A DNA stretch of 40,644 bases. Source: Candidatus Omnitrophota bacterium. GTDB lineage: Bacteria; Ratteibacteria; UBA8468; MWAK01. Where the stretch lies: contig JAZDPL010000090.1 of the NCBI GenBank assembly GCA_043797665.1, forward strand, positions 1 through 40,644. The letters are read 5' to 3'. This document shows positions 1-40,644 of this stretch, in pieces. The position numbers and the translations under genes are program-made. Numbering within the stretch: the first letter of the stretch is position 1; each line of letters starts with the position of its first letter. Below the pieces are notes generated by a model. It did not search any database and was not told where the DNA came from. It saw only the letters and a list, made by a program, of their open reading frames with translations.

Positions 1-1
1 A

Positions 2-352
2 ATCCTGAAGGAACAGAAGTTCCAACTATCCGGCTGTACCTCAACTGAGTGCGTGATAAAGGCGGGAAGACTCCTGGGTGCCCGGAAGGTATTCTCCGGC
101 ACCATCGGCAAGGTAGGCACCACCTACGTTGTTACCCTCAAACTCTTTGACATTGAGACCGGGGAGATAGAAAGAATAGAAGAAGAACGCTGTCCTAAAT
201 GCGAGGAAGACAGTCTCCTTGACTCGGTAGATAGACTATCAGCCAAAATCTGTGGTTTGCCAACTACTCCGGCGCCAGCCGGACCAGCACTACCTGTCCC
301 CACGGCTGAGCTCTCCCCGGCGCCCCCTGCCCAGGATGAGGCAAAGCAATGA
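2..352 (+). CDS. CsgG/FlgO/TolB-N-like periplasmic protein, 5'-truncated at window edge
   Basis: The frame is open from base 2 (ILKEQKFQLSGCTSTECVIKAGRLLGARKVFSGTIGKVG...TLKLFDIETGEI). This matches the EQ..Q...C....C....G.LLGA...GS.G....LIDVETG motif of CsgG/FlgO-like domains. Pro-rich tail. Confidence 0.6.
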   Translation: MLKEQKFQLSGCTSTECVIKAGRLLGARKVFSGTIGKVGTTYVVTLKLFDIETGEIERIEEERCPKCEEDSLLDSVDRLSAKICGLPTTPAPAGPALPVPTAELSPAPPAQDEAKQ

Positions 353-945
353 AATTAGCAGGAATCGTTTGCCTGCTCCTGTTCGTTTCAGCCTTGATTC
401 CAAATTTCGCTTACGGTTGGGGTGAGATAAGATATGTAAACTGCCAGGAAGAAGTTAATATCCGGGCAGGACGTTCTATCAAAGCAGATATTGTTGGTTG
501 TTTAAAATACAACGATAGGGTAAAAGTGGATTTTCTTGAAGATAATTGGTATGCTGTTTTTGAGATTGACGAAACCAATCGCAGTGAAGAGTATGCCTTA
601 GGATATGCTTATGCTCCGCTACTAAAGCCCTGGGCGGAAGAAAAAACACTTTCAGATACAGTCTTGATTTTTGAAAAAGGTTATATTATAAAATCTCAGG
701 ATAGATTGAGTATAAAAGTCGGAGGAGAAGACATTCTCTCCGACGAATATACGGTAAATGACAATGGAGGCATCGTCCTTCCTTTACTCGGCGAATTAAA
801 GGTTGAAGGCAAAACCGTATCCGAAGCAAGAGAGTTGCTGATAGGAAGGTTTCAAAAATATATCCTGGAGTTAATAGAAAGATTGAGAAAAGAATATGTT
901 TTGGAAGGACCGGCGGTCACTCTCTCTGTTGAAGATAAAGAATAG
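349..945 (+). CDS. Secreted protein: bacterial SH3 domain plus polysaccharide-export (Wza N-terminal-like) domain
   Basis: Signal peptide; VNIRAGRS..ADIVG.LK..DRVKV...EDNWY (SH3b-like); YIIKSQDRLSIKV...EYTVNDNGGIVLPLLGELKVEGKTVSEA (Poly_export-like). Confidence 0.6.
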   Translation: MKLAGIVCLLLFVSALIPNFAYGWGEIRYVNCQEEVNIRAGRSIKADIVGCLKYNDRVKVDFLEDNWYAVFEIDETNRSEEYALGYAYAPLLKPWAEEKTLSDTVLIFEKGYIIKSQDRLSIKVGGEDILSDEYTVNDNGGIVLPLLGELKVEGKTVSEARELLIGRFQKYILELIERLRKEYVLEGPAVTLSVEDKE

Positions 946-956
946 TGACCGCTGAA

Positions 957-986
957 TTGACAGAAAGTTACAAAAAGGAGTAAAAT
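957..986 (+). promoter_or_regulatory. Putative sigma-70 promoter
   Basis: TTGACA (957-962), 18-nt spacer, TAAAAT (981-986), upstream of the 1137 gene. Confidence 0.5.
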
Positions 987-989
987 GTT

Positions 990-1116
990 GGTAAATCCGC
1001 AATGAAGTACGTTGTATCAGGTACAAAAATGTAGGGGCTCAATTTATTGAGCCCGAGAGATACGCGGGTCGGATGAATCCGACCCCTACACTAACGGGGT
1101 TTACTGAATATTTACC
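990..1116. repeat. Composite palindromic element: outer GTAAAT..TGAAGTACGTT / AACG..TTTACTGAATATTTACC shell around a GTAG REP doublet (1031-1089)
   Basis: Closely similar to the reverse complement of 33840-33965. Inner doublet GTAGGGGCTCAATTTATTGAGCCC ... GGGTCGGATGAATCCGACCCCTAC. Confidence 0.85.
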
Positions 1117-1136
1117 AGATAAGGGAGGGAGGCGGT

Positions 1137-2084
1137 ATGAGGAAAGGGATGGTTTTTCTTCTCGGATTGGTGTTGTTAGTGGCTGTACCCCTGCCGGTCA
1201 GAGGCCAGGAAGGCGGTCAGTTTAGCCAGGAGCAGATTGACCAGGCGGCAGAAAAGATTGAGCAGTCAGTCTCTGGAAATGCCCAGGTCAACTGGACAAA
1301 GGGCTATATCCAGGCGACCGGCGAAGGTTATCCGGCAAAATGGGCCAGGGATGAGGCCAGGAAATTAGGTTCGGCCAAAGAAGCCGCCAAGGGCGTTGCC
1401 CAGAGAAACCTTCTGGAAGCGATCAAAGGAGTGGTGATTGACTCAGAGACAACGATTGAGAACCAGGAGATTGCCTACGACCTGATTAAGAAACAGGTAA
1501 AAGGAATTTTGAGGGGCTCTTCTATTGTTGAAGACCTGACCAGTGTAGAGGAGTTTGCGGATGGTTCCATGAAGGTGTCGGTTACGGTCCGTATGCCCAT
1601 CTATGGCAACGGAAGGCTGGCGGACATCGTTCAGCCTTCGGCCGGCAGCGGTCTGCCCTCCAATGTCCGTCCTTACCGGCAGAGACCGGAGAATCCCTTT
1701 GATGCAGCGGTGGTTCCGGAAGAGGTAAAGAAACCGCTGTCAGAGGTCTATACCGGTTTAATCATTGATACCCAGGGTCTGGAGGTAAGACCGGCGATTG
1801 CGCCCCAGATTCTGGCCGAGAACGGGATGGAAATTTATGGCACCGTCTTTGTCAACCGGGATTACGCCATCAGCCAGGGCATCGTCGGTTACGCCAAGAG
1901 CCTTGCCTTTGCCAGGAAGATGGACCGGGTTGCCGACAGACCTCTGGTGGTTAAGGCGCTCAAGACCTCCGGTGACTTAAAGACCGATGTCATAATCTCC
2001 CTGGAAGATGCCTACAAGATTGAGAAACTGAAAGAACGGCAGACCTTTTTGCATCAGTGCCGGGTGGTATTTTTAGTTGACTAA
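1137..2084 (+). CDS. Secreted LPP20/FlgP-like domain protein
   Basis: Signal peptide; VNWTKGYIQATGEG...AK.AA...AQRNLLEAIKGV.IDSETTI; C-terminal YTGLIIDTQGL..RPAIAPQI. Confidence 0.6.
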   Translation: MRKGMVFLLGLVLLVAVPLPVRGQEGGQFSQEQIDQAAEKIEQSVSGNAQVNWTKGYIQATGEGYPAKWARDEARKLGSAKEAAKGVAQRNLLEAIKGVVIDSETTIENQEIAYDLIKKQVKGILRGSSIVEDLTSVEEFADGSMKVSVTVRMPIYGNGRLADIVQPSAGSGLPSNVRPYRQRPENPFDAAVVPEEVKKPLSEVYTGLIIDTQGLEVRPAIAPQILAENGMEIYGTVFVNRDYAISQGIVGYAKSLAFARKMDRVADRPLVVKALKTSGDLKTDVIISLEDAYKIEKLKERQTFLHQCRVVFLVD

Positions 2085-2095
2085 GAGGAGGAACA

Positions 2096-2704
2096 ATGCG
2101 GAAGATATTACTTTTAGTTCCGGTTCTGCTTTTACTTATTGCCGGTTGTGCCACGGTAGCCACAGTGCCAACACTTCGTTCCACCGACCAGCCGGCAACC
2201 AGAGCCCAGCTGGCCACTTACTTTATTGATAGACTACAACTGGATAAAAAACTGGAGGTGAGGGTAGTGGTAGGTGATACCAGTTTCAAACCGGCGCCTA
2301 CCGTCTTAACCAAACCGGAAAGGAAGCCGGAGATATCGGACATTGGCAGCCTGAACAGAAAAGAGAAGGCAGATGTTGAAAAGGCAGTGGAATTAGGTGT
2401 CTTAGCACTCTATCCGGACAACACCTTTAGACCGATGAACTGGATGAGCCGGGCAGAATTTGCGGTAACCTTAGAACGCATCCTGGTCTATTTTTTAGGA
2501 GACAGGTCCCTGGCCACGAAATTCATCGGGAACACCTCGCCCTTTGCCGATGTTTCCAATTCCCATTATGCCTTCAATGCGATTATGACCGCTACCACCA
2601 GAGGCTTAATGAAGGGAACAACCAAGGGCACCTTTGACCCGATGGGCTACATCTCCGGTAAAGAGGCGCTGGCAGCGATTGACCGCCTGAAACCCCTGTT
2701 GTAA
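2096..2704 (+). CDS. S-layer homology (SLH) domain lipoprotein
   Basis: Lipobox LIAGC; SLH motifs YPDNTFRPMNWMSRAEFA and FADVSNSHYAFNAI...GLMKG...FDP...ISGKEA. Confidence 0.75.
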   Translation: MRKILLLVPVLLLLIAGCATVATVPTLRSTDQPATRAQLATYFIDRLQLDKKLEVRVVVGDTSFKPAPTVLTKPERKPEISDIGSLNRKEKADVEKAVELGVLALYPDNTFRPMNWMSRAEFAVTLERILVYFLGDRSLATKFIGNTSPFADVSNSHYAFNAIMTATTRGLMKGTTKGTFDPMGYISGKEALAAIDRLKPLL

Positions 2705-2705
2705 A

Positions 2706-2761
2706 GTAGGGGCTGGATTTATCCAGCCCGCTTATTCGGGTGCCATAAATGTCGCCCCTAC
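2706..2761. repeat. GTAG-type REP doublet (REPIN)
   Basis: GTAGGGGCTGGATTTATCCAGCCC ... GGGTGCCATAAATGTCGCCCCTAC, two inverted REPs. Confidence 0.85.
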
Positions 2762-2776
2762 AGAGTACATTTAAGG

Positions 2777-3868
2777 ATGGGTAAAATCAGGAGAGACCTG
2801 TTATTCTTTCTTGCCTTTACTCTTATCGGCCGGTCCTTAGTTTTTGCAGAGGATGTTACGGTAAGGGTAAAGGGTGAGAGTGCTATCAACAAGCAGACCG
2901 CTCTCCACAAGGCCCTCCAGAATGCGGTTGAGCAGGGAATCGGCACCTACCTTGACTCCTCTCAGAAGATTCTTAACTCCGAACTGATTGAAGACCGGAT
3001 TCTAAAGAGAACCCAGGGGTTTATAAAATCCTATGAGGAATTATCCGGCGGAGAAGAAAACAATACCTGCTGGGTAATGGTCAAGGCGGTTGTGAGCCAG
3101 GATAAGGTTCTGGATGAACTCACCGCTTTACAGATTCTTTTCACCATAAAAGGGAAACCCCGGCTTATGGTTCTGGCAGACACCAGGCATCTGAAAGAAG
3201 ACTACACCTCTTTTTTACAGGATAAAATCAACGAAAAGTTTTTGGAGAAGGGCTTTCTCTGTATTGACCCGGAGAGAATCAGTCTGGCCAGACATAAGGA
3301 GCGGGTAAAACAGGCCTTGGCCGGCAATCTGGAGGCAGTAAAGGCCATAGGCTTGGAAGAGAAGGCCGATGTGGTGATTGTGGCCAGTGCCTACAAAGAA
3401 GAAATTGGAGAAGTGGAAGGCGCGAGACCTTACCGGGTAAACATCTCCGGCAAGGCTGTCTGGGTAGATACCGGAAAGATTATCGCCTCAGCCAGTAATG
3501 CGGATGCCGACCCTTTTGGCCGGGCAACCGAAGCCATCGGTAAAGCCGTACTTGGACTTTCGGATAAATTAGCCGGCCGGATAATTGAAAAGTGGAATGA
3601 CGAAATAATCAATACCGGCCTGATTGAAGTTTTGATTACTGGTCTTGATTACAGCCGGTTTATCGGGTTTCAGGACCGATTACAGGAGATTACCGGTGTC
3701 CGCAACCTCTACGAGCGCAGTTACGAAGATTTTTCAAAGACCGGGCGGCTTGAGGTAGACAGTGAATTTTCCAGCCAGGTTTTGGCCCAGGCCTTAACGA
3801 CCATCAAAGGTTTTCAGGTCACCATTAAATCCCGTCAGGCGAACAAAATTGAATGCGCCGTCAGATAA
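2777..3868 (+). CDS. Secreted protein with FlgT-like N-terminal domain
   Basis: Signal peptide; V.VKGES....ALHKALQNAVEQGIGTYLDS...EDRIL.RTQGFIKSYE; followed by a KPRLMVL TolB-N-like middle domain. Confidence 0.6.
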   Translation: MGKIRRDLLFFLAFTLIGRSLVFAEDVTVRVKGESAINKQTALHKALQNAVEQGIGTYLDSSQKILNSELIEDRILKRTQGFIKSYEELSGGEENNTCWVMVKAVVSQDKVLDELTALQILFTIKGKPRLMVLADTRHLKEDYTSFLQDKINEKFLEKGFLCIDPERISLARHKERVKQALAGNLEAVKAIGLEEKADVVIVASAYKEEIGEVEGARPYRVNISGKAVWVDTGKIIASASNADADPFGRATEAIGKAVLGLSDKLAGRIIEKWNDEIINTGLIEVLITGLDYSRFIGFQDRLQEITGVRNLYERSYEDFSKTGRLEVDSEFSSQVLAQALTTIKGFQVTIKSRQANKIECAVR

Positions 3869-3887
3869 GAGGGGTTGAGGGAGATTT

Positions 3888-4002
3888 GTAAATCATCAGT
3901 GAACGCCGTTAGCAAGGTAGGGGCTTGATTCATCAAGCCCGCGTATTCGGGTCGGATGAATCCGACCCCTACATTTTTTGCCTAATATAACGGGGTTTAC
4001 TG
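3888..4002. repeat. Composite palindromic element (outer shell plus GTAG REP doublet 3917-3972)
   Basis: GTAAATCATCAGTGAACGCCGTTAG ... REP doublet ... TATAACGGGGTTTACTG; same architecture as 990-1116 and 33840-33965. Confidence 0.8.
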
Positions 4003-4020
4003 GGGGAGATTTTTCTGAAT

Positions 4021-5022
4021 ATGAAAATGGAAAGACGGTTCGTCCGGGCGGCAGTCATTTTCTTTTTAGCTCTTTCTTGCCTTGGTAACCCATCTCAATC
4101 GGAAACCCAACTGGCCGGTACCGCGAGGAGGAACCCAAAAGACAACGTCGAGATGGTCTGGATACCGCCGGGTGAGTTCCTGATGGGAAGTACCGTGGAA
4201 GAATCGAGGCGTTTCTGCAGAAAATTCTCTCTTGACGAACAGGCCTTTTTGAAAAAAACTTCCGACGAGATTCCGCGGCACAAGGTCCAGATTAACGGTT
4301 TCTGGATGTACGAGTGCGAGGTAACAAACGAACAGTTCGAAAAGTTTGTCCAGGAAACCGGGTACAAGACCGAGGCGGAGAAGGCAGGGTGGGGATGGTG
4401 CTGGAATATTGACGAACAGAAAGCTGAAAAAGTGGACGGCGCTGACTGGCGTCATCCGCGTGGTTCCGGGACAGCCGCAGTGAAGGACCATCCGGTGGTG
4501 CAGGTTTCCTGGAACGATGCAGTGACATACTGCACTTGGGCCTGCGTGCGTCTGCCGACCGAGGCGGAATGGGAGTATGCGGCCCGGGGCGGGAATACCG
4601 GTCTGGCCGGAACGGCCCGGACCTACTTCTGGTGGGGGGATGATGCTCCCAGGGAGACCACGGGTAACTGGCTGAACGAGACCGGGCTGAAAGACCACGG
4701 GCAGAAGAGGTTCCACTTCCAAGGATATGATGACGGCTACGAATTCACTTCTCCGGCAGGCAGTTTCAAGGCGAATGGTTACGGTCTCTACGACACGGCC
4801 GGCAATGCCTGGGAGTGGTGCAATGACTGGTACAGTGAGAAGTATTATGCGGAGAGTCCAATGAGCAACCCCCAGGGACCGGAGAGCGGTTTCTTCCGGG
4901 TGCTCCGTGGCGGCTCCTGGGACGACGGCGCGGGCTTCTGCCGGTCTGTCTATCGCGACTGGTGCGAGCCTGCCGTCTGGGGCGGCGGCCTCGGTTTTCG
5001 CTGCGTCCTCCCCGTGGAGTAG
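4021..5022 (+). CDS. Formylglycine-generating enzyme family (FGE-sulfatase / C-type lectin fold) secreted protein
   Basis: Motifs MVWIPPGEFLMGS, EVTNEQF, HPVVQVSWNDA, RLPTEAEWEYAARGG, NGYGLYDTAGNAWEW, RVLRGGSW, GFRCV. Confidence 0.9.
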   Translation: MKMERRFVRAAVIFFLALSCLGNPSQSETQLAGTARRNPKDNVEMVWIPPGEFLMGSTVEESRRFCRKFSLDEQAFLKKTSDEIPRHKVQINGFWMYECEVTNEQFEKFVQETGYKTEAEKAGWGWCWNIDEQKAEKVDGADWRHPRGSGTAAVKDHPVVQVSWNDAVTYCTWACVRLPTEAEWEYAARGGNTGLAGTARTYFWWGDDAPRETTGNWLNETGLKDHGQKRFHFQGYDDGYEFTSPAGSFKANGYGLYDTAGNAWEWCNDWYSEKYYAESPMSNPQGPESGFFRVLRGGSWDDGAGFCRSVYRDWCEPAVWGGGLGFRCVLPVE

Positions 5023-5131
5023 GGGTTCGATTCATTGAACCCTGCCAGTGGTTGACCCGCTTCTATTCTTCGGCGTATGGCAGGGAGACTGTAGTGCGTC
5101 AACCCGCGGGCGCCATGAATGGCGCCCCTAC
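5019..5131. repeat. GTAG-type REP doublet between convergent genes; supplies the TAG stop of the FGE gene
   Basis: GTAGGGGTTCGATTCATTGAACCC ... GGGCGCCATGAATGGCGCCCCTAC; TAG 5020-5022 is part of the GTAG tag. Confidence 0.8.
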
Positions 5132-5725
5132 TCACTTAACCTCGGTTACCCAGGCGCCATCCTCATTCTGAATCCATTCACCCTCTTTAGCCATCTTACG
5201 CTGCATCTTGGCAAAGGCGGCCTGGACCCTTCTCATATCAGAGGGAGGCATATTGTTAATCCGGACAATCTCCTGGTAGATTGTCATCCGGTCCCGGTTT
5301 TCCTCTTTCAATACCTTTTGTAGCCCGGCCATCTCTTCTTCGTTTAGACCGGCGGTGGAGCGTACCTCAAGAAGCCCGTCTTTGTTTTCACCGATAATCT
5401 TTGTTTCCTTATAGCTCTGGATATCTGAAATCCGTTCTCTTCTCCTCGCCTGAGCCTCACTGATTACCGGAGAATCGGTCTTCGGGTCACGGCTGATTGT
5501 TTGTGCATAGAGTGGGGTGGGTTCTAAAAACCGGCCGGGCAACAGACGGCTTTCTTTCTTTGGGAAAGCCGCAGGTTTTGCAGGTAAAGGGCCTTTTTGA
5601 ATCTCCAACTCCAGACTTTCCATCGCCTTTTCAATCTTCTCCTGCGGAAATGACACGTAGACATTGACGACCGCACACCCAACCAGTAACAGAACCAGAC
5701 CAAAAACCAAACTGATTTTTCCCAT
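5132..5725 (-). CDS. YdbL/DUF1318-family lipoprotein (YnbE-like N-terminus)
   Basis: Lipobox LLVGC then VVNVYVSFP; IGENKDGLL...ENRDRMTIYQEI...GEWIQNEDGAW matches DUF1318. GGAGG precedes the ATG at 5725. Confidence 0.75.
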   Translation of the reverse strand: MGKISLVFGLVLLLVGCAVVNVYVSFPQEKIEKAMESLELEIQKGPLPAKPAAFPKKESRLLPGRFLEPTPLYAQTISRDPKTDSPVISEAQARRRERISDIQSYKETKIIGENKDGLLEVRSTAGLNEEEMAGLQKVLKEENRDRMTIYQEIVRINNMPPSDMRRVQAAFAKMQRKMAKEGEWIQNEDGAWVTEVK

Positions 5726-5741
5726 GCTACCCTCCATTTAA

Positions 5742-7019
5742 TTATTTAAAAGCCTGCCCGAGGCGTTGCTTCAGGTCGTCTAGATTGACCGTATTCCCTC
5801 TCGGGTCAATGGCGATATTGACCGTTTGGCCAAAAGGAGTGCCTAAAAGGACATATTCTTTATTTCTATTCTTTTTGGCCAGGCCTTCAATGGTCAAGAA
5901 CCTATCCTGATAAGTAACCCGAGCGGCTAACTTCCGGTAGCCGTAATAGGCTTTGTCAACAAGGTATCCGGGTGGGGAACCGGTACTGAGTGCCAAAAGC
6001 GCCTTGACCGCTCGAAAGTCCAGGTACTGCCTGATACCCTTTGCCGGTACGGTTTCAATGATGGCCTGCAGAAACTTCAGGTTTTCCATCCGGGTCTGAA
6101 AATCAAGCCCGAGGTTGGCGACCCCTGAAATCTGGGCACCTTCTCCGTAAAGGCTTGAGAGGGGAAGGAGGTTAAGACCTTCAAGACTAAGGCGTCCGGA
6201 AATATTCTGTTCTCCCTTTTCGGAGCGGTGGCCCAAAACTTCACCCTTTCCCTCCGCCTGATAAAAAGAGAAGGATGCCCGGGAAACAAAAGAACCCTTT
6301 TCTGAGTCATAGGTCGCATTTCCGGCAACTTTCTCAACTTTCAGTCCCATCTTTTCTTTGATGGCTGGGGGTAAAGAGTCAAGTAAATCCTCCAGGTAGA
6401 GGCCTTCCGAGGTAAAAGAGATATCAAAGCCTTTCTTCCCCACGGTTCCGGAGAGGTCTATTTCACCGCCGGTTTTGGTCACAAAATGCGCCTTGTTCAC
6501 TCTACCTGTTTCGGCTAAAAGGTCATAATAACCCTGCGCGGTACCGGTGAACTGGGGAATCTTCTGCTTCTCAAAGAGAAGGTCACCAAAAAGTATATCA
6601 TAATCAAGGCGTTGAACCTTCCACTCTTTCTTCTCGCGACCGAGGGTGAGGATAACCTTTCCATCAAGCCTTCCCTGCTCCGGAAGCGGCAGCGTCCCTA
6701 AGGACTTCTTTAGCTCCGTAAGAGAAAGGTCAGACATATTTATCGAAAGCCTGCTCAGCTGGCCTTTAGTTTCAATCCGGCCCGAAACAGTAACTTCTCC
6801 AAATTGTTCAATCTTTACTTTCAATCCGGAGATTTCGTAAGTACCGGCACCAAAATCGCCGATGACCCGGCCGGCCATCTTTAAAGATTTAGGGGCTGCT
6901 GAGCCAATTTTACCTTCTCCGGACATCGCGATTAAGGTCGGCGCCGGCAAGAGATAGCCAACCCGGACCACGGTAAATCCGACCAGAATAATGGAGACCA
7001 GAATAATCAGTTTTCTCAT
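5742..7019 (-). CDS. AsmA/YdbH-like beta-rich envelope protein (putative)
   Basis: N-terminal TM anchor followed by beta-strand-rich sequence; lies directly upstream of the ydbL-like gene, as in ydbH-ynbE-ydbL operons. Family assignment is by context. Confidence 0.45.
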   Translation of the reverse strand: MRKLIILVSIILVGFTVVRVGYLLPAPTLIAMSGEGKIGSAAPKSLKMAGRVIGDFGAGTYEISGLKVKIEQFGEVTVSGRIETKGQLSRLSINMSDLSLTELKKSLGTLPLPEQGRLDGKVILTLGREKKEWKVQRLDYDILFGDLLFEKQKIPQFTGTAQGYYDLLAETGRVNKAHFVTKTGGEIDLSGTVGKKGFDISFTSEGLYLEDLLDSLPPAIKEKMGLKVEKVAGNATYDSEKGSFVSRASFSFYQAEGKGEVLGHRSEKGEQNISGRLSLEGLNLLPLSSLYGEGAQISGVANLGLDFQTRMENLKFLQAIIETVPAKGIRQYLDFRAVKALLALSTGSPPGYLVDKAYYGYRKLAARVTYQDRFLTIEGLAKKNRNKEYVLLGTPFGQTVNIAIDPRGNTVNLDDLKQRLGQAFK

Positions 7020-7029
7020 TTCTTTTTAT

Positions 7030-7038
7030 ATTATACCA
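7030..7038 (-). promoter_or_regulatory. Extended -10 element (TGGTATAAT) for the 7019 gene
   Basis: ATTATACCA on + strand = TGGTATAAT on - strand, just upstream of the start codon. Confidence 0.4.
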
Positions 7039-7074
7039 TTCTTTGACTGCTTCCATGAGAAATCACGAAAGTGC

Positions 7075-7103
7075 TTGATTTTTTTATCTATTTAGGGTAT
7101 AAA
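7075..7103 (+). promoter_or_regulatory. Putative sigma-70 promoter for cooC
   Basis: TTGATT, 17-nt spacer, TATAAA. Confidence 0.4.
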
Positions 7104-7119
7104 TATAGTGACAATCTTT

Positions 7120-7890
7120 ATGTCCTATACAATAGCGGTAGCCGGAAAAGGCGGGACCGGAAAGACCACCCTGTCCGCCCTGATTATCAGTTCCCTGTTA
7201 CGAGCCGGCCGAAAGCCGGTCCTGGCGGTTGACGCGGACCCCAACAGCAACCTCAACGAAGCATTGGGAATAAAATACGACCGGACCGTGGTAAGCACCG
7301 TGGACGAGATAATGAAAAGAAAAGAAGAATTATCCCCCGGATTTACCAAGGAGAGGCTGTTAGAGTTGCACTTTCAGAATGCCCTGGTGGAATCCCAGGG
7401 GTTTGACCTTCTGGTTATGGGACATACCGAAGGACCGGGCTGCTACTGCCACGCCAATAACCTTCTGCGCGGACTTATGGATAAACTCCAGGCAAACTAT
7501 CCTTATATCGTGATGGACAATGAGGCCGGGATGGAGCACCTCTCCCGCAGGACCACCCGGGACGTGGACCTTCTTCTTATCATCGCCAACCCCAACCCGG
7601 TCTCTCTGCGCTCGGCCCGGAATATCTTTAAGATGACCGAGAAGCTTGACCTGGCAATTAAGAAGAGTTGTCTGTTAATCAACCAGAATATACCGGGTAC
7701 CCCCACGTCTCCCTTCTGTCATTCCTGCGTGTCTTCAGCAGGAATCCAAGGTCTGCCTCTTCTGGGCCAGATTCCTTATGACAAAGAGGTCGAAAAATAC
7801 AGTCTGGAAGGACTTTCTTTCCTGGACCTCCCTGCCGATTCTCCCGCCTCCCAGTCAATCAAATCTATCCTGTCTTCCTCCCTTCCATAG
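7120..7890 (+). CDS. cooC: CooC/AcsF-family nickel-insertion ATPase
   Basis: IAVAGKGGTGKTT (deviant Walker A), VDADPNSNL, GPGCYC metal motif, DNEAGMEHLSRRT. Confidence 0.85.
   Translation: MSYTIAVAGKGGTGKTTLSALIISSLLRAGRKPVLAVDADPNSNLNEALGIKYDRTVVSTVDEIMKRKEELSPGFTKERLLELHFQNALVESQGFDLLVMGHTEGPGCYCHANNLLRGLMDKLQANYPYIVMDNEAGMEHLSRRTTRDVDLLLIIANPNPVSLRSARNIFKMTEKLDLAIKKSCLLINQNIPGTPTSPFCHSCVSSAGIQGLPLLGQIPYDKEVEKYSLEGLSFLDLPADSPASQSIKSILSSSLP
7717..7748 (+). repeat. TGTCA-type REP inside the cooC coding sequence
   Basis: TGTCATTCCTGCGTGTCTTCAGCAGGAATCCA resembles intergenic copies at 13169 and 29147; translated as CHSCVSSAGIQ. Confidence 0.75.
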
Positions 7891-8040
7891 GTAGGGTGAA
7901 TTTGACTATTTGACGCTAATATTTTACAAAATAACAAAAATAATAATTTTGTTATTAATAATCTTGTTATATTTTAAGACGGGTTCCATTGTCATAGGAT
8001 TGACAAGGGGGTTTAAGAATGCCTTTTACTAACCCAATCT

Positions 8041-9009
8041 TCAAGAAGTGGATAGCGCAGAGGTTTTAAGATGGCGGCGGAGGAAGCCTGCGGTGAGGCT
8101 GGTGATCCGGCGGGAGAGCAGAGGCGAGGTAAAGTGAGAACAGGGTAACCAGACAATCTCCGGTTTGCCGGCGGCTCTCCAGAACTCCCGGGTGTAATGT
8201 CTGGGGATAATGAGGTCAAAAGAACCGTTGAGCATTAAGAAATCTTCCCTGCGAAAATAACCTGCCCGGGCGTAGGTAAGCGGGTCAACCAGAAACCAGG
8301 GCCAGGCAGGTTCCACATTTTCCACGCCTTTTTCCTTCACCAGATTAAGAAATCCGCGATAGTCTTTAACCGCCTGGCGGCAATGGTAAGGGTTTAATCC
8401 TTTAACAATGCCAGCGATGACCAGGGGTAAGGTCATGGGACTTTCTGCTACTACGCCGCCGAGGTTTCCTGCTCCCAGGATGGAAACCGCGGTTTTAATC
8501 CGGTGCTCTACCGCAAAGGCGGTATTCAAGATAATTGCACCCAGGCTTATCCCCATTGCACCGATACCCTGTTTGACCGCAGCAGAAAAGGTCGGTTCTC
8601 TTTCCAGAATATCAATCAGGGAAGAGATATCTACTATCGCTTGGCGAAACGCAGAGACAGAATGTTCCGCGTCGGTCGTGATAAACACCTGTCCACTTAG
8701 TTTGCCGGCCGGGGTACGGTCCATATGATAGGGTAGCTGGAGGAAGAAGGTGGTAAATCCTAACGCCCCCAACTTTTTCCAGAGATAACGGGCGTAGGAA
8801 TGTGTTTGTTCGTATAGACCATGAGTTACGATGACGGCGGGTCCTCCGCAAGGAGGTAGTAAAAAGGAGACACGTACCAGGTCGTTATTGATATTTCCAG
8901 ACGGTACCGCTGAATTAAAGGTCAGTAAACCCGTCCGTCCTTTGTTTAATGTGCCCCTCCAGGAAAGATGATAAACCTGGGGTTTTTGATAAATAAAGTA
9001 TCTGGTCAT
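8041..9009 (-). CDS. Alpha/beta-hydrolase fold protein
   Basis: THG oxyanion region, GISLG nucleophile elbow, candidate Asp (GSFDLII) and His (CSHF). Confidence 0.75.
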   Translation of the reverse strand: MTRYFIYQKPQVYHLSWRGTLNKGRTGLLTFNSAVPSGNINNDLVRVSFLLPPCGGPAVIVTHGLYEQTHSYARYLWKKLGALGFTTFFLQLPYHMDRTPAGKLSGQVFITTDAEHSVSAFRQAIVDISSLIDILEREPTFSAAVKQGIGAMGISLGAIILNTAFAVEHRIKTAVSILGAGNLGGVVAESPMTLPLVIAGIVKGLNPYHCRQAVKDYRGFLNLVKEKGVENVEPAWPWFLVDPLTYARAGYFRREDFLMLNGSFDLIIPRHYTREFWRAAGKPEIVWLPCSHFTSPLLSRRITSLTAGFLRRHLKTSALSTS

Positions 9010-9025
9010 AAGATTTTAAAATGGA

Positions 9026-9054
9026 ATTATAACAACCCCCCACCGGTTTGTCAA
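9026..9054 (-). promoter_or_regulatory. Consensus sigma-70 promoter for the hydrolase gene
   Basis: Minus strand reads TTGACA (9054-9049), 17-nt spacer, TATAAT (9031-9026): a perfect consensus. Confidence 0.7.
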
Positions 9055-9077
9055 TTCCCGCATTTTTAGGTTATAAT
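9048..9077 (+). promoter_or_regulatory. Putative sigma-70 promoter for the EF-G paralog, overlapping the divergent -35
   Basis: TTGTCA (9048-9053), 18-nt spacer, TATAAT (9072-9077); AAGGAG RBS before 9118. Confidence 0.55.
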
Positions 9078-9117
9078 ATAAAGATAACGTTCGTTTATAT
9101 TAAATAAGGAGATAGAG

Positions 9118-11046
9118 ATGCGTAAAATCAGAAATATCGCTTTTTTAGGCCAGGGCAAAGGTGGCAAGACCACCCTGATTGAAGGTTTGCTCTTTAAGGC
9201 CGGCGCGATTACCCGAATGGGAAGTATCACGGAGGGTAACACCACGGCCGATTTTGACCAGGAAGAGACCAAGCGGCAGTTGAGCATTAATTTGGCTTTA
9301 ACCCATTTGGACTGGAAGGGTGTCCGGATTAACCTCATTGATACTCCGGGCTACGCTGATTTTCTGGGTGAGGCGCTCTCCGGTACTTCTGCGGCAGACT
9401 TTGCCGCGATTACCATCCCGGCGGACAGCGGTCCGGCGGTTGGCGCCGATAATGCCTGGAAGATTGTTTCCCGCCGGAACCTGCCGGTATTTCTTGTCGT
9501 AACCAAAAGCGAACTGGGGAATTCTTCTGCGGTTGAATCATACGCCGCCAAACTGAGTGCGAAGTGGCGGATTAAGGTAATTCCTGTCACCAACCAGTCC
9601 GGTCTCACTGAAGTAGCGGCAGAAACGGACGATGCGCTCCTTACCAAATATTTAGAACAGGGCAGCCTTTCTCCGGAAGAATTCCGGACCGGTTTGAAGA
9701 AAGCGATTCTTAGCCGTTATGTATGTCCTCTCTTTCTGGTTTCTGCGGTGAAGGGTGAAGGGCTGACGGAATTCCTTGATTTTGCGGCGGAATTTCTTCC
9801 CGAGTACCAGGATCTGGCGCCGGTGCCTCTGGCAAAGGAGGGAGAAAGTATCGCACGCGGAAGCGATTCGGTCTACCTCCAGGTTTTTAAAAGCACCGCC
9901 GACCCTTACGTGGGCAGGCTTTCCTACTTTAAGATTGCCTCGGGAACTCTCATCCCCAATACCACGCTGATTAATCTTAATCGTTCCGAAAAAGAACGTT
10001 TAGGCCAGTTTTTTTATATCCAGGGAAAGAAGCAGGATTCAACCGAAAAGGGCGAACCCGGCGATATCCTGGGTGTGGCAAAATTGAGCGCCACCCGTAC
10101 CGGTGATACCTTAACCTCCGCCGGACAGGCAACCCCCCTTTCGGTTATTCCGTTTCCTAATTCCGCCATCTCAGTTTCTTTGTTAGCCAAAGAGAAAGGG
10201 AGTGAAGAGAAATTAGGTTCTGCATTCGGCCGGATGGTTGAAGAAGACCCCACCATTCAGATTACCCGGGACGTGGAGACCGGCGAGACGATACTCTCTG
10301 GCTTAGGTGATTTACACCTGGAAATCTGGGTAAGCCGGATAGCGAGCCGGTTTGGGGTTGAGGTGGTGAAAGGGATTCCCAAGATTGCCTACCGGGAAAC
10401 CGTAACTACTGCCGCCAGCGATCAGGGTAAATATAAGAGGCAGACCGGCGGTCATGGTCAGTACGGTGACTGCTGGCTGAAGATCGAACCGCTTCCCCGG
10501 GGTGCCGGCTTTGAATTCGTCGATGCGATTGTAGGCGGTGCCATTCCCCGGCAATACATCCCTTCGGTAGAAAAGGGGGTGCGCGAGGCGATGTTAAAAG
10601 GGGCCTTAGCCAACTATCCGGTTACCGATATCCGGGTAACCCTTCACGATGGCACCTTCCACGATGTGGATTCATCCGATATCGCTTTTCAGATTGCCGG
10701 CTCTTTAGCGTTTAAGAAGGTTACCGGTGAGGCTAAACCAGCCCTTCTGGAACCGATTATGAACGTTGAGGTTACTATACCCAGTGACTACGTGGGTGAT
10801 GCGATGGGTGACATCAACGGCCGCCGGGGCAAGGTTTTAAACATAGACAGCGCCGACAGTGAGGACCAGAAAATTTCCGCGCAGATACCACTGTCAGAGA
10901 TGGCAAACTACGCCACGTCCCTGCGTTCTTTAACCAGCGGCCGGGGAAGTTACCAGGCAGAGTTTTCCCATTACGAATTTGTACCGTACCAGATTGCGGA
11001 GAAGATAATCAAGGAACGCCAGGCAGGTAAGGAAGAAAAGAGTTAA
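9118..11046 (+). CDS. fusA: Elongation factor G paralog (EF-G2-like)
   Basis: IRNIAFLG..GGKTT, DTPGYADF, EEDPT, GLGDLHLEI, YRETV, KRQTGGHGQYG, FHDVDSS, LLEPIM. G motifs are divergent, typical of a second EF-G. Confidence 0.85.
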   Translation: MRKIRNIAFLGQGKGGKTTLIEGLLFKAGAITRMGSITEGNTTADFDQEETKRQLSINLALTHLDWKGVRINLIDTPGYADFLGEALSGTSAADFAAITIPADSGPAVGADNAWKIVSRRNLPVFLVVTKSELGNSSAVESYAAKLSAKWRIKVIPVTNQSGLTEVAAETDDALLTKYLEQGSLSPEEFRTGLKKAILSRYVCPLFLVSAVKGEGLTEFLDFAAEFLPEYQDLAPVPLAKEGESIARGSDSVYLQVFKSTADPYVGRLSYFKIASGTLIPNTTLINLNRSEKERLGQFFYIQGKKQDSTEKGEPGDILGVAKLSATRTGDTLTSAGQATPLSVIPFPNSAISVSLLAKEKGSEEKLGSAFGRMVEEDPTIQITRDVETGETILSGLGDLHLEIWVSRIASRFGVEVVKGIPKIAYRETVTTAASDQGKYKRQTGGHGQYGDCWLKIEPLPRGAGFEFVDAIVGGAIPRQYIPSVEKGVREAMLKGALANYPVTDIRVTLHDGTFHDVDSSDIAFQIAGSLAFKKVTGEAKPALLEPIMNVEVTIPSDYVGDAMGDINGRRGKVLNIDSADSEDQKISAQIPLSEMANYATSLRSLTSGRGSYQAEFSHYEFVPYQIAEKIIKERQAGKEEKS

Positions 11047-11076
11047 GGAAAACTTGACTGCATAGGAATTTCTTTT

Positions 11077-11192
11077 GTAGGGGCTTGATTCATCAAGCCC
11101 GCGGGTCGGATGAATCCGACCCCTACAATAATTGAAATGTAGGGGCTCAATTCATTGAGCCCGAGAATGTAGGGGCGCCATTTATGGCGCCC
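11077..11192. repeat. Cluster of four GTAG REPs upstream of RAYT
   Basis: Doublet 11077-11126 plus tandem REPs starting at 11139 and 11169. Confidence 0.9.
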
Positions 11193-11212
11193 GAAAAAGA
11201 CTTAAATGCTCC

Positions 11213-11644
11213 ATGAGTAATCTGCCAAAACGCAAAGAGATTCGCCTGAAGAATTACGACTATTCTTCCAACGGTTGCTATTTCGTAACCATTTGTACTA
11301 ATAACAAACAGCCTTTCATAGAAGAACACAGACAGGAAATTGAAGGGGTTTTATTAAGCCTTCCCACAAGATTTATTGGTTTAGGTCTCGACTATTATTG
11401 CCTGCTGCCTACGCATCTTCATATCATCTTAATTCTTGAAAATGTCAAGGTTGCCCTGTCTCAGATAGTACGAACATTTAAAGCCCTGGTGACTAAACTG
11501 ACAGGAGGAAAATTTTTCTGGCAACGAAATTATTATGAGCATGTGATTAGAACGGAAAAAGCCCTGTCCAAAATCAGGGAATATATCCAGTCTAATCCCT
11601 TGGTGGAGCGGATAAGGTTTGAGCAGTTTTATGAGAATGCGTAA
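11213..11644 (+). CDS. REP-associated tyrosine transposase (RAYT; IS200-like Y1 HUH family)
   Basis: RKEIRLKNYDYS..GCYFVTICT N-terminal motif, HUH motif (THLHII), WQRNYYEHVIR and catalytic-Tyr region YIQSNP; REP clusters on both sides. Confidence 0.9.
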   Translation: MSNLPKRKEIRLKNYDYSSNGCYFVTICTNNKQPFIEEHRQEIEGVLLSLPTRFIGLGLDYYCLLPTHLHIILILENVKVALSQIVRTFKALVTKLTGGKFFWQRNYYEHVIRTEKALSKIREYIQSNPLVERIRFEQFYENA

Positions 11645-11647
11645 TCT

Positions 11648-11799
11648 GTAGGGACGACATTTATGACGCCCGAAAATACGCGGGGCGGATGAATCCGCCC
11701 ACTACACTACCGGTGTTTAGTGAATATTCATGTTTTTCGGGTCGGATGAATCCAACCCCTACAATAATTGAAATGTAGGGGCTCAATTCATTGAGCCCG
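11648..11799. repeat. Cluster of four GTAG REPs downstream of RAYT
   Basis: Degenerate doublet 11648-11705 followed by a degenerate shell arm, then two further REPs. 11738-11799 directly repeats 11102-11163 with 1 mismatch. Confidence 0.9.
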
Positions 11800-11810
11800 C
11801 TGGGGGGTAT

Positions 11811-12569
11811 ATGAGTGGACATTCCAAATGGGCGAGCATCAAACACAAAAAGGCCGCGGTTGATGCTAAGAAGGGCAAGGCTTTTACCAAGTTAATCCGG
11901 GAGATTATGATGGCCGCCCGCGGTGGCGGAGGAAATCCGGATTCTAATCCCCGGCTTCGGATGGCTATGGAAAAAGGACGGGAATTTAATATGCCTGCGG
12001 ACAACATCAAGCGTGCCATCCAGAAGGGTACCGGCGAAGGTACGGATATCCGGATGGAAGAAATCTCCTACGAAGGATATGGTCCTGCCGGCGTAGCGAT
12101 TAAATTGGATGTGGTTACCGATAACAAGCGCCGGACCGCCGCGGAAATCCGAGCCATTTTTTCCAAGCAAAACGGAAATTTAGGTGAGGTGGGTTGCGTC
12201 TCCTGGATGTTTGAACGGAAGGGTCAGATTTCGGTTCCCAGGGCAGGTACGGACGAAGATACGCTTTTTGCCGCAGCGATTGAGTCCGGCGCCGATGACG
12301 TTGTCTCCGAAGTCGAAGCATTCCAGATTTACGGCAAACCGGAGATTCTGGAAAAGGTAAAACAAGAAATAGAGAATAAGGGAATCAAGACCGGTTCCGT
12401 GTCCCTGACGATGGTTCCCAAGTCCACGGTTAAGATTGACGGCAAGGATGCGGAGCACCTCTTAAGACTCCTGGATGCGCTGGAAGACCACGACGAAGTC
12501 CAGACGGTTTACTCCAACTTTGAAATGTCGGACGAACTATGGGAAAAACTTGAATCCCAGTCGCCATAA
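11811..12569 (+). CDS. yebC: YebC/PmpR family protein
   Basis: MSGHSKWASIKHKK, NPRLR, YEGYGPAGVA, TDNKRRT; canonical position upstream of ruvC. Confidence 0.95.
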   Translation: MSGHSKWASIKHKKAAVDAKKGKAFTKLIREIMMAARGGGGNPDSNPRLRMAMEKGREFNMPADNIKRAIQKGTGEGTDIRMEEISYEGYGPAGVAIKLDVVTDNKRRTAAEIRAIFSKQNGNLGEVGCVSWMFERKGQISVPRAGTDEDTLFAAAIESGADDVVSEVEAFQIYGKPEILEKVKQEIENKGIKTGSVSLTMVPKSTVKIDGKDAEHLLRLLDALEDHDEVQTVYSNFEMSDELWEKLESQSP

Positions 12570-12590
12570 AAATGCAAACGGCATGTTGTG

Positions 12591-12658
12591 TGTCATTCTG
12601 AGTGTAACGAAGAATCTCTATTTTAGATTTAGATCCTTCGCTGGCGCTCAGGATGACA
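12591..12658. repeat. TGTCA-type REP doublet (TCTGAG subfamily)
   Basis: TGTCATTCTGAGTGTAACGAAGAATCT ... AGATCCTTCGCTGGCGCTCAGGATGACA. Confidence 0.8.
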
Positions 12659-12674
12659 AAAGACATCTACTTAC

Positions 12675-13166
12675 ATGACTGTGGTGGGATTTGACCCGGG
12701 GCTGAACCGTACCGGCTACGCAATCATAAAAGACACCACGCCGGTTTCCGTCCTGACTCATGGTGTAATTGTTGCTCATCCCAGACAACCGCTTAACCGG
12801 CGTTTTGCCCTGATTTTTTCTTCCGCCCAAAAGATTCTTCAGGATTACCGGCCGGAGGTGGTTACGGTGGAGGAGGTTTATTTCGCCAACAATCCCCAGA
12901 CCACCCTTAAGATTGGGATTGTCCGGGGACTCCTGTTTGCGGCTGCCCTGGAGCAAAAGATTGATGTGGTCTCCTTTTCTCCCGCGGAGGTTAAGATGGC
13001 GGTCAGCGGTAAAGGTAATGCCACCAAAGAACAGGTCCAGTACCTGACCGCCGCGATACTTGGTTTAAAAGAGAGTCTACCGGAAGACAGCGCAGACGCT
13101 CTGGCGCTCTGTCTCTGTTATCTCAGCCACCTTAAGTATCAGAAAAGGCTCCAGGATGCTAAATGA
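12675..13166 (+). CDS. ruvC: Holliday junction resolvase RuvC
   Basis: VVGFDPG..RTGY, VEEVYF, VKMAVSGKGNATKEQV, DSADALA. Confidence 0.95.
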   Translation: MTVVGFDPGLNRTGYAIIKDTTPVSVLTHGVIVAHPRQPLNRRFALIFSSAQKILQDYRPEVVTVEEVYFANNPQTTLKIGIVRGLLFAAALEQKIDVVSFSPAEVKMAVSGKGNATKEQVQYLTAAILGLKESLPEDSADALALCLCYLSHLKYQKRLQDAK

Positions 13167-13168
13167 AT

Positions 13169-13200
13169 TGTCATTCCCGCGTGTAGTAAGCGGGAATCCA
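13169..13200 (+). repeat. TGTCA-type REP (CCCGC subfamily)
   Basis: TGTCATTCCCGCGTGTAGTAAGCGGGAATCCA; exact reverse complement of 27345-27376. Confidence 0.85.
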
Positions 13201-13202
13201 CA

Positions 13203-13787
13203 ATGTTTGCGTATCTAAAAGGTAAATTGGCAATAAAGACCCCGGCCTTAGTGGTTATTGACGTAGGCGGGGTAGGCTATGAGGTGCGCATACCCATTTC
13301 TACCTTTGACCAATTACCCGATGAGGGTAAAGAATCGTTCCTCTACATCTACCCCTGCTATCGTCCGGAGAGTATTACTCTGTGCGGTTTTGCCACCCAG
13401 GCGGAGAAGAACCTTTTTAATCTTCTTTTAGGGGTCTCCGGTGTAGGTCCCAAGGTTGCGCTGACTATTCTTTCCGGAACCACCATAGCCGGTTTTTGCC
13501 GCGCCATTATCGCCGAAGACAATAAAACACTCAGCGCGATCTCCGGAGTAGGGAAAAAGTTGAGCCAGCGTTTGATTACCGAGTTAAAGGACCAGGTCCA
13601 GACATTAGGTGGAATGCCAATGCCGGCCGGAGAGGCTGTCTTGGAGAAGGATGCCATCGGCGCCCTGGTTACCTTAGGGTATCCGCGGGTCCACGCGCTA
13701 AAGGCGGTTCAACAGGTCCTTACTTCCCGAAAGGCGGCCGCGCCCAATTTAGAAACCCTGATTAAAGAAGCCCTGAAAATAATATGA
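13203..13787 (+). CDS. ruvA: Holliday junction DNA-binding protein RuvA
   Basis: MFAYLKG, IDVGGVGYEV, LLGVSGVGPKVAL, GVGKK.SQRLITELK, ALVTLGY. Confidence 0.95.
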   Translation: MFAYLKGKLAIKTPALVVIDVGGVGYEVRIPISTFDQLPDEGKESFLYIYPCYRPESITLCGFATQAEKNLFNLLLGVSGVGPKVALTILSGTTIAGFCRAIIAEDNKTLSAISGVGKKLSQRLITELKDQVQTLGGMPMPAGEAVLEKDAIGALVTLGYPRVHALKAVQQVLTSRKAAAPNLETLIKEALKII

Positions 13788-13803
13788 CAAAAGAAATAAT
13801 ATT

Positions 13804-13889
13804 GTAGGGGTTTGATTTATCAAACCCGAGGGATACGGGCGCCCTTCCCAATTCAATGGGAAGGGGACCCGCATAAATGGCGCCCCTAC
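13804..13889. repeat. GTAG REP doublet carrying a nested 29-bp mini-hairpin (13843-13871)
   Basis: Removing CCTTCCCAATTCAATGGGAAGGGGACCCG restores GGGCGCCATAAATGGCGCCCCTAC. Confidence 0.85.
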
Positions 13890-13917
13890 ATTTCAAATGG
13901 CGAAGAAAATTTAAAAG

Positions 13918-16900
13918 ATGGAGGTGGAAATGGCCCTGAAAATTGTTGTGGTAACTAATATGATACTGAAAAGGTTGACAGGTTTTTTGGGGTGTCTGGT
14001 TTTAGCGATTCTGTTGGTGATAGGGTTCTCGCACAGCATTCCGGCGAATGGCAGCGTTTCGTTTGCCACGGCGACCAACTACAGCGTGGGAAATTATCCA
14101 GTTTCAGTAACCACAGGAGATTTTAACAGGGACGGTAAGACTGACCTTGCCGTGGCAAATTATAACAGCGACAATGTCTCAATCCTATTAGGTGTTGGAG
14201 ACGGGACATTTGGAGCCGCGACCAACTATAATGCGGGAAGTAGTCCATACTCAGTAACCGCAGGAGATTTTAACGGAGACGGTAAGGATGACCTTGCCGT
14301 GGTAAATTCTGGCAGCGACAATGTCTCAATCCTATCAGGTGCTGGAGACGGGACATTTGGAGCCGCGACCAACTACAGTGCGGGAACCTCTCCCCTTTCA
14401 GTAACCGCAGGAGATTTTAACGGAGACGGCAAGGATGACCTTGCCGTGGCAAATTATTTCGGCGCCAATGTCTCAATTCTATTAGGTGCTGGAGACGGGA
14501 CATTTGAAGCCGCGACCAACTATAATGCGGGAAGTGGTCCAGGCTCAGTAACCGCAGGAGATTTTAACGGAGACGGCAAGCCTGACCTTGCCGTGGCAAA
14601 TTCTGACAGCGCCAATGTCTCAATCCTGATTAATACTACTACTTTTGCTGCCTCCGGCACCTTTGGCGGAGCAGTGAATTACAACGTGGGAACCTATCCA
14701 TTATCAGTAACCACAGAAGATTTTAACAGAGACGGCAAGACTGACCTTGCCGTGGCAAATTTTGACAGCGACAATGTCTCAATCCTATCAGGTGTTGGAG
14801 ACGGGACATTTGAAGCCGCAACCAACTACAGCGTGGGAAGTGTTCCAGTCTCAGTAACCGCAGGAGATTTTAACCGAGACGGCAAGACTGACCTTGCCGT
14901 GGCAAATTATTTCGGCGCCAATGTCTCAATCCTATTAGGTGCTGGAGACGGGACATTTGGAGCCGCGACCAACTACAGCGTGGGAGATGGTCCAGTCTCA
15001 GTAACTACAGGAGATTTTAACAGGGACGGCAAGACTGACCTTGCCGTGGCAAATTCTGAAAGCGACAATGTCTCTATCCTGTCAGGTGTTGGAGACGGGA
15101 CATTTGGAGCCGCGACCAACTACAGCGTGGGAAGTGTTCCAGTCTCAGTAACCGCAGGAGATTTTAACCGAGACGGCAAGACTGACCTTGCCGTGGCAAA
15201 TTTTAACAGCGCCAATGTCTCAATCCTGTCAGGTGTTGGAGACGGGACATTTGGAGCCGCGACCAACTACAACGTGGGAACCTCTCCATTCTCAGTAACC
15301 GCAGGAGATTTTAACCGAGACGGCAAGACTGACCTTGCCGTAGCAAATGTTGACAGCGCCAATGTCTCAATCCTGTCAGGTGTTGGAGACGGGACATTTG
15401 GAGCCGCGACCAACTACAGCGTGGGAACCTCTCCAGCCTCAGTAACCGCAGGAGATTTTAACCGAGACGGCAAGACTGACCTTGCCGTAGCAAATTCTGG
15501 CAGCGCCAATGTCTCAATTCTGTCAGGTGTTGGAGACGGGACATTTGAAGCAGCGACCAACTACAGTGTGGGAACCTCTCCATACTCAGTAACCGCAGGA
15601 GATTTTAACCGAGACGGCAAGACTGACCTTGCCGTGGCAAATGCTGAAAGCGCCAATGTCTCTATTTTGCTCAACAAAGTTTTTGTAATAACCGCCTCGG
15701 CCGGCAGTAATGGAAGCATCGCTCCGTCCGGTGCAGTCAGCGTCAATTATGGAGCCAGCCAGACATTCACCATAACCCCGGATACCGGATACCAGGTGGC
15801 TGACGTTCTGGTAGATTCGGTTTCTCAGGGTGCGGTTACCAGTTACACCTTCACCAACGTAACCGCAAACCACACCATATCGGCCAGTTTTGCTATCAAC
15901 ACCTACACCATAACCGCCTCTGCCGGCAGTAATGGAAGCATCGCTCCGTCCGGTGCGGTCAGCGTCAACTATGGAGCCAGCCAGGCATTTACCATCACCC
16001 CGGCAACCGGATACCAGGTGGCTGATGTTCTGGTGGATTCGGTTTCTCAGGGTGCGGTTACCAGTTACACCTTCACCACCGTCACCGCAAACCACACCAT
16101 CTCGGCCAGTTTTGCCATCAACACCTATACCATAACCGCCTCGGCCGGCAGTAATGGAAGCATCGCTCCCTCCGGTGCGGTCAGCGTCAACTATGGAGGT
16201 AGCCAGGCATTCACCGTCACGCCGGCAACCGGATACCAGGTGGCTGACGTTCTGGTGGACGGAAGTTCGGTGGGTGCGGTTACCAGTTACACCTTCACCA
16301 ATGTCACCGCAAATCACACCATATCCGCTAATTTTGCCGTCAACACCGACACCAACCAGCCTCCGACCAAGCCGGACGCTTCTCAAACCATTCTCAGATA
16401 TTTCCCGTCTTTATCGGAAGTCAATTACGACCAGGTCAACCTGGACTTTCCCATCCAGATAACCGGCCAGGCATTTACAGACAATGACAGCAGCGACACC
16501 CATCTGGCCAGCCAGTTCCGGGTGTTCTGCGGAACTGATGTGGTCTTTGCCGACACCGTAACGAACAATACCCTGACTCAGACGGTGATGTCCAGCATCA
16601 TCCTGCAGCCGGGGAAAACGCACGGGGTTCAGATTCGCTACCAGGACAACCATCTTGACTGGTCCGAATGGTCGGACAACCGAAATTTCATAGTGGTGGC
16701 AAAATCGGGCACCAGGGACGCAGACAACGACGGAGTGGCTGACGACAGCGAAGCAACCGATACCATGCTGGCAGAATACGGTTTAAGCGAATACGCCGGT
16801 CTTGACACGGCCAAGGTGATATTAGATGCGGTACAATCACTGCCGGTTCTGGTGGAAATAACCGGGGCCGACAGCATTGCCTACCTGTTAGCCGTGAACC

Positions 16901-18462
16901 CGGAGGGAACCCCTCCGGTCGGCAGCACTCCCTATGGATTGTTCAATGTCCGCATTGAAGGGGTGCCGGATGACAGCCAGGTGATTCATCTGACATTTAC
17001 TTTCCCGACCAGCCTGCCGCCGGATACCTTGTGGTACAAGTATGACGACACAAAAACCGACAGCTGGCTGGTTTACGATGATGTGATTATCACCGGAAAT
17101 ACCGTGGTGGTTGAACTGGAAGACGGCGGCAAAGGAGATGCGGACCAGGTCAAAAACGGCATCATCGTAGACCCGTCCGGCCCGGTAGTTCTCCCCAGCG
17201 ACTCCGGCGGTTCGTTGAGTGCAATAAGCGGCGGAGGTGGCTGTTTCATCGCTACCGCGGCCTTCGGTTCCTACCAGGAGCCGCACGTCTGGGTCTTAAG
17301 AATGTTCCGCGACCGGTTCCTTATGACCAGACCGGCCGGCCGGGCGTTCATCCGCTTCTACTACCGGCACAGCCCGGCGATTGCCGACTGGATTTCCGGA
17401 CGGGAATGGGCCCGGACGATGACCAGAACCTGCCTGCTGCCTTTGTACGGACTGGCCTACCTGATGGTTTCGGGAATAGGTTGGGTGCTCCTGGCAATGG
17501 TAGCGGCAATAGTTGGGTTGTTTGTAGGGGCGCGGTTCATCGCGCCCGCGGGTCGGACCCTCCTACGCCAAGGCTTCGGCGGACAGGTAAATCCGACCCC
17601 TACGTTGGTTAGGGTTTTTGTCTTTAGTTTCTTTCTTTTTTCTTCCACCCCGGTTTCCGGCCTGGACGCCAACCGTTTCTCCATGGCGGTGGGTGAAGAT
17701 GCGTTCTTAGTGAACCACTCCGCGGTGACCGTACCCAGGGGAGACGGCCAGTTCGGTCTTTTCTACACTTACGCTTATTGGCCGCTGGAAGGTACGGTTA
17801 GCGGGGTGAAACAAAAGTTGGTCAAGGACAACAACGTGCTGACCTTCAATGCGGCTTACGGTTTCACCGACAAGTTCCAGTTGGGTCTGTCGTTTCCCTA
17901 CCTGGTCAGCCAGGATTCCGAACTGACGGGAGTAAAGGACAACTCAGCCGGAGACCTGAAGATAGAAGGTAAATACCGTTTCTGCGGGGGCAAAGACCAG
18001 ATGGGCTTTGCCATTTTGCCGTTTGTGACGTTCACCACCGGCAACGACGAATTCGTCAACTCGCCGGCTTATTTCGGAGCCAAGTCAGCCACCGGTGGAA
18101 TAGTATTGATTGCCGACCGCAGATGGGATAACCACACACATCTCGTTTTCAACCTGGGCTACCAGTTCCAGAAAAAGGAGGAACTGCCGGACTTTGACAT
18201 TGAAAACACCCTGCTTTTCGGCCTGGGTGCCAGCCGGAAACTGAAAAACGACAAGACCAGATTGACTCTGGAAATCAACGGCCGTGCCGACGGAGACACC
18301 TGGTTTGACAAGGAAGAATCTACCCCAATTGAAGCCATCGGCTCGGTTACCCAGTCAGTATCCAAAAATGTTTCTCTGACTCTGGGCCTGGGTACAGGTC
18401 TGAACGAGGGCTACGGCGCACCAAACTACCGGACGCTCCTGGGCCTGCGCGCCGGGTTCTGA
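13918..18462 (+). CDS. Large surface protein: FG-GAP/VCBS repeats, InlB-B/Flg_new-like repeats, choice-of-anchor-U-like domain, CFI-box-CTERM, C-terminal outer-membrane beta-barrel
   Basis: Signal peptide; 11 x GDFNxDGKxDLAVAN; 3 x [27 protein letters not shown]...[30 protein letters not shown]...LR.FRD..L....YY..SP; beta-rich C-terminus ending LRAGF. The start may be at 13930 or 13960. Confidence 0.8.
14062..15675 (+). repeat. Intragenic tandem FG-GAP repeats, 11 units of ~147 bp (4+7)
   Basis: Near-identical DNA units TCAGTAACCGCAGGAGATTTTAAC..GACGGCAAG..GACCTTGCCGT.GCAAAT. Confidence 0.9.
15688..16347 (+). repeat. Three tandem 222-bp (74 aa) InlB-B/Flg_new-like repeats
   Basis: ATAACCGCCTC.GCCGGCAGTAATGGAAGCATCGCTCC recurs at 15688, 15910 and 16132. 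Confidence 0.9.
17524..17603. repeat. GTAG REP doublet inside the coding sequence, with nested 30-bp mini-hairpin (17558-17587)
   Basis: GTAGGGGCGCGGTTCATCGCGCCC-GC-GGGTCGGA[CCCTCCTACGCCAAGGCTTCGGCGGACAGG]TAAATCCGACCCCTAC; read as [27 protein letters not shown]. Confidence 0.85.
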
Positions 18463-18512
18463 AAAACAGCAAAGGATATTATGGGTATTGTTGGTAATCC
18501 GATAAAAAATTT

Positions 18513-19565
18513 ATGGCAAAAGAGAGAGTAAGAGTAGTAGACTTAACTAAACCGGAGACCTTGTCGGAAGACACCAAATACGACATCGCTCTTCGGCCGG
18601 GCAATTTTGGTGACTTTATCGGCCAGGGCAAGATTAAAGAGAACCTTAAAGTCTTTATTGAAGCGGCTAAAGAGCGGAATGACCCTTTAGACCACACCCT
18701 CTTTTTTGGTCCGCCGGGTTTAGGAAAGACCACCATGGCGCATATCATCGCCAACGAGATGGGTGTAAAGATTAAGGCTACCTCCGGCCCGGCGATAGAA
18801 CGGCCCGGTGACCTGGCCGGTTTACTTACGAACTTAGAGCGGGCTGACGTCCTCTTTATTGACGAGATTCACCGGCTCAGCCGGGTGGTGGAAGAGTACC
18901 TCTATGGTGCGATGGAAGACTTCCATATTGACATTATGACCGGCGATGGTCCCCGGGCGAACGCCATCCGTCTCAACCTGAAGCCTTTTACCCTGTTAGG
19001 TGCCACCACCCGTTCCGGTCTTTTAACCGCTCCATTTCGTTCCCGGTTTGGTATCACCCTTCGTCTGGACTATTATCCGGCCGAGGAACTGTCCGCCATC
19101 GTAAAACGTTCCGCAAAGATTATGGGCGTTACGGTTGAGGAAGGCGCCGCAGAAGAGATTGCCCGGCGCAGCCGGGGTACGCCCAGGATAGCCAACCGGC
19201 TCTTACGCCGGGTTCGCGACTTCGCTCAGGTATCCAAAGCAAGAATTATTCAGCGCGACCTGACTATTTCTGCTCTTAACCGCCTGGATGTTGACCGTTT
19301 CGGTTTGGACGAAATGGACAAACGTATCCTGGAGGTGATTATCCATAAATTTTCCGGCGGTCCGGTGGGCTTAAAAACTCTTTCCGTGGCGGTAAGCGAA
19401 GAGACGGACACCCTGGAAGAGATTTACGAGCCATTTTTAGTCAGAGAGGGGTACTTAGAGCGTACATCCAAGGGCCGCCGGGTCACGGTGCGTGCTTACC
19501 AGCACCTTGACCTTCCGGTACCGGCCTCTCGTCGTTCTGATTCACCTTCTCTTTTTATTTCCTGA
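18513..19565 (+). CDS. ruvB: Holliday junction branch migration helicase RuvB
   Basis: LRP..F.DFIGQ, GPPGLGKTT, TSGPAIE, LFIDEIHRL, GATTRSG, SRGTPRIANRLLRRVRD. Confidence 0.97.
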   Translation: MAKERVRVVDLTKPETLSEDTKYDIALRPGNFGDFIGQGKIKENLKVFIEAAKERNDPLDHTLFFGPPGLGKTTMAHIIANEMGVKIKATSGPAIERPGDLAGLLTNLERADVLFIDEIHRLSRVVEEYLYGAMEDFHIDIMTGDGPRANAIRLNLKPFTLLGATTRSGLLTAPFRSRFGITLRLDYYPAEELSAIVKRSAKIMGVTVEEGAAEEIARRSRGTPRIANRLLRRVRDFAQVSKARIIQRDLTISALNRLDVDRFGLDEMDKRILEVIIHKFSGGPVGLKTLSVAVSEETDTLEEIYEPFLVREGYLERTSKGRRVTVRAYQHLDLPVPASRRSDSPSLFIS

Positions 19566-19590
19566 AAAGTCAATTATTTGTGAAAAAATT

Positions 19591-19648
19591 GTAGGGGTTC
19601 AATTTATTGAACCCGAAAAATATCGGGCTTGATAAATCAAGCCCCTAC
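19591..19648. repeat. GTAG REP doublet
   Basis: GTAGGGGTTCAATTTATTGAACCC ... GGGCTTGATAAATCAAGCCCCTAC. Confidence 0.9.
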
Positions 19649-19662
19649 AGTTTAAGGCGAGG

Positions 19663-20388
19663 GTGCGAATTATGTTGTCGGCCGATAATTTACGCAAACA
19701 GTATCACGGCAAACCGGCGGTAGACAATATCTCCCTTAAGGTAGAACCGGGTGAGATTGTTGGCCTTCTGGGTCCCAACGGCGCTGGCAAAACGACCACC
19801 TTTTACATCCTGGTCGGATGGCTCCCTCCGGATGAGGGAAAAGTATATCTGAACGGTCAGGAGATAACCAGCCTGCCGATGTACCGCCGGGCAAGGTTGG
19901 GTTTGGGATACCTGCCCCAGGAACCCTCGGTCTTTCGCAAGATGTCCGTGGCCGATAACCTGACCGCAGTCCTTCAATTCCAACCAATATCCAAAGAGGA
20001 ACAGGATGTTCGCCGGGACCAGGCGTTGGAAAAGATTGGACTTACCGCTCTTGCGGCCAGGACTGCGGAGACCCTTTCCGGAGGCGAACGCCGGAAGGTG
20101 GAGATTGCCCGGAGCCTTGTGCTCAACCCCTCTTTTCTTCTTCTGGACGAACCCTTCAGCGGGATTGACCCGATTACCATTGAAGACCTGCGCGGTACCA
20201 TCCGCCGGTTGGCTGATGATGGTATCGGTATTTTAATCACCGACCATAACGTTCGCGAGACCCTGGCCATCACGAACCGTTCCTACCTTATCTTTCAGGG
20301 CAGGACCCTGATTTCCGGTTCCAGCCGGGAACTGGTCGAACATCCGGAAGCCCGGCGCTTCTACTTAGGCCAATCCTTTACCCTGTAA
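19663..20388 (+). CDS. lptB: LPS export ABC transporter ATPase LptB
   Basis: GLLGPNGAGKTT, GYLPQEPSVFRK, LSGGERR.VEIAR, LLDEPFSGIDP, ITDHNVRETL, YLG..F.L. The start may be at 19672. Confidence 0.92.
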   Translation: MRIMLSADNLRKQYHGKPAVDNISLKVEPGEIVGLLGPNGAGKTTTFYILVGWLPPDEGKVYLNGQEITSLPMYRRARLGLGYLPQEPSVFRKMSVADNLTAVLQFQPISKEEQDVRRDQALEKIGLTALAARTAETLSGGERRKVEIARSLVLNPSFLLLDEPFSGIDPITIEDLRGTIRRLADDGIGILITDHNVRETLAITNRSYLIFQGRTLISGSSRELVEHPEARRFYLGQSFTL

Positions 20389-20403
20389 TTATCGGGAAAA
20401 ACT

Positions 20404-21090
20404 ATGCATGTTGCGATTATAATGGATGGGAATGGCCGGTGGGCTAAAAAACGGGGTTTGCCCCGTATCTTTGGTCATAAAGCGGGCGCTGACCGCATCG
20501 ATGAAATTGTCCGCGCCTGTCCGGACTTAGGTGTAAAAAGCCTTACCCTTTTTGCCTTTTCAACCGAAAACTGGAAGAGGCCGCGCCCAGAAGTGAAATT
20601 CCTGATGGAACTTATGGCGGAGAAGATTAAATCTAAGATACCCCAGATGCAAAGAGAGGGGGTGCGCATCCGATTTTTAGGTGACCGCTCTGTCTTCTCT
20701 AAAAAGATGCAGAACCTGATGACCGAGAGCGAAGCAGAAACCGCAAAAGGTCAAAAAGTTAATCTTTCTCTCGGTCTCAATTACGGAAGTCAGAATGAGA
20801 TTGTCCGGGCGGTGCGGAATGTCTGCCAGGACGTTCACGAAGGTAAATTGCAAATGTCCGAAATTACCGAAGACCTCTTTGCGCGTTATCTGGATACCCG
20901 GGAACAGCCTCCTCCGGATCTGATTATCCGGACCAGCGGAGAACAGAGGATTTCCAATTTCTTACTCTACCAATCCGCCTACGCGGAATTCTACTTTACC
21001 CAAACCTTCTGGCCCGATTTCAATGCCGAAGAATTTGCGAAGACGCTGGAAGATTTTAAGCAGCGCCAGCGCCGTTTCGGCAAATTATAG
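20404..21090 (+). CDS. uppS: Undecaprenyl diphosphate synthase
   Basis: HVAIIMDGNGRWA, FAFSTENWKRP, DLIIRTSGEQRISNFLL, RRFG. Confidence 0.96.
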   Translation: MHVAIIMDGNGRWAKKRGLPRIFGHKAGADRIDEIVRACPDLGVKSLTLFAFSTENWKRPRPEVKFLMELMAEKIKSKIPQMQREGVRIRFLGDRSVFSKKMQNLMTESEAETAKGQKVNLSLGLNYGSQNEIVRAVRNVCQDVHEGKLQMSEITEDLFARYLDTREQPPPDLIIRTSGEQRISNFLLYQSAYAEFYFTQTFWPDFNAEEFAKTLEDFKQRQRRFGKL

Positions 21091-21095
21091 GAAAA

Positions 21096-21168
21096 TGTCA
21101 TTCCCGCACGTATTAAGCGGGAATCCACTATTTTTCTTTATGTCATTCTGAGCGAGAGCGAAGAATCT
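21096..21168 (+). repeat. Two tandem TGTCA-type REPs (CCCGC and TCTGAG subfamilies)
   Basis: TGTCATTCCCGCACGTATTAAGCGGGAATCCA (21096-21127) and TGTCATTCTGAGCGAGAGCGAAGAATCT (21141-21168). Confidence 0.85.
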
Positions 21169-21172
21169 CTTT

Positions 21173-22324
21173 ATGAAGCGCATCGTTATCTTCGGCTCCA
21201 CCGGTTCCATCGGCTGTAACACCCTTTCGGTGGTCCGCAGGTTCCCGGAAGAGTTCCGGGTCGTTGGTTTCTCCGCCCATCAACAGGTGGGTTTACTGAA
21301 GAAGCAGGTGGCGGAATTTGAGCCGGAGGTAGTGGTTTTAACCGATAAAAATCCCGGAGGTTTCGGTAGAACAAAGGTTCTTTCCGGTCCGGATGGATTG
21401 AAAAAATTGGCTTTCTGGCCCCGGTCTGACCTGGTGGTTATGGCGATTCCCGGCTCGGGATCTTTAATGCCGGCTTCGTGGGCTCTGGAGGCAGGCAGAA
21501 ATTTAGCGCTGGCAAGCAAAGAAGCCTTAGTGATGGCCGGAGAACTCCTGATTGCCAGGGCAAAAAAGGCCGGCGTAAGAATTATTCCGCTGGATAGCGA
21601 GCACAACGCCATCTTCCAGATTTTATCCGCTTATCCGGGCCGTCCGGTCAAAAAAGTCTTTCTGACCGCCAGCGGCGGGCCGTTTTTGAACCAAAAAAAG
21701 AAGAAGGTGAGTATCAAAGAAGCGCTGGAACACCCGGTCTGGAAAATGGGCCGGAAAGTAACGATTGACAGCGCCACCATGGTAAACAAAGCCCTGGAGA
21801 TAATTGAAGCGCACCACCTCTTTGGCTTGCCTCCGGAAAAGATTGGGGTCTTAATCCACCCGGAGGTACTGGTACACGGCCTGGTAGAATTTGAAGATGG
21901 ATTTATAACCGCCAACCTTTCGGTCCCGGACATGAAGATGCCCATCGCCGCCGGGCTTTTCTGGCCCGAAGACCCGCCGGACACCCCGGTCGCCCGTGCT
22001 ATTTCCCTGTCCGATTTAAGCCGGCTTACCTTCCGGGCGCCGTCCCCACGCCAATTCCCTGCTCTGGGTTTAGCCTATGATGTCTTAAAAAAAGGCGGGA
22101 GTTACCCGGCCGCCTTTTCGGTCGCCAACGAAGAGGCGGTCAATGCCTTCCTGACCGGCAAGATTGGTTTTGAAGCGATTCTTTCTCTCGTCAGGACGGT
22201 AGTGAAAGAGCACCGGCCCATCTTTCGGCCAGACATGTCCGATATCCTTGCGGTGGCTGAAGATACCCGGACAATCACCCGTTCTTTAATCAAGGAATAT
22301 TTTAGAAAGGTAAGTCCTCAGTGA
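21173..22324 (+). CDS. dxr: 1-deoxy-D-xylulose-5-phosphate reductoisomerase
   Basis: GSTGSIG, ALASKEAL, PLDSEHNAIFQ, LTASGGPF, HP.WKMG.KVTIDSAT, ANEEAV. Confidence 0.96.
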   Translation: MKRIVIFGSTGSIGCNTLSVVRRFPEEFRVVGFSAHQQVGLLKKQVAEFEPEVVVLTDKNPGGFGRTKVLSGPDGLKKLAFWPRSDLVVMAIPGSGSLMPASWALEAGRNLALASKEALVMAGELLIARAKKAGVRIIPLDSEHNAIFQILSAYPGRPVKKVFLTASGGPFLNQKKKKVSIKEALEHPVWKMGRKVTIDSATMVNKALEIIEAHHLFGLPPEKIGVLIHPEVLVHGLVEFEDGFITANLSVPDMKMPIAAGLFWPEDPPDTPVARAISLSDLSRLTFRAPSPRQFPALGLAYDVLKKGGSYPAAFSVANEEAVNAFLTGKIGFEAILSLVRTVVKEHRPIFRPDMSDILAVAEDTRTITRSLIKEYFRKVSPQ

Positions 22325-22456
22325 AGTACGTGTCACCCTGACCCTCGAGCGAAGCGAAGGGGAAGGGTCTCGCTTTTAACAACGGGATTCTTCCCCTTCG
22401 CTTTGCTCAAGGGTCAGAATGACAGAAGAAGAACACGGTGTGAACTGAATATTTCC
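22309..22456. repeat. Composite element: outer shell enclosing a TGTCA-type REP doublet (22331-22424); supplies the dxr stop codon
   Basis: GGTAAGTCCTCAGTGAAGTACG-[TGTCACCCTGA...TCAGAATGACA]-..CACGGTGTGAACTGAATATTTCC. Confidence 0.75.
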
Positions 22457-22469
22457 GATTATTTAATTT

Positions 22470-23123
22470 ATGAGTGAAAAGGTGAAGCGGTATATCTGGT
22501 TTGTTCTTTTTGGAATAAGTTTAGGGTATTTAGAAGCCGCGGTGGTCGTTTATCTTCGGGGACTTTGTTATCCCGATGGATTCTACTTTCCGCTCCGGAT
22601 GCCGCCGCTCAAGATTTTTTTCACCGAAGTGGGCCGGGAATTGTCAACGATAATAATCCTGTTAGGAACAAGTTATTGTGTTGGTTCAGGAATAACCCGG
22701 GTGGCATATTTTCTGCTTCTCTTTGGCCTCTGGGACATCTGCTATTATTTCTGGCTTTACATTCTTTTGAAATGGCCCCCCTCTTTTTTTACCTGGGACA
22801 TCCTCTTCTTTATTCCGATAACCTGGGCCGCTCCGGTAATCGCTCCCATAATCGTCTCTATTCTTTTTATTCTGTACGGTATTCTTCTTTTCTCTCTGGA
22901 TAGTAAAAAGAGAAAAGTAGCGGTTTCTCTCCGGGAAAAAGTAGTTGGTTTAACCGGCCTGCTCCTGGTTTTTCTTTCTTTTACCATCGATGCCTTTTTA
23001 GAGCCAACCTGCTATCTTTCCCGAATACCGGTATCTTTCCATTGGGGTATATTCATTTCGGGAATAATAATTTCTGCGGTTGTGGGGGGAAGGGTGATAA
23101 AAAAAAGCACCCGTAGAATTTAG
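22470..23123 (+). CDS. Uncharacterised multi-pass membrane protein
   Basis: About six hydrophobic segments; conserved-looking YLEAAVVVYLR, E..RE.STI and WDI.YY...WDILF.IP..W..PV.AP motifs. Confidence 0.7.
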   Translation: MSEKVKRYIWFVLFGISLGYLEAAVVVYLRGLCYPDGFYFPLRMPPLKIFFTEVGRELSTIIILLGTSYCVGSGITRVAYFLLLFGLWDICYYFWLYILLKWPPSFFTWDILFFIPITWAAPVIAPIIVSILFILYGILLFSLDSKKRKVAVSLREKVVGLTGLLLVFLSFTIDAFLEPTCYLSRIPVSFHWGIFISGIIISAVVGGRVIKKSTRRI

Positions 23124-23169
23124 TAAAGAATCGGCTTTTATGATAAAATACCGAAATGCAATTAAAACT

Positions 23170-23219
23170 GTAGGGGTCGGATTCATCCGACCCGCGGGTT
23201 CGATAAATCGAACCCCTAC
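23170..23219. repeat. GTAG REP doublet
   Basis: GTAGGGGTCGGATTCATCCGACCC-GC-GGGTTCGATAAATCGAACCCCTAC. Confidence 0.9.
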
Positions 23220-23252
23220 AGATGCCGCGCCTTGTAGGCGGGGTAATTCACT

Positions 23253-24314
23253 ATGGTAATCAACATCTTAGCGATTCTCTTTGTTTTCGGAGTCCTTATC
23301 CTGACTCACGAATGGGGCCATTTCTGGACCGCCCGAAAGGTTGGTGTCCGGGTGGAGATGTTTACCTTTGGGTTTGGACCGAAGATTTTCGGGTTTAAAC
23401 GTGGGGATACCCTGTATCAGGTAGCGCTGATTCCCTTTGGCGGTGCGGTCAAATTAGCCGGTGAAGAGGTTAGCGACAAGGAAGAGGCAAAGCCCGACGA
23501 ATACTTTGCGAAACCGGCCGGCAAGCGTGCCTTAATTCTGGTAATGGGTTCGGTCCACAATTTCCTGGCCGGTTTTTTAGTTTTCGTTCTGGTATTTATG
23601 TTAGGTGTTCAGACGGTCAATTACCGTCAGTCTCTCGTCGGTGACCTGGAAAAGGGGTTCCCCGCTGAGAGGGCCGGGCTGCAAAAAGGGGATTTAATCA
23701 TCAGTGTGGCTGGTAAAGGGGTGAACGACTGGACCTCCCTTTCCCAGGAGATTCATTCCCGCCCGGGCCAGAACGTTGTTATTAAGGTACGCCGGGGTAA
23801 CCAGACCTTAACCTTCAATATAACACCCAAACCGGAAAAAATTAAGAGCGCCGAGGGGGAAAAGACAATCGGTTTAATCGGTATAATACCTTCCGCCATA
23901 AACGAAAAATATACCCTCCTGCCGGCTTTTGTCCGGGCGGGAAAAGAGACCGTCAAAGTCACCAGCCTTATCTTTTATTACTTAGGTAAACTCTTCACCC
24001 GGCAGGTTTCCAGCCGGGAACTGGCCGGTCCGGTCGGCATTGCCCGGATGACCACCCAGTTTGCAAAGTTAGGCTGGAGTAATTTTCTCTATTTCCTGGC
24101 ATTGCTCAGCGTAAATTTAGGGGTTGCCAACCTCTTGCCCTTTCCGATATTTGACGGCGGTCACATCGTGGGCGTGGCGATTGAACGCCTGGCCGGTCGT
24201 AAACCCAACAAAAAATTTTTAGAAGTGGGTCAGACGGTCGGTTTCGGCTTAATTATCCTCCTGGCGCTCTTCGTAACCTACAACGACCTCCTCCGCATCA
24301 TCCTCCATAAATGA
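23253..24314 (+). CDS. rseP: RIP metalloprotease RseP
   Basis: HEWGHF zinc motif, FTFGFGP, IPFGGAV, PDZ domain, GPVGI, NLLPFPIFDGG. Confidence 0.95.
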   Translation: MVINILAILFVFGVLILTHEWGHFWTARKVGVRVEMFTFGFGPKIFGFKRGDTLYQVALIPFGGAVKLAGEEVSDKEEAKPDEYFAKPAGKRALILVMGSVHNFLAGFLVFVLVFMLGVQTVNYRQSLVGDLEKGFPAERAGLQKGDLIISVAGKGVNDWTSLSQEIHSRPGQNVVIKVRRGNQTLTFNITPKPEKIKSAEGEKTIGLIGIIPSAINEKYTLLPAFVRAGKETVKVTSLIFYYLGKLFTRQVSSRELAGPVGIARMTTQFAKLGWSNFLYFLALLSVNLGVANLLPFPIFDGGHIVGVAIERLAGRKPNKKFLEVGQTVGFGLIILLALFVTYNDLLRIILHK

Positions 24315-24324
24315 ATAATTCCTT

Positions 24325-24536
24325 TGTCATTCCCGCATGCGTCCCCTCTGTCATTCCCGCATGCTGTAAGCGGGAATCCAGGGGGTAGCCGCAGGCTTCA
24401 GCCGGCGGGTTTACCCTGCGCAACCCAAAATGTAGTGCGACCCCTGAAACAAGTTCAGGGCAGGCTCTTTTAGGATTGCTATAGCGAGGCTAAAAGCCCC
24501 CTATCCAATCCTATGGAAAGGGCACCCGTGCACTAC
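24325..24536. repeat. Mixed REP cluster (TGTCA partial+full pair, GTAGCCGC-type REP, GTAGTGCG-type doublet with two nested mini-hairpins)
   Basis: 24325-24380 has the same architecture as the reverse complement of 27345-27400. GTAGCCGCAGGCTTCAGCC starts at 24385. GTAGTGCGAC...GCACTAC (24432-24536) carries inserts at 24442-24464 and 24499-24528. Confidence 0.75.
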
Positions 24537-24559
24537 ATCAAATTTTTAATGCCCCTAAT

Positions 24560-24579
24560 CCCTGTGCGGAAGCACAGGG
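24560..24579. repeat. Perfect hairpin CCCTGTGC-GGAA-GCACAGGG
   Basis: 8-bp stem with GNRA-type loop; similar copy at 40530-40549. Confidence 0.55.
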
Positions 24580-24595
24580 TAATTTACCGTAAAAG

Positions 24596-24624
24596 TTGAC
24601 CAAATGCCGAAAATTGCATATACT
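24596..24624 (+). promoter_or_regulatory. Putative sigma-70 promoter of the defence island
   Basis: TTGACC, 17-nt spacer, TATACT; GGAGGT RBS before 24716. Confidence 0.55.
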
Positions 24625-24715
24625 AAATATTAAGGAATTTTCAGGAATAGTGGGTATTTCCCTACGGAAGATTGAGGTAAATATCATCAAGTTCAAGCAT
24701 TGGAGGTGACCGATT

Positions 24716-25900
24716 ATGAAAATCGAATCCATCAGATTGAAGAATTTCAAAGCATTCAAAGACATCGAAATGCGCGAAATTCCTGGTATGTGTATTGTTG
24801 TCGGCGCAAATGGATCGGGAAAGTCCACGCTGTTCAGCGTGTTCGGATTTCTCAAGGACGCCCTGACGGATAATGTGCACGTGGCATTGACCAAACTGGG
24901 CGGCAGCCGCGGATTCCAAGAGGTGCGCAGCCGAAATGCTGACGGCCCCATTGAGATCGAGATGAAGTTCCGGGAGAATCCGTCCTCGCCGCTGATTACT
25001 TATTTCTTAGCTATATCTGAAACGAACGGGAGGCCTTGCGTTGAGCGCGAGATTCTAAAGTACCGGCGTGGCAGTAAAGGAAAGTCTTGGCATTTTTTGG
25101 ATTTTAAAAACGGCAAGGGAATCGCCGTCATGAACGAGCCGGACGAGGTTACAGATCAGACACAGTTGCGACGCGAGGAGCAAGCACTCAAGTCTGCCGA
25201 TATCCTTGCAGTGAAAGGATTGGCTCAATTTGAGCAATTTCCCGCGACCAAGGCGTTGGGCAATTTAATTGAAAACTGGCACATTTCCGACTTTCATATT
25301 CAGCGCGCCAGACCCGAACAGGAATCCGGGTACGCTGAACATCTGTCCAAGGAAGGCGAAAACCTCTCCCTGGTGACGGAATATCTGTACGATCAGCATC
25401 GCGACACATTCAACCGTATCATCGAAAAAATGAAACATCGCGTCCCGGGTATCACACATATAGAAGCGAAAACAACGGAAGAGGGACGAGTACTTCTCCG
25501 GTTCCAGGATGGGGCTTTTGAGGATCCGTTTCTTGCCCGGCATGTCTCTGACGGAACTATCAAGATGTTTGCCTATTTGGTGCTTCTATACGATCCGAAA
25601 CCCCATCCGCTCCTTTGCGTCGAGGAGCCGGAGAACCAGCTTTATCCCCAGTTGCTGGCCGAGTTGGCTGAGGAGTTTCGCGATTATGCCATGCGGGGGG
25701 GGCAAGTTTTCATCTCAACTCATTCGCCTGATTTTCTGAATGCCGCCCAAATGGACGAGGTGTTCTGGTTGGTAAAGGAAAAGGGCTACGCGACGATCCG
25801 CCGGGCCCGGGACGACGAACAGGTTAAAACATACATGCAGGAGGGAGACCAGATGGGTTACCTATGGAAGCAGGGCTTCTTCGGAGGGGCTCATCCGTAA
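24716..25900 (+). CDS. ABC-type (AAA_21-like) ATPase of an ATPase + DUF4276 pair
   Basis: IRLKNFKAF, Walker A GANGSGKST, signature VSDGT, Walker B CVEEPEN, STHS; followed by a DUF4276-like partner. Confidence 0.85.
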   Translation: MKIESIRLKNFKAFKDIEMREIPGMCIVVGANGSGKSTLFSVFGFLKDALTDNVHVALTKLGGSRGFQEVRSRNADGPIEIEMKFRENPSSPLITYFLAISETNGRPCVEREILKYRRGSKGKSWHFLDFKNGKGIAVMNEPDEVTDQTQLRREEQALKSADILAVKGLAQFEQFPATKALGNLIENWHISDFHIQRARPEQESGYAEHLSKEGENLSLVTEYLYDQHRDTFNRIIEKMKHRVPGITHIEAKTTEEGRVLLRFQDGAFEDPFLARHVSDGTIKMFAYLVLLYDPKPHPLLCVEEPENQLYPQLLAELAEEFRDYAMRGGQVFISTHSPDFLNAAQMDEVFWLVKEKGYATIRRARDDEQVKTYMQEGDQMGYLWKQGFFGGAHP

Positions 25901-26119
25901 TGAGCGAACTCGTCTTTTTTCTGGAAGAACGTTCAGCGGAGGCGCTTTTACGGCCGATTATTTCGAGAATCCTATTTCCTTCGCCTTCGCCGCTTTGCCC
26001 CGTCCTATCAGAAGATTGGCGGATCGCGGTTGATCGGGCCGCACTTGGATATCGACAATGGTCGTTCCACGAGTTTTCGACATTTCGTGAATGGCATCCG
26101 CAGATTGATGGCGGTATAG
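25900..26119 (+). pseudogene. DUF4276-like gene with internal deletion and frameshift
   Basis: N-terminus MSELVFFLEERSAEALL (ATG overlaps the ATPase stop). After ~25980 another frame reads LRRFAPSYQKIGGSRLIGPHLDIDNGRSTSFRHFVNGIRRLMAV*, matching the DUF4276-type C-terminus. Confidence 0.65.
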
Positions 26120-26133
26120 ATAAAGGGAAGCGT

Positions 26134-26400
26134 ATGAACGGTAAGAAAACCAAACTCGAACTGACATGGATTGGGAAGGAAAACCGGCCGAAGCTGGAGC
26201 CGCGTATCCTTGTCGAGGATCCGGCCAAGTCCCACCACGCGCCGTTCCGCACCGGGAAGGACGACCTTTTCGACAACCGGCTCATCTTTGGCGACAACCT
26301 GCTGGCTCTTAAGGCGCTGGAGCAGGAGTTCGCCGGGAAAATCAAGTGTATCTTCATAGACCCGCCCTACAACACCGGCAACGCGGAGGGGGGAAGATGA
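26134..26400 (+). pseudogene. Type III restriction-modification methyltransferase (Mod) remnant
   Basis: KLELTWIGK...NRLIFGDNLLALKAL...IKCIFIDPPYNTG followed almost at once by EGGR*. Only 88 aa; the SAM-binding motif and TRD are absent. Confidence 0.8.
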
Positions 26401-26819
26401 ACGGGCGACGACAAGACGAGTCAAACGCCATGAAGCCGGTAAATAGCGCCATTGTTCTCTATCAAACCGCCGACGGCCAGGTGACTGTGGATGTTTTCTT
26501 TGCGCGGGATAATTTCTGGCTTACACAGCGGACGATGGCTGAACTGTTTGGGGTGAAAACGCCGGCGGTATCCCGGCACCTGAAAAACATTTACGCCAGC
26601 GGAGAACTGACCCGGGAGGCAACTATTTCCAAAATGGAAACAGTTCAAACCGAAGGGGGGCGGCAGATTGCGCGTGAGGTGGAGTTTTACAATCTGGATG
26701 CGGCGATAGCCAAAGCTCACGAGGAATACGCAAAGTTTCGGGTCAAACAGGATCAGGGATATCTGTCCGATTTCGACCAGGCGTTTGCTAAATATCTGAA
26801 AGGCGATAACGAGCCATGA
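26397..26819 (+). pseudogene. RhuM-like protein with in-frame internal deletion
   Basis: IVLYQT.DG...WLTQ..MAELF.V....SRHLKNIY..GEL...QTEG.R...R.VEFYNLDA joins directly to the C-terminal A..KA..EY.KFR..QD..Y.SDFD. The core ISVGYRVNS..ATQFR segment is missing. Confidence 0.7.
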
Positions 26820-26878
26820 ACCCTCACGTGAACATCATCGCCAACCGGACCCGGCTCATGGGCGCGTTTATGGAATGA
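26816..26878 (+). pseudogene. Possible type III restriction (Res) subunit remnant, 20 codons
   Basis: MNPHVNIIANR resembles the N-terminus of Res subunits that follow such Mod genes; ATGA overlap with the rhuM stop; ends TRLMGAFME*. Confidence 0.4.
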
Positions 26879-26898
26879 AATTCTTTTTTTATAAATAA

Positions 26899-28062
26899 AT
26901 GGTGGATAAGGATAAATCCTCCCGGGCGGTTTCAGTTGGTTCCGTAAAGATTGGCGGCAGGGCGCCGGTTTCGGTCCAGGGAATGACCAAAACCAAGACC
27001 GCTGATTATAAAGCCACTCTGAAACAGTTGCGGCGCTTGGAATCTGCCGGTGCGGAGATTATCCGGATGGCAATACGGGATGAAGGAGACCTGGTTTCTT
27101 TCCGCCGTCTCAAAAAGATAGCCGGGGTGCCGTTGGTGGCGGATATTCATTTCCGGAGTGACTTGGCTATTGGTGCCATATCCGCGGGCGCGGACAAGGT
27201 AAGGCTCAACCCCGGTAATATTTCCGAACCGAAAAAGTTGCGGGAAATTATCAGAACCGCAAAAAAAGCCGGTATCGCGATACGCATCGGCGTCAACGCC
27301 GGTTCCTTAAAATCCAGCCTGTCCCTGTATTCAGTAAGCAGGGATGGATTCCCGCTTACTACACGCGGGAATGACAGAGGGCAGGCACGCGGGAATGACA
27401 TGGAGGTAGAACGGTTAGCGGAAAAGATGGTTTCTGCTGCGGGTGATTACATATCTCTTTTTGAGCGCGAAGGTTTCCCAAATTTGATTGTTTCTCTAAA
27501 GGCTTCCACAGTACGCACGACAATTCTGGCGAACCGGCTCTTCCGCCGGCAGTTTGATTACCCCCTCCATTTAGGCATCACCGAAGCCGGACGGGGTTCC
27601 CTGGCTGTTATCAAGAGTGCGCTCGGTATCGGTTCTTTACTTCAGGAAGGTATCGGGGATACTATCAGAGTTTCTCTTTCCGAACCGCCGGAGGAAGAAG
27701 TGGAGATTGGCCGGAAGATTCTTCAGTCGTTAGGTTTACGGCATTTCTATCCGGAAGTTATATCCTGCCCGACCTGCGGTCGGTCTCAGATAGATTTATT
27801 TGCGGTTCTGGATAAGGTGGAGTCAGGCATGAGAAGATTACCCGGATATCCGGAGAGGTATGCGGGACTAAAAATCGCGGTGATGGGGTGTGAGGTGAAC
27901 GGACCCGGTGAAGCCTCGTCTGCGGATATCGGTATTGCGGGCGGCCGCGGTATGGGTCTGCTTTTTTCCCGGGGCAAGGTAATCGCTAAAGTGCCGGAAA
28001 CCGGATTGGCAGGCCGCCTTTTGCAAGAACTTAAGAAGTTCCACACAAGGAGAGACAGATGA
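26899..28062 (+). CDS. ispG: (E)-4-hydroxy-3-methylbut-2-enyl-diphosphate synthase
   Basis: VSVQGMTKTKT, PLVADIHF, RLNPGNI, IRIGVNAGSL, YPLHLGITEAG, GDTIRVSL, SCPTCGR, AVMGCEVNGPGEA. Confidence 0.96.
   Translation: MVDKDKSSRAVSVGSVKIGGRAPVSVQGMTKTKTADYKATLKQLRRLESAGAEIIRMAIRDEGDLVSFRRLKKIAGVPLVADIHFRSDLAIGAISAGADKVRLNPGNISEPKKLREIIRTAKKAGIAIRIGVNAGSLKSSLSLYSVSRDGFPLTTRGNDRGQARGNDMEVERLAEKMVSAAGDYISLFEREGFPNLIVSLKASTVRTTILANRLFRRQFDYPLHLGITEAGRGSLAVIKSALGIGSLLQEGIGDTIRVSLSEPPEEEVEIGRKILQSLGLRHFYPEVISCPTCGRSQIDLFAVLDKVESGMRRLPGYPERYAGLKIAVMGCEVNGPGEASSADIGIAGGRGMGLLFSRGKVIAKVPETGLAGRLLQELKKFHTRRDR
27345..27400 (-). repeat. TGTCA-type REP (full plus partial) inserted in frame in ispG
   Basis: TGGATTCCCGCTTACTACACGCGGGAATGACA (exact reverse complement of 13169-13200) followed by GAGGGCAGGCACGCGGGAATGACA. 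Confidence 0.9.
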
Positions 28063-29060
28063 ATAAGAGGGGAAGGGTTATTTCCGCTCTGCAGCACAGA
28101 CAACCGGACGTGACGCCGTATCACATTGGGTTTACCCTGCCGATAAGAGAGAAATTGGAACAATATTACCACACTGCCGACCTGGATAAAGCCATCGGCA
28201 ACTATCTTTTAAATGTTGGTGCTGCTTTTGTCTGGCAGGAACTCAAACCGGGTTTCTGGCAGGACGGGTTCGGAGTGGTCTGGGACCGGAACATTGACAA
28301 AGACATCGGCAACCCGGTTGATTTTATCCTGACGGACAAAAATAAATTAGATAAGTATTCTTTCCCGGAAATAAAGCCGGAACTCTTTCAATACATCCCG
28401 AAACTTATGGCGGAGAATAAAGAAGGACTGTTTACCGTATTTAATATCGGTTTTTCCTTTTTTGAGCGCGCCTGGACCCTTCGGGGAATGGAAAACCTCT
28501 TTCTGGATATGGTAAGCGACCCGCCTTTTGTGGAAGTGCTTTTGGACCGGATTACGGACTTTAACCTGAGACTGGTTGACGAGGCGTTCAAGTTACCGGT
28601 TCAGATGGTCTTCTTCGGTGATGACTACGGTCAGCAGAGAGGTTTGTTGATGGGACCCAAATACTGGCGCAAATATATCAAGCCCAGGCTGGCAAAAGTA
28701 TACGGCAAAGTAAAAGCAAAAGGTCTGTTCGTTGGTATTCACACCTGCGGAGACGTTGAGGAAATTTTGCCGGACCTGATTGAGATAGGGGTGGACCTCT
28801 ACAATCCTTTCCAGCCTGAGGTTACCGATATCTACCGGATTAAGAAAGAGTACGGCGGCAGGTTGTCGTTCTTTGGCGGTCTTTCCACCCAACGGGTACT
28901 GCCTTTCGGCACACCCGGGGACGTCAGGAAAGAAGTAGAACGTCTAATCAGGGAGATTGGCGCAGAAGGCGGGTATGTTTTAGCGCCGGCCCACGCCACC
29001 CCCAAGGACGTTCCCCTGGATAATGTCCTGGCGCTGATTGACACGGTGCAGAACCAGTAA
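28059..29060 (+). CDS. Uroporphyrinogen decarboxylase (URO-D/MtaA-like) family protein
   Basis: FERAWTLRGMENLFLDM, FGDDYG.Q..LLM.P..WR.YIKP, HTCG, FFGGLSTQ.VLPFGTP, GGYVLAPAH. Confidence 0.85.
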   Translation: MNKRGRVISALQHRQPDVTPYHIGFTLPIREKLEQYYHTADLDKAIGNYLLNVGAAFVWQELKPGFWQDGFGVVWDRNIDKDIGNPVDFILTDKNKLDKYSFPEIKPELFQYIPKLMAENKEGLFTVFNIGFSFFERAWTLRGMENLFLDMVSDPPFVEVLLDRITDFNLRLVDEAFKLPVQMVFFGDDYGQQRGLLMGPKYWRKYIKPRLAKVYGKVKAKGLFVGIHTCGDVEEILPDLIEIGVDLYNPFQPEVTDIYRIKKEYGGRLSFFGGLSTQRVLPFGTPGDVRKEVERLIREIGAEGGYVLAPAHATPKDVPLDNVLALIDTVQNQ

Positions 29061-29146
29061 CCGATTTTGCTACCGCAAGTCTAAAAATGTTAAGATAGGT
29101 GGCAAGGTGAGGCTTTACTTACATTATTCAGAAGGCATGCTTTTTC

Positions 29147-29211
29147 TGTCATTCCTGCAAGTATTTAGCAGGAATCCATTGGATTCCCGCTTTAAGCATG
29201 TGGGAATGACA
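29147..29211. repeat. TGTCA-type REP doublet
   Basis: TGTCATTCCTGCAAGTATTTAGCAGGAATCCA-T-TGGATTCCCGCTTTAAGCATGTGGGAATGACA. Confidence 0.85.
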
Positions 29212-29229
29212 AAGGAATTTTGTTAAGAT

Positions 29230-29679
29230 ATGGCAGACAACCTTTTGGCGGAGGCGTACCGGATTCTGGCTCGCCGGGCTTATACCCGGGCCGAAATGGC
29301 AAAGAAGTTGGAAGGGAAAGCTCCAGCCGAAGAGGTGGAGGAGGTTTTAAACAATCTGGCACAAGCCGGTTACCTTGACGACCGGGCTTTTGTCCGGGAA
29401 TATATCCAGCAGCGCCTCAGCCTCAGACCCTCGGGCCGGCGGCTTTTAGAAATGAAACTGAGAGCCAAGGGTGTTGCGCCGGTGGTAATAAAAGAGGTTC
29501 TGGATGATGCGTTAAATCCCCAGGACGAGGAAGAAGCGGCAAAGGTACTGGCGGAGAAGAAATCTGCTTCCCTGAAAGGTCTGGATGAGGCGGCCCGGCA
29601 GCGCCGGATCTATCAATTTTTGCTCAGCCGGGGTTTTTCTCCGCAGGTAGCTGGCAAATACGCCAGATTTTCCGATTAA
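29230..29679 (+). CDS. recX: Regulatory protein RecX
   Basis: A.RILARR.YT.AEM..KL, GYLDDRAF, G.R.L..KL..KGV, FLLSRGF; lies upstream of alaS. Confidence 0.88.
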   Translation: MADNLLAEAYRILARRAYTRAEMAKKLEGKAPAEEVEEVLNNLAQAGYLDDRAFVREYIQQRLSLRPSGRRLLEMKLRAKGVAPVVIKEVLDDALNPQDEEEAAKVLAEKKSASLKGLDEAARQRRIYQFLLSRGFSPQVAGKYARFSD

Positions 29680-29689
29680 CTAAAGCGAT

Positions 29690-29853
29690 GGTATTCGGGT
29701 ACGAAAATTAGCGGAGCAACAGTAACAAAACAAGCAAAATGAGGGAATGAGTAGCCGGGGCCTGCCTTGGGGTATAGGCAGGAACACGGCGAGGCTCGTT
29801 CCTGAATTGCGTAGTTTTGTCTGGAGCGCAGCTCCTTTTCGTACCCGAATACC
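29690..29853. repeat. 164-bp long imperfect hairpin with 18-bp perfect terminal inverted repeats (MITE-like)
   Basis: GGTATTCGGGTACGAAAA (29690-29707) / TTTTCGTACCCGAATACC (29836-29853); internal pairings GGAGC/GCTCC, ACAAAAC/GTTTTGT, GGAATGAG/CTCGTTCC. Confidence 0.65.
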
Positions 29854-29864
29854 GGAGCATCCAT

Positions 29865-32486
29865 ATGCAAAGTTTTGAGGTCAGGCAGAAGTTCCTTGAT
29901 TTCTTCGCGGGAAAGGGGCATACCGTGGTACCGGGAATTCCCCTGGTCCCGCCGGAAGACCCCACTTTGCTCTTCACTTCCGCGGGAATGGTGCCTTTCA
30001 AGAATTTCTGGGCGGGCAGCGGCGAACTCCCCTATCTTCGCGCCGCGAGCGTTCAGAAATGCCTCCGGGCCGGCGGTAAGGACAGTGATTTGGAAAATGT
30101 AGGCTACGATACCCGGCATCACACCTTCTTTGAGATGTTGGGCAATTTCTCTTTCGGGGACTATTTCAAGGAGGGTGCGATAGATTTTGCCTGGGAGTTT
30201 GTGATGGAGTATCTGCATTTTCCCGAAGAGAATCTCTGGGTTTCCGTTTACGAAAAGGATGAAGAGGCTTTTGCACTCTGGAAGAAGTTTCTACCCGCGA
30301 ATAAGATTGTCCGGTTGGGTGAGAAGGATAATTTCTGGGGTCCGGCCGGTGAGACCGGTGTCTGCGGTCCCTGTTCGGAAATCTATTTTGACCGGGGCAG
30401 AAAATTTTCCTGCGGTAAGACCGGGTGTGCGCCGGGGTGTGACTGCGAAAGGTATCTGGAATTCTGGAACCTGGTTTTTCCGCAGTTTAACAAGACCAGG
30501 GATGGAACCTTTCTTCCCTTAGCCAGGAAAGGGATAGACACCGGCATGGGCCTGGAGCGGGTTACCTCTTTATCGGAAGGAAAGGAATCGGATTTTGAGA
30601 CTGATCTTTTCCTGCCCGTCATCAGGCGGCTTGAGGAATTAACCGGATGTCGTTACGGAAAGGATGAGGCGGGTACGATTGCTTTCCGGGTGGTGGCTGA
30701 CCATATCCGGCTCTTGACCTTTGCCATTGCCGAGCACATCCTGCCCGCCAACGAAGGCCGGGGATACGTCATCCGCAGGATTTTGCGCCGGGCGGTAAAG
30801 TTCTTGCGAACTCTGACTAAAGACGAGGTTGAGTTAAGTCATCTGGTGCCGGAGGCGGTGCGGATAATGTCGCCTTATTACACCTACCTTGTTCAGGAAG
30901 AGAAATTTGTGCAGGAGACGGTTGCCGATGAAGAGGAACGCTTTTTGAGCCTTTTGACCGAAGGTCACCGTCTCTTCCATCAGTTCTCCTCGGAATTTGC
31001 CAGGGGCACCGTACCCGGGAAGACCGCTTTTCAACTCTACGATACCTACGGTCTCCCTTTAGATACCATCAAAGAGATTGCCGCCGAAGATAATTTGAAG
31101 GTTGACCAGGCCGGTTTTGAAGAAGAGCTGACCAGAGCAAGAACCGCCAGCCGCAAGGCGATGACTTTGGAACTGGATATTGACCGCAGCCTTTTAGCCG
31201 GTCTGCCGCCGACAAAGTTTGTCGGTTACGAAACCATCCGCCTGGATTCTGAGGTATTGGCGGTAATTCCGTTAGACAAGGAACAATATTCTCTGGTCCT
31301 TACCGAAACGCCGTTCTATCCGGAACGGGGCGGCCAGAAGGGTGACCGGGGTTTAATAAAGGCAGACGGTTTTGAATTTGAGGCGGCTGAAACCAGGATA
31401 GACGAAACCGGGTTTATTCACCATCTCGGCAAGTTCCGCAAAGGTGAAGCGGAAAAAGGCAGCAAGGCTACCGGTGGTCGGGCTACCCTTGAGGTTGACT
31501 ACCAGCATCGTCAGCAGACCGCAGCCAACCATACCGCCACCCATCTCCTTCACTCCGCCTTGCGCCAGGTTCTGGGGAAAGAAGTTAAACAGGCGGGTTC
31601 CCTGGTCGCACCGGAAAGCCTGCGTTTCGATTTCCTTTATTCCGGCGAAATACGTATGGAATCCCTGGACCGGGTGGAGGAATTAGTGAACGAAACCATC
31701 GGACGCAATATCCCGGTAATTAAGGAAGAGAAGGTTTTACGGGAAGCGGTGGAGGAAGGTGCGACCGCATTATTCACCGAGAAGTACGGTGAGCAGGTAC
31801 GGGTAATTACGGTGGGTGATTTCAGCAAGGAGGTCTGCGGCGGAACGCACCTTGATGCTACCGGCAACATTGGCCTTTTTATCATCACCGGCGTTTCTTC
31901 CATCGGCAAAGGAATAAAGCGGGTGGAAGCCCTCACCGGAAAGAACGCTTACCTTTGGATGAAGAAACACCTTGGGATTCTTTCCAATCTGGCGGAGCGC
32001 TTAAAGACGGAACCTCTTTCCGTAATCGCCGAGTTGGAACGCCGGGAGAAGGAGGAGCAGAAAACAAAGAGAAAGTTGAGCGCCTTTCTTTTGGTATACC
32101 TTAATCAGGAAAAAGAAAAGGGTCTCAAAAATAAAAAAGTCATTGCCGGATTTTCTCTTCTGGCAAGCAGTCAGCCGTTTCTTGTACCCGAAGAAGCCAG
32201 GTTGCTGGTAGATGAACTCAAGAAGGGTTCAGTTAGAAGCGTTATTCTGGTCCTGCTCCCGGGGGAAGGCCGAAGCCTTCTCTTTCTGGGATTGACCCGG
32301 GACCTGGTGACCGAAGGTTTTAAGGCAAACGAGATTCTGCGGGAGATAACCCCTGCCTTTGGCGGAGGTGCGGGCGGGAGAGAGGACTTTGCTCAGGCCG
32401 GTTTGAAAAAAGTAGGTTCGCTTGCCGAAATAGAGAAGGTTTTGGTTAAGTGGTTGCTAAACAATAAATACTTGGAAAAGAGATGA
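29865..32486 (+). CDS. alaS: Alanine--tRNA ligase
   Basis: DPTLLFTSAGM, QKCLRAGGK..DLENVG...RHHTFFEMLGNFSFGDYFK, IDTGMGLER, HTATHLL, EVCGGTH, GGGAGG. Start taken at MQSFEVR. Confidence 0.97.
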   Translation: MQSFEVRQKFLDFFAGKGHTVVPGIPLVPPEDPTLLFTSAGMVPFKNFWAGSGELPYLRAASVQKCLRAGGKDSDLENVGYDTRHHTFFEMLGNFSFGDYFKEGAIDFAWEFVMEYLHFPEENLWVSVYEKDEEAFALWKKFLPANKIVRLGEKDNFWGPAGETGVCGPCSEIYFDRGRKFSCGKTGCAPGCDCERYLEFWNLVFPQFNKTRDGTFLPLARKGIDTGMGLERVTSLSEGKESDFETDLFLPVIRRLEELTGCRYGKDEAGTIAFRVVADHIRLLTFAIAEHILPANEGRGYVIRRILRRAVKFLRTLTKDEVELSHLVPEAVRIMSPYYTYLVQEEKFVQETVADEEERFLSLLTEGHRLFHQFSSEFARGTVPGKTAFQLYDTYGLPLDTIKEIAAEDNLKVDQAGFEEELTRARTASRKAMTLELDIDRSLLAGLPPTKFVGYETIRLDSEVLAVIPLDKEQYSLVLTETPFYPERGGQKGDRGLIKADGFEFEAAETRIDETGFIHHLGKFRKGEAEKGSKATGGRATLEVDYQHRQQTAANHTATHLLHSALRQVLGKEVKQAGSLVAPESLRFDFLYSGEIRMESLDRVEELVNETIGRNIPVIKEEKVLREAVEEGATALFTEKYGEQVRVITVGDFSKEVCGGTHLDATGNIGLFIITGVSSIGKGIKRVEALTGKNAYLWMKKHLGILSNLAERLKTEPLSVIAELERREKEEQKTKRKLSAFLLVYLNQEKEKGLKNKKVIAGFSLLASSQPFLVPEEARLLVDELKKGSVRSVILVLLPGEGRSLLFLGLTRDLVTEGFKANEILREITPAFGGGAGGREDFAQAGLKKVGSLAEIEKVLVKWLLNNKYLEKR

Positions 32487-33283
32487 ATAAAGAGACAGAA
32501 CTGTTTCTCCGGTTGGAAAAGGGTGACGAATCCGCCCGGGCCGAGATTGTACAGGTCTGCCAGCGTCTGGTTGCCAAAGTCGCCCGCAATTACGTCCGCA
32601 AATCCAAGTTTTCGGTCTCGGAATTGATGGCGGAGGGATACGTTGGTCTTTTGCAGGCAATAGAAAAGTTTAACCGGAAAAAAGCGGCTAAGGAAAAAGT
32701 TAAATTCAGTTCCTATGCCTACTGGTGGATTCGGCGTTACGTCATCCGCGCTGTAACCCAGGGGCAATCTCTTCTTGCGGTGCCGGAGAATACCTCGGAG
32801 TTAATGAGTCAATACAGCCATTTTTCCGATATCATAACCCAGGAATTGGGCCGGGAACCCACCGACGCGGAAGTTCAGAAGGGTCTGGCTCTCACCAACG
32901 GCCAGATGAAGCGGTTTGTCCGGCGCCGGGATTTAAAGGAAGTTTCGTTTGACAGTACCGTCTCCCGGGATAAAGAAAACAGGACCTTATCCGAGGTTAT
33001 CGGAGATGAGAGTAAGGAAGGGACCTCCAGGATACAGAAGGTAGTGAAGCGTCTGGAAGACGAAGGCATTCTGGAAAAACTCTTTTCGGTCCTTACTCCA
33101 TTAGAGAAGGAAGCGATTACTCTTAAGTTCGGTTTGGAAAACCAGATTCCGCTTAGTTATCAGAAGGTAGGAAAGAAGTTGAGCCGGTCTTTGAGTCGTC
33201 AGCGTGTCCATCAGATAGTGACCATAGCGCTTCAGAAGTTAAAGAAAAAAAATAAGGGAAAAACGTCTTTTTTGGAGGCATAA
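32483..33283 (+). CDS. Sigma-70 family alternative sigma factor (RpoD/RpoS-like, no region 1.1)
   Basis: QRLVAKVARNY, ELMAEGYVGLLQAIEKF, KFSSYAYWWIR, LGREPT, region 4 HTH LSYQKVG...SRQRVHQI...AL.KLK. Confidence 0.85.
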   Translation: MNKETELFLRLEKGDESARAEIVQVCQRLVAKVARNYVRKSKFSVSELMAEGYVGLLQAIEKFNRKKAAKEKVKFSSYAYWWIRRYVIRAVTQGQSLLAVPENTSELMSQYSHFSDIITQELGREPTDAEVQKGLALTNGQMKRFVRRRDLKEVSFDSTVSRDKENRTLSEVIGDESKEGTSRIQKVVKRLEDEGILEKLFSVLTPLEKEAITLKFGLENQIPLSYQKVGKKLSRSLSRQRVHQIVTIALQKLKKKNKGKTSFLEA

Positions 33284-33805
33284 ATGGAAAAGGAAAGTCT
33301 GCAGGGTTTAATCCGTAATATTCCTGATTTTCCGAAGAAAGGAATCCTCTTCCGGGATATTACACCGCTTCTGGCGGATGGGCCATCTTTCCGGTCCGCA
33401 GTTGATATTCTGGCTTCAGCCTGTCCGGCGGGTACTCAGGCGGTCGCCGGCATCGAATCGCGCGGGTTTATCTTCGGCGCCGGCGTAGCCAATTCTTTAG
33501 GAGTTGGTTTTGTGCCGATTCGAAAGTCGGGTAAACTTCCTTACCGGACGGAAAAGATTACTTATGCTTTAGAGTACGGCACCGATAATCTTGAAGTCCA
33601 TCAGGATGCTCTGGCGGGCCGGAACAACGTGGTTCTGGTGGACGACCTCCTGGCTACCGGTGGTACCGCAGAGGCGGCCTGCGGTCTTCTGGAGAAAATA
33701 GGCGGTAAAATTCTGAAGGTTATTTTTTTAATAGAATTGGCTGACCTGAAAGGACGGCAGAAAATTTCCGGTTACGACACCTTCTCCCTGCTCGTTTTTG
33801 ATTAA
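33284..33805 (+). CDS. apt: Adenine phosphoribosyltransferase
   Basis: IPDFPKKGILFRDITPLL, GIESRGF, RKSGKLP, YALEYG, VDDLLATGGT. Confidence 0.96.
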   Translation: MEKESLQGLIRNIPDFPKKGILFRDITPLLADGPSFRSAVDILASACPAGTQAVAGIESRGFIFGAGVANSLGVGFVPIRKSGKLPYRTEKITYALEYGTDNLEVHQDALAGRNNVVLVDDLLATGGTAEAACGLLEKIGGKILKVIFLIELADLKGRQKISGYDTFSLLVFD

Positions 33806-33827
33806 TGCTACCCGAATATGATATAAT
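33798..33827 (+). promoter_or_regulatory. Putative promoter of the rpsF operon
   Basis: TTGATT (33798-33803), 18-nt spacer, extended -10 TGATATAAT (33819-33827). Confidence 0.5.
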
Positions 33828-33839
33828 ATAAAATTTAAG

Positions 33840-33965
33840 GGTAAATACTCAGTGAACGTCGTTAGTGTAGGGGTCGGATTCATCCGACCCGCATATCTTT
33901 CGGGCTCAATAAATTGAGCCCCTACATTTTTGGCCCGATATAACGTACTTCACTGAATATTTTAC
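33840..33965. repeat. Composite palindromic element (outer shell plus GTAG doublet 33867-33925)
   Basis: GGTAAATACTCAGTGAACGTCGTTA ... TAACGTACTTCACTGAATATTTTAC; inverted copy of 990-1116. Confidence 0.85.
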
Positions 33966-33978
33966 ATTTTACGGGGGT

Positions 33979-34290
33979 ATGATGGAGCGAGATTACGAAG
34001 GGCTTCTTATTCTGGAACCGGCCCTTTCGGAAGAAGCGGTGGAAAAGGAGAGCAAGGATATTACCCTTCTCTTTCCGGAAGGAGCGGTAACCTGCCAGAA
34101 TCTGGGTCTTAAGAAGTTTACTTACGAAATTAAGCACCAGGCCCAGGGGTACTATCTTTCAGTTAATTTTAAGGCTGATGCCGGGAAGAGGACCGAATTT
34201 GAGCAGAATGTCCGGTTGAATCCGGCGGTTCTCCGGTATCTAATCATTCTGGCGCCGAGAACAAAAAGGAAGGAAAAAAATGGCAGTTAA
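33979..34290 (+). CDS. rpsF: 30S ribosomal protein S6
   Basis: YEGLLILEP, G.KKFTYEIK....GYY...F, VLRYLII; first gene of rpsF-ssb-rpsR. Confidence 0.88.
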   Translation: MMERDYEGLLILEPALSEEAVEKESKDITLLFPEGAVTCQNLGLKKFTYEIKHQAQGYYLSVNFKADAGKRTEFEQNVRLNPAVLRYLIILAPRTKRKEKNGS

Positions 34291-34693
34291 TGTTAATCGG
34301 GTTATTCTGGCTGGTAATTTGACCCGGGATCCGGAGATGCGGTTTACGCCAGCCGGGACTGCGGTAACCAACCTCGGTCTGGCGGTTAACCGGCAATACA
34401 CAACCAAAGAGGGCGAGCAGCGTAAAGAGGTCTGTTTTATTACGGTGGTAACCTGGGGTAAACAGGCTCAGAGTTGTCAGGAACATCTCAGGAAGGGAAG
34501 TCCGGTATTGGTAGAAGGCAGACTTCAATTCCGAAGTTGGGAAAGTGCGGATAAAGAGAAGCGGAGTATGATAGAAGTGGTTGCGGAAAGAGTCCAATTT
34601 TTAAGCAGGCGAGAGGAAGAAGGAGGAGGTACGGTCGGTGAAGAAAACAGCGGATACGAATCAGCGGAAGAAACGAAAGAACAAGAAGGATAA
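34280..34693 (+). CDS. ssb: Single-stranded DNA-binding protein
   Basis: [27 protein letters not shown]-like motif, KGS.VLVEGRL..RSW; acidic tail without the usual terminal PF. Confidence 0.93.
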
Positions 34694-34913
34694 AAAATTT
34701 GTGGTTTTCCGGGCGCGGAGATGCCGTTTTTGCGAAGCCGGCGTTATTGATATTGACTACAAAGACAGCGGATTCTTAAGGCGGTTTCTTTCCGCTCGCG
34801 GAAAGATACTGGCGGCCCGTTTTACGGGAAACTGCGCCAAGCACCAGCGCAAATTAGGTAACGCGGTTAAACGAGGCCGTTTTATGGGTCTTTTACCCTA
34901 CATGGTTCGGTGA
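34638..34913 (+). CDS. rpsR: 30S ribosomal protein S18
   Basis: [38 protein letters not shown]. Confidence 0.93.
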
Positions 34914-34927
34914 CCGCGTTCCCCAGC

Positions 34928-34955
34928 TGTCATCCTGAGCGATAGCGAAGGATCT
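34928..34955 (+). repeat. TGTCA-type REP
   Basis: TGTCATCCTGAGCGATAGCGAAGGATCT. Confidence 0.8.
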
Positions 34956-34964
34956 ATCATTCCT

Positions 34965-35423
34965 ATGAAAGTAATCTTACGAACGGCGGTTCCTGGTTTA
35001 GGTCAGACCGGAGAAATAAAAGAAGTGGCTGACGGTTATGCCCGCAACTATCTCCTTCCCCGGCAGACGGCTTATAAGTCAACTCCGACTGCGGAAAAGA
35101 GAGTGGCTGAGGAACAGAAACTTAAAGCCAAAAAAGAGGAAAAAGAACACCGCGGAGCGCTGGAACTGGCTGCCAGGCTGAAAGATGTTTCGTTGACCAT
35201 TTCGGTTGCGGTGGGCGACCAGGAGCAGTTATACGGTTCGGTAAACGAACGGGATATTATCTCGGCTCTGTCTGCGGAATATCAGATAGATTTAGATCCG
35301 AAGGCGGTTAAGTTAGAGGAACCCATCAAACAGGTAGGGGTTTATCGTGTTCCGGTACGCGTTAGAGAAGGCGTGGAGAGCACGATAACCGTTTGGGTAG
35401 TTAAAGGGGTGGTTGCCGAATAA
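34965..35423 (+). CDS. rplI: 50S ribosomal protein L9
   Basis: MKVIL...V.GLG..GEI.EVADGYARNYLLP, LYGSV, PIK.VG.Y.V. Confidence 0.95.
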   Translation: MKVILRTAVPGLGQTGEIKEVADGYARNYLLPRQTAYKSTPTAEKRVAEEQKLKAKKEEKEHRGALELAARLKDVSLTISVAVGDQEQLYGSVNERDIISALSAEYQIDLDPKAVKLEEPIKQVGVYRVPVRVREGVESTITVWVVKGVVAE

Positions 35424-35433
35424 TAAAAAAGTG

Positions 35434-36786
35434 ATGGGCAACGCCAATCTTGAAATCCTGGAAGAACGAGTCCCTCCTCAAAACCTGGAAGCCGAGATGG
35501 CCCTTCTGGGTTCTATGCTCCTTTCCGAAGATGCCCGGCTTCAGGTGATTCAAGAGGTACGGCAGGAATATTTTTATAAGAAGGCAAACGGTCGTATCTT
35601 TGAAACCATCCTGAAACTTTTTGAAGAAAATCAGCCCTGTGATTTGGTGACCCTCACCGATGCTTTGAACCGGGAAGGAACGTTGAAAGAATTAGGTGGA
35701 CCCGCCTACTTAGCCGGTTTGATTGACCTGGTTCCTACCCCGGCCAACGTAGGACAATACCTGAAGATTGTCAAGGACCATTTCGTCCGGCGTTCGCTCA
35801 TCGAAAAATGTTCTGAAATTATCGGCAAGAGTTACCATCTTTCCGATAACGTGGATGATCTTCTGGACGAGTCCGAGCAGACTATCTTCCGCATCTCGGA
35901 AGGGCAGAAGAAAACAGAACTTATTTCAATCCGGGACCTGGTGCACCAGAACTTTGAGACGCTGACCAAACTCTATCAGCGCCACGAACATCTCACCGGA
36001 CTTCCCACCGGTCTGGAGAAATTAGATGAAATCACCAGCGGTCTGCAAAATGCAGACCTGATGGTCATCGCTTCCCGGCCCTCAATGGGCAAGACCTCAT
36101 TAGCCTGTTCCATTGCCCGGTATTTGGTGGTGGAGAAGAAAGTCCCGGTACTTATCTTCAGTCTGGAAATGAGTTGCGACCAGTTCGTTCAGCGGATGAT
36201 TTGTTCGGAAGCCCGGGTCAACCTGCGCAACTTGCGGAGCGGTTTTTTGCAGGAATCGGAATGGGCCCAACTTACCCTGGCAGCGGGTAAACTGAGTGAA
36301 GCGCCCCTTTACATTGACGATACGCCGGGTCTTTCTTCCTTAGATATTAGAGCCAAAGCGCGTCGGCTGGTTGCCCGGGAAGGCATCAAGATGGTCTTTG
36401 TGGATTATCTTCAATTAGTGCGCAGCCGGCGGAGGGCCGAGAACCGCCAGCAGGAAATCAGCGAGATTTCCGCGGACATGAAGAACCTGGCTAAAGAATT
36501 AAATATTCCGGTAGTATCCCTTTCCCAGTTATCCCGGGCCGTGGAAATGCGCACGGACCACCGGCCCCAGTTATCCGACCTGCGCGAAAGCGGTTCCATT
36601 GAGCAGGATGCGGACGTGGTTCTCCTGCTCCTGCGGGAGGAGCAGTACAATTCCACTCCGGAAAACGAAGGTCTGGCAGAACTGATTGTCGCTAAACAGC
36701 GTAATGGTCCCACCGGCTCTTTCAACCTTACTTTCATTAAAGAATACACCCGTTTTGAAAACTGGACCGGCCGCCAATCCCCGTAA
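35434..36786 (+). CDS. dnaB: Replicative DNA helicase DnaB
   Basis: PPQNLEAE..LLG, ASRPSMGKT, FSLEMS, VDYLQL, LSQLSR, RPQLSDLRESGSIEQDAD, AKQRNGPTG; no intein. Alternative TTG start at 35413. Confidence 0.96.
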   Translation: MGNANLEILEERVPPQNLEAEMALLGSMLLSEDARLQVIQEVRQEYFYKKANGRIFETILKLFEENQPCDLVTLTDALNREGTLKELGGPAYLAGLIDLVPTPANVGQYLKIVKDHFVRRSLIEKCSEIIGKSYHLSDNVDDLLDESEQTIFRISEGQKKTELISIRDLVHQNFETLTKLYQRHEHLTGLPTGLEKLDEITSGLQNADLMVIASRPSMGKTSLACSIARYLVVEKKVPVLIFSLEMSCDQFVQRMICSEARVNLRNLRSGFLQESEWAQLTLAAGKLSEAPLYIDDTPGLSSLDIRAKARRLVAREGIKMVFVDYLQLVRSRRRAENRQQEISEISADMKNLAKELNIPVVSLSQLSRAVEMRTDHRPQLSDLRESGSIEQDADVVLLLLREEQYNSTPENEGLAELIVAKQRNGPTGSFNLTFIKEYTRFENWTGRQSP

Positions 36787-36787
36787 A

Positions 36788-37492
36788 ATGGTAGCGGTAA
36801 TCTTAGCCGCCGCCGGTAAAGGCACCCGGTTAGGTTTTGAGGATGCAAAACCTTTCGTAAAACTGGCCGGTCGTCCTATTCTTACCTACAGTTTAGCCCT
36901 CTTTGAAAAAATTTCCGAAATCAATTCAGTCATTCTGGTTGTGGATGCGGACAAGGTTAAAGAAGCGAGGGTCCTGGTTTCCGGGAGCGGTTTTAAAAAA
37001 GTGGCGCAAATAATCCCGGGAGGCGCGGTTCGGCAGGAGTCGGTTTCCCGAGGATTGGCGGTCATTCCGCCAGAGACGAAGGTAGTCTTGGTCCACGACG
37101 CGGCCCGGCCCCTGGTTTCCCAAGAAAAAGTTGTAGAATTAATTGCCGCGGGCAGAAAAATGGCAACCATTCCCGCCTTACCGGTTTCCGACACCCTGAA
37201 AGAGGTAAAAGAAGGTAGGGTTATCAGAACAGCGGACCGCAGCCGTTTTTACGCGGTTCAAACCCCTCAGGCTTTTCCCCGGCAAGTTATCTGTACCGCT
37301 TACCGAAAAGCAAAAGAATCCGGTCTGCCGGGGACCGACGATGCTTGCCTCGTGGAATCAGCCGGTTTTCCGGTACAGGTGATTGCTGGCGAGCGGACCA
37401 ACATCAAGATTACCTATCCGGAAGACCTGCTCATTGCCGAAGCATTATTGCACATCTGTCATTCTGAGCGTAGCGAAGAATCTAATTGGTAG
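36788..37492 (+). CDS. ispD: 2-C-methyl-D-erythritol 4-phosphate cytidylyltransferase
   Basis: AAAGKGTR, GG..RQESV..GL, VHDAARP, QTPQAF, TDD, NIKITYPEDL. The C-terminal CHSERSEESNW is REP-derived. Confidence 0.93.
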   Translation: MVAVILAAAGKGTRLGFEDAKPFVKLAGRPILTYSLALFEKISEINSVILVVDADKVKEARVLVSGSGFKKVAQIIPGGAVRQESVSRGLAVIPPETKVVLVHDAARPLVSQEKVVELIAAGRKMATIPALPVSDTLKEVKEGRVIRTADRSRFYAVQTPQAFPRQVICTAYRKAKESGLPGTDDACLVESAGFPVQVIAGERTNIKITYPEDLLIAEALLHICHSERSEESNW

Positions 37493-37538
37493 TCGCAGGC
37501 GCCTGCCCCTGCATGCATTAGGCAGGGGTCAGCCTGCG
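37457..37538 (+). repeat. TGTCA REP (37457-37483) plus GTAGTCGC-type REP (37489-37538) carrying a nested 27-bp hairpin (37502-37528)
   Basis: TGTCATTCTGAGCGTAGCGAAGAATCT; GTAGTCGCAGGCG[CCTGCCCCTGCATGCATTAGGCAGGGG]TCAGCCTGCG. Confidence 0.75.
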
Positions 37539-37546
37539 CAATCCCG

Positions 37547-38347
37547 ATGACGAACATGAAAGCCAGTTATGTTGCCCGGTGGTTAGCCGGTCTGGTTAAA
37601 AATACCTACCCGGAGGACAGGCTATACTTAGAATTGGGTCCGGACGTAGCGGTTAAAGGTATCCTTGTCTGCTGGATGGCTAACGCAGGTGCGCGCCGGA
37701 CCGCCTTGGAACGAAGAGCCAACCTTATCATTGCCCACGAATCTCCTTACTACACCACCCCTAATTTTGACTCTGGATGTCCCCATCCGGATACCTGGCA
37801 GGTTAATGTGGCGATAAAAAAGTTCTACGCGGAAAACCGAATCGTTTTTATTCAGAGTCACCGGACCCTGGACAATTTCTGCATTCCGCGCCTTTTTGGA
37901 GAACACCTTGGTTTTCCTCCACCGGTAATCCATCAAGGTTATAAAGGTTATGAATTCACCCTGGTCTATGACCTTTTGCCCATACCCTTCGCGGAATTGG
38001 TGGCAAACCTGAAGAAGAGAATGAAACTCTCCCGGGTTCGGACCAGCCTTGGTAAACCGAATAAGATTATCCGGCGGGTGGGACTTGGTTGGGGAGGCGT
38101 AAGCCTTTCCAGTAACCTCCAGTATATGGAACTTCTCTTACAGAACAGGGTTGAGGTAGTAATTGGCGGCGAAGTAGATGAATACGCGATGGAATATTAC
38201 CGGGAATCAAGTATGGAATGGATAGAATTGGGCCATTACGCCAGCGAAATCATCGGCTTGGAAAAGGCAACGCAGGTTATCGCCCGGCAGTTCCCAGGTA
38301 TACCGGTCAGTTGTTATTATGACCCCGGCAAGATCATCTTTTACTGA
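37547..38347 (+). CDS. Nif3-like dinuclear metal centre protein
   Basis: VKGILVCWMA, NLIIAHE, SH..LD, VIGGE, LGHYASE..G match the NIF3 metal-ligand pattern. Confidence 0.7.
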   Translation: MTNMKASYVARWLAGLVKNTYPEDRLYLELGPDVAVKGILVCWMANAGARRTALERRANLIIAHESPYYTTPNFDSGCPHPDTWQVNVAIKKFYAENRIVFIQSHRTLDNFCIPRLFGEHLGFPPPVIHQGYKGYEFTLVYDLLPIPFAELVANLKKRMKLSRVRTSLGKPNKIIRRVGLGWGGVSLSSNLQYMELLLQNRVEVVIGGEVDEYAMEYYRESSMEWIELGHYASEIIGLEKATQVIARQFPGIPVSCYYDPGKIIFY

Positions 38348-38350
38348 TTT

Positions 38351-38377
38351 TGTCATTCTGAGCGTAGCGAAGAATCC
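38351..38377 (+). repeat. TGTCA-type REP
   Basis: TGTCATTCTGAGCGTAGCGAAGAATCC, identical to the 37457 copy over 26 nt. Confidence 0.8.
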
Positions 38378-38426
38378 GACATAAACAATCTTTTTAATCT
38401 GTTTCCGGCGGATACTCTGTGGAAAA

Positions 38427-38942
38427 TTAAAGATTAACAGTAAGAGTTACCGAAAAGTAGACGGATGAAAACCCGTTTTTTTCATAAATTTTTATGGCCG
38501 GAATATTGGTTACATCTGTGGCAACGTCAACCTTGTCAAAATTATTCTTTCTGAACCACTTCAGACCTTCTTTCACCAGGTTCTCTCCGATGCCGTGCCC
38601 CTGAAATGCAGGGTCCACGCCAACCCAATTGATGACGCCGTATTTCTTTTTGAATACGTCGCTTAATTTTTTATCCTGCCAGATAATGAGGAAGCCCGCT
38701 ACGCGTGAATCCTGGACGGCTATGAATGTATAGTGGTTTCCGTCGGTTGCCGCCCGGATGACATTTTCTGCCATAAGGCCATCAGTCGCTTTGGAATCAA
38801 GCCCTTTTTCCCAGTGGAACCGGTCAAGTCGCCAGGCCTTTTCAACAATATCCCTGATTGCCTGAAGATAACTTTCTTTAACGTTTTTGCCGCAATTGGT
38901 AATTTTCAGCGTAACCCCTTCGTCTTTTTTTGAAGCCATCAA
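38427..38942 (-). CDS. GNAT-family N-acetyltransferase
   Basis: VGVDPAFQGHGIG acetyl-CoA motif, NIPAIKIYEKNGF. Confidence 0.88.
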   Translation of the reverse strand: MMASKKDEGVTLKITNCGKNVKESYLQAIRDIVEKAWRLDRFHWEKGLDSKATDGLMAENVIRAATDGNHYTFIAVQDSRVAGFLIIWQDKKLSDVFKKKYGVINWVGVDPAFQGHGIGENLVKEGLKWFRKNNFDKVDVATDVTNIPAIKIYEKNGFSSVYFSVTLTVNL

Positions 38943-38953
38943 GTCCCCCCCCT

Positions 38954-40510
38954 TTATTTAATTTCCATGCCAAGGCCGATTCTGTTCAAATAGGCAGCCG
39001 CGGGCTCATTCCACCAGCCAACCGATGATTCCGCCGGGTTGTCCTTATCTGTATTTTCAATCTGGTCCCAGGAGGAGGTGTCAATCGGCGAGGTATAGCC
39101 GATGGTGAGGTTGACCACTTTCTTTTCAGTTTCAGCGGCTGCAAATGTAAGGGTGCCCTTTCCTTCGTTAAACCGGTAATCCAGGTTCAGCTCCTTGAAG
39201 TTTGGTTGGAAATTTAGAAATATAACCCGGTCTCCCTTCTGTCTGCCGTTGAAAAACAGGGACAATTTACTGTTCGCACCCGGCATTAAAGACAGACTTT
39301 GGGAAGCGGTACCGTCCTGCATCAGGTTGAGGTAGGTACCGCCGGCCGGTAGATAAGAAAGGTATTGCGGTGCCGGTCTGACATAAAATGGAATTTTGTA
39401 GGTGTACGGCGCTTTGCCCGACGTCTCCACCCTTAAGTTCAAAAGAGGGTCCTTATCGGTCATTTCCATAATTACGGATGTGGTATCTTCCGGTCCGCAG
39501 AGAAACTCATATTTCCAGCGGAACCTTTCCTGGAAGCGCTGGTCGTTGAAATCAGGCATTCCCTGCGGATATTTCTCCAGTTTCAGCGCGTCCGGGCTCG
39601 CCTTGCTCCACACCATCCACTGCTGTGTCCGCCAGTCCCAGAAGAATACCCCACCGTATTCCGCTATCACCGAATCGCTGATTTTTCCCTGCCCACCACC
39701 GGCGGCGACTGCGTAATAGCCGATTTTATTGATGTCACCTTCCTGTCCCCAACTGTCCAAGAATGAGGTACTGAAGAGTATTCTGCCTGTCTTGTCTTGT
39801 ATCGTTAGGTCGGTCATGTAACCGGCGGTTGCGCCGACGTTCTGGGTTACCTTGAAGAATGGGTTGCTCAAGGCGATAATCTCTTTTCTGGTTTCAGCGG
39901 CGCCCGTGCTGTACCGCCCTTTTGCGTCGAGCCAGAAACTGCCTCCCGAAGATACGTCCTTAATGGCCGGAAGGCCGGGAGACCCGGGCTTCCGTATCAA
40001 TCTTATTCCTTTTACATACACGGATTTGCTCTCACCCACTTCATAGACCGCAAGGTTAAAGGTCTTCTCCCCGTTCCACCCGGTTACTTCCTTAATGTTG
40101 CACGAATAAACGCCCGGCTTATCACCCTGAAGGTTTAGTCCGCCGAAAGGAAGGGCGAATAGGGACCAGCTTCCGCCCGGTTCCACTTTTGATACGTTTA
40201 TCTCTGCGCAGGGGTAATCGTCGAGATTGACGGTTATCGGCTTTGAGACGGCTTTTCCATAGGATGCCGTTCCGGTTTCCGTAATCCTGACCGCATCTTC
40301 CTCCCGGATTACGACAACATCCATCCCGTTCCAATTTTCTACCGAGGAGAAGTCTTCATTCCATGCTGCCTGTGCCGTCTCCGAGACCGCTTCATTCTGT
40401 GTTTTTGCAAATACCTTTTTCACCGGACCAGGATTTATCAGAAAAAGAAAAGCCGTTATTCCGGCAAAGATAAACAGCCGCTTCTTCAGCCAACTTTTTG
40501 TCCGGTTCAT
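38954..40510 (-). CDS. Uncharacterised secreted protein, possibly with an N-terminal carbohydrate-binding-like beta-sandwich
   Basis: Signal peptide from MNRTKSWLKK (ATG at 40510); W.EDF...W...VNLDDYP..EI beta-rich segment; no catalytic motif recognised. Confidence 0.6.
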   Translation of the reverse strand: MNRTKSWLKKRLFIFAGITAFLFLINPGPVKKVFAKTQNEAVSETAQAAWNEDFSSVENWNGMDVVVIREEDAVRITETGTASYGKAVSKPITVNLDDYPCAEINVSKVEPGGSWSLFALPFGGLNLQGDKPGVYSCNIKEVTGWNGEKTFNLAVYEVGESKSVYVKGIRLIRKPGSPGLPAIKDVSSGGSFWLDAKGRYSTGAAETRKEIIALSNPFFKVTQNVGATAGYMTDLTIQDKTGRILFSTSFLDSWGQEGDINKIGYYAVAAGGGQGKISDSVIAEYGGVFFWDWRTQQWMVWSKASPDALKLEKYPQGMPDFNDQRFQERFRWKYEFLCGPEDTTSVIMEMTDKDPLLNLRVETSGKAPYTYKIPFYVRPAPQYLSYLPAGGTYLNLMQDGTASQSLSLMPGANSKLSLFFNGRQKGDRVIFLNFQPNFKELNLDYRFNEGKGTLTFAAAETEKKVVNLTIGYTSPIDTSSWDQIENTDKDNPAESSVGWWNEPAAAYLNRIGLGMEIK

Positions 40511-40529
40511 GAAAAATAAACCCTGGATA

Positions 40530-40549
40530 CCCCGTGCGGCAGCACGGGG
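40530..40549. repeat. Perfect hairpin CCCCGTGC-GGCA-GCACGGGG
   Basis: Similar to 24560-24579, with a compensated stem change. Confidence 0.55.
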
Positions 40550-40590
40550 AGGAAAGGGTTTCCTTTTGGATCTGTTTTGCAATCAAAATT

Positions 40591-40640
40591 GTAGGGGTCG
40601 GATTTATCCGACCCGCGGGCTTGATAAATCAAGCCCCTAC
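40591..40640. repeat. GTAG REP doublet
   Basis: GTAGGGGTCGGATTTATCCGACCC-GC-GGGCTTGATAAATCAAGCCCCTAC. Confidence 0.9.
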
Positions 40641-40644
40641 CTTG

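Follow-up and report, generated by a model that had tools for sequence, protein, structure and literature searches.

Two families of 24- to 31-base tagged hairpins with the marks of mobile DNA in a Candidatus Omnitrophota genome

We found about 170 copies of two families of 24- to 31-base hairpins, A and B, in this Candidatus Omnitrophota genome, and these inserts are very probably non-autonomous mobile DNAs made of a single hairpin. This is indicated by their fixed lengths and tags, by covariation within the stems, by independent landing contexts that number in the dozens, by filled and empty orthologous sites, and by the lack of any duplication. The two families are among the smallest mobile DNAs known. 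An earlier note on the window (the whole stretch of 40,644 nucleotides that was analyzed) had described five such hairpins inside REPs, sorted them into two tagged classes and proposed that they were ultra-small mobile units. All five were present within at most one or two bases of where they had been placed, the classes turned out to be genome-wide families, and the filled and empty sites bear out the mobility.

Family A consists of an R-CCTG tag and a hairpin (59 copies of 27 nt genome-wide, with the tag variants CTTG, CATG, and TTTA), and family B, with about 110 copies genome-wide that measure 24 or 29 nt, consists of an R-CGGGT tag and a hairpin. A strict pattern scan of the genome recovered 108 B and 43 A copies versus 0 with the reversed control, and an unbiased search for inserts in repeats yielded 326 clusters, with peaks at net lengths of 24 (26), 27 (33), 29 (23), and 30 (14) nt. 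Each unit has one hairpin, lacks a second end with its own hairpin and guide, and carries an asymmetric tag rather than terminal inverted repeats. In B29, stem positions 5, 6, 8, and 9 covary (33 distinct stems). The families are also nested in each other. Rfam gave no match for the window or for four loci, and a search of G000 for a parent REP family carrying the B apex under another tag turned up none, only some degenerate B copies and a few hairpins with an ATCAA loop. A scan with the B pattern (8-nt loop) covered 65 genomes from the phylum, three others, and viral contigs; the pattern was limited to one family among the 65 genomes, with 0 matches in the viral contigs; A-pattern matches occurred in 11 of the 65.

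Mobility was assessed by comparison with a same-genus genome, in which filled and empty orthologous sites differed by a single hairpin of 24, 27, or 29 nt; the pairs are simply those seen and have no denominator. Empty orthologues were found for four B24 sites that lie in frame in unique genes, for two B29 sites in REPs and one in a unique element, and for one A27 site. An exact 27-nt A site at G^T within a gene has an empty orthologue. In line with the earlier note, there was no target-site duplication, the net gain being equal to the core length. The 59 A27 copies have 45 distinct flank contexts, and the 109 B24/B29 copies have 88. Local duplication of adjoining DNA, named in advance as an explanation that would undo the idea, does not account for the inserts, which are not copies of adjoining sequence. 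Four public read runs contained only relatives at about 90 to 95% identity and no same-strain empty allele (the six runs compared shared 5 to 9% of sequence words with the genome, and no RNA run was among them), and hosts one base short, as excision would leave them, were about as frequent as random for a 9-mer.

The window contains six inserts, together with a candidate transposase gene and a longer hairpin element:

11213..11644, + strand: RAYT-like gene for a Y1 HUH transposase, with GTAG REPs on its flanks; candidate mover in trans
13842..13872, - strand: family B unit, 29-nt core at 13843-13871 (CGGGT tag plus hairpin) with flanking R and G; 4 empty alleles
17558..17587, - strand: family A, 30-nt variant, CCTG tag; exact insert, 98 empty alleles
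24441..24466, - strand: family A short variant, CCTG tag plus 19-nt hairpin; 1 empty allele, second copy at C72
24499..24529, - strand: family B unit, 29-nt core at 24500-24528; junction A[29]G, the product predicted for a GA target
27318..27344, + strand: family A 27-nt copy, additional to the five described earlier
29690..29854, strand not assigned: 165-nt long-hairpin element whose ends are 18-bp inverted repeats; Rfam gave nothing at the gathering score
37502..37528, + strand: family A 27-nt copy in a REP of the GTAGTCGCAGGC type (37489-37538); G at its left flank, T in empty hosts

Deletion of the insert had been said to restore the host exactly at three of these sites. This is correct at 17558-17587, which occupies the loop of GTAG REP doublet 17524-17603 and is in frame in the read-through open reading frame (ORF) 13918-18462, and at 13843-13871 in GTAG REP doublet 13804-13889, where the target is GG and the empty alleles read CC on the + strand. 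It is incorrect at 37502-37528, since the filled site has G where the empty hosts have T (4/4 exact-flank empties; 29 T, 1 A, and 0 G with a wider motif). Two sites had been called less clean, and both inserts are real. The first, placed at 24442-24464 and now bounded at 24441-24466, replaces two C's in the left arm of the GTAGTGCGAC-type doublet 24432-24537, for a net gain of 24 nt. The second, placed at 24499-24528, occupies the right arm of that doublet (a related host is found in G001, L119); it has a 29-nt core, and its unclean junction fits the B swap rule described below. A search for an empty allele with exactly matching flanks found none, so that its GA target is read from this rule. 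The sixth insert lies inside an Ssn-related-motif (SRM) repeat. This repeat occupies a loop of ispG (26899-28062) without breaking the reading frame; in the same loop relatives hold different repeats and G002 none. The CCTGCC..GGCAGG apex at 29761-29782, which had been likened to the inserts, was rejected as one of them, because two homologues of the long hairpin have an apex of equal length with compensatory changes.

The two families differ at their junctions. In B, a G-R target becomes R[core]G; that is, a 31-nt R..G unit replaces G-R, with R matching the target. A[n]G stands for GA in 21 of 44 contexts, these 21 having no shared flanks, and for AG in none, and R tracks the second target base (21, 2, 3, and 8 contexts; Fisher p 3e-4). 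The base after the right end of B is G in 71, A in 48, and C in 45 cases (n=171). This rule fits no duplication, deletion, or coupling rule derivable from the literature examined. In A, base 5 could pair with whichever base precedes the left junction in 57/59 copies and with the last base in 57/59, and a pyrimidine directly follows the element in 54/59; the base-5 pairing can be read simply as the closing pair of the stem. A swaps T for G at one host type and loses up to a few target bases at others. A guide rule in which tag pairing sets the cut sites is set out in the available text of work on TnpA-REP (PMC3479197, PMC8266576); it matches A, but in B only the left junction.

Among noncoding copies, 48/68 B29 and 31/34 A27 lie in repeats, compared to a background of 25 to 30%; these class counts are rough, as too much of the DNA is called coding (93%) and low-copy repeats escape the mask, and given these faults the enrichment is probably understated. 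Binomial p-values were set aside, since passively copied inserts inflate them. The hosts are REPs, SRMs, MITEs, and genes, and the points of insertion include loops, stems, and the inside of the tag. Although no free-standing copies had been noticed earlier, such copies exist, many of them in frame in unique genes, where they add loops of 8 to 10 residues to proteins. Copies in genes would persist mainly at lengths divisible by three (24, 27, 30). Five prepilin leaders carry in-frame inserts, and the prepilin cleavage site is kept because the insert ends in a glycine codon; no empty orthologue of a prepilin site was found in five relatives. The earlier note suggested that insertion targets extruded hairpins; a need for them is not supported: four unique coding target sites, at folding percentiles of 0.66, 0.36, 0.68, and 0.0 versus motif-matched random sites, fold no better than random.

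How might such units move? In the mechanism that we propose, the inserts travel in single-stranded form, and a RAYT-type Y1 HUH enzyme associated with REPs, for example the one encoded at 11213-11644, cuts and joins them in trans. The guide would be the four bases at the hairpin foot (C-T-G-Y in A, G-G-G-T in B), its last base picking the purine before the cut and its third base the pyrimidine after it. Cuts at R^C ahead of the tag and at R^T behind the hairpin would then lead to insertion at R^Y without duplication, and the two-base swap of B would require an extra step. Repeats may be favored for two reasons: their loops and feet are exposed as single strands, and enzymes of this type are drawn to them. 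Taken as a whole, this chain is plausible but falls somewhat short of probable. Of the Y1 genes found in the assembly, that at 11213-11644 alone has an intact HUH motif, although it scores 63 bits against NF047646, below the 80-bit cut-off. B abundance follows that of GTAG REPs (Spearman 0.94) more closely than that of SRMs (0.78) across nine genomes of the family, which are kin and not independent. One B lies inside a RAYT-flanking REP in G006. The model is weakened by several points: no gene is bracketed by A or B as RAYT is by REPs, the RAYT of the window is itself flanked by GTAG REPs, E. coli TnpA-REP is described as binding GTAG base-specifically (available text of PMC3479197 and PMC8266576), the right end of B lacks the predicted pyrimidine, published HUH chemistry includes no target-base swap, and A also replaces or loses target bases at some hosts. 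A search for enzyme genes flanked by CCTG- or CGGGT-tagged hairpins had been suggested; nine ORFs are flanked by A or B, and none is a recognizable nuclease by sequence. Moreover, A-pattern matches occur in three genomes lacking a GTAG REP of the same type, and B is absent from four genomes of another family that are rich in GTAG REPs. The presence of a RAYT-like gene does not discriminate, since it was found in 34/65 genomes.

An unlikely but serious alternative is that another enzyme, either unrecognized or absent from this 86%-complete assembly, moves the elements by a chemistry of its own, swapping their two terminal bases for the target dinucleotide. This would suit a B rule that lies outside the duplication, deletion, and coupling rules derivable from the literature examined and in which R tracks the second target base, and also the restriction of B to one family of the phylum, which is unlike the distribution of RAYT, Ssn, or DUF559 genes. 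However, the three nuclease families profiled provided no candidate gene. DUF559 nucleases were rejected as the mover of B: they are flanked by their own CCCCTC-type repeats, occur in 27/65 genomes, many of them without B, and have no full REP-flanked copy in G000 or G001.

We also regard it as rather unlikely that A and B parasitize Ssn, a small GIY-YIG single-stranded DNA nuclease that would nick near hairpin repeats, with repair capturing a hairpin oligonucleotide in place of one or two target bases. The genome has three Ssn-like genes flanked by GTCA-tagged repeats, a family described in PMC11893778, with intact proteins encoded at C85 and C89, and A27 apices lie within one mismatch of the SRM apex in the same orientation in 25 of 36 distinct cases (reverse orientation, 1/36). 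The SRM type is present in 10/11 genomes with A-pattern matches versus 6/54 without, and an Ssn gene in 4/4 genomes with at least 10 such matches versus 6 of the other 61; but the A pattern shares SRM sequence, so that the co-occurrence may only reflect the origin of the apex. Small target losses are compatible with nick-and-repair. By contrast, according to the available text of PMC11893778, SsnA requires bases upstream of the palindrome and a C after it, loses activity when the stem sequence is changed, and cuts a few bases ahead of the motif. In A, the palindrome is preceded by CCTG-Y-C and followed by G-R, and the inserts sit in loops, in stems, and inside the tag. Ssn is a nuclease and is not known to join DNA. 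In addition, the tag on the other strand is GTTTA in 8/8 A-pattern matches examined in G052 and in about one third of those in G013, and G003, G006, and G007 are SRM-rich yet have no A match.

Passive spread, in which chance template-switch events are multiplied by amplification of host repeats and by gene conversion, is improbable and already largely refuted. Some copying of this kind does occur, as a single position in the GTAG doublet holds seven identical A27 copies and a single position in a MITE holds several of B, and the apex shared with SRMs suggests conversion. It does not explain the 88 distinct B and 45 distinct A contexts, the inserts in unique coding DNA with empty orthologues, or the recurrence of the GA swap without shared flanks, nor were the inserts copied from adjoining DNA. 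An artefact of a repeat-rich metagenome-assembled genome is hardly credible, despite the 93 contigs and junctions without same-strain reads, given that both families and four identical filled sites recur in an independently assembled same-genus genome and that reading frames are preserved in genes.

In the boldest reading, which is doubtful, single hairpins of 27 to 31 nt are complete, self-guiding transposons parasitizing domesticated REP nucleases, and B integrates by an undescribed chemistry that puts its two terminal bases in place of the target dinucleotide in crossed order. A and B would then be local cases of a widespread tag-plus-hairpin class that borrows its apex from the nuclease-bound repeats of the genome. 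In the leading view of how REP-like repeats spread, single hairpins are dead remnants; here the filled and empty sites show single hairpins that have moved. The junction rules are sharp enough for a biochemical test, with RAYT and Ssn candidates in the same genome and 30-base oligonucleotides as substrates, and a unit of 24 to 30 bases that inserts precisely under a two-base target rule would deserve attention as a minimal tool for insertion.

Concerning novelty, which the earlier note had thought possible, the freely accessible article texts covered contain no description of the A and B families or of the B swap, but this kind of element has a precedent in the cyanobacterial SDRs. For the SDRs of Nostocaceae, Elhai et al. 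2008 reportedly gave a size range of 21 to 30 nt and nesting. A and B resemble them in being dispersed, about 20 to 30 nt long, and mobile by filled/empty comparison; SDRs are likewise very short dispersed repeats judged mobile, with precise insertion into a short repeat. According to the available text of PMC5861425 and PMC4390886, SDR5 inserts between bases 3 and 4 of HIP1. A and B differ in lineage, in targeting REPs, SRMs, MITEs, and genes instead of HIP1, in their fixed 5' tags, and perhaps in the dinucleotide-swap junction of B. By analogy, the resemblance would thus be one of working alike and not of membership, the targets here being G-R and R^Y steps.

With GTAG REPs, REPINs, and RAYT, A and B share a short tag 5' of a hairpin, the lack of duplication, and in-frame gene copies. 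The available texts report REPs inside other palindromes and argue that REP singlets are immobile remnants (PMC3733652, PMC3116915, PMC3479197, PMC6006769, PMC8266576). However, the tags are CCTG and CGGGT and the foot is not GT[AG]G, the mobile unit is one hairpin instead of an inverted doublet as in REPINs, and, unlike a REPtron, neither family brackets a cognate gene, whereas the RAYT of the window is bracketed by GTAG REPs. MITEs are set apart by terminal inverted repeats and target-site duplication, and nonautonomous IS200/IS605-type elements by two ends that each bear a hairpin and a guide. The GTCA-tagged hosts and small GIY-YIG genes of this genome match the NTS/SRM system, and A bears the SRM apex in the same orientation; nevertheless, A has neither the GTCATT foot nor the C after the stem, and the available text of PMC11893778, which only hypothesizes SRM mobility, makes no mention of inserts within SRMs. 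Finally, REP landing sites are known for IS1397, IS621, and other insertion sequences and in-frame palindromic inserts for Rickettsia (available text of PMC3184786 and PMC3733652), but those elements bear a transposase or are longer, whereas A and B measure 24 to 31 nt and encode nothing.

All five mini-hairpin inserts that the earlier note had described in the window are present, and we found a sixth at 27318-27344, within a repeat inside ispG. These inserts are a real feature, and the chance that we are looking at an artefact is negligible. Deleting the insert restored the host exactly at 17558-17587 (98 empty alleles, i.e., sites without insert) and at 13843-13871 (4 empty alleles). The insert at 37502, which had also been called exact, differs in that the filled host has a G where the empty hosts carry T (29 T, 1 A, 0 G). 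The net length of the insert at 24442 is 24 nt. A CCTGCC..GGCAGG apex at 29761-29782, previously likened to the inserts, is not an insert, since the apex has the same length in both homologues of the element to which it belongs:

29690-29854: 165-nt long-hairpin element lying between recX and alaS and ending in 18-bp inverted repeats.

The two homologues (contigs C4 and C43) are diverged, with compensatory changes, and an Rfam search with the element gave no match. It may be a MITE or a structured RNA.

The genome containing the window (2.69 Mb, 93 contigs, 48% GC, 86% complete; the window is contig C47) was analyzed with a comparison set of 65 genomes of the phylum. It carries 468 GTAG-tagged REPs and 155 GTCA-tagged hairpins, each counted with one pattern, and 22 copies of a MITE. 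GTCA hairpins flank its three small GIY-YIG genes, one of them broken, and the combination matches the Ssn nucleases and their motifs (SRMs) as described in PMC11893778. When insertions in repeated DNA were collected without prior bias, the 326 clusters showed peaks in net length at 24, 27, 29 and 30 nt. Family A is built of a purine, a CCTG-like tag, a pyrimidine and a hairpin; its main form is 27 nt (A27, 59 copies; 43 by the strict pattern, 0 in the reversed control), and rare forms have 23 and 30 nt. Family B is built of a purine, CGGGT, one free base and a hairpin with a terminal G, with cores of 29 nt (B29, 86 copies), 24 nt (B24, 23 copies) and six others; the strict pattern matched 108 times and the control never. 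In the 33 distinct B29 stems, two to four different standard pairs were seen at each of positions 5, 6, 8 and 9. Family B was found in seven genomes, all of one taxonomic family (108, 48, 17, 12, 8, 4 and 4), the rest of the 65 being at control level. Matches to the A pattern occurred in 11/65 genomes from three families; all eight examined in G052, and about a third of those in G013, proved to be this hairpin bearing, on the opposite strand, a GTTTA tag. Matches on viral contigs had an SRM-like apex in 4/39 cases.

A27 was preceded by a purine (59/59) and followed by a pyrimidine (54/59), for a net gain of 27; at one host type, family A had G in place of T, and at some sites a few bases were lost on the left. 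Family B, after removal of two false positives, had a purine before and a G after the core in 171/171 copies. Here, a 31-nt unit R..G replaces the target G-R, with R matching the target, as follows from the empty-allele counts and from an orthologous pair at C85:49568 (GA→A[29]G across genomes). For the 82/171 copies with two or more empty alleles in this genome, the top empty allele was GA for 41 flanked A..G, GG for 20 flanked G..G and something else for 21. In 44 distinct contexts, GA led 21 and GG led 8 as the rule predicts, AG never led, and the 15 misfits were mostly at polymorphic hosts. R matched the target (contexts 21, 2, 3, 8; p 3e-4), and a MITE site with a net 30 was an exception to the rule. 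If the target were simply cut with a stagger, the product would be G..R rather than R..G; the R of the unit may be target-derived or matched by pairing.

Both A and B elements move. Compared with a same-genus relative (G001, genes about 88-94% identical), at least four unique coding sites carried B24 in frame in the relative and were empty here, as were at least two REPs carrying B29 in the relative; most other sites lay in repeat blocks exchanged wholesale. A two-sided alignment to the compared loci was obtained for 16/177 copies of the window's genome: one B29 and one A27 had a clean empty orthologue, both genomes had the insert at four A27 sites, another four copies turned out to be MITE paralogues, and the others were uninformative. 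Compared with its empty orthologue, another A27, in a gene, adds exactly 27 nt at G^T, and one more was common to both genomes and absent from G008. Distinct flank contexts numbered 45 among 59 A27 and 88 among 109 B copies, and inserts were nested (B in B, A in A). Seven identical A27 at one REP position indicate passive carriage of some copies; as a general explanation, passive spread is very improbable.

A two-copy RNA-like element (C61:86961 and C85:49568; no Rfam match) carries B29 at the same position in both copies; the relative's copy lacks it there and carries a B29 some 60 bases upstream.

The proposal that the inserts target extruded hairpins held in part: hairpins are favored but not required, since four unique coding B24 targets showed no stronger folding than randomly chosen sites with the same motif (percentiles 0.66, 0.36, 0.68 and 0.0). 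After insert removal, A27 sites lay in loops in 40/59 cases, and the 108 B sites were distributed over loops (42), stems (34), feet (27) and unfolded DNA (5). By rough gene calls and a rough mask, 48/68 noncoding B29 and 31/34 noncoding A27 fell in repeats, compared with 30% and 25% of motif-matched sites. The IspG loop (27308-27400), part of a conserved enzyme, has received repeats more than once: G000 (this genome), G001, G003 and G005 each have a distinct one in frame, whereas G002 has none. In 5/75 prepilin-like sites, A27 stood directly before the first Phe, and its terminal Gly codon presumably keeps the cleavage site, following the prepilin rule. The 1514-aa ORF at 13918-18462 seems to join two genes across a REP. 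Its CFI-box-CTERM part runs without a stop codon into a REP doublet with insert (17524-17603), beyond which lies a second, signal-peptide-like stretch, and the alignment of relatives' contigs starts only at about 17590.

Regarding the mover, the window encodes one candidate type of enzyme:

11213-11644: Y1 HUH gene with GTAG REPs on its flanks (NF047646, 63 bits, below the cut-off of 80).

In TnpA-REP, the base preceding the cut is set by the fourth guide base and the one following it by the third; for one enzyme, an altered guide retargets the cut (PMC3479197, PMC8266576). If the C-T-G-Y foot of family A were read as a guide, R^Y cuts would be predicted; the copies agreed with the guide rule in 57/59, 57/59 and 54/59 cases and both ends fit, while base 5 may be a mere stem-closing base. 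With G-G-G-T of family B as guide, only the left end fits. Over nine kin genomes, B abundance followed that of GTAG REPs (Spearman 0.94, versus 0.78 for SRMs). We tentatively favor an HUH enzyme acting in trans. That an unrecognised enzyme is the mover seems unlikely. A link to the Ssn nucleases is rather doubtful. In its favor, the A apex resembles the apex of SRMs read in the same direction (25/36, versus 1/36 in the other), SRMs are present in 10/11 genomes with A and 6/54 without, and the nuclease gene is present where A matches number at least 10 (4/4 genomes, versus 6/61 of the others). Against it, A lacks bases that SsnA needs, and its insertion points differ from the mapped SsnA cut (PMC11893778).

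DUF559 nucleases were checked as B mover and did not track B. Inverted hairpin repeats of CCCCTC type stand on both sides of most of the 18 DUF559 nuclease genes viewed in the phylum (from L123-L142), resembling a REPtron-type system, which would be a third; a literature search showed no paper on this arrangement. A 463-aa frame at C3:3317-4705 has an N terminus that resembles a Y1 transposase but is devoid of the HUH histidines, together with a membrane segment and repeats that are in frame and bear nested inserts.

The closest known kind to both families is the small dispersed repeats (SDRs) of cyanobacteria, reportedly similar in small size and nesting. According to excerpts of papers citing their description, SDRs are short mobile elements, and SDR5 inserts precisely into HIP1. 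Reports exist of REPs lying within other palindromes and of in-frame REPs in genes (PMC3733652), and REP singlets have been argued to be immobile (PMC3116915). We found no description of the CCTG and CGGGT tags or of the B swap in the open-access main texts searched. A further insert family, a 36-nt hairpin located within GTAG REP doublet spacers, has six copies:

C16:8781: 36-nt hairpin insert
C40:19365: 36-nt hairpin insert
C79:65036: 36-nt hairpin insert
C85:46776: 36-nt hairpin insert
C89:10186: 36-nt hairpin insert
C92:66487: 36-nt hairpin insert

Inside an ORF at C22:27400-27546, five tandem 24-nt units derived from A27 precede a full copy. At C17:21381 and C40:19606, a 19-nt SRM-type hairpin devoid of the CCTG tag stands in place of about 5 bases of a GTAG REP arm.

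Follow-up and report, generated by a model that had tools for sequence, protein, structure and literature searches.

A remnant of a defence cassette lies between the genes rseP and ispG, in which the borders between successive genes are kept and large parts of the genes themselves are missing. It occupies 979 bp in place of ~6 kb, immediately 3' of an intact ABC ATPase gene in the window (the whole stretch of 40,644 nt that was analysed), and the view of the initial annotation that a locus of several kilobases is now under 1 kb is borne out. We consider it probable that what survives here is the defunct remainder of an ATPase-DUF4276 pair and a type III mod-rhuM-res cassette, whose junctions were spared as the genes died singly. 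The data are best read as pseudogenes eroding step by step, with an edge effect, through a mechanism that is known. It had been proposed at the outset that several separate large deletions, and neither one deletion nor point decay, account for the pattern, and this is supported here and replicated at loci with known parents.

Structure of the Cassette Remnant

The features of the region are as follows.

24325..24590, no strand: cluster of short multi-copy palindromic repeats of host type in the gap between rseP and the island (left flank), with tens to ~150 genome self-matches per position
24596..24624, + strand: promoter-like site 5' of the island, 10/12 consensus positions, which would presumably also drive ispG
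24716..25900, + strand: complete ABC ATPase (394 aa), of the type found in the HEC-01 candidate defence pair (PADLOC PDLC04144, positions 1–394/395, E 8e-208)
25900..25989, + strand: 5' piece of DUF4276 (TOPRIM-like), ~27–30 codons, its start overlapping the ATPase stop (PDLC04143, positions 1–25/190)
25985..26119, + strand: 3' piece of DUF4276 in another frame, natural stop kept (PDLC04143, positions 143–185/190)
26134..26385, + strand: 5' piece of type III Mod, 84 codons, stopping just past the DPPY motif (PDLC03636, positions 4–83/575, E 3.6e-36)
26380..26400, + strand: likely last codons of mod with the rhuM ribosome-binding site, ~483 codons missing if from the same gene
26397..26819, + strand: RhuM-family gene encoding 140 aa after an in-frame loss of 209 codons
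26816..26848, + strand: type III Res start, first 11 codons, overlapping the rhuM stop (by homologue starts; contig X2 diverges at 26848)
26849..26878, + strand: 9-codon tail and stop, not a Res end
26899..28062, + strand: ispG, host gene (Pfam GcpE), 20 nt 3' of the remnant

The ATPase is 70–85% identical to 80 relatives. With an ABC ATPase in front, a TOPRIM-like partner next and other defence genes nearby, the pair resembles HEC-01 as described in the accessible text of Payne 2024 (10.1101/2024.01.29.577857), where HEC-01 gave no protection in the assays. In HEC-01 a whole partner stands directly behind the ATPase; here ~110 codons are gone from its middle and the frame is shifted, so that only the two ends of the model remain, in different frames. 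Both ends match the one PADLOC model, which confirms the earlier claim of an N-terminus joined out of frame to its C-terminus; in related loci a single ~560-bp gene follows this ATPase, and codons 1–25 and the last ~43 codons match its opposite ends. The loss amounts to ~335 nt at a tandem 6-mer near 25978–25996 (breakpoint approximate), and the frameshift opens into the mod frame to give a single ORF from 25900 to 26400, overlooked in the initial annotation. Among 80 loci anchored on the ATPase, DUF4276 is full length in 72, is without a match in two and is short in none; the other six loci break off too early for its length to be judged.

The Mod piece is up to 94% identical to Mod proteins of ~570 aa, and its profile match stops at position 83 of 575, well short of a full Mod with catalytic motif, recognition domain and SAM-binding motif. 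Mod had been described as running to DPPYNTG and then ending in EGGR and a stop. The Mod start stands, and from sequence comparison the EGGR-stop is likely, and only likely, the end of the same gene: a 6-mer at 26380–26385 is matched from both sides, GG lies within the last five residues in 35 of 84 full-length Mod homologues, and one of the 84 ends in EGGR. GC3 is 0.80 in the mod piece and 0.58 in rhuM (Fisher p = 0.0008), a gap that is at most 0.04 in all four intact loci compared, and the mod end may therefore stem from a different allele.

The rhuM gene consists, as had been claimed, of N- and C-terminal ends joined in frame without the core, with 627 nt missing at 26703–26711, where comparison with homologues points to a probable 9-nt microhomology. 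The junction falls within the conserved N-terminal module, whose last motif is thereby cut off, and the product scores 20.6 bits against PF13310 (cut-off 33.7 bits) over positions 1–31 of 252, with 355 bits for an intact homologue. That the short RhuM is a working mini-protein is not supported, and the confidence of its predicted model is low (pTM 0.52). A 550-nt contig of run X2, an unrelated public assembly, covers 26553–26848 with five differences and no gap, and thus spans the RhuM junction independently, the sole one of the four junctions with such cover. The runs X1–X3 were compared as contigs only, with depth not used, and the best runs hold 5–6% of the words of the genome.

The weakest of the original calls, a 20-codon ORF that begins like a type III Res, proved right for the start, nine of its 11 residues being equal to a start seen in three of 120 Res homologues. 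Its tail, on the other hand, is not a Res C-terminus, since no match beyond L..F exists among the 80 commonest tails of the 120 homologues, and no match to it was found in plasmids, viral contigs and 266 other loci. Eleven codons are all that is left of a protein with helicase and nuclease domains. Of up to four genes thought to be hollowed, DUF4276 and RhuM are therefore clear and mod is likely, whereas res is truncated with only its start kept.

Descent from a type III mod-(rhuM)-res operon is indicated by gene order and overlaps, which match the intact layout of three operons with an embedded RhuM (L127, L150, and L170): the order mod-rhuM-res is the same, as are the ATGA overlaps, that of rhuM and res included, and the starts belong to the same subfamily. 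Compared with operons of this type, mod is reduced to 84 codons, rhuM to 140 of ~349 and res to 11 of ~890. The start and stop overlaps are preserved as originally described (TAATG at 25898–25902, ATGA at 26397–26400 and 26816–26819), and an unbroken chain of ORFs runs from 24716 to 26878, the longest ribosome-free gap being 20 nt. In all five relatives with both genes on the fetched stretch, ispG lies within ~70 nt of rseP. DNA of the remnant is absent from the 64 genomes of the phylum examined (0/64), a plasmid search returned only partial matches of 70–76% in 10 records, and a search for the missing gene middles elsewhere in the genome returned only distant paralogues. A MITE-like internal-deletion derivative was considered and rejected: the element is single copy, its borders share only chance matches of 7–8 nt, and there are no terminal inverted repeats or target duplication.

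Hollowed Genes Elsewhere in the Genome

The search for other hollowed genes in the same genome (G000), suggested in the initial annotation, was successful, and two of the loci have intact parents. On contig C34, positions 1286–1972 are an 89–98% copy of C88:14191–16379 in which three consecutive genes, encoding a HEPN protein, a nucleotidyltransferase and an oxidoreductase, have each been deleted internally with starts and ends kept. The losses are 209 of 396, 250 of 309, and 872 of 987 nt, all out of frame, and a simulation gives the all-junction pattern a neutral chance of 0.3%. On contig C46, a native GntR/LacI regulator has lost 954 of 1116 nt at a 10-nt repeat, with its promoter, start and stop kept. 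The idea of a process acting within foreign genes is not upheld, as this regulator and the Gfo/Idh/MocA oxidoreductase, both with intact paralogues, are hollowed as well.

Over the 173 codons kept on C34, the copy and its parent differ at 14 codons synonymously and at eight non-synonymously (p = 4e-4 against an expected synonymous share of 0.27), which suggests that function was retained in these genes for a large part of the period after the copies diverged. The ThuA piece accounts for most of this excess (9 vs. 5, against 5 vs. 3 in the remainder), and synonymous changes accrue on the parent branch in any case. Between genes, C34 differs from its parent by 172 nt; the difference begins at a palindromic repeat of the parental sequence, where the sister genome (G001) also differs, and at the edge of the run the start of rfbD is joined to the tail of another gene, crossing a junction.

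All seven cases tabulated in this genome have lost 53–88% of each gene, above what uniform placement of the ends would give, and to explain such lengths one has to assume either repeated erosion or selection favouring long deletions. A first scan with 1703 foreign ORFs returned only this locus, and the further cases came from self-scans with 10 and 31 split rows, of which C34, C46, C36, C65, and C32 were taken and the rest look like repeats or domain-size differences. C65 (92 nt) and C36 are without exact parents and were left out of the clean count. Hollow copies sought in the sister genome (70% complete) were not found, and neither Ku (genome 86% complete) nor Cas1 was found; CRISPR self-targeting was set aside for want of Cas1.

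Hollowed Genes in Other Bacteria

The same kind of remnant occurs in other bacteria. In L036 a hollow SNF2 gene has lost 2544 nt at a 5-nt repeat while mod and the ATPase-DUF4276 pair are intact, rhuM is hollow between intact mod and res in L127 and L135, and hsdR is hollow beside an intact rhuM in L145, with L227 likewise. A series of near-identical gut loci shows successive states: both genes whole in L175, the upstream gene frameshifted in L174, and at the end of the series a loss of 416 nt from the upstream gene together with 174 nt from rhuM (L171), or of 577 nt (L161–164). Independent hollow cases other than RhuM number four in 212 loci (2.0 Mb). We also considered whether RhuM is especially prone to hollowing and do not claim it, as seven independent events in 48 clusters come from a search biased towards RhuM and the rate was 1/20 in a less biased sample of 301 genomes, counted over the partial matches to RhuM retrieved there (among the matches listed, 150 of 189). 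Clean hollowing is a minority outcome among partial matches.

A Proposed Stepwise Mechanism and Its Alternatives

We propose that each deletion would have been the knock-out of one gene, or a clean-up soon after it, with slippage or end-joining as the route, frequently at 5–10 nt of microhomology. In a packed operon, a gene starts in the last codons of the one upstream and its end bears the next ribosome-binding site, and because of this packing a deletion confined by the needs of the genes on either side will leave the two extremities of its target in place. As a dead neighbour is by then a short scrap, the next deletion would usually still stop within its own gene. The nuclease partner would have gone first and the ATPase is still there, a sequence that recalls toxin-first decay, the rhuM deletion probably preceded the arrival of the piece in this genome, and polarity on ispG was possibly one constraint at the right edge. 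In simulations, which are crude in that sizes were read off the result and templates differ, all junctions are kept in ~0.01–0.07% of neutral runs, in 0.1–1.6% under a polarity filter and in 5–12% when genes die singly between working neighbours. Microhomology at junctions of this genome with known parents measures 10, 6, 5, 1, 1, 0, 0, and 0 nt, and elsewhere 9, 5, 4, 3, and 2 nt; it reaches at least 5 nt at three of the eight (chance 0.6% each), and two of the three intragenic junctions on C34 have 0–1 nt. In the window the repeats of 5–9 nt are estimated from homologues.

A mosaic origin was weighed as an alternative. A ~470-bp piece with the mod end, short rhuM and res start could have come from another type III locus and replaced the middle of a resident mod-res pair through illegitimate recombination at each end, leaving DUF4276 as the only gene hollowed here; it would then be a candidate case of short-patch double illegitimate recombination or cassette capture. 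The runs X1–X3 hold 26380–26848 or parts of it at 97–98% identity, the X2 flanks are unlike the window at exactly 26380 and 26848, the mod piece is matched in these runs at only 82–89% and the ATPase hardly at all, and the GC3 mismatch points the same way. Precedents are seen in L103, where RhuM carries scraps of old neighbours on both sides, and in L019 and L127, where mod starts are duplicated before accessory genes; the accessible text of PMC3467074 reports recombination of type III mod genes, with conserved motifs as the sites. The X2 flanks could, however, equally be an intact parental mod and res, gaps in low-depth contigs prove nothing, the lack of a 98% mod piece in X2 and X3 is only a weak hint, and a mosaic does not explain C34 and C46, as each of those has a single known parent that supplies both ends. 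For the whole island we regard such a replacement as unlikely, whereas for the mod junction alone, where it is compatible with stepwise erosion, it is nearly as plausible as its opposite. An assembly or processing artefact, such as collapsed repeats, removed scaffold gaps or chimeric reads, would fit a metagenome-type draft of 93 contigs with so little cover in independent runs and with hollow copies missing from the sister genome. It is nevertheless very improbable, as an independent assembly spans the RhuM junction, overlaps of 0–10 nt are too short for graph joins, the C34 and C46 copies differ by 2–11% from their parents and are not collapsed duplicates, and the 5–10-nt junction repeats exceed chance.

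Two further explanations concern the edges of the deletions. If ispG, an essential gene, is transcribed through the island, only deletions without a long ribosome-free stretch may have been tolerated, and the unbroken ORFs with their 20-nt gap, the promoter-like site, the presence of Rho and the MEP route indicated by dxr and ispD in the window agree with this. Applied at every step, such a filter enriches kept junctions ~7- to 24-fold (13/12000 and 190/11998 runs vs. 0.015% and 0.065% neutral). The same ORF cover, however, arises in 27–29% of neutral runs, a filter on the end state alone gives no enrichment, in-frame fusions across junctions also pass, and the in-frame bias may be mechanistic, as the available text of PMC6054270 suggests. 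The promoter-like site is a consensus match only, the region holding nine such sites against 8.7 in shuffles. On C34 all three deletions shift the frame, the genes are convergent and no essential gene lies behind them, so the coupling into ispG that had been suggested can be a contributor (promoter-like site, Rho, 20-nt gap) and is not the general cause; as an account of the whole, the filter is improbable. A mutational process of the organism that deletes inside ORFs and stops short of their borders regardless of neighbours, for instance by breaks at R-loops where a message is untranslated and their repair by end-joining, would suit the presence of at least four loci in this genome (C47, C34, C46, and C32, with C36 and C65 in part), the way in which deletion length tracks gene length and the lack of visible point decay in most kept pieces. 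Yet the same outcome is seen in unrelated bacteria, joins cross junctions at the edges (the res start and its tail, rfbD on C34), neither Cas1 nor Ku was found, and no candidate enzyme was identified, so that we give it little credence. A related form, in which frame-bounded deletions halt even beside dead neighbours through breaks in transcribed but untranslated stretches, is doubtful too.

Relation to Known Modes of Gene Loss

Stepwise erosion as favoured here has precedents. The accessible parts of Kuo and Ochman 2010 (PMC2916853) and Fuxelius 2008 (PMC2374718) describe dead genes removed by deletions, possibly selected against cost or toxicity, and neighbours sometimes lost by independent deletions. 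In those accounts most pseudogenes have lost less than 20% and full removal takes neighbours along, whereas here single deletions remove 53–88% and stop before the neighbours. Alternative end-joining, in the available text of Danneels 2018 (PMC6054270), leaves similar short junction repeats (2–11 nt at 43% of small deletions) and does not need Ku, but the deletions there are at most 15 nt long as against 0.2–1.5 kb here. The two-step decay of chromosomal toxin-antitoxin pairs, as far as the accessible text of PMC13617665 goes, is alike in that the effector is lost first and the partner kept for a while; RhuM has itself been proposed as a toxin (accessible text of PMC3710099). That decay proceeds by point mutation, truncation and small deletion, in contrast to the large internal deletions seen here. 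No description of multi-gene remnants consisting of junctions only was found in the literature searched, mainly open-access articles in their main text.

Such remnants escape annotation: they pass for short hypothetical proteins or count as partial defence genes, with a risk that they are taken for mini-proteins or novel domain forms. Because C34 and C46 have their parents in the same genome, it is directly testable there whether the ends of deletions are set by selection on neighbours, by polarity or by mechanism. Scraps made of a start and a tail end up as coupled leaders before intact genes, ispG here and a uroD-like gene on C34. If the frame-bounded mode were true, start-and-stop scraps would be its footprint and would provide ready promoter-plus-leader units for genes landing behind them. 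The remnant itself is without defence function, and its value is as a record of accessory gene loss.

Setting of the insertion

In the draft genome G000 (2.69 Mb, 93 contigs, the window being all of contig C47) a 2.6-kb insertion separates rseP (23253-24314) from ispG (26899-28062), genes that lie at most ~70 nt apart in all five relatives with both genes on the stretch fetched. From left to right it consists of:

Left start of the insertion: host-type palindromic repeats
24596-24624: promoter-like site (such sites are no more numerous than in shuffles)
After this site: intact ABC ATPase of HEC-01 type, 394 aa
Then, in front of ispG: 979-bp remnant of DUF4276, mod, rhuM and res

Short palindromic repeats of several families lie at 22330-22420, 23160-23250 and 24325-24590, and one family gives more than 400 self-matches in the genome. 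The repeat of 24325-24380 is also present as an in-frame insertion within ispG (27345-27400), and two relatives (G001, G006) carry other, different insertions in the same loop, which suggests repeated independent insertion there. The window also holds a Y1 transposase-like gene (11213-11644) and, between dxr and rseP, a 217-aa membrane-like ORF (22470-23123) with no Pfam match, absent from the eight relative stretches fetched.

Gene ends kept in the remnant

The locus is a real, functionless remnant. The initial annotation described up to four hollowed genes, with starts and ends kept and middles deleted; this is firm for DUF4276 and RhuM and likely for mod, and res is instead a truncation. 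DUF4276 matches a single PADLOC model at both ends, with its first 25 codons and its final ~43. These two pieces also match the ends of a ~560-bp gene that 72 of 80 related loci have behind the same ATPase (six are too short to tell, two give no match, none is shortened). About 335 nt are gone and the frame is shifted, and because the shifted frame is by chance open into that of mod, a single ORF spans 25900-26400. The mod piece (84 codons, up to 94% identity to type III Mod proteins of ~570 aa) stops after DPPY. The EGGR-stop that follows includes the ribosome-binding site of the next gene and resembles the Mod ends of its subfamily, where GG occurs in the last five residues in 35/84 and an EGGR end in 1/84. 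RhuM lacks 209 codons in frame; comparison with homologues points to a repeat of 9 nt where its two parts meet. Eleven codons match Res starts; the 9-codon tail behind them has no match to Res ends, and a search for its source found none. Three other loci (L127, L150, L170) have mod, rhuM and res in this order with the ATGA overlaps preserved, so ~6 kb has shrunk here to less than 1 kb. A search of the genome did not find the missing middles elsewhere.

Independent support had been called for at each junction, and was obtained directly for RhuM only, one of four: a 550-nt contig from an independent sequencing run (X2) spans 26553-26848 with five differences and no gap, so that this junction exists in an independent assembly; among the sequencing runs searched, none contains the genome at depth. 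This contig and its neighbour stop matching the window at 26848 and 26380, where the res and mod breakpoints are predicted to lie. The junctions overlap by at most 10 nt, which is less than an assembly graph needs for a join.

Recurrence in the genome and in other bacteria

In a neutral model (genes already neutral, deletions of these sizes anywhere), one of three crude simulations whose differing templates and assumptions make only orders of magnitude meaningful, all three junctions survive in 0.01-0.07% of runs. As this figure is post hoc, replicates were sought by protein (10 split rows) and DNA (31 rows) self-scans of the genome, and rows for C34, C46, C32, C36 and C65 were taken further. 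Further hollowed genes were found on C34, C46 and C32, with partial cases on C36 and C65. At G000:C34:1286-1972 (L245), an 89-98% copy of C88:14191-16379 (L244), a HEPN gene has lost 209/396 nt, a nucleotidyltransferase 250/309 nt and a Gfo/Idh/MocA oxidoreductase 872/987 nt, all out of frame, with every start and end kept bar two letters of the HEPN stop; the simulated neutral chance is 0.3%. At its left edge six rfbD codons run straight into a foreign tail of four codons. This tail overlaps the beginning of a uroD-like gene, to which the left edge is a short coupled leader; the right edge adjoins an IS110-family element. At C46:26624-26785 (remnant L239, C46:26558-26786) what is left of a GntR/LacI regulator (371 aa, with an intact copy on this contig: L238, C46:6594-7776) is the promoter and the first 28 and last 25 codons. 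They are joined at a 10-nt repeat and give 53 codons in frame ahead of a prepilin-type DUF1559 operon, for which the piece may act as borrowed promoter and leader. At C32:12164-12590 (L248; parent inexact) the promoter and start of a Schlafen/AlbA-HATPase-HTH gene, which lies behind a tRNA-like gene, are joined near codon 405. The partial cases are internally shortened paralogues of an FGE-sulfatase gene (L240, C36:4600-5167) and a LacI-type gene (L246, C65:10195-10585). Hollowing is therefore repeatable and includes host-type genes, which speaks against the earlier idea of a deletion process acting within foreign genes. The DNA self-scan also gave many split self-matches on C40, C52, C63, C64, C61, C37 and C83, with repeated modules of 50-300 nt in varying order.

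Hollowing is not private to this genome. A set of 212 loci from other bacteria (2.0 Mb in all, rich in defence islands), filtered for genes that had lost 30% or more, yielded four independent non-RhuM cases: an SNF2 helicase, hsdR, a DUF1156-like gene and a methylase-like ORF. The helicase (L036:1277-1627 against L052:1749-4643) lost 2544 nt at a 5-nt repeat with all downstream genes intact; it and hsdR (L145:9013-9446 against L137) are hollowed by 88-89% between intact neighbours. Near-identical gut metagenome loci (L161-L164, L171, L172, L174, L175) show two neighbouring genes at successive stages of decay: both whole; the upstream gene frameshifted; the upstream gene shortened by 416 nt together with rhuM by 174 nt or by 577 nt. 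Hollow rhuM also stands between intact mod and res in L127 and L135. In a less biased sample clean hollowing accounts for 1 of 20 partial RhuM matches, the remainder being mostly truncations, frameshifts or starts joined to another gene's tail.

Models of junction survival

The essential gene ispG lies downstream and Rho, which causes polarity, is present in the genome, and selection for coupling into ispG had been suggested. A polarity filter at every step kept the junctions in 13/12000 and 190/11998 runs, which would make polarity a possible contributor; applied to the end state only, the filter did not enrich for kept junctions, and 27-29% of neutral runs also end with no ribosome-free stretch above 30 nt (20 nt observed). 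When genes die one at a time and deletions are barred from still-working genes, junctions are kept in 5-12% of runs. Codon differences between the C34 piece and its parent are 14 synonymous and 8 non-synonymous, where a synonymous share of 0.27 would be expected (p=4e-4); the excess lies mostly in the ThuA piece. This gives some support to the premise that the genes worked until late. Of 8 G000 junctions measured, 3 have microhomology of at least 5 nt (0.6% expected by chance), but others are blunt. We prefer a stepwise knock-out, in which each deletion would be kept out of still-working neighbours and this edge effect would leave gene junctions standing; we regard it as rather probable. The pieces, sizes, replicates and intermediates in other bacteria are observed, whereas its order of events, selective filter and repair pathway are our inference. 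It leaves the loss size unaccounted for (53-88% of each gene in 7/7 tabulated G000 cases). Ku and Cas1 were not found in the genome. The bolder reading, a frame-bounded deletion mechanism, seems improbable.

The mod junction may join two different type III loci, as the GC3 gap and low mod identity suggest: GC3 is 0.80 in the mod 5' piece, 0.58 in rhuM and 0.60 in the ATPase, with differences of at most 0.04 in 4/4 intact loci, and in sequencing runs the 98% rhuM piece accompanies mod pieces of only 82-89%. Type III mod genes recombine with each other (PMC3467074). RhuM genes elsewhere are accompanied by remains of genes once next to them (L103; L098 and L101). Duplicates of the mod 5' end stand before accessory genes (L019:11845-14586, L127:5336-7968, P0133, P0121); they have 25-41 codons and then a short tail that overlaps the following start. 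This looks as though cassettes recombined in at the mod start, which is conserved. RhuM pieces in restriction loci L220, L130 and L103 of other bacteria sit between extra copies of the hsdR or mod 3' end, or between mod-end and res-start scraps; these are putative cassette arrays with gene ends as joining points. In L228:2318-3573 two similar ~115-nt insertions interrupt RhuM.

Relation to known systems

HEC-01 is described as an ABC ATPase and TOPRIM pair whose activity is not shown there (10.1101/2024.01.29.577857), and a toxin role has been proposed for RhuM within restriction operons (PMC3710099); compared with these and the other systems considered, the remnant fails each as a working system. 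Earlier studies establish pseudogene erosion by deletion, possibly adaptive (PMC2916853), microhomology-flanked deletions with in-frame bias (PMC6054270) and toxin-first decay (PMC13617665), and report that neighbouring genes can take independent deletions (PMC2374718). Our literature searches, of incomplete coverage and outside supplements, found no account of gene runs reduced to their junctions. The pattern itself is best explained by ordinary forces.
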